Source: an uncultured Parcubacteria group bacterium (GTDB taxonomy: Bacteria; Patescibacteriota; Patescibacteriia; UBA9934; CAMTUG01). Taken from it: a stretch of DNA of 64,000 nucleotides. The first letter of the stretch is position 1. The number at the start of each line of letters is the position of its first letter. Positions 1 through 64,000 of the stretch are shown here, in pieces. Position numbers and translations under genes: made by a program. The stretch spans positions 276,206-340,205 of the forward strand of contig CAMTUG010000001.1 of NCBI GenBank assembly GCA_947084965.1, in the 5' to 3' direction. The notes below the pieces were generated by a model. The model did not search any database and was not told the DNA's origin. It saw nothing but the letters and a program-made list of their open reading frames with translations.

Positions 1-907
1 AAAGATCAAGAAGCACGCCTTTCACCTGTTGATCTTTTCGATCCTTCTCCTGATCCTAGTTTTTATCCCAGGGATCGGATCGAGCTTTGGAACTTCGCAT
101 AGCTGGATTACGCTTGGCGGACTGTTTTCGATTCAGCCGGCCGAGATCGTCAAGCTGACCTTTTTGTTTTATCTCGCGGCCTGGCTGGAAAAGCGCGGCG
201 GGGTTGTCAAAGATCTGGATGGACTGATGCCGTTTCTGATCGCCCTTGGATCGGTGCTTTTTCTGATCGCCCTTCAGCCAGATACCGGCACCATGGCGGT
301 GATCGCGGGGATGTCGTTCATCGTCTACTTTGTCGCCGGCGCTCCGATTCTTCATTTGGCTGGACTTGGAGGGATTGGGGCGGTCTTTTTGCTCATCCTC
401 ATTAAATCATCGACCTATCGCGCCGAACGATTCATGGCTTTTTTACACCCCGAGCTTGATCCCCAGGGGATCGGGTATCATATTAACCAGGCACTTCTGG
501 CGATTGGCTCTGGTGGGTTATTCGGTTTGGGCTACGGCTTGTCGCGTCAAAAGTTCGAGTACCTGCCGGAAGTCGTCGGAGACTCGATCTTTGCAGTGAT
601 CGCTGAAGAGATGGGATTCGTGATCGCCGCCGGTTTGGTCGTTCTCTTCGTCGCCTTTTTGTGGCGCGGCATGAAAATCGCCAAAGCAGCGCCCGACGCT
701 TTTGGGAAATATTTGGTCGTCGGGGTTGTTTCGTGGATTACGATTCAGGCCTTTGTGAACATCGGTTCGATGACCTCGATCATGCCGATGACCGGAGTGA
801 CGCTGCCATTCGTCAGCTACGGCGGAACGTCGCTCGTAGTGTGTATGTCGGCGGTCGGGGTGGTGCTTAGTGTGTCACGTGGAAACTATGGGAATGCAAA
901 ATCCTAA
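1..907 (+). CDS. ftsW: FtsW/RodA (SEDS) family cell-division/elongation protein, 5'-truncated by the window edge
   Basis: Reading frame is open from position 2. C-terminal SEDS-like motifs are present (GYHINQALLAIGSGGLFGLGYGLS, PEVVGDSIFAVIAEE). It sits immediately upstream of murG, as in dcw clusters. Confidence 0.75.
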   Translation, partial: KIKKHAFHLLIFSILLLILVFIPGIGSSFGTSHSWITLGGLFSIQPAEIVKLTFLFYLAAWLEKRGGVVKDLDGLMPFLIALGSVLFLIALQPDTGTMAVIAGMSFIVYFVAGAPILHLAGLGGIGAVFLLILIKSSTYRAERFMAFLHPELDPQGIGYHINQALLAIGSGGLFGLGYGLSRQKFEYLPEVVGDSIFAVIAEEMGFVIAAGLVVLFVAFLWRGMKIAKAAPDAFGKYLVVGVVSWITIQAFVNIGSMTSIMPMTGVTLPFVSYGGTSLVVCMSAVGVVLSVSRGNYGNAKS

Positions 908-1018
908 ATACGAAACACGAAACACGAAACAATCGGAAAGTTCGAATAGGAAATGTTTGAATATTTTTGATTTACGATTTGATTTTGTTTCGTATTTCGT
1001 ATTTCGTATTTCGTATTT
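908..1018. repeat. Intergenic inverted array of heptamer repeats (ACGAAAC x3 ... TCGTATT x4) forming a long imperfect hairpin between ftsW stop and murG start
   Basis: Seen directly: aaatacgaaacacgaaacacgaaacaatcggaaag ... gttttgtttcgtatttcgtatttcgtatttcgtattt. It is related to the element at 6425-6545. Confidence 0.7.
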
Positions 1019-2098
1019 ATGAAAGTCATGCTCACAGGCGGAGGAACGCTCGGTCCGGTGACGCCGCTTTTGGCGATCGCCGAAGTCTGGCGTCGGGAAG
1101 ATATCCGTGCGGAGTTTGTCTGGATCGGCACACCTGGCGGACCGGAACGGAGCGTTGTCGAAGCGGCCGGGATCCCATTTCATCCTTTGTTTGTTCCTAA
1201 GCTTGATCGTTATGCTCCCGGGAAGTGGGTGTTCATTCCCTTTCGGTTGCTTTGGTCGATGAAGATGGCCCTGCACCTGATTCAACGCGAGCGGCCGGAT
1301 GTGGTGGTGACGGCTGGGGGGTATGTCAGCGTTCCGCTCCTGTGGGCCGCCAAGCTGTACGGCATCCCAACCTGGGTGCATCAGCAAGATGTGCGCGCCG
1401 GACTTGCCAATAAACTCATGGCGCCGTTTGCGACCAAGATTTCCGTCGCTTGGACGCGGTCGCTGCACGCGTTTGATGAGAAAAAGACGATCCATATCGG
1501 GAATCCGGTACGGGATTCTGTTTTGCACGGATCGCAGCAACGCGGGGCGGAGCGATTCGGATTTGATCTGTCGCGTCCAACGGTTCTGGTTTTTGGTGGT
1601 GGCACGGGCGCGGCCTGGATCAATCACGCGATCGCTCAGGTCGTTCCTGAATTGTGTATGACCGCGAATGTTCTGCATATCACCGGGCGAGGGAAGTTGA
1701 CGTCGGTCGAGCCTCGACCAAACTATCAGGCCGTAGAGTTACTCACGACCGAGATGCCGGATGCGCTCGCTCTCGCCGATCTGGTCGTCTGTCGTGCTGG
1801 CATGGCCACGATTTCCGAACTTGCCGCATTAGCCAAACCGGCGATGGTGATTCCGATCCCAGATTCGCACCAAGAAGATAACACCGCCGCCCTAGAAGAA
1901 CTCAGTGCTGCGGTGATTGTTCACCAGGCGCAGACAACGCCGCAGATGCTCTTGCAGCACATCCTTGGTTTTCTTGAGAATCCAGAAGAACGACGTAAGC
2001 TCGGTGCGCGACTGCACGCCGCGTTACCAACCACGGACGTTGCCCTCAAACTGGCGCATCATTTGGAAGCTATGGTAAAACAAGGATCCTCCCGCTAA
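1019..2098 (+). CDS. murG: UDP-N-acetylglucosamine--N-acetylmuramyl-(pentapeptide) pyrophosphoryl-undecaprenol GlcNAc transferase MurG
   Basis: N-terminus MKVMLTGGGTLGPVTPLLAIAE, GT28 architecture, 359 aa, adjacent to ftsW. Confidence 0.85.
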   Translation: MKVMLTGGGTLGPVTPLLAIAEVWRREDIRAEFVWIGTPGGPERSVVEAAGIPFHPLFVPKLDRYAPGKWVFIPFRLLWSMKMALHLIQRERPDVVVTAGGYVSVPLLWAAKLYGIPTWVHQQDVRAGLANKLMAPFATKISVAWTRSLHAFDEKKTIHIGNPVRDSVLHGSQQRGAERFGFDLSRPTVLVFGGGTGAAWINHAIAQVVPELCMTANVLHITGRGKLTSVEPRPNYQAVELLTTEMPDALALADLVVCRAGMATISELAALAKPAMVIPIPDSHQEDNTAALEELSAAVIVHQAQTTPQMLLQHILGFLENPEERRKLGARLHAALPTTDVALKLAHHLEAMVKQGSSR

Positions 2099-2154
2099 CC
2101 AGAAAAGCTCCCCATAAACATGAGAAGCTTTTCTGGTGCGCTGGGCGGGGATCG
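2092..2154. repeat. Copy 1 of a 63-nt direct repeat: murG 3' end, a bidirectional terminator hairpin and the last 21 nt of tRNA-Lys
   Basis: Identical 63-mer at 2092-2154 and 2266-2328: ccgctaaccagaaaagctccccataaacatgagaagcttttctggtgcgctgggcggggatcg. The hairpin is ccagaaaagct...agcttttctgg. Confidence 0.8.
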
Positions 2155-2307
2155 TCCGTCGTGAGCCTCCCCATAGGGGCTTCCGCCCCTCTGGTCGTCG
2201 CTTCGCTCCTGTCACCCCCGGCATGTAAGGGGAGTGCCTCCCCTTACCATCCCCTCGTCCGATCCCCGCTAACCAGAAAAGCTCCCCATAAACATGAGAA
2301 GCTTTTC

Positions 2308-2383
2308 TGGTGCGCTGGGCGGGGATCGGACCCGCGACCTTGGGCTTAAAAGGCCCCTGCTCTACCACTGAGCTACCAGCGCA
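2308..2383 (-). tRNA. tRNA-Lys (anticodon TTT), CCA encoded
   Basis: The reverse complement folds as a cloverleaf: acceptor GCGCTGG/CCAGCGC, D-arm GCTCAGTGGTAGAGC, anticodon loop CTTTTAA, T-arm GCGGG-TCCGATC-CCCGC, discriminator A plus CCA. Confidence 0.8.
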
Positions 2384-2433
2384 TGCGCCCGAGATTATCA
2401 GAAAATAATGTGATTGGCAAGTGAAAGACCTCT

Positions 2434-3114
2434 ATGGGACTCAAGCATTTAGCAATGATCCTGGACGGCAACCGTCGGTGGGCAAAATCTAAGGGCTTAC
2501 CGACGCTCGAAGGCCATCGCCGCGGGTACGATAATGTGAAGACGATCGGGCTCGCTGCCCTCGAACGTGGGGTTGAGCAGTTCACTGTTTTTGCCTTTTC
2601 CACGGAAAACTGGAAGCGCTCCGAAGAGGAGGTTGGTTATTTGATGGATCTGTTGCACCACGCCCTCACGGCCGAAGTTGATTTTTACATGAAGCACAAC
2701 GTGCGCTTACGCGTGGTCGGTCGGCGCGAAGGATTGTCGGAAAAGATGATCACGGCGATTGGTGCGGCAGAGGCAAAGACGGCAGGGAACACGGCAGGAC
2801 AGATCAATTTGTGTATCAATTACGGCGGGCGGCCAGAGATCGTCGATGCGGTCAAGGCGCTCGTGGCCGACGGGGTTAAGCCAGAGGACGTGACCGAGGA
2901 TTTGCTCGCTTCGAAGATGTGGATGGCCGGGATCCCGGACCCTGATCTGATCGTGCGTACTTCGGGTGAACAGCGTCTGTCTGGGTTTCTCACGTGGTCA
3001 GGGGTGTACAGCGAACTATTATTTGTAGATAAACACTGGCCGGATTTTTCCGTTGAAGATTTAGATGCTGCGCTTGCCGAGTTTGATCAGCGTGGACGAA
3101 GGTTTGGCAAGTAA
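2434..3114 (+). CDS. uppS: Isoprenyl transferase (undecaprenyl diphosphate synthase)
   Basis: MGLKHLAMILDGNRRWAKSKGLPTLEGHRRGY; length 226 aa, typical of cis-prenyltransferases. Confidence 0.85.
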   Translation: MGLKHLAMILDGNRRWAKSKGLPTLEGHRRGYDNVKTIGLAALERGVEQFTVFAFSTENWKRSEEEVGYLMDLLHHALTAEVDFYMKHNVRLRVVGRREGLSEKMITAIGAAEAKTAGNTAGQINLCINYGGRPEIVDAVKALVADGVKPEDVTEDLLASKMWMAGIPDPDLIVRTSGEQRLSGFLTWSGVYSELLFVDKHWPDFSVEDLDAALAEFDQRGRRFGK

Positions 3115-3119
3115 GGGGA

Positions 3120-3151
3120 CTTGTCAGTGCCAGTTGCTTTTGATACGTTCC
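3120..3151 (+). promoter_or_regulatory. Putative sigma70 promoter of the GC-rich cassette gene (TTGTCA-17-TACGTT)
   Basis: Hexamers read directly upstream of an AAGGAG SD and the ATG at 3172. Confidence 0.35.
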
Positions 3152-3171
3152 TGCCGTCCCAAAGGAGTCCC

Positions 3172-3741
3172 ATGCCCCCTCGTTCTTCCGCCCCCGCCGG
3201 TCTCTCCTGCTCCTTCTGCACCAAGGCCGCCAACACCCCTGAGGTGAAGAAGGTCATCGCCGGCGTAAACGTCTACATCTGTGACGTCTGCGTCAAGGGG
3301 ATGGTCGCGCTCGTCGTTGTCCAACGTCCGGCTGACGCATCCTACCTCCTGCGTCGGCCCGAGCTCGATCTGCGCACCTTCACCATGACCGTCACGGGGT
3401 CGACGACGCTCGGTGACGTGCTCGGCTGGTACCTGCGTGTCTACCGTACGTTCCCTCACCTCCCCAAGGAGACCGGGACGGTCATCACGAGTGCTGCCTG
3501 CCGATTCTGCAGCCGGGTCGACCAGGTCGTGATCAGCCGCCTCGCGGCCAACATCTGCCTCGACTGCCTGCGGGACGTCGCCAAGATCCTGCTCAAGGAC
3601 GACCCTGCGCCGTCCTACCTGGTGCGTGATGCGGTGCTCGACTTGTGCCCGTTCGCCACCCTCCGCCTCGACGTGGATGAGCCGCACACCATCGGCGATG
3701 TTCTCAACGCCTACACGACCGCATCTCCGCCGCTGAACTGA
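3172..3741 (+). CDS. Small protein with two ClpX-type C4 zinc-finger motifs and no AAA+ domain. Extreme GC3 codon usage unlike the backbone
   Basis: AAGGAG SD 5 nt upstream. Motifs LSCSFCTKAANTPEVKKVIAGVNVYICDVCV and CRFCSRVDQVVISRLAANICLDCL resemble the ClpX N-terminal zinc finger. Third codon positions are almost all G/C, whereas the antisense ORF (3124-3756) lacks that signature. Confidence 0.7.
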   Translation: MPPRSSAPAGLSCSFCTKAANTPEVKKVIAGVNVYICDVCVKGMVALVVVQRPADASYLLRRPELDLRTFTMTVTGSTTLGDVLGWYLRVYRTFPHLPKETGTVITSAACRFCSRVDQVVISRLAANICLDCLRDVAKILLKDDPAPSYLVRDAVLDLCPFATLRLDVDEPHTIGDVLNAYTTASPPLN

Positions 3742-3829
3742 TCTTCGGCAGCTCACCTCGGCCGCCGATCTATACGGAACGCCGCTCGGAATACTCCCGG
3801 GCGGCGTCTGAACTTAATTGAATTTCAAA

Positions 3830-3857
3830 CCGCGCTCGTCCAGGACGGAGAGCGCGG
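3830..3857. terminator. Bidirectional hairpin terminator between convergent genes
   Basis: ccgcgctc-gtccaggacgga-gagcgcgg, followed by atttgatt. Confidence 0.6.
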
Positions 3858-3863
3858 ATTTGA

Positions 3864-5048
3864 TTACGGTCGTTCCTTGGGGCGGAGGAAGTAGAGGACG
3901 ATCGCGAGAATGACGAGCAGTCCGCCGGAAGCGAGCCAGACGTCAGCGATGTTCGCCGGCGTGTCCTCGCGGCCGGACATGTAGAAGGCGAGTGAGAAGA
4001 GGACGATCGCGGCGCCGATCTCTTCCATCAGCGACTGCAACGATCCGAACGTCGAGCGGTATTCGCTCGTAACGTGGTGGTTGGTGTAGCTGTCGAGGAG
4101 CGGTCGGAACGCCCCGCGGCCGACTTCGTGCACCACGCCCATCACGAGGACCAGTCCAAGCCCAGGAACTTGCCCGATGAGCGCCAGGCCAACCCCAGCG
4201 ACGACGAGGGCGATCATCACGGCTTTGGCTTCGGCCCCTGAAGCGATCTTCGCTTTGCGAATGATCATCCCGGCGATGAAGAGCGCCAGATAGAGCGGGC
4301 TCCAGATCAGTCCGAGCTGGCTGGTGGCCACAAACTGCTCGAAGTACTTCGGCCAGTAGTGGTTGAACGCCACGACCAGACCGCTCACCATCCCTACCGC
4401 CACGGCCCAGCGCAGCGCCGAGCTGTTGCGCAGGGCATTGACGCTCCGCTTGAGCGCCTCTTTCTCGCTGACCTTTTCGTGGGCCAGTACTTCGCCGTCG
4501 CCGTTCATGTAGCGGGTGACGACAAAGAGTCCGACGAGAGCAAAGAACGCACTAGCGATCCACGGCCACCGAAGGCCGAAGGTCGATCCGATCCACGAGC
4601 CAAAGATCGCCGCCGGTGCGGCCAGCAATCCTTTGACGATCGCGGCGTTGGCGAACGTCTGCCCCTTTTCGTTTTCGCGATTGTGCAACTTCAAGGCGTC
4701 GACGATCCAGGCCTGCTGAATCCCCGAGAGGAAGGTGAAGGCCAAACCGTTGACCACTTCGGCCGCCAGCGCCCACCAGACGTTCTCTGCCAGGAAGTAG
4801 ATCGCGTTGCCCAGAGCGAAGATCAGGAAGCCGATGCGCAAGGACCAGGCGCGGGAGCGGGCGTCGGCCCACATCCCGGTCGGGACTTCGAAGAGGATGA
4901 TCGCCACCCAGAACCAACCGTTGACCATCGAAACCTGGCTCAAGGTGAGCCCGATCGAGGTGAGGAACGGAACGTAGGTCGCCGTGGTGACCATGAACAT
5001 CAGGCCCAGGGCGGCGGAGAAGAGGATGTAGGCGCGGGAAGGGGACAT
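3864..5048 (-). CDS. MFS-type transporter (12 predicted TM helices), GC-elevated
   Basis: Hydrophobic helices throughout, GGAGG SD upstream, ~60% GC with a high-GC3 5' half. Confidence 0.65.
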   Translation of the reverse strand: MSPSRAYILFSAALGLMFMVTTATYVPFLTSIGLTLSQVSMVNGWFWVAIILFEVPTGMWADARSRAWSLRIGFLIFALGNAIYFLAENVWWALAAEVVNGLAFTFLSGIQQAWIVDALKLHNRENEKGQTFANAAIVKGLLAAPAAIFGSWIGSTFGLRWPWIASAFFALVGLFVVTRYMNGDGEVLAHEKVSEKEALKRSVNALRNSSALRWAVAVGMVSGLVVAFNHYWPKYFEQFVATSQLGLIWSPLYLALFIAGMIIRKAKIASGAEAKAVMIALVVAGVGLALIGQVPGLGLVLVMGVVHEVGRGAFRPLLDSYTNHHVTSEYRSTFGSLQSLMEEIGAAIVLFSLAFYMSGREDTPANIADVWLASGGLLVILAIVLYFLRPKERP

Positions 5049-5311
5049 AGAGCCTCCGGAGAGTCAAAAAAAGAACACGACCCGGGATGATTCCCAGGTC
5101 GTGCGAGGACTCATTATGCAAAAAATCATGCAATCAGTGCTCGACCACCTGAGAAATACAACGCTTTCGGCATATCGCAGCCGACGAACGCGCGTCCGGT
5201 AATGTGGAGAGACTGATAATTCATACTGTTTTTAGTAGACAGGACTTTGTGAGTGATGTCAAGTGACGGAGTCTATATAAAAGCCAGCGGTTACGGTAAA
5301 CTGTCCCCAGT

Positions 5312-6424
5312 ATGAAAATCGCCTTTATTGGGCAGAAAGCAATGGGAGTTGGAGGGCGAGGGGGTGGCATTGAACGGCATGTGACCGAAATTGCTACGCG
5401 GTTGGTTCGGCGCGGGCACGAAGTAACGGTCTATGCACGCAAGCTGTACATGCCAGACAAGGTGCGTGAATTTCGTGGGGTGAGGATTGTGTATGTGCCG
5501 ACGATCTACACCAAAAATTTTGAAGCGATCATTCACACATTTTTTTCAACGCTCCACGCCCTGTTTAAAAATTTTGATGTCTATCACTATCACGGCGTCG
5601 GTCCGGCAACGCTTGCTTGGATGCCGCGGCTTTTTCGTCCTCACGCTCGGGTGGTCGTCACCTTTCATTCGCAAGATCGTTTTCACAAAAAGTGGGGATG
5701 GTTCGCACGGAACTATCTGCACTTCGGCGAATGGGCCAGTGTCTGGTTTCCGCACGCTTGCATCGCGGTGTCTCATGTGATTCAGGTTTATGCGCGTAAT
5801 GTGTATAAACGCCAGGTGATTTACATTCCAAACGGTGCAGATGTGCAGAGCGTTTCGTCTGATCGTGAACTGGAAACGTTCGGCCTGACCAAAGGCGAAT
5901 ACATCGTCAACGTTGGGCGCATCGTGCCGCAGAAAGGACTGCAGTATCTCCTTGCGGCGTATCAAAAACTCGAGACGCAGAAAAAGCTTGTGATTGTCGG
6001 GACTCCAAGTTTTTCTGAACGCTACGCCGATGAATTAAAACGGATGGCGGCAGGAAATCCGAACATCCTTTTTGTTGGACATCAAGTTGGGGAAGCATTG
6101 CGACAGCTTTACGGCCATGCGTATCTTTTCGTGCAGCCGTCTGAATCAGAAGGCCTTTCGATCGTCGTGTTAGAAGCGATGAGCTACGGCCTTGCTCCTT
6201 TGGTTAGCGACATCCCGGAAAATCTTGAAGCGATTAAGAATACGGGATTCACCTTTAGTAATCGTGACGCGGATGATTTAGCGATGCGGTTGCGACAGCT
6301 CCTGCAGCATCCTGAATTGGTTGTTGAGATGGGCGTCAAGGCGCGCGAGCTGGTGCGCACCGATTTTAATTGGGATGTTATTGCGGATCGCACGGAAGGG
6401 ATTTATGTTTCGATTCGGCATTAG
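5312..6424 (+). CDS. Glycosyltransferase family 4 (GT4/GT-B)
   Basis: N-terminus MKIAFIGQKAMGVGGRGGGIERHVTEIATRLVRRGHEV, plus an E-x7-E-like C-terminal region. Confidence 0.75.
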   Translation: MKIAFIGQKAMGVGGRGGGIERHVTEIATRLVRRGHEVTVYARKLYMPDKVREFRGVRIVYVPTIYTKNFEAIIHTFFSTLHALFKNFDVYHYHGVGPATLAWMPRLFRPHARVVVTFHSQDRFHKKWGWFARNYLHFGEWASVWFPHACIAVSHVIQVYARNVYKRQVIYIPNGADVQSVSSDRELETFGLTKGEYIVNVGRIVPQKGLQYLLAAYQKLETQKKLVIVGTPSFSERYADELKRMAAGNPNILFVGHQVGEALRQLYGHAYLFVQPSESEGLSIVVLEAMSYGLAPLVSDIPENLEAIKNTGFTFSNRDADDLAMRLRQLLQHPELVVEMGVKARELVRTDFNWDVIADRTEGIYVSIRH

Positions 6425-6545
6425 TATGAAAATACGAAATCCGGAAATCGAAATTCGAAACAAATCAGAATCGGAAAGGGAAAATTTCAAACCTTTCACT
6501 TTTTTCTCTTTTCCGATCGTTTCGAATTTCGATATTTGAATTTCG
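6425..6545. repeat. Intergenic inverted-repeat element with TTCGAA(A/T)-type units forming a long hairpin. Related to 908-1018
   Basis: aatcgaaattcgaaac ... gtttcgaatttcgat; tcggaaag ... cttttccga. It shares aatcggaaag and acgaaa units with the ftsW-murG element. Confidence 0.7.
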
Positions 6546-6550
6546 AATAT

Positions 6551-8998
6551 ATGAACAAGGAAGTCCTGTTAAAAAATGAGCTCCCCTCAACGCCTCCTCC
6601 GGGGTACGGCGTGTTAGTGCTGAATCAACTGAAGTCGCCCCTGGTTTATATTTTGCTCGTCGCGGCTGGGTTGTCGGTTGCCGTTCATGAATATTTTGAT
6701 GCCGGCGTTATCTTATTCGCGGTTTTATTGAATACATCGTTAGGGTTTTTACAAGAGTTTAAGGCTTCGCGAGCGCTCGATGCCTTAAAAGCACTGGTGC
6801 AACCGGAAGCTCGGGTCAAGCGAGATGGTAAGATCGTCACGATCGCGGCGCGTGATGTGGTTGTGGGCGACACGCTCGTGCTTGAGACGGGGGATCGTGT
6901 CGCTGCAGATGCAAGAGTTTCCGTCGCGGTTGAATTACAGGTCAACGAATCAACGCTGACCGGAGAATCGATGCCGGTCACCAAAGTTTTTGATGGAAAG
7001 GAACAGGTCTTCATGGGCACAACGATTGTGGCCGGGCGCGGAGAAGCCGTGGTGACAGAGATCGGGATCAATACGCGCCTTGGACAGACGGCGGAGCTGG
7101 TTGCATCGATGGAAGAAGAAGATACACCGCTGCAAACGGAACTTGGGCGACTGTCACAGACGTTGTCGATCGCGGTTTTGGTGATCGGGCTCGTAGTGAT
7201 CGTGATCGGGGTGTCCAAAGGGGGCGAGGTGATCGAGATGGTTACGCTCGCCGCCGCCCTCGCCGTGGCTGCGATTCCCGAAGGACTGCTCGTCGGGCTG
7301 ACCGTTATTTTAGCGATCGGCATGCAGCGGATGCTCAAAGCCAAGGCATTGACGCGGCGTCTCGTCGCGGCTGAAACGCTGGGGAGCGTCTCTGTTATTT
7401 GTACAGATAAAACAGGAACGATCACTAAAGGCGAAATGGAAGTGACCGTAATCGAATCCGAGGATCGAAAAAAAGCGCTCAGGGTTGCCGCGCTCTGCAA
7501 CAACGCCGAACTTGAAGGGATGCAGGTGCGTGGAACGATGACGGAAATGGCCTTACTTACCGCAGCCATGCATGAAGGGTTGGTCAAGGAAGCGCTCGAG
7601 GCAGATTATCCGCGTCTGGATGAACGACCGTTTTCTTCGTCCGCTAAGTTTATGGCGACGCTGCATCGTCACGGGAGTCATAACATGATTCTGTTAAAAG
7701 GGGCTCCAGAGGTCGTTGCCAGTTTTTGTTCGAAGGGAGGAGAGATTGTGTCGCATCATGCCCCGAAGATGACAGAAAAAGGATTGCGGGTGATCGCTTT
7801 GGCGATGAAAGAGGTAGGACAGACAACAACCACGCTGCGGGATGAAGATCTGCACGGGTTGACCTGCGTAGGATTGATCGGGCTCAGCGACCCGATTCGT
7901 CCTGAAGCAGCGCAAACGATCAAAGAAGCCAAGGTCGCCGGGGTGCGCACGATTATCATTACCGGAGATCATCCAAGGACGGCCCAAACGATCGCTGAAC
8001 AGGCGGGGTTTGGTCCAGAGAATAAGCGCGTGATCACAGGTGAGGAACTGGACGCCCTTTCTGAATCTGATTTTGCGCGGCGTCTTTCTTCGATCGATAT
8101 TTATGCCCGTGTGTTGCCGGCGCACAAAGTTCGTATCGTTCAGGCATGGCGTCACGCCGGGGCGTCTGTGGCCATGATCGGAGATGGGGTCAACGATGCG
8201 CCTGCCCTCAAAGCCGCCGACATCGGTGTCGCTTTGGGCAGTGGGACAGAGGTGGCCAAGCAGACAGGGGATATGGTTTTGCTCGATAATAATCTGTCGA
8301 CGTTGGTTCATGCGATCGCTCAGGGCCGAGTCATTTTTGACAACATCCGTAAGGTCGTTGCGTATCTGCTGACAGATAGCTTTACGGAACTGCTCCTGAT
8401 CATCGCCACGTTTCTCATCGGATTGCCGATCCCGATCTTTCCGGCGCAGATTTTGTGGATCAACTTGGTGACCGATGGATTTCCACACATGGCCCTGACG
8501 ATTGAAAAACCTGAACGCGGAATCATGAACGAACCGCCGCGGCCACGCACCGAGCGCGTCATAAACAAAGAGATGCGGGTCATTATTTCGCTCGTCGGTC
8601 TCACCACGGTCGTTCTGCTTCTCGGTCTGTATATCTACCTTCTTTCCACAGAGATGCCGATCGAAAAGATCCGCACGGTCATCTTCACGGCCCTCGGATT
8701 AAACTCGCTTCTGTACGTTCTTTCGATCCGGACCTTCCGTTCATCGATGTTCACCTCAAATCCGTTACAAAATCCTTGGCTCGTCGCATCGATGTTCGTT
8801 GGATTCCTCTTTTTGCTCGCCCCACTCGTGATCCCATCGTTCCGTACTCTGTTCGGTTTTGTGCCGCTGACCTTCCTAGAATTCGGGGCATTAGTTATGC
8901 TAGCCTTAGGACGCCAGCTCTTAACAGAAGCGATCAAGTTTTACTACCATTATGGAAAACGAAAAGAATCCCGAACCGGCATGGCTCTTTCAGCGTAA
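6551..8998 (+). CDS. P-type cation-transporting ATPase, type II Ca2+/Mg2+-like
   Basis: DKTGTIT phosphorylation motif, TGDHPRTA, GDGVNDAPALKAADIGVA, multiple TM segments. Start taken at ATG 6551; an in-frame TTG at 6536 is possible. Confidence 0.85.
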   Translation: MNKEVLLKNELPSTPPPGYGVLVLNQLKSPLVYILLVAAGLSVAVHEYFDAGVILFAVLLNTSLGFLQEFKASRALDALKALVQPEARVKRDGKIVTIAARDVVVGDTLVLETGDRVAADARVSVAVELQVNESTLTGESMPVTKVFDGKEQVFMGTTIVAGRGEAVVTEIGINTRLGQTAELVASMEEEDTPLQTELGRLSQTLSIAVLVIGLVVIVIGVSKGGEVIEMVTLAAALAVAAIPEGLLVGLTVILAIGMQRMLKAKALTRRLVAAETLGSVSVICTDKTGTITKGEMEVTVIESEDRKKALRVAALCNNAELEGMQVRGTMTEMALLTAAMHEGLVKEALEADYPRLDERPFSSSAKFMATLHRHGSHNMILLKGAPEVVASFCSKGGEIVSHHAPKMTEKGLRVIALAMKEVGQTTTTLRDEDLHGLTCVGLIGLSDPIRPEAAQTIKEAKVAGVRTIIITGDHPRTAQTIAEQAGFGPENKRVITGEELDALSESDFARRLSSIDIYARVLPAHKVRIVQAWRHAGASVAMIGDGVNDAPALKAADIGVALGSGTEVAKQTGDMVLLDNNLSTLVHAIAQGRVIFDNIRKVVAYLLTDSFTELLLIIATFLIGLPIPIFPAQILWINLVTDGFPHMALTIEKPERGIMNEPPRPRTERVINKEMRVIISLVGLTTVVLLLGLYIYLLSTEMPIEKIRTVIFTALGLNSLLYVLSIRTFRSSMFTSNPLQNPWLVASMFVGFLFLLAPLVIPSFRTLFGFVPLTFLEFGALVMLALGRQLLTEAIKFYYHYGKRKESRTGMALSA

Positions 8999-9638
8999 CG
9001 AACTTGATCTCCTGGAGCAGGATTTTCGTGCCGCCTGGGCGGATGCTCTTGGAGCGGAACGACCGTTGACCGAAGTCGAAGAAGAAGTCATGGCCGAAGT
9101 CGATCAAATAGATGGCGCAGCGCATGCTGATCTTGAAGTCCTGTTTGCTGAGGCGGGGGTGGAAGACGATCGCTGTCCGGTGCACGGTGCCGATTGCCAT
9201 GGGGGGGAGGGGGACGCTTCAATCGCCGAGATGTTGGATGCGACGATCACCCACGATCCTCTCTCGTCGCGAGCGTTTCAGTTGGAGCGCGCGGTAGCCG
9301 ATTGGTGTCGGACGGCGGCGGTCCCGCAACCGATGTATCGTGATCTCTTTCGTTTGCGAATCAATGCTCCGCTCTTTGCCGCGAAGATCGTCTTTGCTGC
9401 ACAGGAAGAAGCGGTAGGGGATGCTCTCTCTATTCGGGTGGCGATAAAAGAATTAGAGGTAGGGGTCGCTTATCTGCGCCGCGCGACCGATGCGTTGAAC
9501 GTCTTGATGCATGGTGAGGCGCTCTCGCAAGGGATCGGGAGTGAGTGGCTACGCGAAGCCGAGGCGTTGTTGGTGCAGGCGCAAGAAAGACAACAACGTC
9601 TGCAATGGTTCATTCGTTTTCGTGGCAATGCGTTATGA
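8952..9638 (+). CDS. Hypothetical acidic protein. Start uncertain, with an alternative ATG at 9090
   Basis: ORF with backbone codon usage. Its stop overlaps the next start (ATGA). The 5' 47 nt would overlap the ATPase. Confidence 0.4.
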   Translation: MENEKNPEPAWLFQRNELDLLEQDFRAAWADALGAERPLTEVEEEVMAEVDQIDGAAHADLEVLFAEAGVEDDRCPVHGADCHGGEGDASIAEMLDATITHDPLSSRAFQLERAVADWCRTAAVPQPMYRDLFRLRINAPLFAAKIVFAAQEEAVGDALSIRVAIKELEVGVAYLRRATDALNVLMHGEALSQGIGSEWLREAEALLVQAQERQQRLQWFIRFRGNAL

Positions 9639-10297
9639 CCAGTATTGCGGCGATCGTGCCGGCCTACAATGAAGCACAGACGATTGCGGACGTCGTAGCG
9701 ACGCTCCGTCAGAGTGTATTGGTGCAGGAGGTGATCGTCGTTTCTGACGGTTCAACCGATGATACGGAAGCGTTGGCGGCCTCTGCGGGGGCGCGGGTCA
9801 TTCGTCTGTCAAAAAAAGGAGGGAAGGGAGCGGCGATGCTCCATGGACTCACACAGACCGATGCCCAGATTATTCTGTTTACTGACGCGGATTTGATTGG
9901 ATTTACCACTGAGCATGTTGAACGCCTCTTACTTCCGATCCTAAACGGAGCGCGGGTTATGAACGTCGGTTTGCGTGACCGAGGGCGCTTGATTACGGCT
10001 CTGGGAAGGTTCTTGCCTCTCATTGGCGGCGAGCGGGCGATTCGGCGATCGGTCATTGAACAGATTCCTCCTCACTTTTTGCAAGGATTTATGATAGAAT
10101 CTGCTTTGAACTACTTCTGTCGATCGCGGCGCTTGGCGTACGGTTCCGTAGCCCTGCCTGGGCTTACCATTCGACGCAAGTATCAAAAAGTGGGTTGGAA
10201 GGAAGGATTTAAACAATATGCTCGGATGTCGGGCCAGATCGTGACCGCTATGGTTCGTGTCCGTATCGCCCATTTGACTGGAACATTTCACGTATGA
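9636..10297 (+). CDS. Glycosyltransferase family 2, polyprenyl-phosphate sugar transferase-like
   Basis: AIVPAYNEAQTIADVV...VIVVSDGSTDDTEALA (GT2 DxD region). Translationally coupled to murD by ATGA. Confidence 0.75.
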
Positions 10298-11733
10298 AGA
10301 TCGAAGATTTTAAAGATGCAGTCGTAACCGTGATGGGACTCGGTCGCTTTAAGCAAGGGAGCGGTGTTGGCGCCACCAAATGGTTGATGCGCCATGGGGC
10401 GCAGGTGATTATCACGGATCTGAAGTCTGAGGCTGAGCTGAAAGAATCCGTTGATGAAGTGACGAATTGGTACGAGCAGTATCGCAAAGATCATCCTGAT
10501 CGCGAGATTTACCATCCGTTGTTTGTGCTTGGGGAACATCGCGAGGAGGATTTCACCGAATGCGCCGCTGTGCTGCAAAATCCAGACGTCAAACGAGAAG
10601 ATAAATTCGTCGCTTTAGCTCGGGCACACAACATCCCGATCTTTTCCGACGTCAGTCTGTTTTTTCACTTCTGTCCGTTTCCGATCACTGGCGTAACCGG
10701 TACGCGCGGAAAGACCACGACCACAGCATTGATTGGCGAAATGTACAAAGCGATGGATCCGCGAGCGATTACGGCTGGCAACATCAAAGTGTCTCCGCTG
10801 GAATATTTGGACGAGATTTTGAAGGATGAAAAGCCGCGCCCGATCGTCCTTGAATTATCATCGTCATTGATTGAAAGTTTGGGGGATTCTGGTCGTGGAC
10901 CAGATATTGGAGTTTTGACCAACATGTTTCCGGACCACCTCAATCGTTACGGATCGTATGAAGAATACCGACTGGCCAAAGAGATGATGTTTAAGATGCA
11001 AAAGCCCGACGCCTTCGCCATTATCAACAAAGACAACCTAGATGCTTCGGCGATCGCCCCGCGTGTCCCGAGCAAGCTGTATTGGTTCACCCGCGGCGAG
11101 GATTTAGCGGGGGTCGGAGGGACGTTTGTCAAAGATGGAATGCTCTTTTTCCGTCAGGGAGGAACAGACGAAGCCATCATCTCCGTCGCCGACATTGCCC
11201 TGGAGGGCGAACATAACCTTGAGAATGTGTTAGCGGCCGTTTGTGCGGCCAAAGTGCACGGAACGCCAAATGCGGCGATCGTGACCGCACTGAAGACCTT
11301 TAATGGGATGCCAGAGCGTCAGGAGGTGGTACGCGAAGTGAACGGCGTGACGTATGTTGATGACACGACGGCGACGTCACCAGAGGGGGCGATGGCTGCC
11401 CTCAAGCGCTTCGGACAAAAGGGGAAGGTGGTGTTGCTTGCGGGGGGTGCGTCCAAGAATTTGCCGCTCGATGATCTGGGAAAGATGATCCGTACGACCT
11501 GCAAGTACGTCGTGTTGTTTGAAGGGACCGCGACCGATGATTTTATGAAAGCGATTGGAGATTCTGTCCCGACCGTGCGGGTGAATTCGATGGTCGAAGC
11601 GATGCAGGCCGCTTCGAGTGTGGCGCAGTCGGGTGACATCGTTTTGCTTTCACCGGGCACGGCCAGTTTCGGGATCTTCAAAAATGAATTTGACCGCGGG
11701 GCCCAGTTTAAAGACGCGGTTGCCAAGCTCTAA
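10294..11733 (+). CDS. murD: UDP-N-acetylmuramoylalanine--D-glutamate ligase
   Basis: MurD-like N-terminal Rossmann domain (VMGLGRFKQGSG), Mur ligase P-loop GVTGTRGKTTTTALIGEMY. Confidence 0.8.
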   Translation: MKIEDFKDAVVTVMGLGRFKQGSGVGATKWLMRHGAQVIITDLKSEAELKESVDEVTNWYEQYRKDHPDREIYHPLFVLGEHREEDFTECAAVLQNPDVKREDKFVALARAHNIPIFSDVSLFFHFCPFPITGVTGTRGKTTTTALIGEMYKAMDPRAITAGNIKVSPLEYLDEILKDEKPRPIVLELSSSLIESLGDSGRGPDIGVLTNMFPDHLNRYGSYEEYRLAKEMMFKMQKPDAFAIINKDNLDASAIAPRVPSKLYWFTRGEDLAGVGGTFVKDGMLFFRQGGTDEAIISVADIALEGEHNLENVLAAVCAAKVHGTPNAAIVTALKTFNGMPERQEVVREVNGVTYVDDTTATSPEGAMAALKRFGQKGKVVLLAGGASKNLPLDDLGKMIRTTCKYVVLFEGTATDDFMKAIGDSVPTVRVNSMVEAMQAASSVAQSGDIVLLSPGTASFGIFKNEFDRGAQFKDAVAKL

Positions 11734-11780
11734 TCGGGCTTTCTTTATCGATTGAACGTAAGGGGATTTTCTGCTAAGTT

Positions 11781-13073
11781 GTGATGGCTATGGTTAAAGC
11801 CTTGTTGCGAAAAGTCCTCCCAACATCGTTGCTGAGCCTCTATCACTTCTGCCTTGCTCGGGCGGCAGCGTTTGTTTATGGCAACCCTTCGGAAAAGATG
11901 ATTGTGATTGGTGTCACGGGAACGAGCGGTAAGTCCACCACCGTTTCATTTATCGGGCAGATTTTAGAGCATGCGGGTCATCGGGTGGGATGGACCTCCA
12001 CCGCGACCTTTAAAGTTGGCTCGAAGGAATGGGCCAATGATCGCAAGATGACGAGTCTCGGTCGCTTTCAAACACAAAAGTTGCTCAAGGAGATGGTCAA
12101 CGCGGGTTGCACCCACGCTATTGTCGAAGTGACGTCTCAGGGGATCGTGCAGCACCGCCATCAGGGGATTAATTTTGATGTCGCCGTTTTTACTAATTTG
12201 TGGCCAGAACATATTGAATCGCACGGAAGTTTTGAGAATTACAAGCAAGCCAAGCTGAAGTTATTTCAACACCTGACCGCTCGTCCGCATAAACATCTTT
12301 TCGGAAAAGAAATTCCAAAGGTGATCGTTGCGAACGGCAACGATCCGCACGCCAATGATTTTCTTGCTCATAAGGCCGATCGAAAAGTTGCGTTCGAGGT
12401 AGATCCGGATCTTGAACTTACCGCAGCCGGTGCATCCTTTAGCGCTCTTGGCGTTGAGATGGACCTGCCTATACTCGGCGCCTTCAATGTACAAAATGCT
12501 TTGGCAGCTGCTTCGGTGGCGATGGTGCTCGATGTGCCCGTTTCTATTATTAAAGATGCTGTGGCGCGTTTGCGCGGGGTTCCAGGACGGCTCGAAAGAA
12601 TCGACGAAGGCCAGTCGTTCGGGGTGATCGTTGACTATGCCTTTGAACCTGTGGCCATGAAACGCATCTATGAGACGCTTTCCCTTTTGCCCTACGAACG
12701 GTTGATTCATGTGTTTGGCAGTTGTGGGGGTGGACGGGATGCCGCTCGGCGCCCAATTTTGGGGCGTATGTCTGGGGAGTTTGCTGATATCTGCATCGTC
12801 ACCAACGAAGATCCGTATGATGATGATCCGATGCAGATTATTCGAGAGGTGGCAGCCGGAGCGCGAGAAGTGGGAAAGAAGGATGGCGAAGACCTTTTTG
12901 TGATCGAGGATCGCGGAGAGGCGATTAAGAAAGCGATCCAGATGGCTGCGTCAAATGACCTCGTGCTTGTGACGGGCAAGGGGAGCGAACCTGTTATGGC
13001 GGTCGCTCATGGTAAACTGATCCCGTGGGACGATCGCGTTGAGGTAAGAAAAGCATTGCATGAACGTCAGTAA
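11781..13073 (+). CDS. murE: UDP-N-acetylmuramoyl-tripeptide ligase (MurE-like)
   Basis: GVTGTSGKSTT; C-terminal GRLERIDEGQSFGVIVDYAFEP...FGSCGGGRDAARRP...VTNEDPYDDDP...LVTGKGSE matches the MurE C-terminus. Confidence 0.75.
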   Translation: MMAMVKALLRKVLPTSLLSLYHFCLARAAAFVYGNPSEKMIVIGVTGTSGKSTTVSFIGQILEHAGHRVGWTSTATFKVGSKEWANDRKMTSLGRFQTQKLLKEMVNAGCTHAIVEVTSQGIVQHRHQGINFDVAVFTNLWPEHIESHGSFENYKQAKLKLFQHLTARPHKHLFGKEIPKVIVANGNDPHANDFLAHKADRKVAFEVDPDLELTAAGASFSALGVEMDLPILGAFNVQNALAAASVAMVLDVPVSIIKDAVARLRGVPGRLERIDEGQSFGVIVDYAFEPVAMKRIYETLSLLPYERLIHVFGSCGGGRDAARRPILGRMSGEFADICIVTNEDPYDDDPMQIIREVAAGAREVGKKDGEDLFVIEDRGEAIKKAIQMAASNDLVLVTGKGSEPVMAVAHGKLIPWDDRVEVRKALHERQ

Positions 13074-13569
13074 ACTCGTCCAATTAAAGCCCGAAGAAGA
13101 GGTCATCCTGGTCGTCCATCAGTCGCTCATTCCTTGGTGGCCCAAGTTTTTGTTGGCGATATTGTGGGTGTTACTGCCGTTTTTTCTGCTTTTTCCCCTC
13201 TTTCAGATGCGCTTTTGGGGGGTGATGATCTTTCTTGCACTTCTGGCGAGCGGCGCGATCTACGCTTGGCGTACCTTTTTGGCTTGGCATCGATCCATTT
13301 TCATCATCACTGACCGCCGCATCATCGATCACGACCAGCGTGGACTATTCAGTCGTGTCGTTTCCGAAGCCCCCTTTTCGACCATTCAGGACGTCAGCTA
13401 TAAGATTAGCGGTTTCTGGCCGACCGTTCTGCGCTACGGCGATGTGACGGTGCAGATTCGCGGCAATGCGGTGAATCTGGAGATCTTTCATGTCCGACGA
13501 CCGCACCACGTCCATGATTTGCTCAATGATCTGCGTCTGGATCTCGAAGAAAATTCGGAAAACCCATAA
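13060..13569 (+). CDS. Membrane protein with bacterial PH-like (YdbT/DUF304-type) domain
   Basis: Two N-terminal TM helices followed by a soluble domain; the match is weak. Confidence 0.45.
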   Translation: MNVSKLVQLKPEEEVILVVHQSLIPWWPKFLLAILWVLLPFFLLFPLFQMRFWGVMIFLALLASGAIYAWRTFLAWHRSIFIITDRRIIDHDQRGLFSRVVSEAPFSTIQDVSYKISGFWPTVLRYGDVTVQIRGNAVNLEIFHVRRPHHVHDLLNDLRLDLEENSENP

Positions 13570-13572
13570 TCC

Positions 13573-14043
13573 ATGGCTACCACAAACTTCATTCGCCGCC
13601 TGCTCGAACTACGTCTCTTCCTTGTGATTAACTTGGTGGCGCTCTTTTTCCTTTCACTTTCGTTCGGCCGCGAATATCTCCGTAATGCATCGATTGAGTC
13701 AGAAATTGCTTCGCTTAAAGCAGAAGAGTCAGCTCTTTCTGCCCGTAACCTAGAAATCATTGCTCTCTCTGAGTCTGTCCAAACTCAGTATTTTGTCGAA
13801 GGTGAGGGACGGGTCAAATACGGTTTACGCAAACCGGGGGAGGAATTGGTCGTTGTGACTCAAACGGAAACCGCCCAGCCACAGGCAACGGTGACGGACG
13901 GCCAGTCGGCCACGTCGAGCGACACAGGACCGACGGAATCAGAGGGGGAGGAGAACCGGGTAGGCAATCCGACGCGTTGGTGGTATTTCTTGTTCGATCA
14001 CCCGGCTTACGATCAACTGATCACAGACTATGGAAACGGCTGA
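13573..14043 (+). CDS. Septum formation initiator (FtsB/DivIC/FtsL-like)
   Basis: N-terminal TM, coiled coil, conserved YFVEGEGRVKYGLRKPGEELVVV tail. Confidence 0.65.
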   Translation: MATTNFIRRLLELRLFLVINLVALFFLSLSFGREYLRNASIESEIASLKAEESALSARNLEIIALSESVQTQYFVEGEGRVKYGLRKPGEELVVVTQTETAQPQATVTDGQSATSSDTGPTESEGEENRVGNPTRWWYFLFDHPAYDQLITDYGNG

Positions 14044-14935
14044 AGTCATCATTCATCCAAAACAGAAAACGCGCGCGCCTCGCTGGCCCTTCGCGATTTT
14101 ATTCGCGATCGCCTGTGTCGTGTTTGTTTGGTACGGCATGATGTATGGCCATAAGAGTGGTTGGGTCACGCGGTTTATCAGTGTTGTTCTCCCTGTGCCG
14201 GCGGTTGTGGTGAATGATGATACGATCACCTATCGCGATCTGCTGGTGCGGACGGATACGCTGTTATGGTTGAAGGGGGAGGACGCCGATCGCGAAGAGA
14301 CCTTTGCTCAGGCGATTAATGTGCTGATCGAGCAAGCACTTATTGAACAGATCGCTCGTGATTACGACGTCGAAGTGACCCGGGATGATAAGGATGCGGC
14401 GCTCTTGATGCTTGCAGGAGAGCTCGATGAAGATGCGTTTGCAGAAAAGATTCGCGACGAGTTGGATATGAGCTTGCGTCAGTTTGCGCGGGTGGTGGTC
14501 GAACCGCTCGCCTTGGCACAGAAACTTGAAATAGCGATTCATGAAGACGAGGCGACGCAAGCCGAAGTCCAGGCTAAGGCTGAAGAGGCGAGGGATAAGG
14601 TGTTGGCAGGGATGAGTTTTTCTGAAGCAGCAGCGCTCTATTCGCAAGATCCTTCGGGAGCAGAGGGCGGGGATGTTGGCTATATCACCAAAGCGACATT
14701 ACCAGCCGGTTGGGATATGTTGCTGACGTTACCAGAGGAGGGGGTGAGTGGGGTGATTGAAACAGAAGGGGAGTTCGTAATTTTGAAAGTCGCCTGGTTG
14801 GTTGGGGTCGGCGAAGATACACAGATCCGCACTCAGGCGATTATTCTCAAAAAGAAGACACTGTCAGAGATTGTTGCGTCGCGCCGCGAAACGAGTGATA
14901 TTTCGTACGTGGTGAAAAATGTTGATGGGCTCTAG
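14030..14935 (+). CDS. SurA/PrsA-like protein with PpiC (parvulin) peptidyl-prolyl isomerase domain
   Basis: N-terminal TM. C-terminal parvulin-like LAGMSFSEAAALYSQDPSGAEGGDVGYITKATLPAGWDMLLTLPEEGVSGVIETEGEFVILKV. Confidence 0.6.
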   Translation: METAEVIIHPKQKTRAPRWPFAILFAIACVVFVWYGMMYGHKSGWVTRFISVVLPVPAVVVNDDTITYRDLLVRTDTLLWLKGEDADREETFAQAINVLIEQALIEQIARDYDVEVTRDDKDAALLMLAGELDEDAFAEKIRDELDMSLRQFARVVVEPLALAQKLEIAIHEDEATQAEVQAKAEEARDKVLAGMSFSEAAALYSQDPSGAEGGDVGYITKATLPAGWDMLLTLPEEGVSGVIETEGEFVILKVAWLVGVGEDTQIRTQAIILKKKTLSEIVASRRETSDISYVVKNVDGL

Positions 14936-15012
14936 TTGGAGGTGCTTCAAAATACTGTTTTACAGTTCGTTTGAGCACATAATGTCGTCAAACGAACTGT
15001 AAAAGTACTTTT
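14936..15012. repeat. ~77-nt intergenic hairpin element, copy 1. Copy 2 is at 59868-59945
   Basis: ttttacaGTTCGTTTGAgcacataatgtcgTCAAACGAACtgtaaaag: 12-13 bp stem, 13-nt loop. ~85% identical to copy 2, including the flanks. Confidence 0.75.
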
Positions 15013-15034
15013 TAAGACACCCAACCTCGCGCGT

Positions 15035-15451
15035 ATGAAATCCATTCTTTATTTTGACTTCTTTGGCACGATCTACGACGGCACCCGGATCCCTCCGTCT
15101 ATGATTGATGTCATTCGAGAGCTTTCTAAAAGCTCTACCCTTGTGATCGTTTCATCAGCAGGAACTTCGTACATACGTGCGATCGTTGAACGCGAAGGGA
15201 TCGCCAATCATTTCCTCCACATCATGGGCGGTGACACGGGCGGATCAAAGTCAGACAAAATGATCGCGGTCGGGGTGACAGATGCCGTCATGATTACGGA
15301 TACGGCTGGGGATATCCGCGAAGCCAAAAAGGCTGGGGTTCGCGCGATCGGTGTCACCTGGGGATCAGATGCCGCTGAAGACCTTCTGGTGGCGGGGGCG
15401 GATGCTCTTGCTTCGGATGTGAAGGATCTTGCGGGCCTCTTGGCAAAATAA
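15035..15451 (+). CDS. HAD-superfamily hydrolase-like protein, short, with a degenerate motif I
   Basis: FDFFGTIYDG in place of DxDGT. Motifs III/IV ITDTAGDIREAKKAGVRAIGVTWG are present. Confidence 0.5.
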   Translation: MKSILYFDFFGTIYDGTRIPPSMIDVIRELSKSSTLVIVSSAGTSYIRAIVEREGIANHFLHIMGGDTGGSKSDKMIAVGVTDAVMITDTAGDIREAKKAGVRAIGVTWGSDAAEDLLVAGADALASDVKDLAGLLAK

Positions 15452-15481
15452 GCGCCTCCCGATATACTGACGCCGCCGTAT

Positions 15482-15555
15482 GCGGGATTAGTACAGTGGT
15501 AGTATGCAAGCTTCCCAAGCTTGAGAGGCGAGTTCGATTCTCGTATCCCGCTCCA
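15482..15555 (+). tRNA. tRNA-Gly (anticodon CCC)
   Basis: GCGGGAT acceptor, D-arm GTACAGTGGTAGTAT, anticodon loop TTCCCAA, T-arm AGAGGCGAGTTCGATTCTCG, ATCCCGC-T-CCA. Confidence 0.85.
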
Positions 15556-15715
15556 GGAACATCGTAAATTTTGGAACACTGCTTTGTTGCGGGTCCCTGC
15601 CACCTTCGTCGACGCACCTTTCAGTGCGCCTCCTCGGATGGCATCCCGCGCCTCGCATTGTTCTCAAAATTGACGATGTTCCTGGAAGCCAGTCCCGATG
15701 ACTGTTGATTTTGAT

Positions 15716-15790
15716 GCCGATGTAGCTCAGTGGTAGAGCAATGCTTTCGTAAAGCAGAGGTCGCGAGTTCGACTCTCGCCATCGGCTCCA
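15716..15790 (+). tRNA. tRNA-Thr (anticodon CGT)
   Basis: GCCGATG acceptor, GCTCAGTGGTAGAGC, anticodon loop TTCGTAA, T-arm GCGAGTTCGACTCTCGC, CATCGGC-T-CCA. Confidence 0.85.
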
Positions 15791-15820
15791 AAAAATCTTC
15801 ACTTTGGTGGAGATTTTTTG
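15791..15820 (+). terminator. Rho-independent terminator after the tRNA-Gly/Thr pair
   Basis: aaaatcttcac-tttg-gtggagatttt, followed by a T-run. Confidence 0.6.
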
Positions 15821-15840
15821 TTGTGCTATACTGTTGGCGT

Positions 15841-16521
15841 GTGATTCACTTTAAGAACGTGACCAAAACATATCCACCGAACGTGGTGGGGCTGAAGGAC
15901 TGCTCCTTGCACATCAAACCAGGGGAGTTTGTTTGCATCGTCGGGAGGAGCGGAACGGGGAAGTCTACTCTCGCCAAATGTCTGTTTGCAGAAGAGCGCG
16001 CGGAGCGTGGAACGGTGGAGATTGGCGGCTGGGATATTACCAACATTAAAGCGAGTGAAGTTCCGTTGCTGCGTCGTCAGATCGGTGTCGTCTTCCAGGA
16101 CTTTAAATTATTGCCGAAAAAAACGGCGGAGGAGAACGTTTCCTTTGCCCTGGAAGTTGCCGGCGAACGTCCCAAGCGTATCCGCGAAGTGGTGCCGAAC
16201 GTGATGCGGATCGTCGGGCTGGGGGACAAAATGCACCGCTATCCACATCAGCTTTCCGGAGGGGAACAGCAGCGCATTTCAATCGCTCGTGCCTTGGTGC
16301 ATCGTCCGAAAGTGCTCGTCGCCGATGAACCAACGGGAAATTTAGACACGGTCAACACGCACGAAATCATCGAACTGCTCAAAAAGATTAACGACTTTGG
16401 GACAACGATCGTGCTCGTGACCCACAATCGCGAGGTAGTCAACAAGTTAAAAAAACGGGTCGTCACGCTCGAGGGGGGAAAGATCATCTCCGACGTTGAA
16501 GAAGGAAAATACAAACTGTGA
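15841..16521 (+). CDS. ftsE: Cell-division ABC transporter ATP-binding protein FtsE
   Basis: Walker A GRSGTGKST, ABC signature LSGGEQQRISIARAL, Walker B VLVADEPT. GTG start at 15841. The ORF-track extension back to 15730 would run into the tRNA-Thr. Confidence 0.8.
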   Translation: MIHFKNVTKTYPPNVVGLKDCSLHIKPGEFVCIVGRSGTGKSTLAKCLFAEERAERGTVEIGGWDITNIKASEVPLLRRQIGVVFQDFKLLPKKTAEENVSFALEVAGERPKRIREVVPNVMRIVGLGDKMHRYPHQLSGGEQQRISIARALVHRPKVLVADEPTGNLDTVNTHEIIELLKKINDFGTTIVLVTHNREVVNKLKKRVVTLEGGKIISDVEEGKYKL

Positions 16522-17429
16522 TTACAGTTTATCGCATCGGAAAATTTGCGTTCCAGAACTTCTGGAGGAATATCTGGCTCTCGATCATCACCGTGACCAT
16601 TTTGGTGTTGACGTTGCTCACCGTGAACATCCTTTTGGTGTTGAATGTGATCGGACAGACGGCGGTCAAGACGATTGAAGCGAAGATCGACGTCTCCGTG
16701 ACGTTCACTCCGGAGACGAGTACAACCCTGATCGGCAACGCTCGCGGATATTTGCTCTCCTTGCCGCAAGTTAAGGATGTGCGCACGCTCTCTCCAGAGG
16801 AGGTGTTGCGGGACTTCCGTGCAGACAACGCGGGGAATCCAGATGTCCTCGCTTCGCTCGATGAGGTCGAAGGCAATCCATTCGGTGGTCAGTTGGTGAT
16901 CCTCGCCAACAATCCGGAGGATTTCGATTTCATTCTGGAGGCGCTGGAAAGTCCAGAATACAAACCGTCTATCGCGGACAAAGATTTTGAAGATCATCAG
17001 GTGGTGATTCAGAACATCACGACGACCTTCGACAAGATTCGTACGGGGGGGATTATTCTCGGTGGAATCTTTTTGTTGATCACCGTTCTTATTATCGTGA
17101 ATACGATCCGGGTTGCTATTTATACCCACCGAGAAGAGATCGGCATTATGCGCCTCGTCGGTGCACCAAACTTCTTCATCCGCGCTCCATTCCTCGTCGA
17201 GGCGATGCTGTATACCTTGATCGCTGTGCTCGTAACGATCGCGATCGTCTATCCGACGATCAGCCTGATTGAGCCGGCTCTTGATGCCTTCTTCCAAACC
17301 ACGCCTACCGGTTTGCTGAGCTATTTCACCGCCAACTTTGAGCTTATTTTCGGCTTGCAGCTGGCGGCGCTCTGTATCATCAACATGGTTGCGACGGGGT
17401 TTGCTATGCGCAAGTACCTTCAGGTTTGA
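16518..17429 (+). CDS. ftsX: Cell-division permease FtsX
   Basis: FtsX topology of TM, large extracellular loop and 3 TM; overlaps ftsE by 4 nt. Confidence 0.8.
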   Translation: MITVYRIGKFAFQNFWRNIWLSIITVTILVLTLLTVNILLVLNVIGQTAVKTIEAKIDVSVTFTPETSTTLIGNARGYLLSLPQVKDVRTLSPEEVLRDFRADNAGNPDVLASLDEVEGNPFGGQLVILANNPEDFDFILEALESPEYKPSIADKDFEDHQVVIQNITTTFDKIRTGGIILGGIFLLITVLIIVNTIRVAIYTHREEIGIMRLVGAPNFFIRAPFLVEAMLYTLIAVLVTIAIVYPTISLIEPALDAFFQTTPTGLLSYFTANFELIFGLQLAALCIINMVATGFAMRKYLQV

Positions 17430-17556
17430 TGAAACGAGGTAAATTCCTCGATTTGCTGCGTTATGGGGCCCCGACGACTCCTCAACGTACCGGCCATGTA
17501 CGTCTTGATCGTCGTCCTCCCCATGCCTTGCAACTCGAGTTTTTACCTCGTTTCAT
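17429..17556. repeat. 128-nt imperfect palindromic long-hairpin element (REP/MITE-like), family copy E1
   Basis: Perfect 15-bp terminal inverted repeats atgaaacgaggtaaa / tttacctcgtttcat. Nested inner stems and an apical hairpin acgtac-cggccat-gtacgt. Related to the element at 27258-27379. Confidence 0.7.
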
Positions 17557-17593
17557 TGACTTAGCATCATCATTGTAGTACTATCCGATCCTT

Positions 17594-19048
17594 ATGACAG
17601 AGAACACGTTTTTCGGGTTAGGGATTGCGCCAAAGCTGCTCGACGTTTTGCAAGCCAATAAATACGTCACGCCAACGCCGATTCAGCAAAAGGCGATCCC
17701 GATCGCCATTGAAGGGAAGGATATCGTTGGAATCGCACAGACCGGAACGGGAAAGACGCTCGCTTTTTCCATCCCGATGCTTCAGCGACTGGCCGCCACC
17801 GGGGGAAAAGGGTTGGTGATTTTGCCAACCCGCGAATTAGCGTTGCAGGTCGAAGAAACGGTCATGAAGATCGGCCGCACGGCTGGGATTCGCACCGCTG
17901 TTTTAATTGGTGGTGCGTCGATGGGGTTACAGAAGAAGATGATCGAACGCAAGCCGCACGTGATCGTGGCCACCCCAGGTCGCTTGAATGATCATTTGCA
18001 GCAGGGGACGGTCAAGCTCGATGACGTCCGAGTTTTGGTGCTCGATGAAGCGGATCGCATGCTCGATATGGGCTTTGCTCCGCAGATCAACAAGATCATG
18101 GTCAAGTTGCCAAAGGATCGCCAGACGATGTTGTTTTCGGCAACGATGCCGCAGGAGATCGCCAAGATGGCCGCGGAATTTATGAAGCTCCCGTTGCGCG
18201 TCGAGATCGCCCGTCAAGGGACGACGGCTGAGCGGGTGGTGCAAGAAATGTTTGTGGTCAACAAAGAAGACAAGCAGCGTCTGCTCGAAAAATTACTCAC
18301 GGAATATAAAGGTACGGTTCTTGTCTTTTCACGCACCAAGCACGGGGCAAAAAAGATTTGCAAAGCGATCCAGACGATGGGGCACACCTCGGCCGAAATC
18401 CATTCCAATCGCTCACTTGCCCAGCGTAAAGAGGCGTTGAATGGATTTAAGAGCGGGAAGTATCGCGTCCTTGTAGCCACCGACATCGCTGCTCGCGGGA
18501 TCGACGTTACGGGGATTGAACTGGTCATCAACTTTGATCTTCCGGATGCTTCCGAAGACTACGTCCATCGCATCGGCCGCACCGGCCGCGCCGGCATGGC
18601 TGGTCGCGCTATTTCCTTTGCTACACCAGATCAACGCGGAGACATTCGCCAGATCGAGCGCTTAGTGCGTACCCAATTCAACTTGTTGAAACCAGAAGGG
18701 TTGCCAGAGCGCCGTGCTGCGCCGCCTGCTGATCCTAAGGATCAACGCACCCATGGCGGTCCTGCGCGTCATGGTGGAGGCCCATCACGCCACGGCCGTT
18801 CGCCACAAGGCGGCCGCCCGAATCGTGATGCTTCCCGTTTTGAACAAAAATCTCATCCAGCCCCACAGCATCACGCTTCGACCGGCGGATCGTCCGCTCC
18901 TCGTCGTGACGACGCTCGTCCACCGCGCCGAGACGATTCGCGTCCACCCCGCCGCGAAGGCGGTCACGGCCGCTCATCCGGCGCCGGCAATCCAAACCGC
19001 CCACCCAAGCGCGGCCCCAAGAAGTATTTTTACGGTTCAGCCTGGTAA
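17594..19048 (+). CDS. DEAD-box ATP-dependent RNA helicase with Arg/Gly/Pro-rich disordered C-terminal tail
   Basis: Q-motif, GTGKT, DEAD (VLDEADRML), SAT, HRIGRTGRAG; the tail carries RPPRRDD repeats. Confidence 0.85.
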   Translation: MTENTFFGLGIAPKLLDVLQANKYVTPTPIQQKAIPIAIEGKDIVGIAQTGTGKTLAFSIPMLQRLAATGGKGLVILPTRELALQVEETVMKIGRTAGIRTAVLIGGASMGLQKKMIERKPHVIVATPGRLNDHLQQGTVKLDDVRVLVLDEADRMLDMGFAPQINKIMVKLPKDRQTMLFSATMPQEIAKMAAEFMKLPLRVEIARQGTTAERVVQEMFVVNKEDKQRLLEKLLTEYKGTVLVFSRTKHGAKKICKAIQTMGHTSAEIHSNRSLAQRKEALNGFKSGKYRVLVATDIAARGIDVTGIELVINFDLPDASEDYVHRIGRTGRAGMAGRAISFATPDQRGDIRQIERLVRTQFNLLKPEGLPERRAAPPADPKDQRTHGGPARHGGGPSRHGRSPQGGRPNRDASRFEQKSHPAPQHHASTGGSSAPRRDDARPPRRDDSRPPRREGGHGRSSGAGNPNRPPKRGPKKYFYGSAW

Positions 19049-19060
19049 TCTCTGCTTCGT

Positions 19061-19384
19061 ATGCCCGTCATCCGCATTGATTTCGACAACGAAAAAGTTT
19101 CGGAGGCGGAGGTGAAATCGCTTTCAGAAGCGACGCGTATGATTGTCCTCGAGACGACCGGCACAGATGATGTGATGGTCTACGCCAACAGCGCACAGAT
19201 CAAAGTCAACGTGCACCCGATCGAGATCTTCGTACAAATGAGTGCGCATAAAGTGAAGGATCTCGAGGAACTCGTGGCCACCATCAAATCTCGCCTCGCG
19301 GAGTGGAAGCAAACAAACAACTTTACCCACCCGATCAATTTTACCTTCATGCCGATGCAGTGGAAGATCGAAATTGGGATTTAG
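19061..19384 (+). CDS. Hypothetical protein, possibly tautomerase/MIF-superfamily (N-terminal Met-Pro)
   Basis: Begins MPVIRIDF... and is ~107 aa; the assignment rests on weak resemblance only. Confidence 0.35.
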   Translation: MPVIRIDFDNEKVSEAEVKSLSEATRMIVLETTGTDDVMVYANSAQIKVNVHPIEIFVQMSAHKVKDLEELVATIKSRLAEWKQTNNFTHPINFTFMPMQWKIEIGI

Positions 19385-19529
19385 CCGATCTCTTGATCGA
19401 TTTAAGATTTTGTCGTACGATCCCCACGCATTCCGGGAGCCGACTGCATCGGCCCCGTCGTTCGCTCGGGAATGTCGAAGCGGTGAGTTTCTCCATTGCG
19501 CTCACTCACTCCGGGATCGTCTAATGGCA

Positions 19530-19603
19530 GGACAGCGGCCTTTGAAGCCGTGAATCGTGGTTCGAATCCACGTCCCGGAACCAAGAAAAATGACCAGCGC
19601 GTG
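19530..19603 (+). tRNA. tRNA-Gln (anticodon TTG)
   Basis: TCCGGGA acceptor, anticodon loop CTTTGAA, T-arm CGTGGTTCGAATCCACG, TCCCGGA-A-CCA. Confidence 0.8.
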
Positions 19604-19637
19604 CTGGTCGTTTTTCTTTGTCGACGTGGATTCGAAT
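19604..19637. terminator. Bidirectional terminator hairpin between tRNA-Gln and mscL
   Basis: aaaaat-gaccagc-gcgt-gctggtc-gttttt. Confidence 0.65.
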
Positions 19638-19662
19638 GGGAAGAGGTGCCTCGCCCTGGGCC

Positions 19663-20061
19663 TTACACAGCAACTTGTGTACAAAAAGAACACCGTTTTG
19701 CTTGGCGTGGAATTTCACTCAGGCATTCCTTGCATTTTTTTGTTGTAGGGTCTTCTGAAGGTTTGTTGCGAGATTTGGAAACGAGTAGATTCATGGGTTT
19801 GACCACGAAAAAGAAGACAGCGGTGGCTACAAGAAAGAATCCAATGAGGGCATTAATAAAGTGACCGTAAAGGAATTGACTGCCGTTAATCGTAAATGTG
19901 AGTTCACTAAAATCAGGTACTTTGGCAACAGCGGCGATGAGCGGAGTAAGGAGGTCATTTACGAGAGACGAGACCACTGTTCCAAATGCCGTACCTATGA
20001 TGACCCCAACCGCCAGGTCTACGACATTTCCCCTCAATAAAAACTGCTTAAATTCATGCAT
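19663..20061 (-). CDS. mscL: Large-conductance mechanosensitive channel MscL with a C-terminal CxxC...CxxC extension
   Basis: FKQFLLRGNVVDLAVGVIIGTAFGTVVSSLVNDLLTPLI. Tail CKECLSEIPRQAKRCSFC. Confidence 0.8.
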   Translation of the reverse strand: MHEFKQFLLRGNVVDLAVGVIIGTAFGTVVSSLVNDLLTPLIAAVAKVPDFSELTFTINGSQFLYGHFINALIGFFLVATAVFFFVVKPMNLLVSKSRNKPSEDPTTKKCKECLSEIPRQAKRCSFCTQVAV

Positions 20062-20155
20062 ATATTCTATGGTGTATAAGTAAACAACCCACATCCTAAT
20101 TATACAGGAGCTTCCTAAGTTTCAACACGTCTGTTTGTGTTATACTTCGATATAT

Positions 20156-20644
20156 ATGAAAAAAATTCTGCTTTTAACTCTTGCTGTTTTTATTCTTGCG
20201 GTGGCCTACTGGCTCTTGTCACCATTTTTTATCGATAAGCAGGTTTCAGAAGATTCTCCTCTGTTGGAGCAGGGGACAGTAGAGATAAGCGATGAGACGG
20301 ATCCAGAACGCGTTCTTCCGCAGCAAGTCGCCAGCGGGATGTTTGTCGGTTTTGATGACATTCATCACGGGAGTGGTACGGCATCGCTCATAAAAACTGA
20401 CAGCGGCTATGTGTTGCGTTTCGAGGAGGACTTTGTTGTGGCCAATGGCCCTGATCTGTACGTAGGATTGGGAACTGATGGTCAGTATGTGAAGGATTCC
20501 GAGATCTCAAAACTAAAAGGTAATATCGGATCTCAGAATTACGAGCTCCCACCAGATTTCGACATCACCACGACGAACGAAGTTTGGATTTGGTGCCGAG
20601 CGTTTTCAACCCCGTTTGCGAGAGCCGTTCTGGATCAAAGATGA
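20156..20644 (+). CDS. Secreted/membrane-anchored DM13-domain protein
   Basis: Signal/TM N-terminus; GFDDIHHGSGTASLIKTDSGYVLRFEEDFVVANGPDLYVGL matches the DM13 pattern. Confidence 0.55.
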   Translation: MKKILLLTLAVFILAVAYWLLSPFFIDKQVSEDSPLLEQGTVEISDETDPERVLPQQVASGMFVGFDDIHHGSGTASLIKTDSGYVLRFEEDFVVANGPDLYVGLGTDGQYVKDSEISKLKGNIGSQNYELPPDFDITTTNEVWIWCRAFSTPFARAVLDQR

Positions 20645-21124
20645 TTATTTTTTGCCCGGAGTCAGGGCGAGCATCCAGCGAATGCGTAATTGAGAAGATT
20701 TTTTGATCCAAGGGAAAGGAAAGTCAAACCAAATGCGCATGAACGTTTCGTGATCCAGGGATCGCCGCTTTCCATTTTCTGGATCAATAAAGATCACACG
20801 CAGATCCGTTACGCCGACAACGACAGAATAATGGCCTTCGTTAACAGAAAACCAGTTAAAAATAACAGGAACGCCTTTTTCACAGTACGCACGTATATCA
20901 GCGATCGTGGAGTGCTTTTTCCATCGCCCGCGAAAACCGTAGTGGTGTGCTGCGGTGAGCATCTGTGAAGGAGATGTTCCGTGGGAAACGGTCGTTTTGG
21001 CGAGGCGGCCAATTTCGCGTTGGGTAGCGACAACTCCATAATACGCGAAGACCATCTGCAGGCTTGCAGGACCACAATACGAGGGATATTGACGATAGGC
21101 GGGAACGTCTAGGTTTTTTGACAT
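20645..21124 (-). CDS. Papain-like C39-type peptidase-domain protein
   Basis: YPSYCGPASLQMVFAYYG catalytic Cys context, with downstream His/Asp-like residues. Confidence 0.5.
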   Translation of the reverse strand: MSKNLDVPAYRQYPSYCGPASLQMVFAYYGVVATQREIGRLAKTTVSHGTSPSQMLTAAHHYGFRGRWKKHSTIADIRAYCEKGVPVIFNWFSVNEGHYSVVVGVTDLRVIFIDPENGKRRSLDHETFMRIWFDFPFPWIKKSSQLRIRWMLALTPGKK

Positions 21125-21136
21125 ACGAAACTCAAA

Positions 21137-21730
21137 TTAGTGCAGTTGTTTCTTTCTGCCGAGGAGGATCGCGGCTACGACGGCAAAGTTACAGATGAAA
21201 ATATAGAACGGGTAGGCGAGGAGGGGGAGGTCAATGACGCCGACAGCTAACAGGCCAAAGAATCCTCCGGTGCCAGAAAGGGCCCAAGTGATTAACGTTT
21301 CGCTCTCTGGATGTTCGTAGGATTTGATGACGGTCAGCCAGGCGCCCATGGCGTCAATCAATACGGTTAAGTAGACGGCGATGACCGCATTATCGGTAAA
21401 GTACCAGATGAGCAACGTTACCGCGGCCGCAAGAAGGGTGATTACATCGCGTTTGAGGAGTCCGCCGAATCCGTAGCGGATCGAGAGGAGAAGAACAATG
21501 ATCACGCCGATCCCTTGAATGCCTGGGAGCCAGAGGGAATGGGTAGCACCCACGGCGAGTTGGGTAAAGAACCCCATGGCAGTGAGCACGCTCCAAATTA
21601 GCCACGACGCACGTTCTGGCCTCACAGTCCCTTTCACGATGGCGATGATGTACGGCGGATAGGAGATCGCACTAAAAACTCCTGCCAGGATGCCGAAAAT
21701 AGCGAGAATGTTCATATAGTTACAACCCAC
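21137..21730 (-). CDS. Hypothetical polytopic membrane protein (~6 TM)
   Basis: Hydrophobic throughout; overlaps the FemAB gene by 11 nt, consistent with an operon. Confidence 0.5.
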   Translation of the reverse strand: MGCNYMNILAIFGILAGVFSAISYPPYIIAIVKGTVRPERASWLIWSVLTAMGFFTQLAVGATHSLWLPGIQGIGVIIVLLLSIRYGFGGLLKRDVITLLAAAVTLLIWYFTDNAVIAVYLTVLIDAMGAWLTVIKSYEHPESETLITWALSGTGGFFGLLAVGVIDLPLLAYPFYIFICNFAVVAAILLGRKKQLH

Positions 21731-22739
21731 GCTTTAAGCGGCGGAACGTTTCGATGGCGAAGTTGAGCCAGTACTTTTTGGTGAGCGGCAGGTCTTGGGC
21801 GTGAACGTACTCTTCGGGGAATCCACCGAATCCTTTTTTGAAAAGCGACAGTCCGGCCCAGGGGTGTTTGGGTTTGTTGTCCGGGGAGATTCCCCAGAAG
21901 TTATAGAGCGTACAGCCCCGGCGCTTGGCTTCTTGAATCGCTCGCCATTGCAAAAGCGATGAGGCGTTCAAGTGAGGGAAGATCTGAAGTGAACCGCTGT
22001 GGTGATAGTAGGCGGAACCGTTGTAGAAGATAATGATCGAGGCGGCGATGATCGTCCCTTGATAGGTGCCAAAGAAAAAGGCGGCCTGGTTGTCTTTAGC
22101 AAAAAGGTCAAACTCTTGTTTGAGGTAGGACTTGCTGAACGGCGTGTAGTGCTGACGATCCGCTGTCGCTTTGTACACTTTCCAAAAATCTTCCATCGCT
22201 TCCGGGTCGGTGCGCATGGTGATTTCGATCCTGTCCTTTTCTGACTTTTTGATCAGGTAGCGTGTTGTTTTGCGCATCTCTTTCAATAGCGTTTCCTCAT
22301 CTTTGGTGATGTCGAGGAGCCAGGAGAGTTCTGGATGCATGTGAATCGGTGCAGGGCGGAATCCTAGTGATGCGTAGAGACTTTTTTCCGTCACGGGTTG
22401 TAGTGGACAGATGCGAATGAAATCGCAGCGCTCGCGTTGTCCGATGTTAAGGAGTTCCTCGACGAGCACCTTGAGAATCCCAGCTGCGTCTGCATCTCTG
22501 GCGACCGTCGGACCGTGTGGACAGAGCAAAAAGGCTCCACGACGGGCGTTAATCTTAATGAGCAGAGCTACAGCCATCAATTGCTCCGCGCGATACACAC
22601 CCAGGCGGAAGATCTTTGATCCTGAGTGCTCGTACTGCAACCCCCATTTCCAGGAATGCAAAAACGTATGCGGACGCTGTTCTTGCATGAACGCTTCCCA
22701 ACGTTGTTCATCCTTTATTTCTGCAACGGAATAGTTCAT
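21720..22739 (-). CDS. FemAB-family aminoacyl-tRNA-dependent peptidyltransferase (FemX/MurM-like)
   Basis: 339 aa with FemAB-like motifs (HSWKWG, LLQWRAIQEAKRRG). Confidence 0.65.
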   Translation of the reverse strand: MNYSVAEIKDEQRWEAFMQEQRPHTFLHSWKWGLQYEHSGSKIFRLGVYRAEQLMAVALLIKINARRGAFLLCPHGPTVARDADAAGILKVLVEELLNIGQRERCDFIRICPLQPVTEKSLYASLGFRPAPIHMHPELSWLLDITKDEETLLKEMRKTTRYLIKKSEKDRIEITMRTDPEAMEDFWKVYKATADRQHYTPFSKSYLKQEFDLFAKDNQAAFFFGTYQGTIIAASIIIFYNGSAYYHHSGSLQIFPHLNASSLLQWRAIQEAKRRGCTLYNFWGISPDNKPKHPWAGLSLFKKGFGGFPEEYVHAQDLPLTKKYWLNFAIETFRRLKRGL

Positions 22740-23935
22740 ACCTCGTGTTGAGTGGCAAACCAGGCGTTCACTTCGCGTACAATGCGCTCGGCGTCGGCCT
22801 TGGAGATCGAACGGTGCGTCGGTAAGTTGAGAATCTGCTCAGAAACGAACTCCGACTGCGGGCACGTCCCGGTATAATCGGTCAGGTACATGTATTTTTT
22901 AGGTGCGATTGGAGCATCGTACCAAATGTCGCTGATGTAGATACGGCGCTTGCGCAGATAGGTGATCAGACCTTCTCGCTGTTTTACGAGAATCGGGAAG
23001 CGCAGATAGATCGCATCGTTATGATTCGCGGCTAACATTAAAAGATCTTTGCTAAGACCTGATTGATATATTTCGGTAATCATCTTGCGATGCGTAATCA
23101 TCTTCGGAAGAACGGTGTATTCATGCATCGCTTGCACGGTGTACCAACTCGGAAGTTCGTGCGCTTCGACCGTCATGCCAGGAGGAAGAGGTTTGGAAAG
23201 CAGATGCAAGGATCGGCAGACTTTGTGAAGTAGTTTCCCAATACCTAGCGCATGAGTGAGCCGAATTTTATAGGTGAGGGTCGGATAAAAACGATCGCGC
23301 AGTTGCTGTGAGCGAGAGATCTGTTTTGCTGGAGCGTGCGTTTTGTCGCTGTACTGCTTCGAACGGGTGATCAGCGCGCCGCCGGAAACGGCATCAATCA
23401 CTTTGTCTTGGCTAAACGAAAGGATCGTGAAGTCGCCGATCGTTCCGGCTTCTTCACCAGATGTGTATTGAACGCCGATCGAATGAGCCAAGTCCTCGAT
23501 CAACACCAACTGTTTTGATCGACAGAACTCGGCGATCTCTCGCGCTTCACACGGCTCGCCAAGCGTATTTTGAATGATGACAACGGTGATATCTGGGTTT
23601 GCTTCCACGGCGGTTTTCAACGCATCAAGGGAGAAGTTCAGCGAACCTGGTTCAATATCGAGGAGCTCGGCACGATATCCGCTGTTCACAATGGCCTGAT
23701 AGACGGCATAACAGGTGAAGCCGTTGATGATGACCGTACTTCCAGGCTTAGTGATTTTATTCAGAGCGAGGGCGATCGCTTCGCGGCCTTTGTAGGTGAG
23801 GGTCACTTCGCCGCCATAGCGTGACGATAAGAAATCAATAAAGCGCTGGCGTCTGGCCGGTGTGCCAACAGCCAGAAACGTTCGCCAAGCGTCGAAGAAT
23901 CCGTAGTTTGATCCGAGAGAGTTGAAGATGCTCAT
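22736..23935 (-). CDS. DegT/DnrJ/EryC1/StrS-family PLP-dependent aminotransferase (nucleotide-sugar aminotransferase-like)
   Basis: ILSFSQDKVIDAVSGGALITRS (PLP-lysine context), DLAHSIG, overall DegT-like. Confidence 0.7.
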   Translation of the reverse strand: MSIFNSLGSNYGFFDAWRTFLAVGTPARRQRFIDFLSSRYGGEVTLTYKGREAIALALNKITKPGSTVIINGFTCYAVYQAIVNSGYRAELLDIEPGSLNFSLDALKTAVEANPDITVVIIQNTLGEPCEAREIAEFCRSKQLVLIEDLAHSIGVQYTSGEEAGTIGDFTILSFSQDKVIDAVSGGALITRSKQYSDKTHAPAKQISRSQQLRDRFYPTLTYKIRLTHALGIGKLLHKVCRSLHLLSKPLPPGMTVEAHELPSWYTVQAMHEYTVLPKMITHRKMITEIYQSGLSKDLLMLAANHNDAIYLRFPILVKQREGLITYLRKRRIYISDIWYDAPIAPKKYMYLTDYTGTCPQSEFVSEQILNLPTHRSISKADAERIVREVNAWFATQHEV

Positions 23936-23936
23936 A

Positions 23937-24623
23937 CTAGGCGAGCTCCTGAATGATCTGTTCAGCGACAACTTCCGGATGCGTAACGTGTGGGGAGTGT
24001 CGCGCATTTGGAATCACAAAAAGCTTTGAATTCTCAATCGATCGGTGCATCAACTCACCGTCACTAAGCGGGGTGCTGCCGTCGTTCGCGCCCCAAATGA
24101 GGAGTGTTGGTGCTTTGATGCTTGATAAAACGGAACGCAGATCAACGCCGATCAGGTTAGCCATCGTTTTGCGCATGGCGGGACTTGCCTTCTCATAATC
24201 GCGTTCGCGGGCGGCACGATAGAGAAGTTTGCGTAGGCGATCGGATGAACTGAAGAGCTTTCCGACTTTGGCGAGGAGCCAAAAGACGCTGCGCTTGATG
24301 CGAATTTTTAAACCGTTCGGATAGATCCCGGCGCTGTCGATCAAAATCAATCGCTCAACTTTTTCTGGATATCGTGAAGCAAAAGCGATCGAGATGCGCC
24401 CGCCGTTTGAGTGGCCGACTAAGATGACCTTCTCTTCGTCTTTGAGTTCTGACTTCAACCAATCAACGTAATCATCGAGCGTCCAGGTGCGATCGGTGCC
24501 GTCGGTTAAGCCCGGAACGGGCAACAATTGCGAATCAATCCCGCTTTGCTTAAGCAGGGCGATGAGCGGATTCCAGGTGTCGGTGGTGTACGTCCAACCG
24601 TGGAGGATGTAAATCTTTTTCAT
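23937..24623 (-). CDS. Alpha/beta-fold hydrolase
   Basis: HGW...VGHSNGG nucleophile elbow, with Asp and His in the C-terminal part. Confidence 0.65.
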   Translation of the reverse strand: MKKIYILHGWTYTTDTWNPLIALLKQSGIDSQLLPVPGLTDGTDRTWTLDDYVDWLKSELKDEEKVILVGHSNGGRISIAFASRYPEKVERLILIDSAGIYPNGLKIRIKRSVFWLLAKVGKLFSSSDRLRKLLYRAARERDYEKASPAMRKTMANLIGVDLRSVLSSIKAPTLLIWGANDGSTPLSDGELMHRSIENSKLFVIPNARHSPHVTHPEVVAEQIIQELA

Positions 24624-25894
24624 AATGACCACTGCTTACGGCGAATCTGCCAGATCTGTTCGCGGCGGCAGAGCTTGTTTACATCGTCAGGGGAGGCAAG
24701 GAGATGTTCGATGACCCCTTCGAGGAATCGCGCGCCCTTAAATAGCAAAACCTCATCGCCTTTGATCGCAGACGAAAGATAATCAAGTGCGTCCTTCGGT
24801 TGGATGAATGATTCAATGTGCACTCCACGTTCTTCAAGTTCAGCTAACTTTGGCAGAGTGTACTTGGTGAGGCGTGGACCGACAAGAATGATCTGTTCGA
24901 AGTCGCTATCCACCAGGAGTTCAGCGAGGCCTTCGTGCTCGGTTTGCTCCTGTTCACCTTGCTCGATCAGATCACCAAGGATCGCCCACTTTTTTTCTGC
25001 TCGAAGTTGATTGACCATCGATACAATGACAGAGACAGAAGCGAGGTTGGCGTTATAGCTGCTGTCGATGATCGTTGTGTTTTTGATTCCAGCAAACAAC
25101 GAGCTCCGTCCTGGGGGCATGACAAGGCGTGAGAAGTGTTCGTCCGTTTGCTGTCCAAAGTATTCACAAATAACAGGCGTGGCAGCGATCGCATAGAACG
25201 TTTCTTTTGGAAGAAGATAGGGGAGATGATACGCGCGCCCACTGATCACAAATCCTGTCCCGGTCGTGGCAACGGAATATTCTTCGAGGTGGTCATCCTC
25301 GCGCACTTCGCGCCATTCGGCGGTCGTGCGTTTTTTCTGATCAACGATTAGTTTGTTGTCACCGTTCGTGATAACGAGTTTTGATGCCTGTTCGACGAAA
25401 TACCCAAACTCGTAGGCGATCGCCTCGTCTACGTTAGTAAACTTTCCTGTGCGCAGTAATTTTTCAAACTGCTGGCTGTGCGTTCGAGCACAGCTGAGCC
25501 AGATAACAATTTCTGGCTTGAGTAAAGCACTCAGGAAGCGACCTTCTCCTGGACGTTCCGCATCGGCTTCGACAACATAGATTTTCTCTGTCGGCGGTTT
25601 TTTCCAGGCCCGAATCGGAGCGAGAAGAAAAAGACCGATCCACTCAACGGGAGAAAACGTCGTACGTTTCAACCCGAGAATATCAAACGGAATTCCGTAA
25701 GTGCTGTTAGCGTGATGAGAATACTTGGCCGCTGTCTGCAGCTGCGATTCGAGCAGATGGAGGGCGGTCGTCTTTCCGTTTGATCCGGTAACAACAACAA
25801 TGCGCGGCTTCCAGAGGTGCAATTGAATCAACGCGCAATACTTAAAATAATGCGCGATAAAAAAATACAGTTTGTGCTTGATTTTCCTGAACAT
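24620..25894 (-). CDS. murF: Mur-ligase-family protein, MurF-like (lacks N-terminal domain; hydrophobic N-terminus)
   Basis: VVTGSNGKTT P-loop. C-terminal IIDSSYNANLASV...ILGDLIEQGEQE...LLFKGARF resembles MurF DDSYNAN...GDMAELG. Confidence 0.55.
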   Translation of the reverse strand: MFRKIKHKLYFFIAHYFKYCALIQLHLWKPRIVVVTGSNGKTTALHLLESQLQTAAKYSHHANSTYGIPFDILGLKRTTFSPVEWIGLFLLAPIRAWKKPPTEKIYVVEADAERPGEGRFLSALLKPEIVIWLSCARTHSQQFEKLLRTGKFTNVDEAIAYEFGYFVEQASKLVITNGDNKLIVDQKKRTTAEWREVREDDHLEEYSVATTGTGFVISGRAYHLPYLLPKETFYAIAATPVICEYFGQQTDEHFSRLVMPPGRSSLFAGIKNTTIIDSSYNANLASVSVIVSMVNQLRAEKKWAILGDLIEQGEQEQTEHEGLAELLVDSDFEQIILVGPRLTKYTLPKLAELEERGVHIESFIQPKDALDYLSSAIKGDEVLLFKGARFLEGVIEHLLASPDDVNKLCRREQIWQIRRKQWSL

Positions 25895-25967
25895 TTCGGC
25901 TGGTTATAGCCCCCCCGTGAACACCCTAAACCTTTCAGAGAATAACAGAATTCGAGCATTTTGACCA

Positions 25968-26025
25968 CAAAAATCAGAAGCCGCCCTCGGGAGAGTGTGT
26001 CGCGAAGGCGACTTCCGAGAGCGGC
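25968..26025 (-). terminator. Rho-independent terminator of the GC-rich Zn-ribbon cassette gene
   Basis: On the minus strand, gccgctctcgg...ccgagggcggc followed by ttctgatttttg. Confidence 0.55.
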
Positions 26026-26035
26026 GTGAGCCGGG

Positions 26036-26329
26036 TCAGTGGTAGAGGATGGTCGGATCGTCCGAACCGTCCGTGCCGGTGGTGGCGACCCTCCAGGCTC
26101 GGAGGATGCGTTGTAGTACCTCGTCTGGTTCGGCGGCCTTCGGCGTGACCGGAGGGTTCGAGGGCGTCATCGCGGCGTATCGATGACCGCAGTCCTCGCA
26201 GACGTACTCCGTCGTTGGGCGATCCGCCCCGAAGTTCACGATCTCCACGAGCTGGGTGTTCCGTCGCGGGCACCAGTCGCAGTCGCCGGTACACAGAGGG
26301 TTGCTCTGAAGCAGGCGGGTCTTAGACAT
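26036..26329 (-). CDS. Small Cys-rich zinc-ribbon protein, extreme GC3, inserted inside the operon
   Basis: GGAG SD 5 nt upstream. CTGDCDWC...CEDCGHRY forms two CxxC pairs. Almost all third positions are G/C. A putative TTGACG-17-TATTCC promoter lies in the 3' end of the RimK gene. Confidence 0.65.
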   Translation of the reverse strand: MSKTRLLQSNPLCTGDCDWCPRRNTQLVEIVNFGADRPTTEYVCEDCGHRYAAMTPSNPPVTPKAAEPDEVLQRILRAWRVATTGTDGSDDPTILYH

Positions 26330-26355
26330 GAGGTCTCCTGGTTGAACTAGGAATA

Positions 26356-27252
26356 TCAGTTTCGATTGAGGCCGTCAACTGTTTTGACAGCAAAGTCAAC
26401 GATCGCGCCAGCGACATCGACGCCCGATGCGCGTTCTAATTCTTCAAATCCTGGATTGGCGTTGACTTCGATCACCAGCGGTCCTCGTTTTGAGCGAAGG
26501 ATATCGACGCCGGCGATTTCAAGGCTGAACGCTTTTGCCGCCTCGATCGCCATGCGCATCTCTTCTTCTGTCAGTTCAACCGCTGTGCCAACTCCACCAA
26601 GCGACGCGTTGGCACGAACGTCACCGATGATTGCGGTGCGTTCCATCGCTGCAATCACTTGGTCACCAACAACAAAGGCGCGCAGATCTTTGCGACCCGC
26701 TTCGGCGATAAACTCCTCAACGATGATCGGGTTTTTGTCACGAATATGTAAATATTCAACGATCGGGGAGAGCGTTTCCACGTTCTCGGCGTAAAAAATC
26801 CCTTTGCCGTGGGTACCGAAGGCAACTTTTAAAATGATCGGATAGCCGATTTTGGCCGCCTCCGCTCGGGCATGATCCGAGGTGCGGCAGATCGCCCAGC
26901 GCGGCATGGCCACGCCAGCACGCGAGAGAATGAAATGTTGCGCCAGCTTATTTTTGGCGATCCCTCCGAGCGGGGAGTGGTTGATCACGCGAAAACCAAG
27001 AGCAACGAGCGCGTCCGTCGTAACGGCGTGCAAGCTCGGCTCTTCGACGAACCCTGGTCGGTTAATAATCACATCGAGCTTCGGTAACTCAGCTCCCATG
27101 TGCGTGACGATGCCTCCGGCGATGACGATCTCCGGCTCATGGAGCATCGTCACCTCGTGTCCCATCGCTCGTGCGGCCTGAATCAACCGCGGTGCGAGCG
27201 CTGGGTCGTCGATCTGTTTTGGGCGGCCGCTGGTTAAGATTCCAATGTGCAT
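26356..27252 (-). CDS. RimK-family ATP-grasp ligase (alpha-L-glutamate ligase-like)
   Basis: ATP-grasp motifs (GYPIILKVAFGTHGKGIFY, EEFI...GRKDLRAFVVGDQVIAAMER, GVDILRSKRGPLVIEVNANPGF). Confidence 0.75.
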   Translation of the reverse strand: MHIGILTSGRPKQIDDPALAPRLIQAARAMGHEVTMLHEPEIVIAGGIVTHMGAELPKLDVIINRPGFVEEPSLHAVTTDALVALGFRVINHSPLGGIAKNKLAQHFILSRAGVAMPRWAICRTSDHARAEAAKIGYPIILKVAFGTHGKGIFYAENVETLSPIVEYLHIRDKNPIIVEEFIAEAGRKDLRAFVVGDQVIAAMERTAIIGDVRANASLGGVGTAVELTEEEMRMAIEAAKAFSLEIAGVDILRSKRGPLVIEVNANPGFEELERASGVDVAGAIVDFAVKTVDGLNRN

Positions 27253-27257
27253 AATGT

Positions 27258-27379
27258 GGATCTTTAGAAAACTGCGTCTTTTCGTTTCACGGGTCCCGTC
27301 GACCCACTCAACGTAGAATCCCTACGTCTCGCGGGCTCGACACCCGTTCAACGAAAATACATCAGTTTTCTAAAGATCC
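27258..27379. repeat. 122-nt imperfect palindromic long-hairpin element, family copy E2
   Basis: Perfect 17-bp terminal inverted repeats ggatctttagaaaactg / cagttttctaaagatcc. Apical hairpin acgtag-aatcc-ctacgt. Inner motif ccgtcgacccactcaacgta is similar to E1 ccccgacgactcctcaacgta. Confidence 0.7.
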
Positions 27380-28324
27380 AAGAGCTAGTTCGAGATCTTC
27401 GATCGTCGAGATCGCGTGGAGTTTTTCGCGCATCATTTTGGCTCCGGGCAGGCCTTTGAAGTACCACATCAAATGCTTCCGGAAAGAGACGATCCCTTTG
27501 GGGCCGTACTGTTCAACGTGAAGTTCTGCATGACGGCGGATGACGCGCAGGCGTTCTTCAAAGCTCACTGGTGTTGGTGTTTTCCCATTCAATATTTCGT
27601 GCATCTGCGAAAAGATCCACGGATTGCCGAGCGCTCCGCGGGCGATCAGTACGCCGTCGCAGCCGGACGCTCTGAGCGCTTCGGGCATCAACTCGGCTTT
27701 ATGAATGTCACCGTTACACAATACAGGAATCGACACGGCAGACTTTACCTTACCAACCTGCACCCAATCAGCGGTACCAGAATAGCCTTGCATTTTCGTG
27801 CGTCCATGAACGGTGATCAGATCAGCTCCGGCCGCTTCAAGCACCTTAGCAAACTCCACGCACTGTTCAGGGTCGTTCCATCCAAGACGGATTTTGACTG
27901 AAAGTGGAACGTTGATCACCGCCTTCATCGCTTTTATAATCTCGCCGGCTAACTTTGGTTCTTTCATCAGCGCCGCGCCATTAAAGTTGTGGACGATTTT
28001 ATACACCGGGCATCCCATGTTGATGTCGAACCCTTCCGGGTTATGCTCAGCCGCGATGATCCGTGCCGACTCGGCCATCGTGGCCGGGTCGCTTCCAAAG
28101 ATCTGCTGCACCAAAGGCCGTTCCGCTGGGTGAATCTCGGTCATCCCGAGCGTTTTGTCCGATCCGCGTACCACCGCTTCGGCCGAAACCATCTCACGAA
28201 ATTCAACCAAGTTCACTTCCGGAGGAGTGACTTCGCGCACCACGCGACAAAAGGCCGAGTCGGTCATGTCGGCCATCGGCGAAAGCGCAATGATCGGGCG
28301 TGGGAGAGATTTCCAATCGAGCAT
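27362..28324 (-). CDS. tRNA-dihydrouridine synthase (DusB-like)
   Basis: ALSPMADMTDSAFCRV, TIM-barrel FMN motifs, catalytic-Cys region NMGCPV. Confidence 0.8.
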   Translation of the reverse strand: MLDWKSLPRPIIALSPMADMTDSAFCRVVREVTPPEVNLVEFREMVSAEAVVRGSDKTLGMTEIHPAERPLVQQIFGSDPATMAESARIIAAEHNPEGFDINMGCPVYKIVHNFNGAALMKEPKLAGEIIKAMKAVINVPLSVKIRLGWNDPEQCVEFAKVLEAAGADLITVHGRTKMQGYSGTADWVQVGKVKSAVSIPVLCNGDIHKAELMPEALRASGCDGVLIARGALGNPWIFSQMHEILNGKTPTPVSFEERLRVIRRHAELHVEQYGPKGIVSFRKHLMWYFKGLPGAKMMREKLHAISTIEDLELALGSLEN

Positions 28325-28405
28325 AGCAAGGCAGGATGATACATCCACAGGACGCGTCAGTCAATTCTGTGCTATACTTTTAGCAATTAATCTAACGTCA
28401 TTTTT

Positions 28406-29245
28406 ATGCGTACGCGAGGCATGACAAACGGCGGCAACGGGGGATGCCCCGAATGCCCCGAGCATAAATCATTTTGGCCGAGCTGGCACGGCAACACGCC
28501 GTTCGCCCTCGTCCTTCTTCTGATCGGTGCGTTCACCGTCGTTTACTTGATGGCACGCATCACTCAGATTCAGACCGAAACAAAAGAGATCGGTAAGCCG
28601 ATGCCGTATGAACATCAGATTACCGTTGATGGTCAGGGTCGCGTTGTTGGTACGCCAGACGTGGCAACGGTGAGCATGTCGGTGGAAACAAAGGGTGATG
28701 ACGTGGCGGCTACACAAACGCAGAACTCAGCAACGATGACGGCATTGATCGAAAAGATCAAAGCGCTCGGCGTCGCCGCGGCGGACGTGCAGACCAGTTC
28801 CTACAGTGTCTACGAAAACACAGTTTGGAACGCGGAGACACAGACGTATGATGCAAACGGTTGGGTCGTCAGTCAGTCGCTGACCGTCAAGGTACGCGAC
28901 ACGGCCAAGATCGCTTCGGTTCTTGAAACAGCTGGTCAGAACGGCGCGACGAACATCTACGGTCCGAATTTCGAGATCGATGACACCACAGCGTTGAAGA
29001 ATGAGGCCCGCGAGGAAGCGATGCAAAAAGCGCAGGAGAAGGCGATGATGCTTGCAAGCAAACTCGGTGTCCGCTTGGAAAAAGTGGTTGGCTACAGTGA
29101 ATGGGAAGACATGGGACCTTATCCGTACTACGATGGTTACATGGTGGGAGAATCGAGCGCGTCATTGAAAGCCGCTCCAGCGATCGAAGCCGGTTCGCAG
29201 GAGGTGACGCTGAACGTTTCGATCACCTACAAGTTGGTGGACTAG
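28406..29245 (+). CDS. SIMPL/DUF541 (BP26/OMP28-like) periplasmic protein
   Basis: N-terminal TM, then SIMPL-like YSVYENTVWNAETQTYDANGWVVSQSLTVKVRD... Confidence 0.6.
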   Translation: MRTRGMTNGGNGGCPECPEHKSFWPSWHGNTPFALVLLLIGAFTVVYLMARITQIQTETKEIGKPMPYEHQITVDGQGRVVGTPDVATVSMSVETKGDDVAATQTQNSATMTALIEKIKALGVAAADVQTSSYSVYENTVWNAETQTYDANGWVVSQSLTVKVRDTAKIASVLETAGQNGATNIYGPNFEIDDTTALKNEAREEAMQKAQEKAMMLASKLGVRLEKVVGYSEWEDMGPYPYYDGYMVGESSASLKAAPAIEAGSQEVTLNVSITYKLVD

Positions 29246-29456
29246 CGAACAGGATTCAATAAGGCGGGGCACATTTGATGTCGCTCCGTCTTTTGATTTT
29301 GTATCTCGCGCATGTCTGAGTGTCTCAAAGTACTCGCATTCAAAATTTTTGAGCACGAAAAGTAGTCAAAAAGTTTGAAATCAACAATTTTTAAAGTCCA
29401 CATTTCCTTGCACTACACACAACGATCGACTACCCTATGAGTAATTAATTATCACT

Positions 29457-30290
29457 ATGAAAAATATTGGCTTGTGGATCGTGCTTGTCCTCGCTGTGGT
29501 TCTTGGTGCCTGGGTGTGGATGGAAACGTCGGACACCACGGAGGATCAGGAGGTCCAGGAAATGGTGTTGAATGAAACCGAGGACAGGGTCGAAGATGAG
29601 GAAGACGTGGCACCACAGGAGGCTGTCTGTACGCCATCGGATGCTAAGGTGGTCGTTGTGTCGAATGATGACATGACCTCACACACGGTGATGGTAAACG
29701 GAACGGCGGTTGGCACGCTTAGGGCGAGTGACAACGAATGGACAGAGTCCGCGGCCGAAGTTTGGCGCCAGACAGATTGCTACACGTTCATTGACTTCTC
29801 CCCAACCGGTCTCGGTGGCGCCATTTATTATGGCGGGCCATTCCGTCTGTACGTCGTAGATAAAGCCGAAGGAACGATGCGTTCTATTCCGACCGAAGGA
29901 TTCGTTGCCGACATTTCTCCAGACGGGCAGTGGGTGGCGGCGCGGGCGGAGTTCGACGGAAAGCAGTCTGTTGTTGGTGTGCAAATCGTCGGGACGGCTG
30001 CCGGGAGCGTCGCTCAACTGATCGCTCCGCCGGATGATTCCGGATTCGATGACGGGATCAGTGCGAAGTTTTCTCCGGACGGGACGAAACTTGCATATAC
30101 GGTAGCCGCACGCTGGAGTTGTGTTGAAGGAGATGGTGTTGATGTCTGTGATGTGGGTGCCTATATCATTGATTTAGACACCGGTTTGCAGACGGAATTA
30201 GAGATCAGTTCAACGATTCGAGATGGCTATCCTGTTTACGTCAGTGGTTGGAGTGATAACAACACCCCAATGATCACAGACGAGATGTAA
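29457..30290 (+). CDS. Secreted protein with TolB/PD40-like beta-propeller repeats
   Basis: Signal/TM, then ISPDGQWVA and FSPDGTKLAY repeats. Confidence 0.5.
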   Translation: MKNIGLWIVLVLAVVLGAWVWMETSDTTEDQEVQEMVLNETEDRVEDEEDVAPQEAVCTPSDAKVVVVSNDDMTSHTVMVNGTAVGTLRASDNEWTESAAEVWRQTDCYTFIDFSPTGLGGAIYYGGPFRLYVVDKAEGTMRSIPTEGFVADISPDGQWVAARAEFDGKQSVVGVQIVGTAAGSVAQLIAPPDDSGFDDGISAKFSPDGTKLAYTVAARWSCVEGDGVDVCDVGAYIIDLDTGLQTELEISSTIRDGYPVYVSGWSDNNTPMITDEM

Positions 30291-30307
30291 GATTTTGAAA
30301 TGCCGAA

Positions 30308-30333
30308 CCCCACCTGCGTTCCAGGTGGGGTTT
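30308..30333. terminator. Bidirectional terminator hairpin
   Basis: ccccacctg-cgttc-caggtgggg followed by ttt. Confidence 0.6.
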
Positions 30334-30348
30334 CGTGCGTCAGGTCGG

Positions 30349-30726
30349 CTAGCGTGCGACGACCACGTAGATGCCGTCGCGGTACTGACCGAGGAGGTAG
30401 AAGATCAGACCCTCGACCGTGATCCGCAGCGGGCGCAAGTGCGGCTCGAGCGGGACCGTGCCAAGGAGCATCCTTTCGACCGTGGCGGTGGTGCCGCCCA
30501 GCCGCAGGATGTGCACGGCGCTGATGGCGGGGTGGACCTGGGCCTGCAGCGTCCGGATGATCGCTGTGATGATCGGGTTGGGCGTGCCAGGCTTCGTGCC
30601 GGCCAGCTCGCCAGACGCGAGCTCCTCGCGCCGGATCGCGAGGGTGACCATGATCGGTCGGATGCGCAGCTCGGCCTCGGGCCCGAGCGTGGTACGAAGG
30701 TGGTTGCGCAGTCGGGCGGTGTCCAT
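30349..30726 (-). CDS. Hypothetical 125-aa protein, extreme GC3 (cassette gene)
   Basis: GGAG SD 9 nt upstream; putative promoter TTGACG-17-TATGAT. About 93% G/C at third positions but ~45% at second positions. Overlapping antisense ORFs were rejected. Confidence 0.6.
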   Translation of the reverse strand: MDTARLRNHLRTTLGPEAELRIRPIMVTLAIRREELASGELAGTKPGTPNPIITAIIRTLQAQVHPAISAVHILRLGGTTATVERMLLGTVPLEPHLRPLRITVEGLIFYLLGQYRDGIYVVVAR

Positions 30727-30791
30727 GGCAGATCTCCGTTGGGGACCCTGGATCATATGCGTTTTTGACGTTCGCGTCAAGGATTGCTAGG

Positions 30792-31313
30792 ATGAAAACA
30801 TCAATTATGTCGAACACCTGTCTTTTTATCGGTCGCTTCCAGCCCTTTCATCGCGGGCATTTGATGGTCGTGCAAGGGATGCGCAAAGTGTGCGGGCGGA
30901 TTATTATCGGCGTTGGTTCGGTTCATGCGCCAGAATCGGCGGCAGATCCGTTTAATGTTCAGGAACGTCACGAAATGATCAGTGCTGCGTTGCTTGACGC
31001 GGACATCCCAGACGCCGACATTTACGATATTCCAGATATTGAACACGACCAGGAATGGGTCGATCATGTGGTGAAGATCACGGGCCCGATCGACACGGTT
31101 TGGACCGGAAATGATCAGGTGGAGAAGTTGTTTGTTGAGAAGGGGATCAACGTCCAAAAAATCAAAGAGGTGCCGGGAATTAGTTCCACCGAAATCCGCG
31201 CTCGGTTGCTGAACGGTGATGATTGGCGCGAACTCGTTCCAGACGGTGTGGCCAGTGTGTTATCGAAGATCGCAGCGATGGATCGCATGCGCACGTTAGC
31301 AAAGCGCGGCTAG
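30792..31313 (+). CDS. Archaeal-type nicotinamide-nucleotide adenylyltransferase / cytidylyltransferase-like (NadM-like)
   Basis: CLFIGRFQPFHRGHLMVVQ nucleotidyltransferase motif; AAGGA SD upstream of ATG 30792. Confidence 0.65.
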   Translation: MKTSIMSNTCLFIGRFQPFHRGHLMVVQGMRKVCGRIIIGVGSVHAPESAADPFNVQERHEMISAALLDADIPDADIYDIPDIEHDQEWVDHVVKITGPIDTVWTGNDQVEKLFVEKGINVQKIKEVPGISSTEIRARLLNGDDWRELVPDGVASVLSKIAAMDRMRTLAKRG

Positions 31314-31322
31314 CTCGCGTGT

Positions 31323-32132
31323 ATGAAGATCGTCTCGTTGAACTGTTTCATGGGGCACGTCTTCGAGTCCCTGTTAGATTTTTTAGTACGTGAGTCGGCA
31401 ACAACCGACGTTTTTTGTTTGCAGGAGATGCAGAGTAATCCGAAAGGGGACCTGTCCGTACTCCCAAGACACGGCCGGGCCGATATTCTAGAGCAGATTA
31501 AAAAACGATTGCCGGGATTCGTCTGTTATTTCGCTCCGGCGCAGGATGATTTTGATATAGAACCGGCCTATCGAGGACAGATGCAGCTTGGCAACGCGAC
31601 CTTTTATCGTCCGTCGCTTCCTGTGTCTGAAGCAGGGAGCTTTTTTATCTACAACGGATTCAATACGTACACCGGAGCAAAGCAGTGGGAAACGCTCGGG
31701 CACGTCGCCATCTCCCTTTCCATCGACGGACCAACACCGTTGACGATCGTCAATGTGCACGGTAATTCTCAGCCGGCAGACAAACTTGATTCGCCGAAGC
31801 GTTTGGAACAGTCACAAAAGATTATTGATTTCTTGGCAGAGCGAACGGGCGAAAAGATCGTCATGGGGGATTTTAATTTGCTCCCGGATACAGAGAGTGT
31901 GCGGGTGTTTGAACGCTCGGGATATCGCAACTTGGTGGCGGAATATAAGATTTCGACGACACGCGGTTCACATATGCGCAAGCTCTTCCCGGAGTATGAG
32001 CACGGGCCGTACGGGTTCCAGGAATTTGCAGATTATACGTTTGTTTCTCCAGGGATAAATGTGTCCAAATTTGAAGTTCCAGACGTTCCGATCTCCGATC
32101 ATCTTCCGATGATCCTAGAGATTGATGGTTGA
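31323..32132 (+). CDS. Endonuclease/exonuclease/phosphatase (EEP) family protein
   Basis: VSLNCF...CLQEM N-terminus, SDHLP C-terminal motif. Confidence 0.6.
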   Translation: MKIVSLNCFMGHVFESLLDFLVRESATTDVFCLQEMQSNPKGDLSVLPRHGRADILEQIKKRLPGFVCYFAPAQDDFDIEPAYRGQMQLGNATFYRPSLPVSEAGSFFIYNGFNTYTGAKQWETLGHVAISLSIDGPTPLTIVNVHGNSQPADKLDSPKRLEQSQKIIDFLAERTGEKIVMGDFNLLPDTESVRVFERSGYRNLVAEYKISTTRGSHMRKLFPEYEHGPYGFQEFADYTFVSPGINVSKFEVPDVPISDHLPMILEIDG

Positions 32133-32213
32133 CCCTGGTCTCTCTTTTTGTTACTGTGGCCTTACAATTTGCTTATGACCCCCTAGAGCGCACGCTCTCG
32201 GGGCATTTGCTGT

Positions 32214-34304
32214 ATGGAGTTTAAAATCCATTCGAAATACAAGCCGGCGGGGGATCAGCCAGTAGCGATTGCGCAATTGGTTGATGGGGTGAATAAAGGT
32301 CTCAACATGCAGACCTTGCTTGGTGTTACCGGTTCGGGGAAGACGTTTACGATGGCGAACGTGATTGAAAAGACGCAAAAACCAACGCTGATCATCGCGC
32401 ACAACAAAACGCTCGCCGCCCAGCTATGCAATGAGTTTCGCGAGTTTTTTCCGGAGAACGTCGTGGAATACTTTGTTTCGTACTACGACTACTACCAGCC
32501 GGAGGCGTACATGCCGCGGACGGACACATATATTGAGAAAGAAGCGATGATCAACGACGAGATCGATCGGCTGCGTCACGCCGCGTCCCAGGCGTTGTTG
32601 ACCCGGCGCGACGTGATCATCGTTGCCTCTGTTTCGTGTATTTACGGTTTGGGCTCGCCAGTAGAGTATGAACGCTCGGTGTTGCATTTAGTGTCCGCGA
32701 AAGAGGAAAGAGGTGAGAGGAAAGAGGAAGGACTCGGACGTGCCGAACTATTGCATCGTCTGATCGATATGCAGTTTGAGCGGACGAATGCAGATTTAAA
32801 GCGCGGAAGTTTCCGTGCTCGTGGGGAGGTGATTGAAATCATGCCGATGCAAGAGGAGGTCGTCTATCGATTGATTTTCGAAGGCGATGTTATTCGCGAG
32901 ATCTTTTTGCTTGATCCTGTGTCGCGAGCAGAAAAGAGCAAAACGCAAGATGTTTGGATCTTTCCTGCCAAGCATTATGTTGTTTCACCAAAACAGAAGT
33001 CCACGGCGTTAGCGCAAATTCGCGCCGAGTTAAAAGCTCAGCTGGAGAAGTTCGATAAAGAAGGCAAGGTGCTGGAAGCCGAACGTCTGTCGCGTCGCAC
33101 TCGTTATGACATCGAAATGATTGAACAGGTCGGCTACTGCAACGGGATCGAAAATTACTCGCGCCATTTTGATGGTCGTGCTCCGGGCGAACCACCGTTT
33201 ACGTTAATGGATTATTTCCCGGATGACTTTTTGACGATCATCGACGAATCACATGTGACGGTGTCACAAGTTGGTGGGATGTTTAACGGCGACCAGGCGC
33301 GCAAAAACATGCTGATCGAGCACGGATTTCGTTTGCCGTCGGCGCGCGATAACCGTCCGCTCAAGTTTGAAGAGTTTGAAGAGCGCTTGGGGCAGACGAT
33401 CTTTACCTCAGCAACACCTGGGGAATACGAAGGAGAGCATTCTGAACAGATCGTTGAGCAGATTATTCGTCCAACAGGGTTGGTTGATCCAGAAGTAGAC
33501 GTGCGACCGGTAACTGGGATCGGCGGGAAAAAGGGGCAGGTGGATGACTTGATCGGTGAAATCGAAGAGCGGGTCAAGCTCGGCGAGCGCACGTTGGTCA
33601 CCACACTCACCAAAAAGATGGCCGAAGATCTGACGACGTTTTTGATTGAGAGGAAGATCAAGGTGCAATATCTGCACTCAGACGTCGACACATTGGAGCG
33701 CATTACCGTTCTGACCGATCTACGCAAAGGGAAGTACGACGTGCTCGTTGGAGTCAACTTGTTGCGCGAAGGGCTCGACTTACCAGAAGTTACGCTGGTG
33801 GCGATTCTTGACGCGGATAAAGAAGGGTTCTTGCGTTCAGACACGTCGATCATTCAGACGATCGGGCGTGCGGCGCGCAACGTCAAAGGGAAAGTTATTC
33901 TGTACGCGGACGTGATGACCGGTTCGATGAAGCGAGCGATCAAAGAAACGGATCGTCGTCGTGTCAAACAATTGGCGTATAACAAGGAACACGGCATTAC
34001 GCCGAAGAGCGTTGAAAAGGGGATCAAAGATATTCGCGCCATGCTCGGGGTCAGCGAGGAGGTTGATATCAAGTCCATTCTCAAACTGGAATTGACTGTA
34101 GAGCCACATGAGATTGACGAGGTGATCAAGCAGAAGGGGATCGAGATGCGATTAGCGGCCCGCGATTTGGACTTTGAACTGGCGGCGCTTCTACGTGATG
34201 AGATCGAGCTCTTAAAAAACGAACAGAAACAAAAAAAACGCACGGGCGCGAAAGATAAGGAGACTGCCACCCCGAAGAAGTTTTCCTCGGGGGGCAGGGA
34301 GTGA
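32214..34304 (+). CDS. uvrB: Excinuclease ABC subunit B
   Basis: [15 protein letters not shown], helicase motifs, C-terminal UVR domain; a small lineage-specific insertion ([11 protein letters not shown]). Confidence 0.9.
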
Positions 34305-34501
34305 TGTAGTGAGTCGATCTTGCACTCAGTCAGACGCCTTCGGGGCCTGGAGTCAGTTCCAGATGACGGGCGGTGCCGGGACCTTGCGGCCGCTGCTCTG
34401 CTCGTTCGGACGATTCTTCCTCTTCGGCCACCAGTCGGGAAATCCGCCTGGACACTTGATCGGCTCCGCCGGAAGGTGGGAACTTGCGCCCCCGCCGCCG
34501 A

Positions 34502-34518
34502 CGTGAACGCTGTTCACG
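34502..34518. promoter_or_regulatory. Palindrome CGTGAAC-GCT-GTTCACG ~85 nt upstream of uvrA (candidate operator; LexA-like GAAC...GTTC half-sites with atypical 3-nt spacer)
   Basis: Seen directly; location between the SOS-type genes uvrB and uvrA. Confidence 0.3.
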
Positions 34519-34605
34519 GTACTCTCTCCTCACCCAACGGAAGGGTTGGGCTACACCTAATTACATCAAAAAAATTCATCTTCGAAAAATTGTTTGTGGA
34601 TAAGT

Positions 34606-37128
34606 ATGCACGATAAGATCACCATCAAAGGCGCGCGCGAGCACAACCTAAAAAACATCTCGCTTGAGATGCCACGCAATAAACTTGTGTGCATCACCGG
34701 GCTTTCTGGATCAGGAAAGTCGAGTTTAGCGTTCGATACAATCTTTGCCGAAGGCCAGCGTCGTTACGTGGAGTCGTTGTCGGCCTACGCTCGGCAGTTT
34801 TTGGGACAGATGCAGAAGCCAGATGTCGATGAAATCGAAGGGTTATCCCCGGCGATTTCTATCGATCAAAAGGCGCATTCCGCCAACCCGCGTTCGACCG
34901 TGGCGACGATCACCGAAGTGTACGACTATCTGCGTGTGTTATTTGCGCGCGTCGGTCATCCCCACTGTCCCATCTGCAAGCGCGAGATTCAGAAGCTGAC
35001 CGTGGATGAGATGGTTGATTTGGTTATTGAAGAAAGTGGTAAGCAGAAAGGAGTAAGGACAGACACAAAAGGAAAGGAACTTCTCGTCCTGGCGCCGGTC
35101 GTGCGTGGTCGCAAAGGGAATTACTTTCAGTTGCTCTACGATCTTTATAACTCTGGGTTTGCTCGCGTCCGCATCGATGGCAAGGTTTTTTCTTTGTCCG
35201 AACGTATTGATCTCGCTCGATTTAAACAGCACACGATTGAAGTGATCGTCGACACGATCCCGGTGGTTGATCTTGCCACCAAGGAAGGTCGTCAGCGCTT
35301 GGCCGAAGCGATCGAAACGTCGATCAAGCACGGCGAAGATACGGTGCAAGTCATCTTCCCTGACAAAACTGAGCGCTTACTGTCAGCTAAGTTTTCTTGT
35401 CCGGATGATGGATTCTCGTTCCCGGAAATCGAACCGCGCCTGTTCAGTTTCAACTCACCGTATGGAGCCTGTCCTGATTGCACCGGGCTCGGCACGAAGG
35501 AGCTTTTTTCTGAGGACCTGTGCCCGAGCTGTCTTGGGATGCGTCTGCGTCGCGAATCGATGTTCGTGTGGCTTCCAGGTAATCGCTCGATTGTGGACGT
35601 GACGTTCATGTCGATAGACGAAGCGGTCAAATACTTTGATGAACTGACACTTAGCGAAAAGGAGATGGAGATCGCCACGACGATCTTAAAAGAGATCCGC
35701 AATCGTTTGCAATTCATGCTTTCGGTCGGGTTGCACTATCTGACACTCAATCGTATGGCTGGAACGCTTTCGGGTGGAGAAGCACAGCGTATTCGTTTGG
35801 CTTCACAAGTTGGAACGCGCCTGACAGGAGCGATGTATGTCCTTGATGAACCGACGATCGGCCTGCATCAGCGCGATAACGAACGGTTAATCGAAACGCT
35901 TCTCGAACTGCGCGACTTGGGCAACACCGTGATCGTTGTCGAACATGATGAAGACACGATTCGCGCTTCGGATTACATGATCGAAATCGGTCCGGGTGCT
36001 GGCGTCCACGGTGGGAATGTCATGGCGAGCGGCACCGTGCCGGAGATTTTTAAGGATAAAAAGTCGTTGACGGCGGCCTATTTGCGCGGGGACAAAAAGA
36101 TCCCAGTTCCAGAAAAGCGCCGCGCGCCGGGGCATGATGCGATCAGGATCCAGGGAGCGAAAGAAAATAACTTGAAGAATATCGACGTGGAAATTCCATT
36201 GCGTCGGTTTGTCTGCATCACCGGCGTCTCTGGTTCAGGGAAGTCGTCGTTGACCCGCGATATTTTGTATCGCGAACTGTCGCGTCGTTTGTACAGCTCG
36301 CGCGAAAAGCCTGGGGAGCACAAAGCCGTATTCGGAACGGATTACATCGATAAGTGTATTCTTGTGGACCAGTCAGCGATCGGCCGCACGCCGCGTTCAA
36401 ATCCAGCGACCTACACCGGTGCCTGGGGCCCGATTCGCGATATCTTTGCTGCTACGGCTGAAGCACGCTACCGCGGCTACAAGCCAGGACGGTTTAGTTT
36501 TAACACTCCGGGTGGACGCTGTGAAAACTGCGAAGGTCACGGGCTAATCGCCATTGAAATGCACTTCTTGCCAACGGTCTATGTGACCTGCGAGGTCTGC
36601 AAGGGCAAGCGCTTTGATCGTGAAACACTCGAGATCGAGTTCAAAGAAAAAAATATTCACGATATTTTGGAGATGACGATCGAAGAAGCCGAAGTTTTTT
36701 TCCGCGAGATTCCGTTGGTGCACGACAAACTCAAGACGCTCGTTGAAGTCGGACTCGGTTATCTGAAAGTCGGTCAAGGGGCGCCAACGCTTTCCGGTGG
36801 GGAAGCACAGCGTGTTAAACTCGCGGCGGAATTATCAAAGCGCCAAACGGGGCGGACGTTATATTTGCTCGATGAGCCGACGACCGGTCTGCACTTCGAG
36901 GACGTTAAGAATCTTCTGGAGGTGTTGCACAAGTTAGTCGATAAAGGAAATTCCGTCTTGGTGATCGAACACAACTTGGACGTGATCAAAACCGCGGACT
37001 GGATTATCGACCTCGGCCCCGAGGGGGGCGATCGCGGGGGCGAATTGGTTGCCTTCGGCACACCAGAAGATATTGTGCGATCTGCGCGATCGCACACGGG
37101 ACGCTATTTGAAGAAGTATCTAGCTTAG
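34606..37128 (+). CDS. uvrA: Excinuclease ABC subunit A (short form, 841 aa)
   Basis: Two ABC modules (GLSGSGKSS / GVSGSGKSS, two LSGGE signatures), zinc-finger Cys pairs. Confidence 0.9.
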
Positions 37129-37340
37129 CAACGTCGGCGGCGGAGGTGCGAGCTGACGAGTTCTCTTTTCGCGCGCAGTCGTGTCCTTTCTTAGAGACGA
37201 GCACGAAAAGAGTGTCAGCGAGACCGAGTACGACGACGTTTGGTCGCCCTCTCCACGCGCTTCGCAGAATCCCGCCGCGACATAGATTCTTGGCCATTAA
37301 TGTCGCGGACGTGATCCTGCTTCGCGGTGGATCGGGCGAC

Positions 37341-37736
37341 TTAGCTCGTTTTTGCTTTGTGCTTGAGCATTGTTTTGTGTCTTTCCGGCAGCGATTGCCA
37401 GAACAGAGCGATCGTTCCGGTGGCGAGTCCGATGTCGCGGACAGTAATTTCGTTGATACCAGAAACAATCAGAATGCCGACGAGATGCACGGTGGCGAGA
37501 AGGGCGACGACCCACGGCAACAGGTTGATGAGCATCATGAATCCGAGGATGATATCAAAAACCGCTGTGCCGAGAATCGTTTGCACCGGATCGATTGGGA
37601 TCAGTTCACGCACCCAAGGATTGATGAACGCGGCCCAAGTTTGTGGATCGCGGAAGATCAACACCCCGATCCAGATAAAGGTGATCCCCATCCCGACCCG
37701 CAAGATGTGATACGACGCGTTTGGTTTACCGTCCAT
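37341..37736 (-). CDS. DoxX-family membrane protein
   Basis: 4-TM DoxX-like small membrane protein. Confidence 0.55.
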   Translation of the reverse strand: MDGKPNASYHILRVGMGITFIWIGVLIFRDPQTWAAFINPWVRELIPIDPVQTILGTAVFDIILGFMMLINLLPWVVALLATVHLVGILIVSGINEITVRDIGLATGTIALFWQSLPERHKTMLKHKAKTS

Positions 37737-37742
37737 AATATG

Positions 37743-38177
37743 TTAGATGCGTGAAGTTAGAGCGGCGACGTCAAAGCCGCTGATGATAATGATCAGAGCC
37801 ATCAGACCGACGGTGAGCGAAGACATCAAGCACCAAAAGCACCAGTGTTTGACAATCTTCCATTGGATAAAGATGAGGACGAGCGACATGATCGCCGAGC
37901 CACCGACCATGAGTATCAGAAGTTTATTCCACAGATCTGTTGGTCCAACTTGGACGACGAACAGGCCGGAGATGATGCAGACGGCGACATAAAACCCAAA
38001 TCCGAGGATGTCGTTATGCACCCCGAACATACGGTTATACTTGCTTTCCAGGACCGCACGGCATCCGCCGCCGATCGGGCAGACCGGTTTCTCAGATGCG
38101 TAGCGTTTCTCGATAAGGTATGCTGTTTCTGCGATCCCGAACGCGGCCAGGGTGAAAAGAAGGGCGAGTGATGTCAT
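37743..38177 (-). CDS. Vitamin K epoxide reductase (VKOR)-family protein
   Basis: CPIGGGC loop cysteines and CFWC active-site CxxC within a TM helix. Confidence 0.65.
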   Translation of the reverse strand: MTSLALLFTLAAFGIAETAYLIEKRYASEKPVCPIGGGCRAVLESKYNRMFGVHNDILGFGFYVAVCIISGLFVVQVGPTDLWNKLLILMVGGSAIMSLVLIFIQWKIVKHWCFWCLMSSLTVGLMALIIIISGFDVAALTSRI

Positions 38178-38197
38178 AATGGGCTTATTGTAACACT

Positions 38198-38635
38198 ATG
38201 GAAGATGTACGAAAACTCGTGACCGAAGTTCTTGATGCTGGCTATTTGATGAGTTTAGCAACGATCGATGCATCCGGAGCGTGGGCGAGTGTCGTCGTTT
38301 TTATCCACGATGCGGATTTTAATTTGTACTGGTTGTCTCTCCCAACGCGCCGTCATTCCGTTGCTGTTGAGAACGATCCCCGTGCCGCGGCGACGATCAC
38401 GTTGGCTCAAAAACATGGCGACGAAAAAATCGGTTTGCAAGTTTCTGGTCGTGCGGAGCGACTCAGTTCTGCTCCAGCGGAGATCGTGGAAGCATATGGG
38501 CGTCGCATGCAAAAGACCTCGATCGACGGACAAGTTTTCGCGCCGGGTCAAGCTTGGTACGTCCTTCGCCCAACAAAGATCGACCTTATCCATCAACCGC
38601 TCTTCGGGTACGAAAAAAAGTTTCTTGAGCTGTGA
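38198..38635 (+). CDS. Pyridoxamine 5'-phosphate oxidase-like FMN-binding split-barrel protein
   Basis: YLMSLATIDASGAWASVVVFIHD..NLYWLS pattern. Confidence 0.6.
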   Translation: MEDVRKLVTEVLDAGYLMSLATIDASGAWASVVVFIHDADFNLYWLSLPTRRHSVAVENDPRAAATITLAQKHGDEKIGLQVSGRAERLSSAPAEIVEAYGRRMQKTSIDGQVFAPGQAWYVLRPTKIDLIHQPLFGYEKKFLEL

Positions 38636-39627
38636 TTGAATTTGTTTCACAACGCGCTGTGAGTGATTGGCTCCAAGACCATGTTGCGAAGTCAAAGGTT
38701 GTGTTGAAGCCTCTAACCGGCGGATTGTTAAATCAAAACTTGTTGGCGGACGTCGGTGATTCTCGTGTGGTGGTAAAAGTTTACGACGTCATGATGGACA
38801 CAGTAAAGGTGAAAGAGCTTCATCGAATGCTTGCCCACGCAGTGAAGGACGGTATTCCCGTCGCTCAACCAATTTTGGAAGGAAAGATTGATCGTCATGT
38901 TGTGGCCGTCTATCCGTTTATCAATGGAAAGCACCCGCCGCGTTATCGAAATACGCAATCAAGGATTCGAACGATGGGTGCGATGCTTGGAAAGATCGAT
39001 ACTTCACTCGAGTCGTTTCACTCTAAGGTGGAGCAGACAGATCGAGCGAAGCTTTTGCTGAGAATTAATCCTGAACGTTTTTTGTCGGAGATCAAAGACG
39101 TGCGAGCTTCACTGCGGGGCAAGCCGTCGTCATTGCAACGCATCGTGCGAGAAAATCTTGATCGACTTCAGAGAATCGCGGAAACGCATGACTGGCTGGA
39201 GCAGGGGATGGATAAGCTCCCGTTGCGGATGTGTCACGGTGATTATCACATCAAAAATGTGTTGATGCGCGGCGAGGAGATTACGGCGGTCCTCGATTGG
39301 GATAAAGCCGGGAAGGACTGGCGTGGCTTCGAGATCATGCGTTCGGTGATGTTTAATTGTCGACGTGACGACTCACATTTAAGCTGGCCGTTGGTCGAAA
39401 CGTATCTCAAGAGCTACAAGCGTCACGCACCTGCGCTCAGTGAGCTCGAGAAAGTTCTGGTTTTTGAATGTGGATTTCGCCGCGCGTTGTTTTCTTTGTG
39501 GTCGGTCAAGCAATACATTGCCGGAGAACAGAGCGTAGTCAGTAACTTTATCCGTCGCGTGCATTTGTTTCAGTCACTGGCAGAACATCGTGCTGAATAC
39601 GCCGAACGCATCGCGAAGTTGCTTTGA
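38632..39627 (+). CDS. Aminoglycoside/choline-kinase-like phosphotransferase (APH family)
   Basis: Brenner motif HGDYHIKNVL and LDWDKAG (DFG-equivalent). Confidence 0.7.
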   Translation: MIEFVSQRAVSDWLQDHVAKSKVVLKPLTGGLLNQNLLADVGDSRVVVKVYDVMMDTVKVKELHRMLAHAVKDGIPVAQPILEGKIDRHVVAVYPFINGKHPPRYRNTQSRIRTMGAMLGKIDTSLESFHSKVEQTDRAKLLLRINPERFLSEIKDVRASLRGKPSSLQRIVRENLDRLQRIAETHDWLEQGMDKLPLRMCHGDYHIKNVLMRGEEITAVLDWDKAGKDWRGFEIMRSVMFNCRRDDSHLSWPLVETYLKSYKRHAPALSELEKVLVFECGFRRALFSLWSVKQYIAGEQSVVSNFIRRVHLFQSLAEHRAEYAERIAKLL

Positions 39628-39644
39628 TTGTGCACAATTTACAA

Positions 39645-39673
39645 TTGACAAATGGAGTTTTTTCTGGTTAAAT
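39645..39673 (+). promoter_or_regulatory. Near-consensus sigma70 promoter (TTGACA-17-TTAAAT) driving the candidate ncRNA
   Basis: Hexamers read directly. Confidence 0.45.
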
Positions 39674-39679
39674 AGAGTG

Positions 39680-39944
39680 ACAATAAGGTAGTAGGGTGCA
39701 AAGGAAGACCCTCGAAATCATTTGATGATCTCGGGGGATTTTGTTTGTCGAGACTTGGGATCCGTGGGCCCTGATACGGTTATCCTGCTGAACCTCATCA
39801 ATTCGGCACGAGGGGTTCGACTCCCCTAGGGTCCACGGCTTCAGGTCTTGACCAAATGTCACTTTTTCTAGTAGGTTTAAATCGATGAGGTTCAGCTGAT
39901 GATACCTATCAGAAACAAAACAGAGCGCAATGGCGCTCTGTTTT
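39680..39944 (+). ncRNA. Candidate structured ncRNA (~265 nt) with a tRNA-like acceptor/T-arm module. Identity unresolved (tmRNA-like, tRNA-derived or novel)
   Basis: Promoter upstream and a strong terminator at 39917-39944 (aaaacagagcgc-aatg-gcgctctgtttt). A perfect T-arm AGGGG-TTCGACT-CCCCT is followed by the acceptor 3' strand AGGGTCC; the 5' strand GGGCCCT (39766-39772) pairs with it. A 13-nt long-range inverted repeat (gctgaacctcatc at 39787-39799, gatgaggttcagc at 39884-39896) is present, plus several local hairpins. Confidence 0.35.
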
Positions 39945-39968
39945 GCAACTCCGTGATAAAATAGTTTC

Positions 39969-41294
39969 ATGATTCCCAAATTCATCACCACCAAAAACGC
40001 TGAGCTTCCGGATAATCCGGGGGTGTATTTTTACTATGATACGAAAGGGAAGTTGCTGTACATCGGCAAGGCGACGAGTTTGAAAAAACGCGTGGGATCA
40101 TATTTCACCAAAGCGCATGATAATCGCATCGCCGATTTGGTAACGAAGATTGCGCGGATTGATTACATCGAAACACCGACCGTTATCGAAGCGCTAGTGC
40201 TTGAAGCGAATCAGATCAAAGCGCATACGCCGCCGTACAATGTTTTGCAGCGCGATGACAAAAGTTTTCTGTATGTGGCGATCACCAATGAAGACTTTCC
40301 CAAGCCGACGTTGCTTCGCGGGTTGGAGTTGCAGCGCATGGGAGTTGATCCGTTTGCGCCGACGCTCTCGCTCAAAGCCAAGCGCAAGTTCAAGGCGATT
40401 TATGGTCCGTACACCAGCGGGCATTCGTTGAAGATCGCTCTCGATCTGATTCGTAAGAGCATTCCTTGGACAACCTGTGAACCGCCAGAAGTGACGGGAG
40501 TAGCCAAAGCCTGTTTTTATCGCCACCTTGGCCAGTGTCCAGGAGTTTGTACAGGAGAGATCACCAAGCGTGATTATGCGAAGATTATTCGCAGTCTGAT
40601 GCTGTTTTTTGAGGGCAAAAAGGAACAGATCATACGCCAGATGCGTCGGGAGATGAAGTCTGCGGCGAATGATTTAGATTTTGAACGCGCCGCGGAATTG
40701 AAGCGTAAGACTTTCGCGTTAACGCATATTCAAGACGTGGCGTTGGTGAGTCACGAAGAGCCGTTGCCGTACAATCGCGAGTCGAAGCCGTACATTGATA
40801 TTCTCGGGCGCATCGAAGCGTACGACATCAGTAATATTTCTGGCACCTCCGCAGTTGGATCGATGGTTGTGTTTGATGACGGGAAGCCAGCCAAACAGCA
40901 CTATCGCAAGTTTAAAATCAAAACCGTGGTTGGCGCGAACGACGTGGCGTGTTTAGAGGAGGTGATGCGTCGTCGTTTGGCGCGTGCGGAGCTGCAGCCA
41001 AAAGCTTGGCCGTTGCCAGAGCTGATGGTGATTGATGGCGGCAAGCCGCAAGTCAATCGGGTGCAAGAAGTGCTCGATGAGTTGCAGGTTGCACTGCCGA
41101 TTGTTGGGCTGGCCAAAGGATTTGATCGCAAGCAGGACGTGTTGATTTTTGATCCTGCCAATCGCGAGTTAAAGCGTGTCGTCGAAACGAACAAAGAGAT
41201 CCTCCAGCGCGCCCGCGACGAAGCGCATCGCTTTGCTATCAGCTACCATCGTAAACTACGAGGAAAACGCTCATTATTGGGCCCTCATACTTGA
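39969..41294 (+). CDS. uvrC: Excinuclease ABC subunit C (short form, 441 aa, lacks C-terminal HhH region)
   Basis: GIY-YIG N-terminus (GVYFYYDTKGKLLYIGKATSLKKR), Cys-rich region, UVR domain, RNase H-like endonuclease domain. Confidence 0.85.
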   Translation: MIPKFITTKNAELPDNPGVYFYYDTKGKLLYIGKATSLKKRVGSYFTKAHDNRIADLVTKIARIDYIETPTVIEALVLEANQIKAHTPPYNVLQRDDKSFLYVAITNEDFPKPTLLRGLELQRMGVDPFAPTLSLKAKRKFKAIYGPYTSGHSLKIALDLIRKSIPWTTCEPPEVTGVAKACFYRHLGQCPGVCTGEITKRDYAKIIRSLMLFFEGKKEQIIRQMRREMKSAANDLDFERAAELKRKTFALTHIQDVALVSHEEPLPYNRESKPYIDILGRIEAYDISNISGTSAVGSMVVFDDGKPAKQHYRKFKIKTVVGANDVACLEEVMRRRLARAELQPKAWPLPELMVIDGGKPQVNRVQEVLDELQVALPIVGLAKGFDRKQDVLIFDPANRELKRVVETNKEILQRARDEAHRFAISYHRKLRGKRSLLGPHT

Positions 41295-41319
41295 CAGGGA
41301 TCGATTTTTGCTTTATCTT
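41291..41319 (+). promoter_or_regulatory. Putative sigma70 promoter of cassette gene (TTGACA-17-TATCTT), overlapping the uvrC stop
   Basis: Read directly. Confidence 0.4.
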
Positions 41320-41343
41320 TACCCTCCACCCCAAGGAGTCTCA

Positions 41344-41688
41344 ATGTCCGAGTCCGTCACCGCCTTCCGTCCCGATCCGGCCAAGATCTACGAGATCACG
41401 CTCCTCGAGGGCGACGTGGATCAGATCTGGAACCTCGCCCACGAAGGGGGTCGTTCGATCCTGCTTCTCGTGCGAGACCAGGCCGATCCCGCCGCGCCCG
41501 AGCAGGGGCTCTCCCTCATCCTCTACTCCGTCGCCTGGGAGGGCGGCGACAAGGAAAACCACCCGAACGAGGTCGTCGTCCGCGGCCGCATCCACGGCCG
41601 TACCGCGGACGAGCCGAACCCGGTGATCGGGTTTTGCTGGGACGACAAGTCCCGGACCGGTCTCCTCAACGTGGTCCTCCCGGTCTAG
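41344..41688 (+). CDS. Hypothetical 114-aa protein, extreme GC3 (cassette gene)
   Basis: AAGGAG SD 5 nt upstream of ATG 41344. G/C-ending codons dominate. Followed by terminator 41744-41802. Confidence 0.6.
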   Translation: MSESVTAFRPDPAKIYEITLLEGDVDQIWNLAHEGGRSILLLVRDQADPAAPEQGLSLILYSVAWEGGDKENHPNEVVVRGRIHGRTADEPNPVIGFCWDDKSRTGLLNVVLPV

Positions 41689-41743
41689 ACGTCCGGGCCT
41701 CGCCCTGCACGTCCGACCGGCTGCGATTCTCGCACCCGCCCCG

Positions 41744-41802
41744 GCATGAGCCCCTCGCTCACACTGCCGCGGTGGGTGCTCATGCTTTTATCGTCTTTTT
41801 TT
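41744..41802 (+). terminator. Rho-independent terminator of cassette gene
   Basis: gcatgagc...gctcatgc stem followed by ttttatcgtcttttttt. Confidence 0.55.
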
Positions 41803-41804
41803 GA

Positions 41805-42983
41805 ATGCCGTGTTACATTGTCCCTACTATGAAACATTATCTTTCTGGTCCGTTATTTTTGGGACTTATCGTGACTATGGGCTTTATTCCAATGTCGGTT
41901 TGGGCGGCGAGTGCCTGGCCGGCGTCCACGCAAGGGACGAGTATTGGCGGAGGGTTTGCGGGGATGACTCCGGCATTTGAACCGAGTGGGATTGAATGGT
42001 TGAGTGGGCGTTCTCAATTTGTCGTGGTCGGGGACGAAGGTCAGGTGGCGACGATGAATGCGGACGGAAGTGCTGCCAAGGTCTGGGATCTCGGTCGCAG
42101 CTATGACTTAGAAGGGGTCGCCGTAGCAGATGGGAATTCGAGCCGCGTCTATCTACTCGATGAAAACACCAGCTCGGCATTGGAGTTTGATTTGACGACC
42201 GGAACGCTGACCGGAAAAGTTTGGAGCTTTGCTGACAAACTTTCTGAAATCGACGGTTCTGGAGCGGAAGCTCTCGCTTATGCCAACGGCGCTTTCTATG
42301 TTGGCTGGCAGTACGACGGCGACATTTACGTCTATCCCGCAGATTTGGCGGTTAGTGGCTCGCAAGTTTTTGAACGCGAAATTCACATGACCTCTGGATA
42401 CGTTGATCTTGCTGGACTCACCTACAACAGCGACACCCAAAGACTCTACGCGCTATATGACGGGCTTAACTTGATCGAAGAGCGCTCGCTTAGTGGGGAA
42501 TTGCTCGCTTCCTACACAGCCCCTGGTGTGAATCAGGAGGGTATTGCTTTTGTGAACAACTGCGCTGGATCAAATGCAACGGTGGCGATCGCGGAAGATT
42601 CGGGGAATGTGGTGAGTTACGCGGGGTATCCGATCTCCTGTATTTCTCCGGCCCCAGCTCCTGCCCCTGCACCAGAACCTACGCCAGAGCCAACCCCGGA
42701 GCCAGCTCCTGAACCAGAGCTCATTACGATCACCTCCGTTTCCGGCGTGCGCGATGGGGACATTCTCGTTGCTTACTCCGACGGATCAACGGTGCGTTAC
42801 TCGATCTGGAGCAAAACAACTCGCACCAAGACCTCTGTTCAGCCGCTCACAGATCCGACCCATTACTTAGTGATCCTTGGGAAACAGGTCGCGGTCGTTG
42901 ATGCGATGGATGGTACGATTCTTGGTACGCGCAGCAAACCGCGATCCTCGTCAGTGCTGTACAGCTGGGCCAATTCGTTCTAA
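41805..42983 (+). CDS. Secreted hypothetical protein with beta-propeller-like N-domain, (PAPAPEPTPEP) linker and C-terminal domain
   Basis: Signal peptide, Pro/Ala/Glu linker. Alternative start at 41829. Confidence 0.45.
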   Translation: MPCYIVPTMKHYLSGPLFLGLIVTMGFIPMSVWAASAWPASTQGTSIGGGFAGMTPAFEPSGIEWLSGRSQFVVVGDEGQVATMNADGSAAKVWDLGRSYDLEGVAVADGNSSRVYLLDENTSSALEFDLTTGTLTGKVWSFADKLSEIDGSGAEALAYANGAFYVGWQYDGDIYVYPADLAVSGSQVFEREIHMTSGYVDLAGLTYNSDTQRLYALYDGLNLIEERSLSGELLASYTAPGVNQEGIAFVNNCAGSNATVAIAEDSGNVVSYAGYPISCISPAPAPAPAPEPTPEPTPEPAPEPELITITSVSGVRDGDILVAYSDGSTVRYSIWSKTTRTKTSVQPLTDPTHYLVILGKQVAVVDAMDGTILGTRSKPRSSSVLYSWANSF

Positions 42984-43011
42984 AGAAATTCAAGAGAAAC
43001 AAATCCGGCTC

Positions 43012-43045
43012 ACGGGGCCGGATTTGTGTTTTGGAGTTATCCACA
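43012..43045 (+). terminator. Rho-independent terminator
   Basis: aatccggc-tcacgggg-gccggatt followed by tgtgttttgg. Confidence 0.6.
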
Positions 43046-43074
43046 TTTTGCAACTTTTCTAAGGGAAAAAGGTG

Positions 43075-43103
43075 TTGACGCGTGTCACTGAGTGGAATAG
43101 AAT
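43075..43103 (+). promoter_or_regulatory. dcw-type promoter upstream of mraZ (TTGACG-17-TAGAAT), with a ~145-nt leader carrying GTGGG(G) direct repeats (candidate MraZ boxes)
   Basis: Hexamers read directly. GTGGG at 43122 and GTGGGG at 43133 are spaced ~10 nt apart; a third GTGGGG is at 43189. Confidence 0.5.
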
Positions 43104-43247
43104 GGGGTTACAGGGAACGAAGTGGGTAACTGTGGGGAAGGTCGATCAACGCGTCGGCGTCCTCATTTTTATTCTCCTGTGGGGTACAAAGCAATCGCAA
43201 AACAAAAACAAAAAGTGCCTGCTAAGTAACGTGACCGTGAGTCCACT

Positions 43248-43679
43248 ATGTTTCTCGGAGAATATCATCACTCCATAGACGAGAAAGGCCGACTGGCAGT
43301 GCCAGTGAAGTTTCGGGCTGACTTGTCGAAGGGGGCGGTGATCACTCGGGGACTCGACGGCGCGTTATTCTTGTTTCCCCAGGAGGAGTGGGGAAAGCTT
43401 GCAGAGAAATTGGCAAGCTTGCCCTTGGGGCGAGCAAACTCACGTGCATTCGCCCGGCTCATGCTTGCGGGCGCAATGGACGCTTCACTCGATAAACAAG
43501 GCCGCGTCGTCGTCCCCGAGTTCCTCCGGGAGTATGCGGGTATTGCCAAAACGGTGGTAATCGCTGGTCTCTATAACCGTCTGGAAATTTGGGATGAAGC
43601 GAAGTGGGCTTTATACAAAACCGAAACAGAAGGGGAGGCAGGCGGGATTGCAGAACAGTTGGGTGAGCTTGGGCTCTAG
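43248..43679 (+). CDS. mraZ: Transcriptional regulator MraZ
   Basis: MFLGEYHHSIDEKGRLAVPVKFR..., two MraZ repeats, 143 aa. Confidence 0.85.
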   Translation: MFLGEYHHSIDEKGRLAVPVKFRADLSKGAVITRGLDGALFLFPQEEWGKLAEKLASLPLGRANSRAFARLMLAGAMDASLDKQGRVVVPEFLREYAGIAKTVVIAGLYNRLEIWDEAKWALYKTETEGEAGGIAEQLGELGL

Positions 43680-43681
43680 CT

Positions 43682-44614
43682 ATGCAACACATCCCCGTTT
43701 TAGCCGAAGAAGTCCTCCGCGCCCTGCATCCAGAACCTGGGCAGGATTTTATCGACGGTACGGTCGGACTTGGTGGACATGCCAAGCTGATCCTCGAAGC
43801 CACGGCCCCGAACGGACGATTGCTCGCCTTTGATAAGGATGCGGCCAATCTGGCGACCGCGAAAGAACATCTGAAATCGTTTGGCGACCGTGTCGTTTTT
43901 GTAAACGCCTCGTACGCCACTTTGAAAGAAAACGTGTATGTACATGGATTTGGTGAAGCTCGCGGTTTACTCTTGGACCTTGGCTTCAGCTCAGTTCACA
44001 TCGAAGATCCAGAACGCGGATTTTCTTTCCAAAGTGCAGGACCTTTGGACATGAGGTATGACCTCCGCCAGGAACTCACAGCCGAAACGATTGTGAATTC
44101 ATGGCGGGCGGAAGATCTGACCGATATCTTCCGTGTCTACGGAGAGGAACGACATGCCGGGAAGATTGCCAGACGCCTCGTGGAGGAACGCCGACGCGAA
44201 CGGATCCAAACAACGGATCGTCTCGCCCAAATCATCTCAAGCGTCGTGCCACGCAGCGGAAAAATTCATCCAGCCACTCGCGTTTTCCAAGCGCTCCGCA
44301 TTGCGGTAAATGACGAGCTCAATGAGCTCGAAACAGTACTGCCTGAGACGCTAGACGTATTACCGGCTGGGGCAACCCTTGCCGTCATATCGTTCCACTC
44401 CCTCGAAGACCGCATCGTCAAGCAATTCATGAAGGCGCATGCGGGGAACGGGTTGGAGGTGAAGACAAAAAGACCGATCGAACCGAGCGAAGCAGAAATC
44501 AAAAAAAATCCGCGGGCACGGAGCGCTAAGCTTCGGGTCGCGGAAGTCACTGGGGGATATGAACGCGCAAACAAAAATCAACACATCGAGAATCGTCCTC
44601 CTGAACACTGTTAG
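43682..44614 (+). CDS. rsmH: 16S rRNA (cytosine1402-N4)-methyltransferase RsmH (MraW)
   Basis: HIPVL, DGTVGLGGH, FHSLEDRIVK motifs. Confidence 0.85.
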   Translation: MQHIPVLAEEVLRALHPEPGQDFIDGTVGLGGHAKLILEATAPNGRLLAFDKDAANLATAKEHLKSFGDRVVFVNASYATLKENVYVHGFGEARGLLLDLGFSSVHIEDPERGFSFQSAGPLDMRYDLRQELTAETIVNSWRAEDLTDIFRVYGEERHAGKIARRLVEERRRERIQTTDRLAQIISSVVPRSGKIHPATRVFQALRIAVNDELNELETVLPETLDVLPAGATLAVISFHSLEDRIVKQFMKAHAGNGLEVKTKRPIEPSEAEIKKNPRARSAKLRVAEVTGGYERANKNQHIENRPPEHC

Positions 44615-44870
44615 CTTCTGTCTTGTCATTGTGATGGGGGTCGGCTATATTGCTCAAATCAACCGGAGCGCCAGTCACGGGTTCGAGATGAAGGCGCTTG
44701 AGGAACGGATTGCCGCACTGAACGTAGAGAACGAAGGACTGGAATTTGCGGTTGCAGAACATCAAAGTGTGGACACGGTGACGCGCAAATTAAAGATGCT
44801 CGGGATGGTCCCCGTTGACCAGATCGCCTATACGAGCGGCGCAACGTCTTCCGTTGCCATCAATCGATAA
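44559..44870 (+). CDS. Cell-division protein FtsL-like (TM + coiled coil)
   Basis: Position after rsmH, single TM, leucine-zipper-like region. Overlaps rsmH by 56 nt, so the start is uncertain. Confidence 0.5.
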   Translation: MNAQTKINTSRIVLLNTVSFCLVIVMGVGYIAQINRSASHGFEMKALEERIAALNVENEGLEFAVAEHQSVDTVTRKLKMLGMVPVDQIAYTSGATSSVAINR

Positions 44871-44872
44871 AC

Positions 44873-45910
44873 ATGAAATCGTTTACTACTTCGCACGGGA
44901 CAATTCAGTTTCCAGAGTTCATGCCGATCGCCACCAAAGGCGCGGTCAAAACGCTGGATGTGGGGGATCTGCGACACTTAGGTGCGCAGATCATTTTGTC
45001 GAATACGTATCATTTGCTGTTGCGTCCTGGGCTTGAAGGGATGAAGAAACTTGGCGGTCTGCATCGTTTTATGGGTTGGGATGGGCCGATCTTAACGGAT
45101 AGCGGTGGATACCAAGTATTTTCTCTGCCCAACAAAACGACCGAAGAAGGGGTGGAGTTTAAATCCCCGATCGACGGAGCCAAGATTTTTTTGACTCCGG
45201 AATTGTCGATGGAGATGCAGACCGCGATCGGTTCAGACATTGTGATGCAGTTTGATGACGTTGCGGCAGGAGATTCTGATCGTGTGCGCTACGAAGAAGC
45301 GATGCAGCGATCACTGCGATGGGCCAAGCGATGCAGAGAATCGTACAACGGTCCTGGAAAACTGTTTGGGATTGTTCAAGGGGGGACGCATGAAGATTTG
45401 CGCGAGAGATCAGCGACAGAGTTGATGAAGATCGGCTTTGATGGCTACGCCATCGGCGGTCTTTCCGTAGGGGAAAAACGCGAGGATGCATTTCGTATTG
45501 CCAAGCACGTGGCGGCGATGCTTCCGGCGGACAAGCCGCGGTATTTTATGGGCGGCGGGTTTCCGGAGGAGATCGTCTATTATGTTTCTGTTGGCATCGA
45601 CATGTTTGATTGTGTTCTCCCGACGCGTAATGCACGGCACGGAACGTTATTTGTGTGGAAAGGGGAGCCAGGAGAGTGTGTGCGAAAGGCGTATGATTTG
45701 GCGTTGTCGGGGGGACCAGATAAAGAAATAGCGGCCGTTTTGTACGAACAGTTGCATGTGACGAACGAAAAGTTCGCGTTCGATGAACAATGGGGCTACT
45801 TGCGGCATCTGTTTATGGTCGGGGAGCCGCTGGCGATGCGATTGGCCACTCTCCACAACCTGAAGTTTTATTTGCAGCTGATGGAAGAGTTGAGAGGTAT
45901 CAAAAAATAA
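44873..45910 (+). CDS. tgt: Queuine tRNA-ribosyltransferase (tRNA-guanine transglycosylase)
   Basis: ILTDSGGYQVFSL catalytic-Asp motif, TIM-barrel TGT pattern. Confidence 0.8.
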   Translation: MKSFTTSHGTIQFPEFMPIATKGAVKTLDVGDLRHLGAQIILSNTYHLLLRPGLEGMKKLGGLHRFMGWDGPILTDSGGYQVFSLPNKTTEEGVEFKSPIDGAKIFLTPELSMEMQTAIGSDIVMQFDDVAAGDSDRVRYEEAMQRSLRWAKRCRESYNGPGKLFGIVQGGTHEDLRERSATELMKIGFDGYAIGGLSVGEKREDAFRIAKHVAAMLPADKPRYFMGGGFPEEIVYYVSVGIDMFDCVLPTRNARHGTLFVWKGEPGECVRKAYDLALSGGPDKEIAAVLYEQLHVTNEKFAFDEQWGYLRHLFMVGEPLAMRLATLHNLKFYLQLMEELRGIKK

Positions 45911-45920
45911 TGCCGAATCG

Positions 45921-45944
45921 AATATGCCTCTCGAGAGGCATATT
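45921..45944. terminator. Perfect 24-nt palindrome (aatatgcctctc|gagaggcatatt) between convergent genes
   Basis: Seen directly. Confidence 0.6.
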
Positions 45945-45955
45945 GCTATGGGCCA

Positions 45956-46624
45956 TTATTTTGCTACAGCCACCTCGGATTCGCGTTCAGAGTATTGGCG
46001 ATCACTAAGCCGTTTGAGTTCAAGGAGAAGGCGAGCGATTTTGGTCGCCTCTGGGACGAGCGCTTCTTCGAGTCCTTGAATCGATTTGGTGATGCGGGTA
46101 ACGGCGGCAGGGTCGTCTGACTTTTCTTTTAGGAGTTCACGCTTCATCTCTATTGCAGAAAGGATTGGGAAGTATCCGTTCAATTTCTGGGCGAGATAAT
46201 TTGTGATCGTTGGGAGATTGGCAGAGGTGCTGACATCGGCCAGTGAGGAATTGCGATAAAGTTCCTCGATCGATTTCGGATACGGAAGCGGATGACCGTG
46301 TTCGTCGTCGCGTTTAAAAAGCTCGAGATCTCGGGTGAAAAGTTGATCGATCTGTTCTTGGTCCATCAGTTCTGTTGAACGGAGGATTTCCTGAAAGAGC
46401 GGCTGGGCGAGGAGCGTTTCGAGGTTTGCTTGGAGCTGACGGGTGGTGAATTCTGTCCCTTCTTTTGCTCGCTCTATCTCCCAAACATGGTTAAGGGCCG
46501 GCAGGTGTGCATAATCAACCGGCGGCGCATTGGGTGCCTCTGGTGCTGTAAACATCTGTTCTGAAAAACCTTCTTCTCCGGACATAGTGTGGTGATTATC
46601 GCACAGGGATGGTAAAATAGGCAA
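45956..46624 (-). CDS. Hypothetical protein
   Basis: ORF with backbone codon usage; no recognisable motif. Confidence 0.4.
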   Translation of the reverse strand: MPILPSLCDNHHTMSGEEGFSEQMFTAPEAPNAPPVDYAHLPALNHVWEIERAKEGTEFTTRQLQANLETLLAQPLFQEILRSTELMDQEQIDQLFTRDLELFKRDDEHGHPLPYPKSIEELYRNSSLADVSTSANLPTITNYLAQKLNGYFPILSAIEMKRELLKEKSDDPAAVTRITKSIQGLEEALVPEATKIARLLLELKRLSDRQYSERESEVAVAK

Positions 46625-46627
46625 CGT

Positions 46628-47005
46628 ATGGCACAGAACGCGGTTGCCCTTAGTGCGAAGTATTTTGTGGTCGATCTCATCGGTGGGATCGTCCTTTTTC
46701 CGGTCTGGTGGTACACGCGCGGATTGGTGAAAATGGGGAGCGGTGTGTTGGACTTTTGGACAGCGGAGCGCAGTTCGCTAGCGATCGGTGTTTGGATCAA
46801 GAACATCTTCACCCCCATGTACGGTACGCACGATATCGCTGGGCGATTGATCAGCTTTTTCATGCGCATCGTGCAGATCATCGGTCGAACGATTGTGCTC
46901 CTGATTTGGACCGTGCTCTTGCTCCTCTTTTTTGTGGCCTATCTCGTTTTTCCTGCCTTTGTCGCTCTGGAAGTAGTCTATCACCTTGTTGGATCGCTTT
47001 TATGA
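46628..47005 (+). CDS. Small membrane protein (3-4 TM), translationally coupled (ATGA) to the ClpB-like gene
   Basis: Hydrophobic; stop overlaps ATG 47002. Confidence 0.5.
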   Translation: MAQNAVALSAKYFVVDLIGGIVLFPVWWYTRGLVKMGSGVLDFWTAERSSLAIGVWIKNIFTPMYGTHDIAGRLISFFMRIVQIIGRTIVLLIWTVLLLLFFVAYLVFPAFVALEVVYHLVGSLL

Positions 47006-49593
47006 AGGGACTTGTTGTAAACAGTAAGCCGTTCGCCTTCACGGAACGCGTCGATGAAGTATCTATCATGTTGAAGCACGCACGTGATGGGGTGCAGAAA
47101 CTGATCGATCTCGTTGTGTTAGCTGGTGTCGTGCTCCTTCTGGCAATTTTTGCTCTCGGTACATTCGTGCTTAGCGATCCGGCAGAGATGATTGAACTTC
47201 TCTTTTGGACGACCCCAAGCGCTTATCTGTTCTGCTTCTGGTCTGCCATCTTTTTGATTCTGTTCTTCATCTATCGTCGGCTTGAGGCACGCCGCGAACA
47301 CGCCGTTCTGCCGACGCTCGAGCCTGACGCCGCTGCAGCGCTCGCACCAACCGATCTTTCTCACGGCCACAATATTCGCCAGTTCATGGATGACGAGGCG
47401 GTCAAATCCGTTGAACAAGGATTTGAAACGGCGCATAAGTTCAAACATGGAAGCGTTGATGCCCTTCACCTGTTTATCGGATCGCTGACCACACGTGAGG
47501 CATCCATCGTCTTTGCGCGCCTCGGATTATCATTCGATACGATGCGTGATGCGGTTGTGCGTCGACTTGCTTCCTTGCCCGCGGCGGGTGGAACGACTCT
47601 CGGTGACAACGCGCAGAAGATTTTGGCGCAGGCCATGAAGTCCGCTATCGTCCATCGACGCCGTCACATTACCCCGGTTGAGCTGATGATCGCTGCGTAT
47701 GACGCAGACGAATTTTTACAGGAGTTATTGTACAGTAAAAAAATTGAACGCCAGGATTTCGAAAACGTCTTGCAGTGGATTCGCATCAACGACGAACAGC
47801 GCCGCCGGATCAAAGAGTTTTCTCGGGCCGCGTCCCTCAAGCCAAAGGGGCCGGTCAACCGTGCCTACACGTCGGTGGCGACACCGTTTCTTGATTCTGT
47901 TTCGGACGACCTGACGCGTGCCGCGGCTTGGGGGCAGTTGCCAATGCTGGTTGGACGCGCTCAGGAATTGACCTCTGTGTTTCGGGCGATCGAAGGGGGG
48001 AATCAGAGCGTTGTTTTGGTTGGGCTACCAGGAGTGGGAAAGGACGCGTTGATTTCGGGGATCGCCGAAGCGATGGTTGAAGAGCGCGTGCCAGAGATTT
48101 TACAAGACAAGCGCTTAGTGAAAATTTCTCTGCCACACATTATTGCCGGATCAAGCGGTACGCAGGCTGAGGCTAAGCTTCTGCAAGCTCTGCGCGAAAT
48201 TGCGATTTCTGGAAACATCGTTACGGTCATCACCGACATCGACCAGATGATCGGGCAGGGGCTCGATCTTTCGGCAATTTTGTCGCAAGAGCTGGATCGT
48301 CGCTACACGTTTGTGATCGCTACCACAACGCCGGAAGGGTATGCCAGCAAGGTGGAGCGCTCGGTGCTCGGACAGAAGCTGATTAAAATTGACGTTCAAG
48401 AGCCGAAGCAAAACGAAGCCATTCATATCCTTGAAGCCAAGATCGGATCGATTGAATATAAGCACAACGTCGTCTTTACGTATGAAGCGGTCAGCCGTGT
48501 CGTTTCCTTAACCGATCGCTACATGCACGATCGTCAGTTGCCAGAAAAGGCGATCGAAGTGGCTCAAGAAGTTGCCCTCGAGGTGCATAAAAAGAAGGGC
48601 GACGGAGCGCGGGTGGTTGGGGAAGATGTTGCCGCGATCATCAGCGAAAAAACGCGTGTGCCGGTGACCGAAGTCGCCAGCGAGGAAAAAGAGAAGTTGC
48701 TGCACTTGGAAGAGCGGATGCACGGCCGTGTCGTTGGTCAAGACGAGGCGGTCAAAGCGATTGCGGCGGCGTTGCGTCGCGCCCGTGCGGACTTGCGTTC
48801 CCAAGATCGTCCGATCGCCAACTTTTTGTTTCTTGGGCCAACCGGGGTCGGAAAAACGGAGCTGGCCAAAACGGTCAGTGAAGTGTACTTCGGCAGCGAA
48901 GGGGCGATGCTTCGCTTTGATATGTCGGAATATCAGGAGCAGGGGAGCATTAATCGTCTGATCGGTGCGGCCGGGCAAGGGGGGTTGATTACTGAAGCGG
49001 TGCGTAAAGCTCCGTTCTCTTTATTGCTCCTCGATGAACTTGAGAAGGCGCATCCAGATATTTTGAACCTCTTCCTGCAAGTGATGGATGACGGCCGTTT
49101 GACCGACGGCGCGGGTCGCACGATCGACTTTACCAACGTTATTTTGATCGCCACGTCAAACGCCGGGGCGCAGTATCTGCAGCAGGCGGTCCGTCAGAAC
49201 ATTCCAATGGAGCAGATCAAGGAGAACCTGATCGAAAACGAACTCAAGGGCATTTATCGTCCAGAGTTTTTGAACCGCTTCGATGGAATTATCGTTTTCA
49301 AGCCGCTTGGGATGGAAGAGGTTGTGCAGATCGCTTATCTCATGATTTCTAAAGTTACGGAACGATTGAAGGCGAAGGGGATTACGTTCCGCGCCAGCGA
49401 CGAAGCGGTGTACGAATTGGCGCAAAAAGGATTTGATCCAAAGTTTGGTGCGCGTCCGTTGCGCCGAGTGATTCAGGAAGAGGTCGACAACGCCGTGGCG
49501 ACCGTCCTTTTGAAAGGGGAAGTGGGACGTCGCGATACGCTGGTGCTTGAAGCAGGGGGCAAGATTCACGTCGAAAAGGCGGCCGAGCTGTAG
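47002..49593 (+). CDS. Membrane-anchored ClpB/ClpC-type AAA+ protein with Clp_N domain, degenerate D1 (GVGKD, no Walker-B Glu) and canonical D2
   Basis: Two N-terminal TM helices. Clp_N repeat (HLFIGSLTTREASIVFARLG). D1 GLPGVGKDALISGIAE / TVITDIDQ. D2 GPTGVGKTELAKTV / LLLLDELEKAHPD. The ORF-track N-extension from 46708 was rejected. Confidence 0.75.
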   Translation: MKGLVVNSKPFAFTERVDEVSIMLKHARDGVQKLIDLVVLAGVVLLLAIFALGTFVLSDPAEMIELLFWTTPSAYLFCFWSAIFLILFFIYRRLEARREHAVLPTLEPDAAAALAPTDLSHGHNIRQFMDDEAVKSVEQGFETAHKFKHGSVDALHLFIGSLTTREASIVFARLGLSFDTMRDAVVRRLASLPAAGGTTLGDNAQKILAQAMKSAIVHRRRHITPVELMIAAYDADEFLQELLYSKKIERQDFENVLQWIRINDEQRRRIKEFSRAASLKPKGPVNRAYTSVATPFLDSVSDDLTRAAAWGQLPMLVGRAQELTSVFRAIEGGNQSVVLVGLPGVGKDALISGIAEAMVEERVPEILQDKRLVKISLPHIIAGSSGTQAEAKLLQALREIAISGNIVTVITDIDQMIGQGLDLSAILSQELDRRYTFVIATTTPEGYASKVERSVLGQKLIKIDVQEPKQNEAIHILEAKIGSIEYKHNVVFTYEAVSRVVSLTDRYMHDRQLPEKAIEVAQEVALEVHKKKGDGARVVGEDVAAIISEKTRVPVTEVASEEKEKLLHLEERMHGRVVGQDEAVKAIAAALRRARADLRSQDRPIANFLFLGPTGVGKTELAKTVSEVYFGSEGAMLRFDMSEYQEQGSINRLIGAAGQGGLITEAVRKAPFSLLLLDELEKAHPDILNLFLQVMDDGRLTDGAGRTIDFTNVILIATSNAGAQYLQQAVRQNIPMEQIKENLIENELKGIYRPEFLNRFDGIIVFKPLGMEEVVQIAYLMISKVTERLKAKGITFRASDEAVYELAQKGFDPKFGARPLRRVIQEEVDNAVATVLLKGEVGRRDTLVLEAGGKIHVEKAAEL

Positions 49594-49594
49594 T

Positions 49595-50650
49595 ATGCAA
49601 TTCTTCTGGTTTCTTTGGGCGGGTCTCGGGTTTCTCGTTGCCTTCCTAGCGATCCCGTTGATCGCTAGGTTTGCCGAACGCGCCGGAGTGGTAGCTCGGC
49701 CTTCTGGACACCCCAAAGAGGTGCACAAAAGCCCCGTTCCATTGCTTGGTGGGCTCGCAGTTTTTTTAGGTGTCGGTGTGCCCCTCCTGTTGATCTTAGC
49801 GACGAGTGACGCTCTGACCGACGGATTGATCCATGCCAGTCACTATCTTGGGTTTCTTCTTGGCGGTGCGGTTCTCATGATCGGTGGATTTTTAGACGAC
49901 AAATACAACCTCCCTCCCAAGGTCACGATTCTTTTTCCCATGATCGCCGCGGCCACGGCCGTCCTTTTCGGGATCGGGGTTGATCGACTGACAAATCCCT
50001 TTGGTGAAACGCCGTTTTTTCTCGCAGACTGGCAATCTTCTTTGCTGACGTTTGTCTGGTTGATGGTCGTCATGTACACCACAAAGTTTCTTGATGGTCT
50101 CGACGGCTTAGCAAGTGGCGTCAGTGGGATCGGTGCGTTTATGATGTTCTTGCTGGCTGTCACGGTGACGTATTTTCAACCGGACGTGGCATTATTCTCG
50201 TTGATTGCGGTCGGGGCGCTGGCAGCATTTTTTGTCTGGAACTTTCATCCGGCCGTTATTTTTCTTGGTGAAGGCGGGAGTACGTATGTCGGATTTTTAC
50301 TCGGCGTGCTTTCGGTCATCGGTGGAGCCAAACTCGGTACACTCCTTCTCGTTCTGGCTATTCCGTTCCTTGATGTGTTGTGGGTCGTGTTGCGCCGTGT
50401 GTTCGTTGAGCATAAATCACCGACGTCCGGTGACCGCAAGCATCTTCATCATCGTCTGCTTGATCTTGGATTGTCTCAGCGTCAAGTGGTCGTCCTCTAC
50501 GTCGGTGTCGCTGCCGCGTCCGGTATGTCGACCCTTCTGCTTCAAAGTCGCGACAAGATTATTACCTTTGGCGTCATCGCTACGCTGATGATCATCGCCG
50601 CGACCTATATTGTTATCACCAGTCGCAAGCGCCTTGAGCACAACGTATGA
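49595..50650 (+). CDS. Polyprenyl-phosphate HexNAc-1-phosphate transferase family (MraY/WecA-like)
   Basis: 10-11 TM, DDKYNLPP and FLDGLDGLASG motifs; MraY versus WecA not resolved. Confidence 0.65.
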   Translation: MQFFWFLWAGLGFLVAFLAIPLIARFAERAGVVARPSGHPKEVHKSPVPLLGGLAVFLGVGVPLLLILATSDALTDGLIHASHYLGFLLGGAVLMIGGFLDDKYNLPPKVTILFPMIAAATAVLFGIGVDRLTNPFGETPFFLADWQSSLLTFVWLMVVMYTTKFLDGLDGLASGVSGIGAFMMFLLAVTVTYFQPDVALFSLIAVGALAAFFVWNFHPAVIFLGEGGSTYVGFLLGVLSVIGGAKLGTLLLVLAIPFLDVLWVVLRRVFVEHKSPTSGDRKHLHHRLLDLGLSQRQVVVLYVGVAAASGMSTLLLQSRDKIITFGVIATLMIIAATYIVITSRKRLEHNV

Positions 50651-51114
50651 TCAAACGCTCTTGGCGATTGTTGATTCTTCTCGCTGCTATCGTGATCATC
50701 GCGATCATGGTGATGAGGATGTCGTCGCCGTCGATCGGTGTGCCCGATGACGGATCTGTTGCATTCGAAGGTGGACCGATCGTTCCGGTGGAGATCTCGG
50801 ATTCACAAGACGAACAGGTTCGTGGACTCTCGGGGCGCGATGGGCTCGCTCCAGGATCAGGAATGCTCTTTGTCTACGATGATCAAAAGGTCCGGACATA
50901 TTGGATGAAAGAGATGCGTTTCTCGATCGATATTATTTGGATTGCGGACGGACAGGTGATCGGGTTTGTCGAGCGCGCTGTGCCGCCGATCGGTCCGGGC
51001 GACCCGCTTGATCTGTACCGGTCCCCAGAACCCGCTGATCGTGTTCTTGAAGTTGAGGCGGGTTTTATCGAAGAACACGGGGTCTTCATCGGGCAGACGG
51101 TGGTAACCAATTGA
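50647..51114 (+). CDS. DUF192-domain protein
   Basis: GLSGRDGLAPGSGMLFVY...SIDIIWIADGQVIG pattern. Confidence 0.55.
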   Translation: MIKRSWRLLILLAAIVIIAIMVMRMSSPSIGVPDDGSVAFEGGPIVPVEISDSQDEQVRGLSGRDGLAPGSGMLFVYDDQKVRTYWMKEMRFSIDIIWIADGQVIGFVERAVPPIGPGDPLDLYRSPEPADRVLEVEAGFIEEHGVFIGQTVVTN

Positions 51115-51215
51115 CGTTTTTCGTCTTCTTTGCTACTATTTTCGCGTCATTCACAGCGCTGGCCAATGGGTTTCAAGAGCTGAAAAGCCCCCAGGTGCCG
51201 CGGTAATTTAAGAGT

Positions 51216-51524
51216 ATGTTCGCAGTTATTAAGACGGGTGGTAAGCAGGAGATCGTCCGCGAAGGACAGCTTTTGACCACCGAAAAGCTCGAGATCGAAG
51301 TCGGTAAGCCCGTAGAATTCGAGGTATTGCTCACCGCCGAAGATGACGGATCGTCGGTCGAAGTCGGCAAGCCGGTGCTCAAAACGGTGGTCAAAGGGAC
51401 GGTCGTTGAACACGGTAAGGGCGATAAAGTGTCGGTTATCAAATACAAAGCCAAGTCGCGTTACCGCCGCAACGGCAGCCACCGACAGCCATTCACCAAA
51501 GTCAAAATCGAAAAGATCGGATAA
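51216..51524 (+). CDS. rplU: 50S ribosomal protein L21
   Basis: MFAVIKTGGKQEIVREGQLL...; 102 aa. Confidence 0.9.
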   Translation: MFAVIKTGGKQEIVREGQLLTTEKLEIEVGKPVEFEVLLTAEDDGSSVEVGKPVLKTVVKGTVVEHGKGDKVSVIKYKAKSRYRRNGSHRQPFTKVKIEKIG

Positions 51525-51528
51525 GGAG

Positions 51529-51556
51529 AGCGGGGTCATGCGCCCCGCTTTTTCGT
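51529..51556 (+). terminator. Rho-independent terminator after rplU
   Basis: agcgggg-tcatgcg-ccccgct followed by ttttcgtttc. Confidence 0.6.
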
Positions 51557-51632
51557 TTCAAAAACAGAAGCGCGCACCCGGAGAGAGCGGCTAGCCGGGT
51601 GGGCTTCTGCCGCGCTTCAGGTGCGCGTGACC

Positions 51633-52100
51633 TCAGCCGTAGAAGCCGAGGCGTTGGTAGAGGTGGGGTGGGAAGGAGACGCTGGGGGTCAGCGCCTGGT
51701 CCTCTGTGGTCGAGGTGGCGACGACCTGGTTGGTGCCGAGGTCCGTGTTCACGAAGAACTGGAACTCGACCGCTCCGGTCCCGAAGAAGGTGGAGATCAC
51801 GGCCACGCCCTGCTCGTTCGAGCGGACGTACCCGTAGTAGTCGAACCCGCTGTAGCCGATCAGCGGGATCTCGAGCTTGAACCCGACCAGCGCGCAGAAC
51901 GGTCGGTCGCCCCTGAGGACGATGTTCTGCATGCTGCGCTCGAGCCCTTCCGCCTTCGCACCGCGGTAGGTGTAGCGGACCATCTGGTTGGAGTACTTGA
52001 TGAAGTCGGCCATGAAGCCGAACTTCTTCAGGAATTCCTTGCTGAGGAAGACCGCCAGTGTGGTGGAGAGGACGAGGCAGGTGGTGAGGAGAACGGTCAT
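51633..52100 (-). CDS. Secreted/membrane-anchored hypothetical protein (155 aa), extreme GC3 (cassette gene)
   Basis: GGAAGG SD upstream. Near-consensus promoter TTGACT-17-TATATT, whose + strand reverse complement lies at 52146-52174. Terminator hairpin gaagcgcg...cgcgcttc plus T-run after the stop. The antisense ORFs 51621-52190(+) and 51502-52155(-) were rejected. Confidence 0.65.
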   Translation of the reverse strand: MTVLLTTCLVLSTTLAVFLSKEFLKKFGFMADFIKYSNQMVRYTYRGAKAEGLERSMQNIVLRGDRPFCALVGFKLEIPLIGYSGFDYYGYVRSNEQGVAVISTFFGTGAVEFQFFVNTDLGTNQVVATSTTEDQALTPSVSFPPHLYQRLGFYG

Positions 52101-52238
52101 CGGAACCTTCCTGTAAGCCGCGGCGGGGATGCCATGCGGGGGATGAATATAGCATATTTTGGGCAAAAAGTCAACGGTTCAGAAAGGTGATTTCTACAAA
52201 AAGTAACAAAAAACAGCCCTTTCTTAACGAAAGAACTG

Positions 52239-52841
52239 TTAAACTTCTTTTCTGCCAGTCAGTGATTCGCCTAACGTCACTTCGTCGGCGAATTCGAGCT
52301 CGGCGCCGAGCGGGAGACCGCGGGCGAGGCGAGTGACTTTGCGCCCGAGGGGACGCAGGAATTTTGATAAATAGTGGGTCGTCGTTTCGCCGTGGACGTT
52401 GGGAGAAACAGCAAGGATGATTTCGGTGATTCCCGGTTCGGCTTCAAGACGAACGACCAATTCACGGATATTCAAAACGTCAGGTGTGACCCCTTCGACA
52501 GGATTCAACAACCCACCAAGAACGAAGTAGCGGCCGCGGAATTCGCCGGTGTCTTCGATCGTGGCGATGTCGCGCGGTTCGGCGACCACACAGAGTGTCT
52601 GGGTTACGCGCTTAGGGTCACCGCAAATTTCGCACGGCGTGCGTTCGGAGTAGGTGCGACACAGATCGCAAACGGTGATGTCGCGTGTCAACGCCACAAG
52701 CGAACGGGCGAAGTGCTCAACTTCACCTTTGGGCTGGCGCAGCAAGGCAAAAACATACCGGAGGGCGGTTTTTGGACCGACCCCCGGAAGCGTGGAAAAT
52801 GCTGCCACGAGATTATGAATAGGAGCGGGAAACTTTCGCAT
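52239..52841 (-). CDS. recR: Recombination protein RecR
   Basis: HhH (LPGVGPKTALR), C4 zinc finger CDLC...CEIC, Toprim. Confidence 0.9.
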   Translation of the reverse strand: MRKFPAPIHNLVAAFSTLPGVGPKTALRYVFALLRQPKGEVEHFARSLVALTRDITVCDLCRTYSERTPCEICGDPKRVTQTLCVVAEPRDIATIEDTGEFRGRYFVLGGLLNPVEGVTPDVLNIRELVVRLEAEPGITEIILAVSPNVHGETTTHYLSKFLRPLGRKVTRLARGLPLGAELEFADEVTLGESLTGRKEV

Positions 52842-52870
52842 GTCGTTAACCTTTTTCTCTCACCTCTAAC

Positions 52871-53170
52871 TTATAATCCAAGATCCTTGAATGCATCAAG
52901 CCCTCCCATCTCTTTCATCTTGCCGGCGAGTTCTTTATGTAGCTTTTTGAGAGCGTCGTTGAAGGCGTCCTTGATCCCTTGCTGAAGTTTGACGACATCG
53001 TTCATCATCTCTGGGTCGATCTTTACATTTTCGACCTGTTGATTCCCGTCGATCATGACCGAAACTTTTCCCCAGCAGGCCGAGCCTTCGCAGTGAACTT
53101 CGGCGAGCACGGACTGCATGCCTTTGGCTTTGTCGCGTAAGTCCTTAATCGCTTTAATTTTGTTGAACAT
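52871..53170 (-). CDS. ybaB: Nucleoid-associated protein YbaB/EbfC
   Basis: 99 aa with the YbaB pattern. Confidence 0.8.
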   Translation of the reverse strand: MFNKIKAIKDLRDKAKGMQSVLAEVHCEGSACWGKVSVMIDGNQQVENVKIDPEMMNDVVKLQQGIKDAFNDALKKLHKELAGKMKEMGGLDAFKDLGL

Positions 53171-53179
53171 AGGTAGTGA

Positions 53180-54643
53180 TTAGAATGGGTGAGCTGGCGG
53201 GGCCGGTGGCGGTGGGGGCGGCGGTGGCAATGCACGTCCGCCGTTCGGCCCGATCCCCGCAGGGATCGCGGCACCTGGTGGCGGAGGGGTATTGCTTCGG
53301 CGTTCGAGATTTTTAAAGCTGGCGCGGGTAGAGTCAAAAAAGACGTTGACCACCCCGGTCGGGCCGTTACGATGTTTGCTGATATGGATTTCAGCCAAAT
53401 TTTTCTCTTCTGGGGCCAAATCTTCGAGCCGGAAGTTCTTATCCGCCGCTTTGCGGTAGATAAATAATACCACATCGGCGTCCTGTTCAATGGAACCGGA
53501 TTCACGCAAGTGAGCGAGTTTTGGAATGGCCGGTTTTACCAGTTCCACGGCACGGTTCAGCTGGGAGAGGCAGAGCACAGGGATGTTCAACTCACGAGCA
53601 AGTTGTTTGAGCGAACGGCTGATTTCAGAAACTTCTTGCACGCGGTTGTCACCCCCGTTGTACTTATGCGATTCCATCAGCTGTAAGTAGTCGATGATGA
53701 TCAATCCCAAGCCGTGTTCTGCCTGCAAACGTCGGGCTTTGGTGCGAATTTCAAGCGCCGTACAGCCGGCGGAGTCGTCGATGAAGATCGGTGCTTCGGA
53801 CAAAACCCCGAGCGCCTGGCCGATCCGCGGAAAATCATCATCGCGTTCGGAAAGTTTACCGGTGCGCAATCGCCACAAGTCGATTCCGGCTTCGGCACAG
53901 ATCATACGATCCACCAGCTGTTCTTTGGACATTTCCAGTGAAAAGATCCCCACCGCCTTTTTTGTTTTAACCGCGGCGTTGCGGGCAATGTCCAAAGCCA
54001 GCGACGTCTTTCCAACCGAAGGACGGGCAGCGAGAATAATCAGGTCCGAGTTTTGCAGACCGGCCAAAATATTGTCGAGTTCGGTGAATCCCGTTGTCAG
54101 GCCACGTAACTTGCCGCGTTCTTTGTGCAGTTCGTCGATGCGTTCGAAAGCGTCAGAAAGGACAGAGCGAATGGGGGAGAAGGACTGCTTCAAAAAGTTA
54201 CTGGAGACGTTGAAAAGTTTTTGTTCCGCCCCGTCAAGCAGAACGTCAGTGTCTTTTTCTTCATCATAGCCCATTTCGGTGATCTCGCTTGCGGTACGAA
54301 TCAACCGCCGCAGTGTCGCCTTCTTCTGAATAATTTTGGCGTAGTGGGCGCAGTTGCCAGACGTAGCCACGGCGTTCGCGAGCTCAGCGAGAAAAGACCG
54401 TCCGCCAATCTGGGTTAGCATCCCGCGTTCGTCCAAGCGGTTTCCCACAGATAGCAGATCGATCGGCTCGTGCCGTTCGAACAATTCAATAATCGTCTCA
54501 AAAACCATCCGGTGGGCGTCTTTATAAAAATCGTCCGCCCGCACCAGGTCGGCCACTTTAATGATCGCATCCGGATCGATCAAAATCGACCCGATCAGTG
54601 AGATCTCAGCTTCCAGGTTTTGTGGGGGGATGCGGTCTGCCAT
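53180..54643 (-). CDS. dnaB: Replicative DNA helicase DnaB with a Pro-rich C-terminal extension
   Basis: N-terminal IPPQNLEAEISLIGSIL, Walker A ARPSVGKTS, and an RecA-like core. The last ~45 aa are PPPPGAAIPAGIGPNGGRALPPPPPPPPAPPAHPF. Confidence 0.85.
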   Translation of the reverse strand: MADRIPPQNLEAEISLIGSILIDPDAIIKVADLVRADDFYKDAHRMVFETIIELFERHEPIDLLSVGNRLDERGMLTQIGGRSFLAELANAVATSGNCAHYAKIIQKKATLRRLIRTASEITEMGYDEEKDTDVLLDGAEQKLFNVSSNFLKQSFSPIRSVLSDAFERIDELHKERGKLRGLTTGFTELDNILAGLQNSDLIILAARPSVGKTSLALDIARNAAVKTKKAVGIFSLEMSKEQLVDRMICAEAGIDLWRLRTGKLSERDDDFPRIGQALGVLSEAPIFIDDSAGCTALEIRTKARRLQAEHGLGLIIIDYLQLMESHKYNGGDNRVQEVSEISRSLKQLARELNIPVLCLSQLNRAVELVKPAIPKLAHLRESGSIEQDADVVLFIYRKAADKNFRLEDLAPEEKNLAEIHISKHRNGPTGVVNVFFDSTRASFKNLERRSNTPPPPGAAIPAGIGPNGGRALPPPPPPPPAPPAHPF

Positions 54644-54717
54644 AAGCGACGGTATCTTACCACTGGCCCCTGCCGGGACAAGTGTAAAACGTGTGGGTAG
54701 TGTATACTGTGGTCATT

Positions 54718-55866
54718 ATGCTCAAGGTTTTGGAAGGTCGATCGTTTCGTGCTGTGCTACTGATGACGAGTGGGGTTGTTGGGGTGGGGGTTTTGGGTCT
54801 GCCGTACGTCATGAGTCAGTCCGGCTATTTGGTCGGATTTTTGCAGTTGGTCTTGATTACGATGGTGATGGTGATCATCGCCCTCATGTACGCTGAGATC
54901 ACCGTCCAGACAGAAGGGAAGCACCGGTTCGTCGCCTACATCGGTCGATTTTTAGGGGAACGTGGGAGAAAGGTCGCCACCTTTGCCTTTTTGTTCAGTA
55001 CGCTTGGGGGGTTGACCGCGTTCGTTATCCTTTCCGGAGAAGCACTTTCATCTGTCACCCACGGGGCGCTCACCCCCTTTTGGGCGTCGATCACGGTAAC
55101 GGTCGCTGTGGCGCTCATCGCCTTTCAAGGGCTTTTCTTCGTTTCAAAAATCGCCAGCTGGGCGATCGGATTCATCTTGATTTTTTACGTGGCACTCATC
55201 GTCGCTGCGTTGCCGTCGCTGCAGGTTCCTCACATGACAGTCATTGGCGAATCGTGGCGCGAACTGCTGATGCCCTACGGGGTGTTAATCTTTTCCCTGG
55301 CAGGGATGGGAGTTATTCCTGAAGTGCATGACCTGTTAGGCAGGCAGGTGAAAAAGCTTTCTGGAGCGATTATGGTGAGTTATGCCATGATCTTTGTGTT
55401 GTACGCCGTGTTTCCACTGGCGATGATCGGTGCACTCGGGGATCGTGTTTCTTCGGTAGCGTTGACGGATCTGCCGCAGATCGTTTCCGCACCGTTGGCC
55501 ACGGTCGGAACACTCCTCGGATGCCTGTCGGTCGCCTCGATCTTCCTCGTTCTTTCTTGGGAGTTGATCGCCACCTTGACGATCGATTTCAAACTGAGCA
55601 AACCGCTTGCTTGGTTGACGACCTTCGGCGTGCCCCTCATCCTCTTTTTCCTCGGCGTGCGGGAATTCATCGATACGATCGGGTTTGTTGGCAGTATCTT
55701 TGGTGGAACGACCGGTATCTTAGTGATCCTTGCGTACGAAAAGTTAAAGCGCACGCGCGGGTGTGAACAGCACAAGTGCTTCCGTCTCCCCACAAGTATT
55801 TCCATGATCGTCGGCGCGGCATTTCTTTTCGGCATCTTGATTGAAATTTGGTATACTCTTACCTAG
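54718..55866 (+). CDS. Amino-acid permease (aromatic/hydroxy amino acid transporter-like, 11 TM)
   Basis: Polytopic. The GVLGLPY motif is typical of the Tyr/Trp permease family. Confidence 0.6.
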   Translation: MLKVLEGRSFRAVLLMTSGVVGVGVLGLPYVMSQSGYLVGFLQLVLITMVMVIIALMYAEITVQTEGKHRFVAYIGRFLGERGRKVATFAFLFSTLGGLTAFVILSGEALSSVTHGALTPFWASITVTVAVALIAFQGLFFVSKIASWAIGFILIFYVALIVAALPSLQVPHMTVIGESWRELLMPYGVLIFSLAGMGVIPEVHDLLGRQVKKLSGAIMVSYAMIFVLYAVFPLAMIGALGDRVSSVALTDLPQIVSAPLATVGTLLGCLSVASIFLVLSWELIATLTIDFKLSKPLAWLTTFGVPLILFFLGVREFIDTIGFVGSIFGGTTGILVILAYEKLKRTRGCEQHKCFRLPTSISMIVGAAFLFGILIEIWYTLT

Positions 55867-56290
55867 TATGACAGCAAAACGTTTTGCCGCTTTTTGGGCC
55901 ATCGATTATGTCGTTGCCGGAGTGATCGTCTTCACCCTTGTGAATGGGGCTGTCCTTCTTGGCTTGCCGACGATCCTGCGACAGGCGATCGCTGTGTTTG
56001 TTCCGCTCTCAACGTTGTTTTTTGCCTGGGTCGCTTTTCATGGATCAACAAAAGAGCCCGCCCATCGTTATACGGTGGCGGCGCTTTGGCTCGGGCTCTC
56101 GATCTTCCTTGATGTGTTGACGGTCGCGCTTTTTTATCAAGCGTCGCCACTGGTGTTGTTCACTTCACCGCCGACGATCCTTGCCTATGGCTTTAAGTTT
56201 TTTGCGGTCGTTGGAGCCGGTACGCTTTCACGACGTTCAGCATCAGCATCGCTACCGTCACCGGACCTACTCCCCCCGGCACAGGCGTAA
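55841..56290 (+). CDS. Hypothetical membrane protein
   Basis: Hydrophobic ORF. Overlaps both neighbours, so it is uncertain. Confidence 0.3.
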   Translation: MKFGILLPSMTAKRFAAFWAIDYVVAGVIVFTLVNGAVLLGLPTILRQAIAVFVPLSTLFFAWVAFHGSTKEPAHRYTVAALWLGLSIFLDVLTVALFYQASPLVLFTSPPTILAYGFKFFAVVGAGTLSRRSASASLPSPDLLPPAQA

Positions 56291-57029
56291 GGGCGCCAGC
56301 CACCGGTTCAACGGACTCAAATTCCACGTCCCCGAGCACTTGATCGCCCACTTTGGTGGTGCCAACGTCAATGACGATGGCCCCTTTTTTGATCATCGAC
56401 CCTTTGATCCGTTTCGGCTGACCAACAGCGACGATCAGCACATCTGCTTCGAGGCAGATGGCTGCGAGCTCCGCTGAGTCGGGGTGCACGATCTTGCTTT
56501 CGATTCCACCTTCCTTCAACAAAGCGACGAGAGGCCGAGCGAAGATTTCGGAGCAGACGAGTGTGGCTCGCTTCACGTGTGTTTGATGCGCTGTATCGAT
56601 CAGCTTCATCACCCCCATCGCTACAGGTGAAATCAATCCTGGAAGCCCATGCTCCAATCGGCGTAGGTTTTCTGGATGAAATCCGTCAATATCTTTGTTG
56701 GGATCGATCGCGCGAATGACGTCATCTGGGTTTTGATGGGGGAGGGGGAGCTGAACTAAGATGCCCTGGATATCTTCGCGAGCGTTCAAGGCATGGATCT
56801 TTGCGATTAAATCAGTTTGAGAAATCGTGGCGTCAAATACGTGCTTCTCAAAGCGAATCCCAACTTCATTACACGCCTTTTCTTTTAATGACACGTACAG
56901 ATGTGACGCCGGATCGTCGCCAACTAAAAGCGCGGCCATGCCCGGGGTGTCGGGAGAGCCTTTAATCATCTCTTTGACTTTGTCGCGGATGCGCGCGGCG
57001 ATCTCGCGGCCGTTCAATATCTGCGCCAT
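56193..57029 (-). CDS. folD: Bifunctional methylene-THF dehydrogenase/methenyl-THF cyclohydrolase
   Basis: MAQILNGREIAARIR..., YVSLKEKA, GILVQLPLP. Confidence 0.9.
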   Translation of the reverse strand: MAQILNGREIAARIRDKVKEMIKGSPDTPGMAALLVGDDPASHLYVSLKEKACNEVGIRFEKHVFDATISQTDLIAKIHALNAREDIQGILVQLPLPHQNPDDVIRAIDPNKDIDGFHPENLRRLEHGLPGLISPVAMGVMKLIDTAHQTHVKRATLVCSEIFARPLVALLKEGGIESKIVHPDSAELAAICLEADVLIVAVGQPKRIKGSMIKKGAIVIDVGTTKVGDQVLGDVEFESVEPVAGALTPVPGGVGPVTVAMLMLNVVKAYRLQRPQKT

Positions 57030-57030
57030 G

Positions 57031-58272
57031 TTAGTAGGAAAGCCCGGGATAGAGCGGGAATTTCGAAGTCATCTCTTTAACCTGATTTCTGATTTCCGTC
57101 AATGCGGTTTCGTCGTTCGTGTGCGTGATGGCGAGGTCGATCCAAGCAGCAATCAATTTCATCTCTTCTTCCTTCATCCCGCGGGTGGTGAGCGCCGGCG
57201 TGCCGAGGCGGATGCCGGAAGGATCCATCGGTCCGCGTGGGTCGTCTGGAATCGCGTTTTTATTGACCGTGATTCCGGCGGCGTCGAGGGCGATCTGGGC
57301 TTGCTTACCCGTGACGTTTTTGTTGGTGAGGTCGAGCAAGAGCAAATGATTTTCTGTGTGACCAAAACAAATGGAGTATCCGCGGGCGATGAATTCTGCT
57401 TCAAGCACTTTGGCGTTTGCCTTGATCTGCCTTGCATACGCCTTGAATTCCGGCAAAAGGGCTTCTTTGAACGCCACGGCTTTGGCGGCGATAACATTTT
57501 CGTGCGGTCCGCCTTGTAATCCCGGGAAGACTGCCTTGTCGATCGCTTTGGCATGGATTGCCTTGCACATGATCATCCCGCCGCGAGGGCCGCGGAGTGT
57601 TTTGTGTGTGGTTGTTGAAACAACGTCGAAGATCGGCACCGGGTTGTTCATCTCACCCGCGGCGATGAGTCCAGCGATGTGGGCGATGTCGGCCATCGTC
57701 AGCGCGCCCACTTCATCAGCAATCTCTTTGACCCGGGCGTAGTTAATCTCGCGCGAATAAGCGCTGTAGCCGACCAGGATCAACTTCGGCTTATGCTCGA
57801 GCGCCATCTGACGTAAGTTGTCGTAATCAATCGAACCATCGGCCACTGTTTTGTAGCGGATGAAGTTGTAGATGCCTGCGCTGAACGTCACCGGGTGCCC
57901 GTGCGTTAAGTGGCCGCCGTGAGACAAGTCCATCCCGAGGACGGTATCGCCTGGGGAGAGAAGAGCGGCATAGACGGCGATGTTGGCTGGTGCACCGGAA
58001 AGCGGCTGGACGTTGACGTGTTCCGCACCAAATAATTGCTTGGCACGTTCAATCGCCAGGCCCTCCATCACATCGATGAATTCGCAGCCGCCGTAGTAGC
58101 GTTTGCTGATATACCCTTCAGAATATTTGTTTGTGGCGACGCTACCGAGGGCTTCAAGGACTGCTCGTGAAACGAAGTTTTCACTTGGAATCATCTCTAA
58201 TCCTTCACGTTCACGATCGAGTTCATTTTGTAATGCTCCAGCGATATCAGGATCAAATTGTTTCAAAAACAT
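57031..58272 (-). CDS. glyA: Serine hydroxymethyltransferase
   Basis: Tetrapeptide [14 protein letters not shown] around the PLP-lysine, plus the SHMT signature. Confidence 0.9.
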
Positions 58273-58646
58273 ACAAGCGTTAAAGATCATGGATTATCCG
58301 TTACAGTTTGTACATTCTACAACATATTCCTGACTTGCACCTGCAAATTTTCTGGCCGGTGACGTACTTCGTTGGCTTATTTAGGCCTCGGTTGAATGAA
58401 AGAAAATGTAAAAAAGTTGAGGCGGCCGCGCACGTGGGGCGGCCGCCTGGGAGCTGGCTTGGTATCTGCAGACGTGGGGACCGTGAAGCGGTCCCCGGGA
58501 CTCAGGCGACGCAGGTCGTCATGCGATCCTCCTTGCCGTTCGGCTCGGGGGTTGCTGGCTGCGGGTTGCACGCACCGAACAAGCTGTATTCGGTGCGATT
58601 TTTACTCTAGCAGGCGTTCGCAATTCTTGCTAGAGTTTGTGTGGAT

Positions 58647-59867
58647 ATGTTTGAGTCAGTACAAAAGGCCCATTTAATCGGTGTGGGAGGGATAGGCGTT
58701 TCGGCGCTCGGGAAGTTGTTTTTGCATTTGGGGAAAGTGGTTAGCGGATCGGATAGCTATCCAAACGAGCAGGTCGATGCCTTGCGTGCGCTTGGGGCAC
58801 ACGTGACGATCGGTCAGAGTGCAGACAACATCACCGAAGATATCGATCTGATTATTTACTCGCCGGCCGTGCCGGTTGATAATGCTGAACGTGCTCGAGG
58901 ACGAGAACTCGGGTTGATTGAGATGAGCTATCCAGAAGTGCTCGGCGAGATCTGCAAACAAAAACGTTGTGTGGCGATCGCGGGCACGCACGGCAAGTCG
59001 ACCACCACGGCGATGATCGGATTGGTCCTCGAAGCAGCTGGTCTCGATCCACTCGTGATCGTTGGATCAAAAGTGCCGACGTGGAAAGACGGCAACTTGC
59101 GCATGGGGCACGGCGAGATCTTCGTTGTCGAAGCGTGCGAGCACATGGCGAGCTTTCTGAAGCTGCATCCAGAGATCGCGGTCGTTACCAACATCGAAAT
59201 GGATCACCCAGATTTTTATCGCGACCTGGCGCATGTGCAGGAAACGTTTGCGAAATTTAAATTGCAATCTAAGCGCGTGATTGATGCTGGGACATGGTCT
59301 GGTAATCTGTCGCTCAAAGTTCCTGGTGCATTCAATATCGAAAATGCGCGACTGGCCGCGACCGTTGCCAAGGAATTTGATGTGCGTGATGAAGTCATCA
59401 CTGATGCGCTCAACACGTTTACTGGCTTGTGGCGCCGATTTGAGCGCGTCGGGCAGTATCGTGGTGCGGATGTCATCAGTGACTACGCCCATCACCCAAC
59501 GGCGATCGCGAAAACACTTCAAGCGACACGCGAGGCTTTTCCGAATCGACGCATCGTCCTTTGTTTCCAGCCACACCAACACGCTCGCACGAAGGAATTG
59601 TTCAATGCATTTGTTCCTGCGTTTGATAACGCGGATCGGATTATCCTGGTAGAGATTTACGCGGTTGCTGGACGGCTTGAGGTGGCAGGGGAGGTTTCCA
59701 GTAAGGACCTTGCTCGGTCCATTAAGGAACGGGGGAAGGATGTCTCATACGCAGTGGATCTCGTAGATGCGGAGAAACAAGTAAGAGATGTGGTCCAGGC
59801 GGGAGATGTCGTGCTGATCATGGGGGCGGGGGACGTCGATGATGTTGCGCGGAGGATCATAGAATAG
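58647..59867 (+). CDS. murC: UDP-N-acetylmuramate--L-alanine ligase
   Basis: HLIGVGGIGVSALG, GTHGKSTTTAMIG, DYAHHP. Confidence 0.8.
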   Translation: MFESVQKAHLIGVGGIGVSALGKLFLHLGKVVSGSDSYPNEQVDALRALGAHVTIGQSADNITEDIDLIIYSPAVPVDNAERARGRELGLIEMSYPEVLGEICKQKRCVAIAGTHGKSTTTAMIGLVLEAAGLDPLVIVGSKVPTWKDGNLRMGHGEIFVVEACEHMASFLKLHPEIAVVTNIEMDHPDFYRDLAHVQETFAKFKLQSKRVIDAGTWSGNLSLKVPGAFNIENARLAATVAKEFDVRDEVITDALNTFTGLWRRFERVGQYRGADVISDYAHHPTAIAKTLQATREAFPNRRIVLCFQPHQHARTKELFNAFVPAFDNADRIILVEIYAVAGRLEVAGEVSSKDLARSIKERGKDVSYAVDLVDAEKQVRDVVQAGDVVLIMGAGDVDDVARRIIE

Positions 59868-59945
59868 TTGGGTACGCAAAAATCACTTTTACAACTCGTT
59901 TGAGCACAAAATGTATTCAAACGAACTGAAAACTTACTTTATGGA
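59868..59945. repeat. ~78-nt intergenic hairpin element, copy 2 (see 14936-15012)
   Basis: ttttacaaCTCGTTTGAgcacaaaatgtatTCAAACGAactgaaaac. It starts right after a TAG stop, as copy 1 does. Confidence 0.75.
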
Positions 59946-60360
59946 CACACCCATCACTCTCTTCACAAAATTTCTTAATCGCGTCGGCGAGACGTCGGGT
60001 CAGCTTCTCTATCTTTCCTGCGGGGATGAACCGGCAATGAAGGAGCTTGCGGAAAAGGGGTATGACGTCGAAGCGTTCTGCCCGACCGTCACCGATGCGT
60101 GGCCGCAAAAAGATGACACCTACCATCTCGCGGTCGACACGTCGTTCTTCAAAAATCTTACGGATCCAGAAGAACGCGCTTACTGGCGCCGTGAGTTAAC
60201 CCGCGTTCTTCGAGAAGATTCTCTCGCTCTGGTTGTTCTTGGTGACATGATTGATCTCGATGATGCGGAAGCATTACTTGCTCCAGAGTTTAAAGTCGTC
60301 AACTACGATGGCCCGGCGTTCATCTTCAAAAAAGACGCGATCACCGTTTCTCAGGAGTAA
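59941..60360 (+). CDS. Hypothetical protein
   Basis: ORF. Start moved to ATG 59941 because the upstream ATG 59911 lies in the repeat hairpin loop. Confidence 0.4.
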   Translation: MDTPITLFTKFLNRVGETSGQLLYLSCGDEPAMKELAEKGYDVEAFCPTVTDAWPQKDDTYHLAVDTSFFKNLTDPEERAYWRRELTRVLREDSLALVVLGDMIDLDDAEALLAPEFKVVNYDGPAFIFKKDAITVSQE

Positions 60361-60362
60361 GT

Positions 60363-60794
60363 ATGGCAGACGAAACGATGCAGTTCGGTGAACCAAAAGG
60401 AGAGTACCCGACGCGGCGAAGCGCCTACGCGGTCGTGATCGATGACCGTAAGATTCTCTGCCTTTTGGTGCGCGGAAAGTACCATCTTCCAGGCGGGGGG
60501 ATTGATGAAAACGAAGATGCCGAGGAAGCGCTCAAACGCGAGATGCGGGAAGAGACGGGTTATCAGGTCATGGCACTGACAGAGATTGGTAAGGCGAATC
60601 AGTTTTTCGAAATGACAAAAGAAGGCCATCCACTCAACAAACTTGGTACGTTCTATACAGCGACCGTTGATCTTACGCACGTCGGACAAGGTCAGGAGGC
60701 AGATCATGAGCCGTGCTGGATTCCCGTTGATGCCTTTCTCAACTCGACCGCGGGCGACTTTCAGAAGTGGGCGGTTAAACAAGCGATGCTATGA
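60363..60794 (+). CDS. NUDIX hydrolase
   Basis: Nudix box GGGIDENEDAEEALKREMREETGY. Confidence 0.75.
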   Translation: MADETMQFGEPKGEYPTRRSAYAVVIDDRKILCLLVRGKYHLPGGGIDENEDAEEALKREMREETGYQVMALTEIGKANQFFEMTKEGHPLNKLGTFYTATVDLTHVGQGQEADHEPCWIPVDAFLNSTAGDFQKWAVKQAML

Positions 60795-61348
60795 AGCTCC
60801 CAGAATCAGCGGTGCGGGTGTTCAAAGGAGTTATCTTTGATGTCTATCAATGGCCGCAGAAGATGTTTGATGGAAGCACGGAAACGTTTGAGATGTTGAA
60901 GCGCCCGAGTACGGTCACCGTTCTGGCGACGCATGGAGAATCGATCATCGTTCACGAAGAAGAGCAGCCAGGGAAGCCGCCGTTTGTGACAATCCCTGGC
61001 GGACGGCGCGAGGAAGGGGAAGATCCGCTGGCTACAGCAAAGCGCGAGTTGCTCGAGGAGTCGGGGATGGAGTCAGACGATTGGGAAGAATTGCGTGTCT
61101 ACTCACCGGCGACGAAGATCGATTGGGAGATCTATGTTTTTGTTGCGCGTAACTGTCGTAAGGTGGCGGACCAGATGCTCGACGTTGGAGAGAAGATTCG
61201 TGTGCGCGAAGTAAGCTGGGAAGAGTTCTTGCAGATCGCTTGCGGAGAGCGGTTCTCGGAGACCGAGCTGGGCGCAGAGATCATGCGTCTGCGATTAGAT
61301 CCTGATCAGAGTAAGATGGACGCGTTCCGCAAAAAGATTTTTAGATAG
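60791..61348 (+). CDS. NUDIX hydrolase (ADP-ribose pyrophosphatase-like)
   Basis: Nudix box GGRREEGEDPLATAKRELLEESGM. Confidence 0.75.
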   Translation: MKLPESAVRVFKGVIFDVYQWPQKMFDGSTETFEMLKRPSTVTVLATHGESIIVHEEEQPGKPPFVTIPGGRREEGEDPLATAKRELLEESGMESDDWEELRVYSPATKIDWEIYVFVARNCRKVADQMLDVGEKIRVREVSWEEFLQIACGERFSETELGAEIMRLRLDPDQSKMDAFRKKIFR

Positions 61349-61349
61349 T

Positions 61350-62216
61350 ATGACGATCAAAGAAAACGAAGTGATGAGCAAACACACAACGTTCCGTATT
61401 GGCGGACCGGCGAGGTTGTATGTTGAGGTGGCGAACGTTGATGAGTTAAAGCAAGCGATCGCGTTAGCTGACGAAAAACAACTTCCATGGTTTGTACTCG
61501 GTGGCGGGAGCAACACCCTCGTGGCAGACAAAGGTTACGACGGCGTAGTGATCGCGATGGCCAATCGTGACGTGTCGATTGATGGTGATCGTGTGACGGC
61601 TGGTGCCGGAGCGATTTCGGTCGCTGTGGCGCGTGCCGCTGGTGGTGCAGATCTCGCAGGGATTGAATGGATGGTCTCTTTGCCAGGAACGATCGGCGGC
61701 GCGGTGCGCGGAAATGCTGGATGTTTTGGTGGGGAGATGCAGCAGGTCGTAGAGACAGTCCGCGTGTTTCGTAATGGGGAAGTTGTCGAGGTGTCTAACA
61801 GTGACTGTCAGTTTGGCTATCGCGAATCGATCTTTAAGCATAATGGCGACGTGGTGATCGATGTGACACTGAAACTTGCGAAGGGTGATCCTGCGGCGAT
61901 CAAAGCCAAGATGGACGAAGTGCTCAGCAAGCGTAAATCGACACAACCTACGGCGAGTGGCACAGCCGGATGCGCCTTCAAAAATCCTCTTGTCGACGGT
62001 AAATTGCAATCGTGTGGAAAAATTATCGACAACCTTGGTCTGAAAGGAACACAGATCGGCGGGATCAGTATTAGCGATGTGCACGGCAATTTTTTGATCA
62101 ACGACGGCACCGCCACGGCCGACCAAGTGCTTCAGCTCGTGAGCCTTATCAAAATGCGCGCTCGCGACGAACTTGGTGTACACTTACAAGAAGAGATTCA
62201 ATATCTAGGATTTTAG
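61350..62216 (+). CDS. murB: UDP-N-acetylenolpyruvoylglucosamine reductase
   Basis: FAD-binding N-terminus (HTTFRIGGPARLYVEV, VLGGGSNTL), MurB C-terminal domain. Confidence 0.8.
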   Translation: MTIKENEVMSKHTTFRIGGPARLYVEVANVDELKQAIALADEKQLPWFVLGGGSNTLVADKGYDGVVIAMANRDVSIDGDRVTAGAGAISVAVARAAGGADLAGIEWMVSLPGTIGGAVRGNAGCFGGEMQQVVETVRVFRNGEVVEVSNSDCQFGYRESIFKHNGDVVIDVTLKLAKGDPAAIKAKMDEVLSKRKSTQPTASGTAGCAFKNPLVDGKLQSCGKIIDNLGLKGTQIGGISISDVHGNFLINDGTATADQVLQLVSLIKMRARDELGVHLQEEIQYLGF

Positions 62217-62218
62217 CT

Positions 62219-63334
62219 ATGGAGCGCAGCGGCGAATTTCATACAGGGCAAGCAGATGAAGAACGTCGCCAGGCCGTTGGTGAACATCTTCGCGTGCTTC
62301 ACGAACATCCGATGATCAAAAAGTATCAACCGACCTTGTTGGGCGAAGGGATGCACCACGCCGTCTTTACAGTAGAAAATCAAAAAGGACTTCCTCGGAA
62401 CGTGGTAGCCAAAGTGCGTCGTTGGCACGCCATCAGGTCGATTGAAGAAGCCGGTAATGAAGATTTCCCCAAGGTACTTCAGGAAACGTTAGAACGAGAG
62501 AAAGAAAGCGTTCGTGTGTTTAAAGAGTACTTCGGTCGGGCGGCCCTTGCGGAAAAAGTAATGATACAGAACGTTCCGGTAACGGCAGAGCTTCTTCGGA
62601 CCGCTTCTCCGGAGGACGAGCCGATGGGACGCATCCCTGCCGGAGTGCATGAAGCAGCGACCTTGGTCACCATTCAGGAAAAGGCTCCCGCAGAAGCGTT
62701 TGGTGCCGAATCGATTGGAGTACAAACATTTTATTTGGAAGACCATCCGTATATCATTGATGGCACGGCCTTGGATGATTATCAGACGTTGAATCGTGCG
62801 TTTATCGATAATGTCCCACAGAATGATCCGGCGTTCGCTAGTTCACTTACCCCCGAGGAAGGGGACGCGGCGACGTTGTTTGAACAGATCGACCGTGAAC
62901 CGAAGTTGCGCGAGGCCCTGAGCGAAGTGGTGCGCAATGCTATTCAGTACAGCGCGGAAACAGGTGAGTATCTTGATTTTGTCGGCGATAATAATATTCG
63001 GGTGTATCCGGAGCAAAAAGATGGGGAGAAGCAGTGGAGGGTCGTGTTGATCGATGCACGCGTGTCAGGGAACGTTTTTGGAGAGGGGCGCGCAGCCCTC
63101 AAGAAAATGCTCAATCAGGAACCGCTTAGCGATCGGGAAATTGCGAAAGCCGAAATGGCGATGACGTACACCCGTTTTGTGAATGCTTTGGCGAGCCGAT
63201 TGGGGATGAGCGAACGTCTTACGATCAGCGATCGGCCGGTTGCTGAGCAAGGAGCGTTTTTGATGGGTTACTTCAATATGCTGCGAGAGCATCAGGAGGA
63301 AATGTTGAAAGAGGCCACCGCGCAAGGTGGGTAA
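62219..63334 (+). CDS. Hypothetical protein, possibly atypical protein-kinase-like fold
   Basis: GEGMHHAVFTV...VAKV is Gly-loop/Lys-like and VLIDARVSGN is DFG-like, but both matches are weak. Confidence 0.35.
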   Translation: MERSGEFHTGQADEERRQAVGEHLRVLHEHPMIKKYQPTLLGEGMHHAVFTVENQKGLPRNVVAKVRRWHAIRSIEEAGNEDFPKVLQETLEREKESVRVFKEYFGRAALAEKVMIQNVPVTAELLRTASPEDEPMGRIPAGVHEAATLVTIQEKAPAEAFGAESIGVQTFYLEDHPYIIDGTALDDYQTLNRAFIDNVPQNDPAFASSLTPEEGDAATLFEQIDREPKLREALSEVVRNAIQYSAETGEYLDFVGDNNIRVYPEQKDGEKQWRVVLIDARVSGNVFGEGRAALKKMLNQEPLSDREIAKAEMAMTYTRFVNALASRLGMSERLTISDRPVAEQGAFLMGYFNMLREHQEEMLKEATAQGG

Positions 63335-63361
63335 GGAGATTATTCTTAGGGGTACATCATT

Positions 63362-64000
63362 ATGCAACGCCTGTTCACCGTTCTCTGTATCTGCACGCCG
63401 CTCATGCTTGGTGGATTTGGATGTGAAACAGCGATCGAATCATCGAAGACGTTGACTTCAGATTTTGTGCCGCCAACCGGGAAGGCGAGCAACCCGCCGC
63501 CCGCCAGCGCGGGGGAACGTCGATTGCTCACAGCAACATCGACAGACGGTATGACATTTACTCCCACCGGCGAAGTTTTTACAGATCAGGCTAACGTTTC
63601 TGACATGGTCGTGGCGGATGATGGCACAATCTACGTTTATTACATTGGGCAAGGGGTCGGAATTGAACCGGAATGGACCGTTGTCGCTATCTCGACTGAC
63701 AACGGCGCAACTTGGGTGTACAAACATCTCGTTTTGGAAGATTGGCCATCACAACGTGCCCCGAGCGATCCGGATGTCGTTTTGCTCGAAGATGGCACGT
63801 TCCGTATGTACTACACCGGGGAAGTGAATCCGCGCCCCGACAATCAACTCGGCATCAATTACGGCACCTCAACCGACGGCATTCACTTTACGTACGGCGG
63901 CACAGCGCTCAAAATGGATTTCACCGTCATTGATTCAACAACGTTCTATTTTAATGGGATGTGGCACATGTACGTTCTCGACGAAAAACAGCCGCGGCAA
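63362..64000 (+). CDS. Lipoprotein with predicted beta-propeller (BNR/GH-like) domain, 3'-truncated by window end
   Basis: ATG 63362, signal plus lipobox-like LGGFGC, open to the window end. Repeated TDG/STDG motifs. Confidence 0.45.
   Translation, partial: MQRLFTVLCICTPLMLGGFGCETAIESSKTLTSDFVPPTGKASNPPPASAGERRLLTATSTDGMTFTPTGEVFTDQANVSDMVVADDGTIYVYYIGQGVGIEPEWTVVAISTDNGATWVYKHLVLEDWPSQRAPSDPDVVLLEDGTFRMYYTGEVNPRPDNQLGINYGTSTDGIHFTYGGTALKMDFTVIDSTTFYFNGMWHMYVLDEKQPRQ

What the first reader, a model, noticed from the sequence alone, without database searches (positions are those of the whole stretch)
2092..2383. Duplication of the tRNA-Lys 3' end plus its bidirectional terminator (63-nt direct repeats flanking a 111-nt GC-rich segment)
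The repeats at 2092-2154 and 2266-2328 contain the last murG codons, a terminator hairpin and the 3' 21 nt of tRNA-Lys. Partial duplication of a tRNA 3' end is the classic scar of site-specific integration (attL/attR) into a tRNA gene.

The intervening 111 nt is GC-rich (~65%), with two small GGGGAG...CTCCCC hairpins. This may be the remnant of an integrated element that has since been deleted, or a mini-insertion.
Basis: seen in the sequence. Interest (0 to 1): 0.55.

Follow-up and report, generated by a model that had tools for sequence, protein, structure and literature searches.

The report
Tiny mobile element at tRNA T-loops
The repeat is real, but it flanks one intact copy of an apparently undescribed 100-140-base non-coding mobile element that inserts beside tRNA and tmRNA genes in distant bacteria, not the scar of a lost prophage.

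Summary
Two identical 64-nt copies (2091-2154, 2265-2328) flank a 110-nt, 66% GC insert next to an intact tRNA-Lys. Three relatives (murG 63-87% identical) have a single copy and no insert, so this is a lineage-specific insertion.

The insert is not decayed island DNA. Its hairpin and a second conserved block retrieved 11 further loci, from another Patescibacteria MAG, MAGs titled Gammaproteobacteria, and metagenomes. All share one architecture, read in tRNA direction:
- intact tRNA or tmRNA, then a hairpin;
- an inverted 9-15-nt copy of that gene's T-loop and 3' T-stem;
- a conserved hairpin-rich core of 102-136 nt;
- a direct 17-21-nt copy of that gene from the T-loop to its 3' end.

Window core versus a tRNA-Thr copy: 88% identical. 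Two copies in one MAG (tRNA-Thr, tRNA-Gly) have cores 97/100 identical but unrelated, locally matching flanks. The core therefore moves and the flanks are rebuilt from each target. In the window and three other elements the downstream hairpin is duplicated too; this accounts for the 64-nt repeat.

There is no ORF, no integrase, transposase or reverse-transcriptase domain in the window, no Rfam family, and no viral, E. coli or literature match.

The mechanism is inferred only: trans-mobilised, copy-and-paste, primed at the T-loop.

The parts
2308..2382 (-). Intact tRNA-Lys(UUU) gene, the target. Its last 21 nt (2308-2328) lie inside the proximal repeat copy.
   Evidence: ARAGORN; Rfam tRNA 69.5 bits.
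2265..2328 (-). Proximal copy of the 64-nt repeat: tRNA from T-loop C56 to CCA (2328-2308), hairpin starting in the CCA (2310-2273), then TTAGCGGG (2272-2265).
2257..2269 (-). 'antiT': 13-nt inverted copy (GCGGGGATCGGAC) of the tRNA-Lys T-loop plus 3' T-stem. Its first 5 nt overlap the end of the repeat.
   Evidence: Inverted pair I4, 13/13 complementary to 2319-2331. The same feature, matching the local tRNA, occurs in all 12 family loci. Control tRNAs have at most 8 nt.
2155..2256 (-). Conserved core of the element (102 nt, GAGGGGATGG...CACGACGGA), the part shared between genomes.
   Evidence: Covariance-model hit at 130.5 bits, E 3.6e-33. 70-88% identity to the other members. No other copy in the window.
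2225..2247 (-). Core hairpin P1 (GTAAGGGGAG / 3-nt loop / CTCCCCTTAC).
   Evidence: 6 of its 10 pairs show compensatory changes across 11 members.
2171..2194 (-). Core hairpin P3 (CCAGAGGGGC-GGAA-GCCCCTATGG), the most conserved block, with a GNRA-type loop.
   Evidence: 100% of cells paired; 3 pairs with compensatory changes. This block was the search pattern that retrieved L019-L023.
2091..2154 (-). Distal copy of the 64-nt repeat: displaced tRNA 3' fragment (2154-2134), second copy of the hairpin, then TTAGCGGG, which on the plus strand is the last codon and stop of murG (2091-2098).
1019..2098 (+). murG, the convergent neighbour. Its stop codon lies inside the distal repeat copy.
   Evidence: Pfam Glyco_transf_28 and Glyco_tran_28_C.
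19623..19636 (+). Possible second, decayed trace of the same process: a 14-nt exact inverted copy of the tRNA-Gln T-loop/T-stem, 39 nt downstream of tRNA-Gln (19510-19583) and just after its hairpin. Only about 26 nt follow before the mscL stop codon.
   Evidence: The following sequence resembles the core start only weakly (score within the shuffle range; covariance model 5.3 bits).

Best explanation
The 64-nt repeats bracket one complete copy of a small, protein-less, hairpin-rich mobile element. Its core is 102 nt here and 102-136 nt elsewhere. The family inserts at the T-loop/3' end of tRNA and tmRNA genes and leaves the gene intact.

Shown: the core is the movable part. At every site it is flanked on its 5' side by an inverted copy of the local T-loop and 3' T-stem (about positions 53-66). 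On its 3' side it is flanked by a direct copy of the local gene from the T-loop (about position 57, sometimes 54) to the 3' end. These two flanks pair to close the core in a stem. In recent insertions the direct duplication runs on through the hairpin downstream of the tRNA. This holds for the window (64 nt, 100% identical), L022 tRNA-Val (at least 47 nt, 100%), L023 (53 nt, 90.6%) and L026 (clearly related hairpins).

Inferred: the element is mobilised in trans by an unidentified enzyme through a copy-and-paste route primed at a break in the T-loop. My preferred scheme has four steps. (1) The bottom strand is nicked at 56/57 and primes copying of the core from an RNA or single-stranded template. 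(2) The new strand folds back and copies a few bases of the tRNA 3' segment, which makes the inverted flank. (3) The top strand, nicked downstream of the hairpin, primes second-strand synthesis through a short microhomology (GCGGG in the window). (4) The stretch between the two nicks ends up duplicated, and that stretch is the 64-nt repeat.
For: Presence/absence: three relatives (murG 87%, 64% and 63% identical) have a single-copy site.

Family: 12 loci have the same order and orientation of parts. Covariance-model scores are 64-143 bits, with one hit per locus.

Targets: Lys, His, Met (x2), Thr, Gly, Ser, Leu (x2), tmRNA (Rfam) and two tRNAs whose type was not determined (L020, L026).

Flanks match the local gene in every case: inverted 9-15 nt exact, direct 17-21 nt exact. 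Of 12 element-free tRNAs in the same loci, 10 have at most 8 nt. The two exceptions are a probable remnant at the window's tRNA-Gln and a second element type at L022 tRNA-Val.

Flanks are re-templated: L010 (tRNA-Thr) and L011 (tRNA-Gly) come from one MAG. Their cores are 97/100 identical, while the 60 nt upstream are 20/60 identical.

Spread: the window core is 88% identical to L010, whose record is titled Gammaproteobacteria.

Structure: 11 of 25 modelled pairs show compensatory changes, reached by 0 of 500 shuffles. G-U pairs occur on the tRNA-sense strand. Fold z-score is -4.0 for the sense strand and -2.7 for the antisense strand.

No coding capacity is conserved.

Hairpin duplication in four elements, and a 5-nt overlap of repeat end and inverted flank in the window, fit staggered nicks plus microhomology.

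The same architecture with an unrelated 94-nt core at L022 tRNA-Val shows that the process is general.
Against: No enzyme has been identified. Pfam finds no integrase, transposase or reverse-transcriptase domain in the window's 63 ORFs of at least 120 aa. A weak phmmer screen of the flanks of 12 loci finds none either. Group II introns were reported absent from Patescibacteria (PMC13011429); that paper also screened for reverse transcriptase, but I did not read the result.

Truncated copies (L011; the distal partial unit of L023) keep the 5' part of the core and lose the 3' part. That is the opposite of what simple target-primed copying from the 3' end predicts.

In most members the two hairpins are unrelated while the 20-nt tRNA fragment stays identical. 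This needs either selection on the fragment or a different route, such as transfer by homologous recombination using the tRNA as a homology arm.

In an A-B-A arrangement the inserted segment cannot be delimited from one locus alone.

Only 13 elements were seen, and raw reads could not be checked.
Confidence: 0.55

Rival explanations
1. A non-autonomous site-specific integrative mini-element. The mobile unit is (tRNA 3' fragment, hairpin, inverted T-loop copy, core). As single-stranded DNA the fragment and its inverted copy fold into a hairpin that mimics the duplex T-arm, as in the folded attP of CTX phage. A T-loop-specific tyrosine recombinase encoded elsewhere integrates it and so restores the tRNA 3' end.
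For: The direct repeat starts in the T-loop and runs to the 3' end, as for T-loop-class integrases (own knowledge, Williams 2002; Ms6 in PMC1762012). The order (site, hairpin, inverted site) matches the integrated CTX arrangement (own knowledge). The fold pairs the T-arm with the inverted copy across the hairpin. The tetranucleotides next to the core look element-borne in L022 and L026 (GGAC where the local tRNA would give GAAC). A partial second unit occurs in L023. tmRNA is also a target.
Against: The flanks differ completely between 97%-identical cores in one genome, so the tRNA-specific parts are not carried from site to site. In the window the 'carried' hairpin would have to be identical to the host's own over 43 nt, including the murG stop codon. 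No recombinase lies near any member. No copy occurs in viral contigs or phages.
Confidence: 0.2
2. A functional structured non-coding RNA gene. It would be read through from the tRNA promoter and closed by a stem built from tRNA-derived sequence, with a tRNA-like 3' tail. Selection keeps it, and it spreads between genomes mainly by homologous recombination, using the conserved tRNA gene and the 20-nt fragment as homology arms.
For: Hairpins are supported by covariation, carry GNRA-type loops, and show G-U pairs only on the tRNA-sense strand. The distal tRNA fragment and the inverted copy stay matched to the tRNA while the neighbouring hairpins diverge beyond recognition. A hairpin follows the unit like a terminator in most members, including the window.
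Against: No promoter-like site was found, and a hairpin lies between the tRNA and the element. No Rfam family matches. Homologous recombination cannot move the core to a different tRNA, nor create the inverted flank. The family is patchy among close relatives.
Confidence: 0.15
3. One reading: the attL/attR scar of a large integrase-carrying island or prophage in tRNA-Lys, later reduced to 110 nt by internal deletion.
For: A partial tRNA 3' duplication is the classic mark of such integrations. The insert is richer in GC than its surroundings.
Against: The same 100-136-nt core, with the same two boundaries, occurs in 12 loci at 10 or more different genes, and never with island genes between its halves. 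The two repeat copies are 100% identical, which does not fit an old decayed scar. There is no integrase in the window.
Confidence: 0.05
4. An assembly artefact or a purely local replication-slippage duplication with no mobile element involved.
For: The genome is a metagenome-assembled one. A 64-nt exact repeat could confuse short-read assembly. The only other public contig of this strain starts inside the tRNA.
Against: The same architecture appears in independent assemblies from unrelated samples and pipelines (NCBI MAGs, JGI, ENA, Logan). Slippage cannot supply a 110-nt insert that is 88% identical to DNA in another phylum. The break in the Logan contig is explained by tRNA sequence shared between species.
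Confidence: 0.03

Closest known systems
Genomic islands and prophages integrated by tyrosine integrases at the T-loop sublocation of tRNA/tmRNA genes (attL/attR; Williams 2002, recalled from memory; Islander database, PMC4383910)
   Same: The insertion point is in the T-loop. The gene stays intact, and a displaced fragment from the T-loop to the 3' end marks the far side. tmRNA is also used. Partial tandem units occur.
   Different: This element is 100-140 nt instead of kilobases, with no integrase and no cargo. It has an extra inverted copy of the T-loop. The tRNA-matching flanks are rebuilt from each target and not carried. The duplication can extend 40 nt or more past the tRNA end.
Folded single-stranded attP of CTX phage and other Xer-dependent integrative elements (IMEX); recalled from memory
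   Same: Two copies of a target-like site lie in inverted orientation, separated by a short hairpin-forming spacer at one end of the integrated element. No element-encoded recombinase is needed.
   Different: Those elements use dif and XerCD, are phage genomes of several kilobases, and carry a fixed site sequence. Here the site is a T-arm and changes with the target.
MITEs, REPINs and other miniature non-autonomous elements
   Same: They are about 100-150 nt, non-coding, hairpin-rich, present in several copies per genome, and mobilised in trans.
   Different: MITEs have their own terminal inverted repeats and 2-10-bp target duplications and lack tRNA specificity. Here the inverted repeats are target sequence and the duplication is 17-64 nt.
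Target-primed insertion of non-LTR retroelements and SINEs (eukaryotic)
   Same: Target duplications vary in length and can be long. There is microhomology at one junction and truncated copies occur. The element has no protein of its own.
   Different: No reverse transcriptase or poly(A)-like tail is seen. The truncation polarity is opposite. An inverted copy of the target is not a known outcome. No bacterial example is known to me.
Cis-mobilisable elements (CIMEs) derived from ICEs; casposon and CRISPR-spacer integration at tRNA 3' ends or repeats
   Same: CIMEs are att-flanked and lack recombination genes. Cas1-type integration gives long duplications set by two staggered attacks, and some casposons target tRNA 3' ends.
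   Different: CIMEs are kilobases long and derive from a recognisable ICE. Casposons have their own inverted repeats and 14-15-bp duplications. None creates an inverted target copy.

Membership tests
tRNA-targeting integrative element (tyrosine-integrase island or prophage) | Integration inside a tRNA/tmRNA gene, with a direct repeat that restores the gene and leaves a displaced 3' fragment | tested here: met
   Intact tRNA-Lys plus a 21-nt displaced fragment inside the 64-nt repeat. The same holds in 11 of the 12 loci; the truncated copy L011 has no displaced fragment.
tRNA-targeting integrative element (tyrosine-integrase island or prophage) | An integrase gene within the element, next to one att site | tested here: not met
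   The 110-nt insert has no conserved ORF.
tRNA-targeting integrative element (tyrosine-integrase island or prophage) | The element carries its own copy of the tRNA 3' segment (attP identity block) from host to host | tested here: not met
   L010 and L011 in one MAG have cores 97/100 identical, but each has flanks that match only its own tRNA.
MITE | Intrinsic terminal inverted repeats, constant within the family | tested here: not met
   The inverted repeats that close the core are copies of the local T-arm and differ at every site.
MITE | Short target-site duplication (2-10 bp) of fixed length | tested here: not met
   Direct duplications are 17-21 nt, and up to 64 nt in recent copies.
Xer-dependent element with folded attP (CTX type) | Two inverted target-like sites able to fold into a hairpin | tested here: met
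   The T-arm 3' half and its inverted copy pair across the hairpin: 13 bp in the window.
Xer-dependent element with folded attP (CTX type) | The site is dif-like and recombined by XerC/D; the element is a single-stranded DNA replicon | not testable with these tools
   The site is a T-arm, not dif (seen in the sequence). The replicon form and the enzyme cannot be tested in silico here.
Target-primed (TPRT-like) retroelement | Variable-length target duplication and junction microhomology | tested here: met
   Duplications of 17-64 nt. GCGGG is shared by the repeat end and the inverted flank in the window.
Target-primed (TPRT-like) retroelement | A reverse transcriptase available in the genome, and truncation at the end copied last | tested here: inconclusive
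   No RT in the 64-kb window; the rest of the genome was not available. Truncated copies lose the end that would be copied first.
Any Rfam RNA family | A score at or near a family's gathering threshold | tested here: not met
   Only tRNA hits at gathering threshold. At E<=10 on 2000-2450 only implausible microRNA and ctRNA matches appear, far below threshold.

The most novel reading that the evidence does not exclude
This is a categorically new class of mobile element. A protein-less, structured nucleic acid of about 100 nt recognises the universal T-loop of tRNA and tmRNA genes. It writes itself in next to the gene through a fold-back, target-templated reaction that builds both an inverted and a direct copy of the target. 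It crosses phylum boundaries between Patescibacteria and Proteobacteria. At least two unrelated cores use the same route, which implies an undiscovered T-loop-specific nuclease, polymerase or recombinase, or an RNA-catalysed step.
Probability: 0.3. Interest if true: 0.9.

Novelty: new variant of a known kind. Interest (0 to 1): 0.72.

Why it matters
If confirmed, this is a mobile element with an unusual footprint: no protein, no terminal repeats of its own, and flanks rebuilt from the target in both orientations. Its target, the T-loop, exists in every tRNA of every cell, and the insertion never breaks the gene.

- Mechanism: it would point to an unknown trans-acting activity on tRNA genes that could now be found by phylogenetic profiling.
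- Gene transfer: it would give a marker of DNA exchange between the reduced, symbiotic Patescibacteria and Proteobacteria.
- Engineering: it suggests a natural design for inserting DNA at a universal safe site while keeping the tRNA functional.
- Annotation: these loci produce partial tRNA fragments and apparent integration scars that island-finding tools would misread.

Tried and rejected
- Other copies of the insert in the window: none at up to 3 mismatches per 55-nt half, by blastn-short or by covariance model.
- Exact junction and hairpin patterns in viral contigs and JGI metagenomes: none.
- Conserved-block scans of viral contigs: only chance hits that lack the other blocks.
- BLAST searches: phages gave nothing real and E. 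coli genomes gave nothing. Plasmids gave only a 53-nt, 81.5% hairpin-style match to a 2953-bp plasmid, which I judged not homologous.
- Rfam: nothing.
- Insert as a diverged copy of neighbouring DNA (tandem duplication plus decay): no similarity to either flank (sequence).
- Conserved peptide: reading frames are not conserved between members.
- Searching 5.8 billion predicted proteins with translations of the core, to fish out spurious ORFs: the antisense frame gave one new locus (L026) and a second record of L023. The sense frame gave nothing.
- Exact look-up of the window's murG: not on record. The look-up of uppS found one Logan contig that starts inside the tRNA and says nothing about the repeat.
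- Group I intron, IS200/IS605-type, IS91-type (GAAC/GTTC target), IS110 bridge-RNA, integron attC and retroviral primer-binding-site analogies: each considered against the junction sequences and rejected, because none yields both flanks from the 3' side of the T-loop.
- Literature: six successful full-text searches, including the conserved sequence strings, found no description.
Full report
**1. The observation**

The window carries ftsW (29-907), murG (1019-2098), tRNA-Lys(UUU) on the minus strand (2308-2382) and uppS (2434-3114). The repeat finder reports a perfect 64-nt direct repeat at 2091-2154 and 2265-2328. The 110 nt between the copies are 66% GC against 53% for the window.

Read in the direction of the tRNA, each copy contains three things:
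- the last 21 nt of the tRNA, from T-loop C56 to CCA;
- a hairpin that starts in the CCA;
- TTAGCGGG.

In the distal copy these last 8 nt are, on the plus strand, the final codon and stop of murG.

**2. Relatives have a single copy**

The murG protein places the genome among Patescibacteria, since the named hits are Candidatus Uhrbacteria. Contigs encoding murG proteins 87% (L002), 64% (L003) and 63% (L004-L006) identical all keep the order murG, tRNA-Lys(-), uppS. In all of them only 12-26 nt separate the murG stop from the tRNA end, and there is no duplication and no insert.

The 174 extra bases are a lineage-specific insertion.

**3. The insert belongs to a conserved family**

The insert has no second copy in the window and matches no Rfam family.

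A scan of one genome per species with its larger hairpin (GTAAGGGGAG-NNN-CTCCCCTTAC) found five loci. A scan of JGI metagenomes with a second block that those five share (AGGGGCGGAAGCCCCTATKRRGAGG) found five more. A protein-database search with a translation of the core found one further locus, plus a second record of an existing one.

Every locus has the same parts in the same order and orientation relative to a tRNA-type gene:
- intact gene;
- hairpin, plus 0-40 nt of spacer;
- inverted copy of the gene's own T-loop and 3' T-stem;
- conserved core;
- direct copy of the gene from the T-loop to its 3' end;
- a further hairpin in most loci.

L011 is a truncated copy that ends within the core.

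The target genes are tRNA-Lys (window), His, Met (two loci, one with a group I intron), Thr, Gly, Ser, Leu (two), two tRNAs whose type was not determined (L020, L026), and a tmRNA (Rfam RF00023, 89 bits).

The exact inverted copy is 9-15 nt, the exact direct copy is 17-21 nt, and the core is 102-136 nt.

A covariance model built from ten members scores every member at 64-143 bits. It finds exactly one copy per locus and nothing else in 161 kb.

As a control I looked at 12 tRNAs in the same loci that lack the element. Ten have no inverted self-copy longer than 8 nt within 200 nt downstream. The two exceptions are described in section 6.

**4. What moves**

The window's core is 88% identical to that of L010 and 80-83% identical to four others. 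L010 is a tRNA-Thr locus in a MAG whose record title says Gammaproteobacteria. The first 46 nt of the two cores are identical.

L010 and L011 come from the same MAG and sit at tRNA-Thr and tRNA-Gly. Their cores are 97/100 identical, yet the 60 nt upstream are 20/60 identical, and each inverted copy matches only its own tRNA.

The conserved core is therefore what moves. The tRNA-matching flanks are made anew from each target.

The element is non-coding, because reading frames across it are not conserved. Pfam on all 63 window ORFs of at least 120 aa finds only housekeeping families: cell-wall synthesis, Uvr, DnaB, ClpB and similar. It finds no integrase, transposase or reverse transcriptase. 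A cruder phmmer screen finds no tyrosine recombinase in the flanks of 12 loci. No copy was found in viral contigs, phage genomes or E. coli. Plasmids gave only a weak 53-nt match that I judged not homologous.

**5. Structure of the core**

Two hairpins are supported by covariation. These are P1 (window 2225-2247) and P3 (2171-2194), which has a GGAA loop and a closing CCA/UGG.
- Across 11 members, 96.7% of cells are paired.
- 11 of 25 pairs have compensatory changes, reached by 0 of 500 shuffles.
- Sliding the partners by one to three columns drops pairing to 43-62%.

Between P1 and P3 lies a hairpin of variable length and sequence. After P3 lies a small GAA(G)-loop hairpin, and then CGACG.

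G-U pairs occur only on the tRNA-sense, G-rich strand. That strand also folds slightly better (z -4.0 against -2.7). The inverted and direct flanks close the whole core in a 10-13-bp stem and leave the acceptor 3' strand and CCA as a tail.

No promoter-like site is present.

**6. How far the duplication extends, and further traces**

The downstream hairpin is duplicated in four elements:
- the window: 100% over 64 nt;
- L023 and its second record L025: 53 nt at 90.6%;
- L026: clearly related hairpins;
- the element at L022 tRNA-Val, described below.

In the window the repeat ends 5 nt inside the inverted copy (GCGGG). In L023 the distal copy runs on into a degenerate inverted copy and about 25 nt of core, so it is a partial second unit. 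L011 is a copy truncated within P3 and has no distal tRNA fragment.

In the remaining members the two hairpins are unrelated, although the 20-nt tRNA fragment is still identical to the gene.

L008 and L019 are syntenic relatives (70-78% identity) that both carry an element at the same tRNA-Met. Their cores are no closer to each other (79%) than to other members. The proximal hairpin of one resembles the distal hairpin of the other. This fits either an original duplication of the native hairpin followed by fast hairpin turnover, or repeated re-insertion.

Two extra observations came from the control scan.
- In the window, tRNA-Gln (19510-19583) has an exact 14-nt inverted T-arm copy 39 nt downstream, at the same offset as at tRNA-Lys (38 nt). 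Only about 26 nt follow before the mscL stop. The resemblance of those bases to the core start is not significant. I read this as a probable truncated remnant.
- In L022, tRNA-Val lies back-to-back with the tRNA-Leu that carries a family member. It has the full architecture: hairpin, spacer, 10-nt inverted T-loop copy, a 94-nt insert, then a direct copy of the T-loop-to-CCA segment plus at least 27 nt of the same hairpin, all 100% identical. However, the insert has no significant similarity to the family core.

The architecture is therefore produced by a process that more than one core can use.

**7. Mechanism: what is shown and what is inferred**

Shown:
- insertion polymorphism among relatives;
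- fixed orientation relative to the gene;
- the target gene stays intact;
- flanks are templated from the target;
- both flanks derive from the 3' side of T-loop position 56/57, in opposite orientations;
- the direct duplication has a variable extent;
- no protein is encoded by the element.

Inferred: mobilisation in trans by copy-and-paste. The scheme that best fits the window's fresh junctions has four steps.
1. The bottom strand is nicked at 56/57 and primes copying of the core.
2. The nascent strand folds back and copies about 10 nt of the tRNA 3' segment, which gives the inverted flank.
3. The top strand, nicked after the hairpin, anneals through GCGGG and primes the second strand.
4. The 59-64 nt between the nicks are duplicated.

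This scheme also reproduces L023, if a second insertion hit a locus that already held a truncated remnant.

It has three weaknesses. No polymerase or RT has been identified. The truncation polarity is wrong (L011). It cannot explain why the tRNA fragment stays identical while the hairpins diverge.

The main rival is a folded single-strand att hairpin recombined by a T-loop recombinase, as in CTX phage. It explains the order of parts but not the re-templating of the flanks.

A functional-RNA reading explains the conservation but not the retargeting.

**8. Comparison with known systems and novelty**

The element behaves like a tRNA-targeting integrative element in where it lands and in keeping the gene whole. 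It fails that family's defining features: it has no integrase and it does not carry an att identity block.

It is MITE-like in size and in dependence on a helper, but it lacks intrinsic inverted repeats and a short fixed duplication.

Six full-text literature searches, including the conserved sequence strings, found no description. The searchable library is incomplete, so prior description cannot be excluded.

I file it as a new variant of a known kind, a site-specific tRNA-gene insertion element. I give a 0.3 chance that it is a categorically new class.

**9. Caveats**
- Only 13 elements were seen.
- Phylum labels of the MAGs come from record titles.
- The genome outside the 64-kb window, and the raw reads, were not available.
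- Collection scans were capped, so copy numbers and host range are unknown.

Noticed in passing
window 19584-19662 (downstream of tRNA-Gln 19510-19583): An exact 14-nt inverted copy of the tRNA-Gln T-loop/T-stem (19623-19636) lies 39 nt after the tRNA, right behind its hairpin. This is the same offset as at tRNA-Lys. Only about 26 nt follow before the stop of the convergent mscL gene. Probably a truncated remnant of another insertion.
   Followed up: partly
L022 1-306 (minus strand), tRNA-Val of contig Ga0210057_1000022: The same architecture (hairpin, inverted T-loop copy, insert, direct T-loop-to-CCA copy plus the same hairpin, at least 47 nt 100% identical) surrounds a 94-nt insert unrelated to the family core. 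This implies a second element type using the same route. The locus is cut at its end.
   Followed up: partly
window 905-1018: The ftsW-murG spacer is 111 nt and is built from inverted runs of heptamers, (ACGAAAC)x3 ... GTTTCGT(ATTTCGT)x3. The 87% relative L002 has only 14 nt there, so this is another lineage-specific small insertion.
   Followed up: no
L002 about 1500-1680: The relative has an insertion of about 150 nt between tRNA-Lys and uppS, with 18-nt terminal inverted repeats (AAGACCCTTTGTGCAATA / TATTGCACAAAGGGTCTT). It is absent from the window and looks like a MITE.
   Followed up: no
window 3121-5100: A block of 61-62% GC holds a 189-aa protein with a ClpX-type C4 zinc finger and a convergent MFS transporter. 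Relatives L004 and L005 have a tRNA-Asp between uppS and the MFS gene, and no ORF is called where the window has the zinc-finger gene. L001 and the window have the zinc-finger gene and no tRNA-Asp.
   Followed up: no
L019 5131-5337: A group I intron (Rfam RF00028, 50 bits) lies inside the tRNA that carries the element, so two different insertions share one tRNA gene.
   Followed up: no
L024 (NZ_CP077993.1 2226-2953) and 24 similar 2.95-kb plasmids: A small plasmid found in Pseudomonas, Serratia, Klebsiella, Salmonella and others holds a run of GC hairpins with GAAG/CAAAG loops. It is weakly similar (53 nt, 81.5%, E 8e-3) to the 3' half of the core. Probably convergent hairpin style.
   Followed up: partly
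L008 6553-6766 and L019 5427-5629: In two syntenic relatives that both carry the element at tRNA-Met, the proximal hairpin of one resembles the distal hairpin of the other (about 80%). The collinear hairpins are unrelated.
   Followed up: partly

Follow-up and report, generated by a model that had tools for sequence, protein, structure and literature searches.

Six GC3-rich genes at five loci

The 64,000-nt stretch of DNA analysed here (the window) is chromosome of a small groundwater bacterium, an Uhrbacteria-like Patescibacterium, and dispersed through it are six genes at five loci with GC3 values of 0.80-0.93 (CAS1 to CAS5 and an MFS transporter gene next to CAS1; Table 1). The GC jumps given for these loci in the preliminary description are all real: in 200-nt windows, GC reaches 0.63 at CAS1-MFS (3151-5050), CAS2 (25951-26350) and CAS5 (51501-52000), 0.65 at CAS4 (41326-41825) and 0.66 at CAS3 (30301-30800), against a mean of 0.53. 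The claimed combination of G/C-ending codons with moderate second-position GC also holds, GC2 being 0.41-0.53. Because backbone GC3 is 0.583±0.045 and never exceeds 0.67 (n=53 genes), the six genes stand at z = 4.7-7.7; the distribution is bimodal, and no gene of the window has an intermediate GC3. A scan for phase GC ≥0.80 returned the five loci and otherwise only a few blips of 180-270 nt. Nearly the whole excess is accounted for by C3 (0.54 vs 0.28 in the backbone), while G3 is flat (0.32 vs 0.30).

Table 1. Positions of the GC3-rich genes and of the features around them in the window
Feature	Position	Strand	Detail
CAS1 promoter-like site TTGTCA-17-TACGTT	3121..3149	+	8/12 consensus positions, weak -10
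CAS1 SD motif AAGGAG	3162..3167	+	4 nt before ATG
CAS1, 189 aa, GC3 0.84	3172..3741	+	Pfam PF06689, E = 4.9e-9
CAS1 terminator-like hairpin	3775..3810	+	fold of 3742-3870
Hairpin common to convergent CAS1 and MFS, bidirectional terminator-like	3825..3863	.	folds, both strands
MFS transporter, 394 aa, GC3 0.84	3864..5048	-	PF07690
MFS leader	5049..5135	-	GGAGG SD 5053-5057; terminator-like hairpin 5076-5103 then U7; z = -5.3
CAS2 terminator-like hairpin then U-run	25974..26018	-	-33.9 kcal/mol, z = -4.3
CAS2, 97 aa, CxxC...CxxC zinc-ribbon protein, GC3 0.80	26036..26329	-	no homologue
CAS2 SD motif AGGAG	26335..26339	-	sequence
CAS2 promoter-like site TTGACG-17-TATTCC	26350..26378	-	8/12 consensus positions
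~1.56-kb segment: 'propeller' gene, CAS3, divergent promoter region	29246..30806	.	absent from L081, L082
'Propeller' gene, GC3 0.58 (normal)	29457-30290	.	within ~1.56-kb segment
Hairpin between convergent propeller gene and CAS3	30296..30342	.	z = -5.4
CAS3, 125 aa, GC3 0.90	30349..30726	-	frame from codon statistics only
CAS3 SD motif GGAG	30734..30737	-	sequence
CAS3 promoter-like site TTGACG-17-TATGAT	30752..30780	-	10/12 consensus positions
CAS4 promoter-like site TTGACA-17-TATCTT	41291..41319	+	10/12; conserved in L005
CAS4 SD motif AAGGAG	41333..41338	+	conserved in L005
CAS4, 114 aa, GC3 0.89	41344..41688	+	syntenic orthologue in L005; database match P0112
CAS4 terminator-like hairpin then U-run	41732..41803	+	conserved in L005
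CAS5 terminator-like hairpin then U5	51571..51627	-	-41.5 kcal/mol, z = -3.8
CAS5, 155 aa, GC3 0.93	51633..52100	-	Patescibacteria-wide family member
CAS5 SD motif AGGAAGG	52106..52112	-	sequence
CAS5 promoter-like site TTGACT-17-TATATT	52146..52174	-	10/12 consensus positions

CAS1 is built from a unit that occurs twice, a ClpX-type C4 zinc finger with a ~55-aa domain after it, and CAS5, which starts at the ATG at 52100, combines an N-terminal transmembrane helix with a beta-sandwich domain. CAS3 and CAS5 are missing from the public gene calls.

Expression signals and translation initiation

The impression of autonomous units of atypical composition, each with its own promoter-like site, SD motif and terminator, is borne out. 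All of the -35 and -10 hexamers quoted in the preliminary description are present at a spacing of 17 nt. The CAS3, CAS4 and CAS5 sites, which match 10 of 12 consensus positions, score better than anything in the 130 nt upstream of the backbone genes (n=60); those of CAS1 and CAS2 match 8 of 12, a level that most backbone upstream regions reach. A GGAG-type SD precedes five of the six atypical genes (the sixth, CAS5, has AGGAAGG) but only 2 of 60 backbone genes, and the hairpins at the atypical genes are all significantly stable (z -3.3 to -5.6), the lowest value belonging to the stretch 3742-3870 downstream of CAS1 (-60.8 kcal/mol, z = -5.6). The hairpin in the MFS leader is a possible attenuator. 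At CAS3, a palindrome (TTGACGttcgCGTCAA) at the promoter-like site also supplies, on the opposite strand, the -35 box of nadM, whose true start is 30807.

In first genes of the backbone, a -10 box precedes the ATG by 6-13 nt; backbone genes lack SD motifs and look leaderless, whereas the GC3-rich genes have a leader and an SD. The association extends beyond this chromosome. In relatives, high GC3 and an SD motif occur together at an odds ratio of 15 (p = 1e-7), or 8.4 when the window is excluded, and in an independently fetched sample of 16 Patescibacteria loci, obtained via ClpC, the odds ratio is 6.6 (p = 3e-4). Our literature searches found no description of such a linked pattern in Patescibacteria, and the existence of an SD-led, GC3-rich class set against a leaderless backbone, here and in other Patescibacteria, is a new point.

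Gene order in relatives

The proposal that the units were repeatedly acquired gains support from orthologous loci for CAS1, CAS3, CAS5 and probably CAS2, whose gaps are closed or differently filled in relatives. That all of them were acquired recently is not supported, MFS and CAS4 being syntenic there; such synteny is part of what the preliminary description had itself named as contrary to acquisition. MFS keeps its place between uppS and GT4 in three relatives (L096, L106, L107), with orthologues of 54-63% identity whose GC3 is still raised, and is native to the clade. Between MFS and uppS, the position of CAS1 here, there are 110 bp in L096, a tRNA-like feature in L106 and a Y1 transposase in L107; CAS1 fills a gap closed or otherwise filled in these relatives and looks inserted. 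The -35 box of CAS4 overlaps the uvrC stop codon, and the whole CAS4 unit, from promoter-like site through SD and gene to terminator-like hairpin, is orthologous in L005, where the syntenic protein is 41% identical and has a GC3 of 0.72. In L005 and L101, the small genes between uvrC and mraZ differ.

The -35 box of CAS2 falls within eight codons by which the ATP-grasp gene is longer at its C-terminal end than in relatives (C-termini compared with L081); the junction is immediately upstream of this box, and CAS2 was probably inserted in a gap closed or differently filled elsewhere. The ATP-grasp and Mur-ligase genes, between which a cassette was supposed to sit inside an operon, are adjacent in none of 14 relatives. 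In L081 and L082 the SIMPL-family gene abuts nadM, and CAS3 and the propeller gene, which together fill this gap, look inserted. Nor would rpmA be expected to follow rplU in this lineage: the convergence of rplU on recR is ancestral, with a gap of 130-500 bp in L005, L002 and L009. CAS5 fills a gap closed or otherwise filled in relatives and likewise looks inserted.

Homologues, donors and vectors

Homologues of CAS1, CAS2 and CAS3 are lacking in protein sets of 5.8 and 1.84 billion, the only matches being those of CAS1 and CAS2 to themselves (P0001 and P0025) and CAS3 having none in either search. CAS4 homologues are confined to Patescibacteria, as is the CAS5 family (about 140 cluster representatives), and the contigs that carry relatives of MFS, CAS4 and CAS5 are metagenomic, their gene content being of Patescibacteria type; the relatives with an organism name, at least one each for CAS5 and MFS, are Patescibacteria proteins. 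MFS homologues (54-68% identity) are all metagenomic or from Patescibacteria, with the sole exception of a marginal match to a Microbacterium transporter (34% identity over 35% of the query). In six genomes, CAS5 homologues lie at six different loci, each copy having what appear to be its own promoter and terminator, and the flanks have only such generic features in common. In all but one of these genomes they are GC3-rich; values are 0.70-0.93 against a host backbone of 0.30-0.58, and 0.73 even in a genome of 37% GC.

None of CAS1-4 or CAS5 has a match among INPHARED phages or PLSDB plasmids, nor CAS5 in IMG/VR, and these protein, phage and plasmid collections revealed neither a donor lineage nor a vector. 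The five loci have no DNA in common and their proteins no similarity; no target-site duplications, terminal inverted repeats, attC-like sites or insertion scars were found at them, nor any integrase, transposase or other recombinase within the 64 kb.

Origin of the GC3-rich units

We put at about evens the reading that the units are unrelated, moron-like accessory genes of a Patescibacteria pool, lodged in variable chromosomal gaps. Each would comprise a single ORF with a sigma-70-type promoter, a leader of 20-45 nt carrying a canonical SD, and an intrinsic terminator, and would have arrived, at different times and by illegitimate or flank-mediated recombination rather than through a dedicated element, in a variable gap between conserved housekeeping operons (uppS-GT4, ATP-grasp downstream, SIMPL-nadM, uvrC-mraZ, rplU-recR). 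MFS and CAS4 would have been in place before the nearest sampled relatives diverged, and CAS1, CAS3, CAS5 and probably CAS2 later arrivals. Their C3-rich codons and SD-led initiation would mark a source unlike the leaderless, SD-less backbone, perhaps a lineage or element, within Patescibacteria or associated with them, that is richer in GC and uses SD motifs, the signature being kept by repeated transfer, possibly together with selection. Counting against this reading are the missing donor or vector, the missing insertion scars and the raised GC3 of the old MFS and CAS4 orthologues: backbone synonymous sites (dS) are saturated between the same genomes, so neutral amelioration after one old transfer ought to have erased the signal.

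That saturation also favours a native regulatory class, in which selection keeps C3-rich codons and leadered SD initiation together in resident genes (possibly for conditional or high translation, or mRNA stability, where core genes are leaderless) and transfer is incidental. We consider this unlikely but deserving of serious attention, given that MFS orthologues in four syntenic genomes keep AAGGAG and a GC3 of 0.68-0.84 (vs about 0.5-0.6), that the CAS4 unit is conserved with high GC3 in two genomes, that CAS5 homologues exceed their hosts' backbone and that rplU, with an NNC-over-NNT preference of 0.82, ranks just below the cassettes. The cassettes, however, also favour G over A at the codon end (0.8-0.9), a preference not shared by rplU (0.48). 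In L108 and L098, GC3 is lowest or just ordinary in ribosomal and chaperone genes; three of our six genes are singletons missing from relatives, and in relatives the GC3 of accessory genes departs both upwards and downwards (sd 0.10 vs 0.04 for conserved genes). GC-biased gene conversion, lifting GC3 in often-exchanged loci at recombination hot spots, would suit both the variable sites of these genes and the raised GC3 of homologues whatever the host, but is improbable: the flanking would-be homology arms show no rise (uppS 0.63, GT4 0.54, rplU 0.65, recR 0.60, uvrC 0.59), the excess concerns C on one strand rather than G plus C, and at about +0.3 it far exceeds the shifts reported for gene conversion in bacteria.

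The preliminary description preferred recent transfer from a high-GC donor outside Patescibacteria, such as an actinobacterial host. Actinobacterial genes do resemble the units, with GC3 of about 0.9, C3 above G3, GGAG-type SDs and TTGACA/TAnnnT promoters, but the protein, plasmid and phage collections held no homologue from outside Patescibacteria except the marginal Microbacterium match, and MFS and CAS4 are syntenic in relatives; this reading is largely refuted, and we think it very improbable. We give similarly little credence to its other suggestion, an undescribed class of mobile promoter-gene-terminator modules (integron-cassette-like or MITE-like) with their own transposition or integration. 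The recurring self-contained architecture, the scattered CAS5 family and the position of the CAS2 junction would fit such a class, but the search for conserved junctions yielded neither common ends nor a recombinase, and CAS5 homologue flanks are alike only generically. Chimeric joins with GC-rich fragments of another organism, in assembly or binning, are scarcely credible: the genome is metagenome-derived and two of the genes escaped the public calls, but uppS-CAS1-MFS-GT4 is reproduced exactly in an independent Logan assembly, the CAS4 unit is in place in another genome, MFS synteny recurs in three other assemblies, and the islands are bounded by single genes within intact operon contexts. 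Overall, the preliminary interpretation is only partly supported.

Comparison with known systems

Integron cassettes likewise carry small ORFs of mostly unknown function with adjacent hairpin-forming sequence and host-unlike composition; they are, however, promoterless, attC-ended and arrayed next to intI, whereas the units here are dispersed, have their own promoters, and lack attC-like cores and an integrase. The atypical (horizontally acquired) genes or genomic islets modelled by GeneMarkS-2 average 8-9% (PMC6028130), close to the 6 of 66 (about 9%) here, and single-model gene finders frequently overlook or mis-call them, as happened with CAS3 and CAS5. Such genes usually have lower GC than their genome (PMC6028130), whereas ours exceed it by about 10 points in GC and by about 30 in GC3, and differ from the backbone also in translation-initiation mode. 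The chromosome, where backbone first genes have a Pribnow box some 6-13 nt ahead of the start codon and a minority of genes has a leader with an SD, resembles the 'group C' of mixed leaderless and SD-led genomes such as Actinobacteria and Deinococcus, in a paper whose text names neither Parcubacteria nor Saccharibacteria (PMC6028130); in our case, however, the SD-led minority coincides with a distinct codon class and accessory status.

The closest concept would be the phage 'moron' of Hendrix and colleagues (definition restated in PMC2920897), here in a bacterial chromosome. The host is a housekeeping chromosome rather than a prophage, with no phage genes within 64 kb, the units are GC-richer than their surroundings where the morons of PMC2920897 are lower in GC, and two of them are old and syntenic. 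The likeness lies in one or a few genes inserted between genes adjacent in relatives, with their own promoter and/or terminator and a GC content differing from the surroundings, in different units at the same hot spot, and in the same unit in unrelated backgrounds, here the CAS5 family.

A discrete class of GC3-rich genes

The mean GC content of the window is 52.9%, and five stretches rise to 63-66% when read in 200-nt windows, in the very places where the preliminary description had put its jumps in GC. Resolving composition by frame gave one codon phase at 0.80-0.97 GC and the other two at about 0.4-0.7, which fixes the coding frames of six genes: CAS1 to CAS5 and, beside CAS1, the transporter gene MFS. 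The claim that strong third-position bias here reflects genuine coding is thus upheld, with GC3 values of 0.80-0.93 compared to 0.583±0.045 (maximum 0.67, n=53 genes) for the remaining, or backbone, genes. The six atypical genes lie 4.7-7.7 sd from the backbone with no intermediate gene in the gap, and a segment scan of the window gave no further GC3-rich locus of comparable size. Nearly all of the excess is C at the third position (0.54 vs 0.28 in the backbone), G3 being the same, and among two-fold codons the preference for NNC over NNT is 0.85-1.00 in the cassettes vs about 0.5.

For CAS3, where no homologue is available as a check, the frame is supported by a codon model derived from the remaining cassettes, which it fits at -3.67 per codon, equal to the leave-one-out values of the known genes; alternative ORFs at the locus are a better fit to antisense models. 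Public gene calls include neither CAS3 nor CAS5 for this genome, whichever start codon is tried, despite some 140 homologues of CAS5. GC3-rich loci with several open frames are probably mis-called by single-model gene finders.

Positions of the atypical genes, of promoter elements of backbone genes and of tRNAs in the window
Feature	Position	Strand	GC3	Motif
CAS1	3172-3741	+	0.84	
MFS	3864-5048	-	0.84	
CAS2	26036-26329	-	0.80	
CAS3	30349-30726	-	0.90	
CAS4	41344-41688	+	0.89	
CAS5	51633-52100	-	0.93	
DEAD-box helicase promoter-like site	17556-17584			TTGACT-17-TACTAT
uvrC -10 box	39957-39962			TAAAAT
rplU -10 box	51204-51209			TAATTT
dnaB -10 box	54654-54659			TAAGAT
mscL -10 box				TATAAT
tRNA	2311-2382	-		
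tRNA	15482-15552	+		
tRNA	15716-15787			
tRNA	19510-19580	+		

Expression signals and mode of initiation

Each cassette had been credited with a near-consensus promoter, a Shine-Dalgarno (SD) motif and a private hairpin terminator. The last two are present in every unit, the hairpins being 3.3-5.6 sd more stable than shuffled sequence (z -3.3 to -5.6). The promoter claim survives in part: hexamers are found throughout, and the promoter-like sites of CAS3, CAS4 and CAS5 agree with the consensus at 10/12 positions, a score unequalled upstream of all 60 backbone genes examined, but those of CAS1 and CAS2 agree at only 8/12, the level of most backbone upstream regions. Read from the sequence, the cassettes are autonomous-looking atypical units, each with a predicted promoter and terminator.

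Just 2/60 backbone genes have an SD motif (GGAG or GAGG). In backbone genes that head an operon, the start codon is instead preceded at 6-13 nt by a -10 box, with no SD motif, and this combination is a signature of leaderless transcripts; it suggests that the core genome is largely leaderless and SD-independent. All six GC3-rich genes, on the other hand, have a putative leader of 20-45 nt with AGGAG, GGAGG or AGGAAGG. The contrast in initiation is a second difference between cassettes and backbone, one that the preliminary description had only partly noticed.

High GC3 is also paired with an SD motif in relatives: in the MFS orthologues, the CAS5 homologues, several genes of L005 (the nearest relative by ClpC), a P-loop kinase in L081, secreted proteins in L003 and the secreted hypothetical hyp224 in L096. 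Across 159 pooled genes the odds ratio for the association is 15 (p = 1.4e-7), or 8.4 without the window. As the loci in this pool were picked via cassette homologues, we reran the test on a set of 16 Patescibacteria loci retrieved separately, by way of ClpC. There, on crude gene calls, the motif accompanies 56% of GC3-high ORFs and 16% of the rest (odds ratio 6.6, p = 3e-4). This set includes small genes of GC3 0.74-0.81 in two genomes, L007 and L008, whose median is 0.36. We found no description of the pattern in the literature on GC3, codon usage, Shine-Dalgarno motifs or leaderless transcripts in Patescibacteria.

An Rfam search gave no riboswitch in the cassette leaders, its only matches in the window being the four tRNAs, none of which adjoins a cassette. 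The longest-ORF start of an ftsE-like ABC ATPase (15730-16521) overlaps one of these tRNAs, so its true start must lie further downstream. The 5' leader of MFS (5049-5135, minus strand) contains a perfect intrinsic-terminator-like hairpin (5076-5103, z = -5.3) followed by U7, directly upstream of the GGAGG SD motif, and this could be a transcription attenuator of the transporter.

Loci compared with those of relatives

The proposal that the cassettes were acquired and are not ancestral fits some of them. For CAS1, CAS3 together with the neighbouring propeller gene, and CAS5, the flanking genes adjoin one another in relatives or the gap is filled otherwise, and the same probably applies to CAS2; MFS and CAS4 are syntenic.

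Gene order points to MFS as ancestral. In L096 it is flanked by GT4 and uppS, in L106 it adjoins uppS and in L107 GT4; at 54-63% identity it has diverged about as far as GT4 (62%), and its orthologues have a GC3 of 0.68, 0.72 and 0.76 respectively, above the backbone in each. CAS4 is likewise predicted to be ancestral. A 114-aa orthologue (41% identity) directly follows uvrC in L005, where uvrC itself is 76% identical, and the alignment shows conservation of both promoter boxes (the -35 box lying over the uvrC stop codon), of the SD motif and terminator hairpin, and of the ORF in its 3' half, with a GC3 of 0.72 vs 0.57 for the L005 backbone.

The CAS1 locus is variable among relatives. The gap between MFS and uppS is 110 bp in L096, tRNA-like in L106 and occupied by a Y1 transposase in L107, and in L106 a different secreted gene of GC3 0.89 (hyp223, 249-920, 223 aa) stands between GT4 and MFS. 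A second such hypothetical, hyp224 (L096 16581-17255, 224 aa, GC3 0.92), adjoins rpmA. Both, in hosts of about 53-57% GC, are further members of the GC3-rich class, and they may be kin.

CAS2 is probably an insertion. It had been placed inside an operon of an ATP-grasp and a Mur-ligase gene, but these two are non-adjacent in 14/14 relatives. In the window the ATP-grasp (RimK-like) gene ends in eight codons (TVDGLNRN, 26356-26382) that its counterparts in L081 and L082 lack, and the CAS2 -35 box falls within them, which would put the insertion junction at the old stop codon and the start of the foreign segment just upstream of the promoter. The 19-26 kb region has no counterpart beside the ATP-grasp gene in either relative. 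Part of it, 19600-21130, encoding MscL, a DM13-domain protein and a C39-like peptidase, deviates in the opposite direction from the cassettes (GC 0.42, GC3 0.42-0.48).

CAS3 lies in a predicted insertion. With the propeller gene, which has ordinary GC3, it fills 1.56 kb absent from L081 and L082, where a SIMPL-family gene abuts nadM, leaving nadM without a promoter region of its own. In the window, a palindrome, TTGACGttcgCGTCAA, at 30765-30780 provides the -35 boxes of divergent promoter-like sites for CAS3 (minus strand, TATGAT) and nadM (plus strand, TAGGAT).

The gap between uvrC and mraZ is a hot spot. In L101 (3650-10723) it holds 14 consecutive small same-strand genes without a Pfam match, several at GC3 0.75-0.86 and one a CAS5 homologue; the array could represent an integrated element, or else a larger island of accessory genes.

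An apparently mobile family, CAS5

CAS5 appears to fill an ancestral gap between rplU and recR, which measures 130-500 bp in L005, L002 and L009. The preliminary description expected rpmA after rplU, an expectation that does not apply here, the convergent rplU-recR pair being the ancestral arrangement in L005, L002 and L009. Only the rplU terminator is conserved across the region in these three and the window.

An exhaustive HMMER search of 1.84 billion cluster representatives gave about 140 representative relatives of CAS5 at 30-54% identity, the named ones being hypothetical proteins of Candidatus Magasanikbacteria and 'Patescibacteria group'. An AlphaFold2 model from 88 sequences (pLDDT 96) has an N-terminal transmembrane helix and a beta-sandwich. 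The family signature, to which the window protein conforms, adds to these an F-L-x-K-E-x-x-K-K-F motif and a C-terminal PPHWxQRLGFYG; F19, E23, K27, M58, F69, D88, P146, H147 and Q150 are near-invariant in the 88-sequence alignment (A1).

Six genomes carry CAS5 at six different loci. A near-consensus promoter is recognisable in 5/6 copies (none in L101), and a clear hairpin terminator follows the copies in the window, L098, L102 and L104. In its behaviour the family resembles a mobile gene whose composition is autonomous.

Setting and third-position composition of CAS5 and its homologues
Genome	Locus	GC3 of copy	GC3 of backbone
Window	rplU-recR	0.93	0.58
L098	after dnaJ	0.77	0.39-0.48
L101	uvrC-mraZ	0.75	0.45-0.63
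L102	DUF2779-methyltransferase	0.46	0.38
L104	after phosphoribosyltransferase	0.70	0.39-0.60
L108	secE-MFS/gyrB	0.73	0.22-0.34

Other GC3-rich genes were also seen. Homologous small proteins in L007 (5471-5863, GC3 0.81, with a TTGACA...TAATCT promoter-like site) and L008 (5238-5684, GC3 0.74), both Parcubacteria-type loci of median GC3 0.36, form another such family, no kin of CAS1-5. In L104 (4432-5795), pyrF, which has an AGGAG SD motif, and a phosphoribosyltransferase gene have a GC3 of 0.77-0.87 against 0.39-0.60 for the other genes of the contig, so metabolic genes can belong to the atypical class.

Host chromosome, homologues and the question of a donor

Pfam annotation of essentially all 66 ORFs describes an ordinary housekeeping chromosome (ftsW, murG, uppS, Mur ligases, ftsEX, uvrABC, mraZ-rsmH, tgt, clpC, rplU, recR, dnaB, folD, glyA, murB) with no integrase, transposase or phage gene. 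The ClpC homologue is nearest to that of L005 (63% identity), an assembly of 53% GC that wrongly bears the label Gammaproteobacteria, and to those of Candidatus Uhrbacteria genomes (about 51%).

Genes flanking the cassettes match Uhrbacteria and other Patescibacteria, and the cassette proteins match Patescibacteria alone or nothing, so the suggested donor, from the Actinobacteria or another high-GC phylum, is unsupported. MFS homologues at 38-68% identity are all metagenomic, one of them named Patescibacteria; the only match from a cultivated high-GC organism, to Microbacterium, is marginal (34% identity over 35% of the query). CAS4 (database record P0024) has a single relative, P0112, which is the L005 gene, and the HMMER search gave no homologue of CAS2 or CAS3. 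A word-indexed search with concatenated CAS2-5 had returned no match, which is partly a limit of sensitivity given the later CAS5 result.

The sole database match of CAS1 is itself. It consists of two repeats of a ClpX-type zinc finger plus a domain of about 55 aa: residues 29-59 of the 206-aa ORF pass the Pfam gathering threshold for PF06689 (36.4 bits vs cutoff 27), and a second finger, CRFC...CLDC, can be read from the sequence. We rejected ClpX itself, as the AAA+ module is absent, and a single-sequence AlphaFold2 model was unusable (pLDDT 44.8).

A phage or plasmid origin was rejected on several searches. PHROGs matched only the zinc finger, MFS and, weakly, the protein at 41805-42983; PADLOC gave no defence-system match, tblastn against INPHARED phages and PLSDB plasmids no match, and IMG/VR no match to one peptide pattern from the CAS5 alignment.

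Nor is the proposal of a new class of mobile module supported. All-against-all blastn-short found only chance 9-12-mers and nothing longer than 12 nt shared between them, so conserved junctions are lacking, and by all-against-all blastp their proteins are mutually unrelated. Searches for target-site duplications and terminal inverted repeats gave flank matches of at most 6-8 nt, direct or inverted (P = 0.14-0.8 vs shuffles), and no attC-like core pair (RYYYAAC ... GTTRRRY) was found downstream of any cassette or elsewhere in the window. We conclude that the window by itself holds ordinary accessory genes, not a new mobile element. What stands of the overall interpretation is a set of apparently autonomous atypical units with several insertions and one mobile family, CAS5; the donor and the module class are unsupported.

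Origin and maintenance of the composition

The most economical reading, to which we give about even credence, is that accessory genes circulate within Patescibacteria and would insert, on separate occasions, into a small number of hot spots, bringing expression signals and a codon usage unlike those of the leaderless, SD-lacking backbone. The GC3 of accessory genes in relatives varies in both directions (sd 0.10 vs 0.04), which, with the low-GC stretch at 19.6-21.1 kb, fits a general horizontal flux. A single old transfer with neutral amelioration is nevertheless ruled out. Backbone synonymous sites are saturated between the window and its relatives (dS saturated or undefined), yet GC3 is still raised in the syntenic MFS and CAS4 and CAS5 is GC3-rich in AT-rich genomes. 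An attempt to date CAS4 and MFS was uninformative, with cassette dS deflated by shared codon bias.

One option is repeated replacement from an unsampled GC-rich reservoir, although none was found. Gene-specific selection on codon composition is another: rplU has the same NNC preference, but it does not favour G-ending over A-ending codons, and the ribosomal genes of L108 are the lowest in GC3, on which grounds we rejected translational selection as the sole cause. Biased gene conversion carries small weight, since GC3 does not rise in flanking genes and the excess is C-specific. We think it somewhat unlikely that the genes are a native class maintained as such. A broader proposal, which we hold to be unlikely, is that Uhrbacteria/Magasanikbacteria-type Patescibacteria, and possibly the whole phylum, have two tiers of expression: a leaderless, SD-less core of moderate GC3, and a leadered, SD-dependent, C3-biased monocistronic minority, whose products are for the most part small, secreted, membrane or zinc-finger proteins from families specific to the phylum. 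Composition, which persists in syntenic orthologues past synonymous saturation and in a host of 37% GC, would then be actively maintained along with initiation mode, as a distinct regime of translation or regulation and not a mere footprint of transfer.

Stand-alone genes with high GC3 and SD-led initiation seem to recur as a class across Patescibacteria genomes. If they do, they mark an accessory, probably host-interaction, gene pool in organisms of largely unknown biology, and account for systematic gene-calling errors such as the missing CAS3 and CAS5. Simple transfer with amelioration predicts neither the link between SD motif and composition nor the lasting GC3 of old orthologues and of copies in AT-rich hosts, which offers a tractable case for studying how base composition is maintained gene by gene in bacteria of very small genome. 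The part worth following is SD-led initiation coupled to C3-rich codons against a leaderless backbone.

Relation to known systems

Integron cassettes have attC sites and an integrase, form arrays and are promoterless, whereas the cassettes here have neither attC nor integrase, are dispersed and carry promoter-like sites of their own. Transposable elements and MITEs have terminal inverted repeats, target-site duplications and shared ends, none of which occur at the cassettes. 'Atypical' genes usually make up 8-9% of genes and are usually lower in GC (PMC6028130); the 6/66 genes here match that share but deviate upward. A phage 'moron' separates two genes that are neighbours in related genomes, has its own promoter and/or terminator, and deviates in GC (PMC2920897). 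The cassettes resemble it in their insertion (MFS and CAS4, being syntenic in relatives, excepted) and in a GC of 0.62-0.67 vs 0.53 in their surroundings; their predicted promoters and terminators would fit it too. They differ in residing in a chromosome without a prophage. They are moron-like atypical genes in a Patescibacteria chromosome.

What the first reader, a model, noticed from the sequence alone, without database searches (positions are those of the whole stretch)
3172..3741. Stand-alone protein with two ClpX-type zinc fingers, encoded in a high-GC island after uppS
The ORF contains two motifs, C-S-F-C...IAG..VYICD-C and C-R-F-C...AANICL-C. These closely resemble the ClpX N-terminal C4 zinc-binding domain, which mediates adaptor and substrate recognition. 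No AAA+ module is present. A free tandem ClpX-ZBD could act as a decoy or regulator of the ClpXP substrate-delivery network. It is convergent with a GC-rich MFS transporter gene, and both share a bidirectional terminator.
Basis: partly seen in the sequence, partly recalled or inferred. Interest (0 to 1): 0.6.

Follow-up and report, generated by a model that had tools for sequence, protein, structure and literature searches.

The report
Orphan tandem ClpX-type zinc-finger protein
A small gene in a Patescibacteria (CPR) genome encodes a protein made of two diverged copies of a "ClpX-type zinc finger plus unknown 50-residue domain" module; it is a real but unusual member of a common, unstudied class of free-standing ClpX zinc-finger proteins, and a role in ClpXP protease control is plausible but untested.

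Summary
The ORF at 3172-3741 (+) is real and encodes 189 aa. It has GC3 0.84 in this frame and an AAGGAG ribosome-binding site, and the same gene was called in an independent assembly. Residues 11-50 are a true ClpX-type C4 zinc-binding domain (ZBD): Pfam PF06689 scores 36.6-38.9 bits against a cut-off of 27, and the AF2 model (pLDDT 96) superposes on E. coli ZBD crystal structures at 1.0-1.7 Å.

The second finger (C110/C113/C129/C132) is degenerate. It has no Pfam hit and a 3-residue deletion in the hairpin. It is recognisable only because the whole protein is an old internal duplication of a ~95-aa module (ZBD plus a ~50-aa domain of unknown fold).

The full architecture is an orphan. Only one other protein (P0112) in about 15 billion shares the module. 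Free-standing ZBD proteins without an AAA+ module are common, however: at least 115 clusters have two to four ZBDs, and PGAP already names them "ClpX C4-type zinc finger protein".

The host is a Uhrbacteria-like Patescibacterium. The gene sits at a synteny breakpoint after uppS. The neighbouring MFS gene is conserved in a relative, so this is not a simple two-gene island.

A decoy or adaptor role towards ClpXP is the best guess (about 0.3). No clpX gene lies in the window. Interest is modest.

The parts
3162..3167 (+). Shine-Dalgarno-like AAGGAG, 4 nt upstream of the ATG
   Evidence: Read directly from the sequence. It supports the ATG at 3172 over the upstream in-frame TTG at 3121. The Logan gene call is also 189 aa.
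3172..3741 (+). CDS of the 189-aa tandem ZBD protein (P0001)
   Evidence: GC3 0.84 in this frame; Pfam hit; identical gene in the same context on an independently assembled Logan contig, L001.
3202..3321 (+). Finger 1 (residues 11-50): canonical ClpX-type C4 zinc-binding domain. Ligands are C13, C16, C37 and C40.
   Evidence: PF06689 scores 36.6-38.9 bits against a cut-off of 27. phmmer against PDB gives E=1e-5 to 5e-5 for E. coli ZBD entries 2DS7/2DS5/1OVX. AF2 pLDDT is 91-96. Foldseek gives TM 0.80-0.83 and rmsd 1.0-1.8 Å over 40 residues to 2DS5/6/7.
3322..3456 (+). C-domain 1 (residues 51-95): unknown fold, ending in the conserved helix T-L-G-D-V-L-x-x-Y
   Evidence: It aligns with C-domain 2 (score 55; 0 of 5000 shuffles reach it) and with P0112 (4 of 5000). 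No Pfam, NCBIfam or PHROG hit. AF2 pLDDT is 41-79, with a helix at 80-93.
3487..3597 (+). Finger 2 (residues 106-142): degenerate C4 zinc ribbon derived from a ZBD. Ligands are C110, C113, C129 and C132. It has a 3-residue deletion in the hairpin.
   Evidence: Internal BLASTP of half 1 against half 2 gives E=5e-9. There is no Pfam hit and the custom HMM gives 8.2 bits. AF2 pLDDT is 65-85. Foldseek finds only weak matches, to uS14/eS29 zinc ribbons at the top and to 2DS5 at rank 20 (TM 0.61).
3598..3738 (+). C-domain 2 (residues 143-189), with the motif H-T-I-G-D-V-L-N-A-Y
3775..3810 (+). GC-rich hairpin downstream of the zinc-finger gene; candidate terminator for the + strand gene
   Evidence: RNA fold of 3739-3866 gives -60.8 kcal/mol, z=-5.3. 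It is not followed by a clean U-run and was not called by the consensus scan.
3825..3863 (-). Hairpin immediately downstream of the MFS stop codon; candidate terminator for the - strand gene
   Evidence: Its MFS-proximal arm (CAAACCGCGC) is conserved in the relative L004.
3864..5048 (-). Convergent MFS transporter gene (394 aa). It is a neighbour, not demonstrably part of the same unit.
   Evidence: MFS_1 scores 88.7 bits. GC3 is 0.84. A 63%-identical orthologue sits in the same position in L004.

Best explanation
Shown: 3172-3741 is a real, lineage-specific gene of a Uhrbacteria-like Patescibacterium. Its 189-aa product has no signal peptide or membrane segment evident by reading the sequence (no predictor was run). 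It is an ancient internal duplication of a ~95-aa module, each copy being a ClpX-type C4 zinc ribbon followed by a ~50-aa domain of unknown fold. That domain ends in a conserved T-[IL]-G-D-V-[LV]-x-x-Y helix. Finger 1 is a canonical ClpX ZBD. Finger 2 keeps the four cysteines but has lost the A-G-P-x-V-Y hairpin. The protein belongs to the large, uncharacterised class of free-standing (often tandem) 'ClpX C4-type zinc finger proteins'.

Inferred mechanism: the ClpX ZBD is an obligate dimer that binds adaptor and substrate tails on a hydrophobic patch around F16 and I46. Both positions are kept in both fingers here (F15/L47 and F112/I139). The two fingers in one chain most likely act as a zinc-stabilised protein-protein interaction unit that offers a ClpX-N-domain-like docking surface without an unfoldase. 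Such a unit would either sequester ZBD-dependent adaptors and substrates, or pair with ClpX's own ZBD. Either way it would tune what is delivered to ClpXP. The C-domains would supply the specificity for a second, unknown partner.

Confidence in the anatomy is about 0.9. Confidence in the ClpXP-linked mechanism is about 0.3.
For: The gene is real:
- The codon-position GC pattern favours the + frame.
- There is an AAGGAG site before the ATG.
- The identical gene and neighbours occur on an independent Logan assembly.
- Both repeats retain four Cys and the GDV..Y motif despite only 32% identity, which implies purifying selection since the duplication.

Finger 1 is a ClpX ZBD:
- PF06689 scores above the gathering cut-off.
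- It hits the solved E. coli ZBD structures by sequence.
- The AF2 model has pLDDT 96 and superposes at 1.0-1.8 Å, TM 0.80-0.83.

The module is duplicated:
- BLASTP of the two halves gives E=5e-9.
- The C-domains alone score 55, and 0 of 5000 shuffles reach that.

The class exists:
- 133 non-self HMMER hits are short ZBD proteins. Of these, 115 have two to four ZBDs and only 2 have a Walker A motif.
- PGAP uses the name 'ClpX C4-type zinc finger protein' on a Salmonella P1-like plasmid.
- PHROG families 6797, 12435 and 5259 match the ZBD: 6797 and (weakly) 12435 match this protein, and all three match P0112. Stand-alone ZBD ORFs occur on IMG/VR contigs.

Precedent for the mechanism:
- Isolated ZBD in trans inhibits RssB-mediated sigma-S degradation by ClpXP (PMC7226468).
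- The F16/I46 patch is the common docking site for lambda-O, SspB, RssB and trigger factor (PMC7804408).
- The alignment shows both positions conserved in both fingers.
Against: - No clpX or clpP gene lies in the 64-kb window. The only Clp-type ATPase is an atypical 961-aa Hsp100 at 46708-49593. Whether the genome has ClpX at all could not be checked.
- Finger 2 is so diverged that a symmetric ZBD-like pseudo-dimer is doubtful.
- AF2 gave no confident arrangement of the two fingers (pTM 0.33), and the C-domain fold is unresolved.
- The F in CxFC is invariant across the family and may be structural rather than a sign of retained ligand binding.
- No member of the stand-alone ZBD class was found to be functionally characterised in the literature searches.
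- The gene context (uppS, MFS, GT4) gives no link to proteolysis.
Confidence: 0.4

Rival explanations
1. The ZBD fold is reused here as a generic small zinc-ribbon interaction or regulatory module with no connection to ClpXP. Examples would be binding a transcription factor or sigma factor, a nucleic acid, or a cell-envelope enzyme encoded nearby.
For: - Stand-alone ZBD proteins occur in many architectures, including ones with C-terminal HTH-like tails (P0145, P0158, P0181, P0195) and fusions to sigma factors (PMC11119718, listed).
- There is a weak Gin (anti-sigma-G) similarity of 17.8 bits, and finger 2's model resembles uS14/eS29 zinc ribbons.
- The gene is probably co-transcribed with uppS: the gap is 57 bp, and no terminator or promoter was found in it.
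- No clpX gene is in the window.
Against: - Finger 1 is 48-50% identical to the E. coli ClpX ZBD and keeps the residues of the adaptor-docking patch.
- The Gin and uS14 similarities are below threshold and rest mainly on the cysteine pattern.
Confidence: 0.35
2. It is recently transferred cargo from a high-GC donor (for example an actinobacterial host or its phage). It is either in transit and decaying, or used by the episymbiont against the host's ClpXP.
For: - GC3 is 0.84 against about 0.6 for neighbouring core genes.
- The gene is absent from all 80 related uppS loci.
- It lies at a synteny breakpoint, where the relative L004 has a tRNA-Asp.
- Phage and plasmid versions of stand-alone ZBDs exist.
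Against: - High GC3 also marks accessory genes that are conserved in synteny with relatives: the MFS gene, and the 114-aa gene after uvrC. It is therefore not evidence of recent transfer.
- There is no donor-like homologue anywhere. The only module relative is 41% identical.
- There is no integrase, no direct repeats and no tRNA remnant.
- No signal peptide is evident in the sequence, so there is no sign of export.
- Both repeats are intact.
Confidence: 0.12
3. The ORF is not a functional gene. It would be a chance open frame in GC-rich DNA, with the antisense ORF 3124-3756 as the real gene.
For: - Both strands are open across the region, as is common in GC-rich DNA.
- The protein is an orphan.
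Against: - The Pfam hit is above the curated threshold.
- A significant internal repeat is visible only in this frame.
- The GC3 signature favours the + frame.
- The antisense product has no family hit and an Arg/Gly/Glu-rich low-complexity composition.
Confidence: 0.03

Closest known systems
[quoted passage not shown]
   Same: Finger 1 has the same C4 ligand pattern (CxxC-x20-CxxC against x18) and the K-[LV]-I-A-G...V-Y-I-C-D-x-C-V signature. It is 48-50% identical and has the same predicted fold (rmsd 1.0-1.8 Å). The equivalents of the F16/I46 docking patch are retained.
   Different: There is no linker or AAA+ unfoldase behind it. There are two fingers in one chain, and the second is degenerate (x15 spacing, hairpin deletion, below the Pfam threshold). 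Each finger is followed by a ~50-aa domain that is absent from ClpX.
Stand-alone 'ClpX C4-type zinc finger proteins' (PGAP product name, e.g. WP_140903071.1 on Salmonella plasmid NZ_CP100711.1; PHROGs 6797, 12435 and 5259; metagenomic tandem forms such as P0005 with two ZBDs and P0004 with four)
   Same: It is a short protein with one or more ZBDs and no ATPase. Tandem arrangement is common: 115 of 133 hits have two or more ZBDs, with 40-184 residues from the start of one ZBD motif to the next, against 97 here. Their function is uncharacterised.
   Different: In those proteins the repeats are all canonical ZBDs joined by short, low-complexity linkers. Here the repeat unit is ZBD plus a structured-looking conserved C-domain, and the second ZBD has decayed. 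Only P0112 (152 aa, a single module) shares the C-domain.
ClpXP adaptors and anti-adaptors (SspB, RssB, IraD/IraM/IraP, CpdR)
   Same: The proposed role is to modulate which cargo reaches ClpX through the ZBD docking site. Isolated ZBD in trans is a proven inhibitor in vitro (PMC7226468).
   Different: There is no sequence or fold relationship. Those proteins bind the ZBD, whereas this protein would mimic or partner it. There is no functional evidence here.

Membership tests
Pfam PF06689 zf-C4_ClpX | HMM score at or above the gathering cut-off (27 bits), finger 1 | tested here: met
   36.6 bits in the whole protein and 38.9 bits in half 1, covering residues 12-43.
Pfam PF06689 zf-C4_ClpX | HMM score at or above the gathering cut-off, finger 2 | tested here: not met
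   No hit at E<=10 for residues 96-189. An HMM built from 33 ZBDs gives 8.2 bits against a best of 7.2 in 2000 shuffles. Homology to finger 1 rests on the whole-module repeat (E=5e-9).
Pfam PF06689 zf-C4_ClpX | Four cysteine zinc ligands, as CxxC ... CxxC | tested here: met
   C13/C16/C37/C40 and C110/C113/C129/C132, read from the sequence. Spacing is 20 and 15 residues against the modal 18.
Pfam PF06689 zf-C4_ClpX | Fold matches the solved ZBD | tested here: met
   Finger 1 has pLDDT 91-96, TM 0.80-0.83 and rmsd 1.0-1.8 Å to 2DS5/6/7. Finger 2 is inconclusive: pLDDT 65-85, 2DS5 at rank 20, TM 0.61.
Pfam PF06689 zf-C4_ClpX | Zinc binding and dimerisation | not testable with these tools
   Needs metal analysis and SEC-MALS or a structure. 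AF2 gave no confident inter-finger packing (pTM 0.33).
ClpX (AAA+ unfoldase; NCBIfam NF003745 / TIGR00382) | AAA+ module with Walker A/B and an equivalog-level score | tested here: not met
   Scores are 35.6 and 27.9 bits against cut-offs of 359 and 371, and only the N-terminal ~40 profile positions match. There is no Walker A motif in the ORF.
Stand-alone / tandem ClpX C4-type zinc finger proteins (descriptive class) | One or more ZBDs in a short protein without an ATPase domain | tested here: met
   189 aa with two fingers. Comparable proteins appear.
ClpXP adaptor / anti-adaptor / decoy (functional class) | A cognate clpX/clpP in the same genome, and physical interaction with ClpX or its cargo | not testable with these tools
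   No clpX gene is in the 64-kb window. The rest of the 476-kb contig was not retrievable. There is no interaction assay.
Gin / CsfB anti-sigma factor (PF10764) | HMM score at or above the gathering cut-off (27 bits) | tested here: not met
   17.8 bits, E=0.0034, with no stretch passing on its own.
Ubiquitin-like beta-grasp (idea for the C-domain) | Significant sequence or fold similarity | tested here: inconclusive
   TUG-UBL1 scores 12.1 bits. Shuffle tests against ubiquitin give p of 0.04-0.2. AF2 confidence is too low for a fold search.

The most novel reading that the evidence does not exclude
Tandem stand-alone ZBD proteins, this one included, would be single-chain mimics of the ClpX N-domain dimer. 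They would act as a widespread, unrecognised layer of trans-acting control over ClpXP substrate delivery. Here, in a reduced CPR genome, the degenerate second finger and the private C-domains would retarget the mimic to a lineage-specific client. The preponderance of two- and four-ZBD proteins over three-ZBD ones (102 and 9 against 4) would reflect intramolecular pairing.
Probability: 0.15. Interest if true: 0.65.

Novelty: new variant of a known kind. Interest (0 to 1): 0.33.

Why it matters
The ClpX ZBD is the docking hub for adaptors (SspB, RssB, CpdR) and several substrate classes. Free ZBD domains inhibit delivery in vitro. Natural free-standing ZBD proteins are numerous in genomes, phages and plasmids, yet the literature searches here found none that is characterised.

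If they are genuine regulators of ClpXP, they would be a new class of protease modulators. This locus would then show how such a protein diversifies, by duplication, decay of one finger and gain of a private domain.

For this particular gene the value is limited. It is an orphan in an uncultivated CPR bacterium, its context is uninformative, and its link to ClpX is untested.

Tried and rejected
1. Word-indexed search of 5.8 billion proteins with the full protein found only itself. Full HMMER against 1.84 billion representatives found no second full-length relative. A profile of the module (A1) added only P0112.
2. PADLOC gave no hit, so there is no sign of a defence system. tblastn against phages gave no match. 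Plasmids gave only ZBD-level matches.
3. AF2 was run on the full length and on module 2. Only finger 1 is confident, the C-domain fold is unresolved, and there is no inter-finger geometry. Further fold searches on the low-confidence parts were therefore not run.
4. I tested whether the C-domain is a relic of the ClpX linker and the start of the AAA+ domain. Shuffle tests against three ClpX N-terminal fragments were not significant (p 0.02-1.0 over nine tests), so I rejected this.
5. I tested whether the C-domain is ubiquitin-like. The result is not significant, and the question is left open.
6. I looked for an integrated element at a tRNA-Asp site. No tRNA remnant, repeats or integrase were found, so I rejected this.
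7. I considered treating high GC as proof of recent transfer. I rejected it because syntenic, conserved accessory genes share the same bias.
8. Rfam found only tRNAs in the window.
9. Literature searches for characterised stand-alone ZBD proteins, and for ClpX in Patescibacteria, gave nothing usable.
10. The context of P0112 (a PadR gene and an HhH-GPD glycosylase gene on a 2.3-kb contig) is uninformative.

Full report
**What is at the coordinates**

The + strand carries an uninterrupted ORF with ATG at 3172 and stop at 3739-3741, encoding 189 aa. An AAGGAG site lies 4 nt upstream of the ATG (3162-3167). The ORF starts 57 bp after uppS (2434-3114; Prenyltransf 254 bits). It is convergent with an MFS transporter gene (3864-5048, -; MFS_1 88.7 bits).

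An antisense ORF (3124-3756) is also open, but the codon-position GC settles the frame. The + frame shows 0.62/0.48/0.84 and the antisense ORF 0.81/0.49/0.62. The antisense product has no family match. The identical gene with identical neighbours was called on an independently assembled Logan contig, L001.

**The two fingers**

Finger 1 (C13, C16, C37, C40) is a bona fide ClpX-type zinc-binding domain:
- PF06689 scores 36.6 bits in the whole protein and 38.9 bits in the first half, against a cut-off of 27.
- phmmer against PDB sequences finds the E. coli ClpX ZBD entries 2DS7, 2DS5 and 1OVX at E=1e-5 to 5e-5.
- In an AF2 model, residues 11-50 have pLDDT 91-96. They superpose on 2DS5/2DS6/2DS7 with TM 0.80-0.83, rmsd 1.0-1.8 Å and 48-50% identity.

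Finger 2 (C110, C113, C129, C132) is a different matter:
- Pfam reports nothing for residues 96-189, even at E<=10.
- An HMM I built from 33 ZBD segments gives it 8.2 bits, against a best of 7.2 among 2000 shuffles.
- It has 15 residues between the Cys pairs, against the modal 18. It lacks the A-G-P-x-V-Y hairpin (alignment).
- Its AF2 model is only moderately confident (pLDDT 65-85). That model resembles generic zinc ribbons as much as it resembles the ZBD.

**The protein is an internal duplication**

The two halves align over 79 residues (32% identity, E=5e-9). The similarity is not confined to the cysteines. The ~50-residue segments that follow each finger align on their own with a score that 0 of 5000 shuffles reach. 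The fingers alone are only marginal (71 of 5000).

Each repeat is therefore ZBD plus a C-domain. The C-domain ends in a conserved helix, T-[IL]-G-D-V-[LV]-x-x-Y. It has no Pfam, NCBIfam, PHROG or PADLOC match, and AF2 does not resolve its fold.

Two ideas about its origin were tested by shuffling, and neither is significant:
- a relic of the ClpX linker and first AAA+ helices;
- a ubiquitin-like half-domain.

**How rare is it**

- The word-indexed search of 5.8 billion proteins returned only the protein itself. Its cluster is a singleton.
- Full HMMER against 1.84 billion representatives returned 133 other proteins, all matching through the ZBD only.
- One of them, P0112, shares the whole module. 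It is 152 aa and comes from a 2.3-kb Logan contig beside a PadR gene and a glycosylase gene. It is 41% identical over 81 residues to repeat 1 and 28% over 97 to repeat 2, including the H-P-T-I-G-D-V motif.
- A profile of the module found no further relatives.

**The architecture class is not rare**

- Of the 133 hits, 115 carry two or more ZBD motifs: 102 have two, 4 have three and 9 have four. Only 2 have a Walker A motif. The median length is 149 aa.
- The ranking favours multi-ZBD proteins because domain scores add. The proportion is therefore biased, but the count is a valid lower bound.
- NCBI's pipeline already names such proteins 'ClpX C4-type zinc finger protein'. One example is a 120-aa product on a Salmonella P1-like plasmid.
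- PHROG families 6797, 12435 and 5259 are ZBD-containing phage proteins; 6797 and (weakly) 12435 match this protein, and all three match P0112.
- Three of 21 IMG/VR matches are stand-alone ZBD ORFs; the others are full-length ClpX.
- I found no paper that characterises a stand-alone ZBD protein.

**Host and locus**

The closest uppS loci (81% identity) are Patescibacteria MAGs, with Uhrbacteria further out.

In relative L004 the order is ftsW, murG, tRNA-Lys, uppS, tRNA-Asp(GTC), MFS(-), a 223-aa orphan(-), GT4. Its MFS and GT4 genes are 63% identical to those in the window. The MFS gene is thus syntenic and old. The zinc-finger gene occupies exactly the slot where L004 has the tRNA-Asp. No tRNA remnant, repeat or integrase is present in the window.

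L002 and L003 have unrelated genes after uppS, so this is a synteny breakpoint. No ZBD-type ORF occurs in any of the 80 related loci.

**The 'high-GC island'**

The GC rise is real: 62-65% in 3150-5100 against 53% for the window. It is not a clean signature of recent transfer, for three reasons:
- The MFS orthologue in L004 also has raised GC3 (0.72 against about 0.52 for its neighbours).
- A 114-aa gene after uvrC has GC3 0.89 in the window. Its homologue in L003 sits in the same position with GC3 0.72.
- Other small orphans share the bias.

Raised GC3 seems to be a standing property of accessory genes in this clade. I cannot explain it.

**Terminators**

The 122-bp convergent spacer folds far better than shuffles (z=-5.3 and -4.8). 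It contains two strong hairpins, at 3775-3810 and 3825-3863, separated by an AT-rich stretch, plus a weaker hairpin at 3745-3768. It is not one shared stem. The MFS-side hairpin is partly conserved in L004. The consensus terminator scan called none of them.

**How it most likely works**

Established knowledge:
- The ClpX ZBD is a dimer.
- A hydrophobic patch around F16 and I46 docks lambda-O, SspB, RssB and trigger factor (PMC7804408).
- Isolated ZBD added in trans inhibits RssB-mediated sigma-S degradation by ClpXP (PMC7226468).

In this protein both patch positions are kept in both fingers: F15/L47 and F112/I139. My best reading is a zinc-stabilised interaction protein that presents a ClpX-N-domain-like surface without an unfoldase. 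It would compete for ZBD-dependent cargo or adaptors, or partner with them. The C-domains would provide a second specificity.

This step is inference. No clpX gene lies in the window, and the only Clp-type ATPase is an atypical 961-aa Hsp100. AF2 gave no inter-finger geometry (pTM 0.33). The gene context says nothing about proteolysis. I put this mechanism at about 0.3, roughly level with the rival that the fold is reused for something unrelated to ClpXP.

**Verdict**

The object is a new variant (duplicated ZBD plus private domain, with one decayed finger) of a known but uncharacterised kind. A specialist would find the orphan module mildly interesting and the abundance of tandem stand-alone ZBD proteins more so. 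This locus by itself does not make the question testable. Interest is 0.33.

Noticed in passing
window 3172-3741, 3864-5048, 41344-41688, 51633-52166(-), 30300-30760; L004 10458-11129(-); L003 9326-9670: A set of small accessory or orphan genes has GC3 of 0.84-0.91 against 0.55-0.65 for core genes. Two of them (the MFS gene and the 114-aa gene after uvrC) are conserved in synteny in relatives, where they also show raised GC3. At 30.3-30.8 kb the GC3-high frames contain stops, so this may be a pseudogene. The cause of this persistent compositional class is unexplained.
   Followed up: partly
window 5065-5104 (- strand), just upstream of the MFS start at 5048: A 13-bp-stem hairpin followed by a T7 run lies directly before the GGAGG and ATG of the MFS gene. 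It matches the intrinsic-terminator consensus. It may be a leader attenuator controlling the transporter.
   Followed up: no
window 907-1019 and 6424-6536: Two intergenic spacers contain long AT-rich imperfect inverted repeats built from runs of ACGAAA(T/C) heptamers. They may be a repeated palindromic element or unusually long terminators.
   Followed up: no
L004 8722-8797: The relative's uppS-MFS spacer holds a tRNA-Asp(GTC) exactly where the window has the zinc-finger gene. The window has no tRNA-Asp in its 64 kb.
   Followed up: partly
window 46708-49593: A 961-aa double-ring Hsp100 (ClpA/B/C-like) scores well below every NCBIfam equivalog cut-off: ClpB 512 bits against 1232, ClpA 468 against 993. 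It has about 230 extra N-terminal residues.
   Followed up: no
proteins P0003-P0135: Among stand-alone ZBD proteins, two- and four-finger forms (102 and 9) far outnumber three-finger forms (4). This would fit intramolecular pairing of fingers that mimics the ClpX ZBD dimer. The numbers are small and the ranking is biased.
   Followed up: partly
L003 6384-7850; L002 8718-9377: The position after uppS is a synteny breakpoint in this clade. There is a 488-aa membrane-like orphan in L003, a methyltransferase-like gene in L002, a tRNA plus MFS in L004, and the ZBD gene plus MFS in the window.
   Followed up: partly
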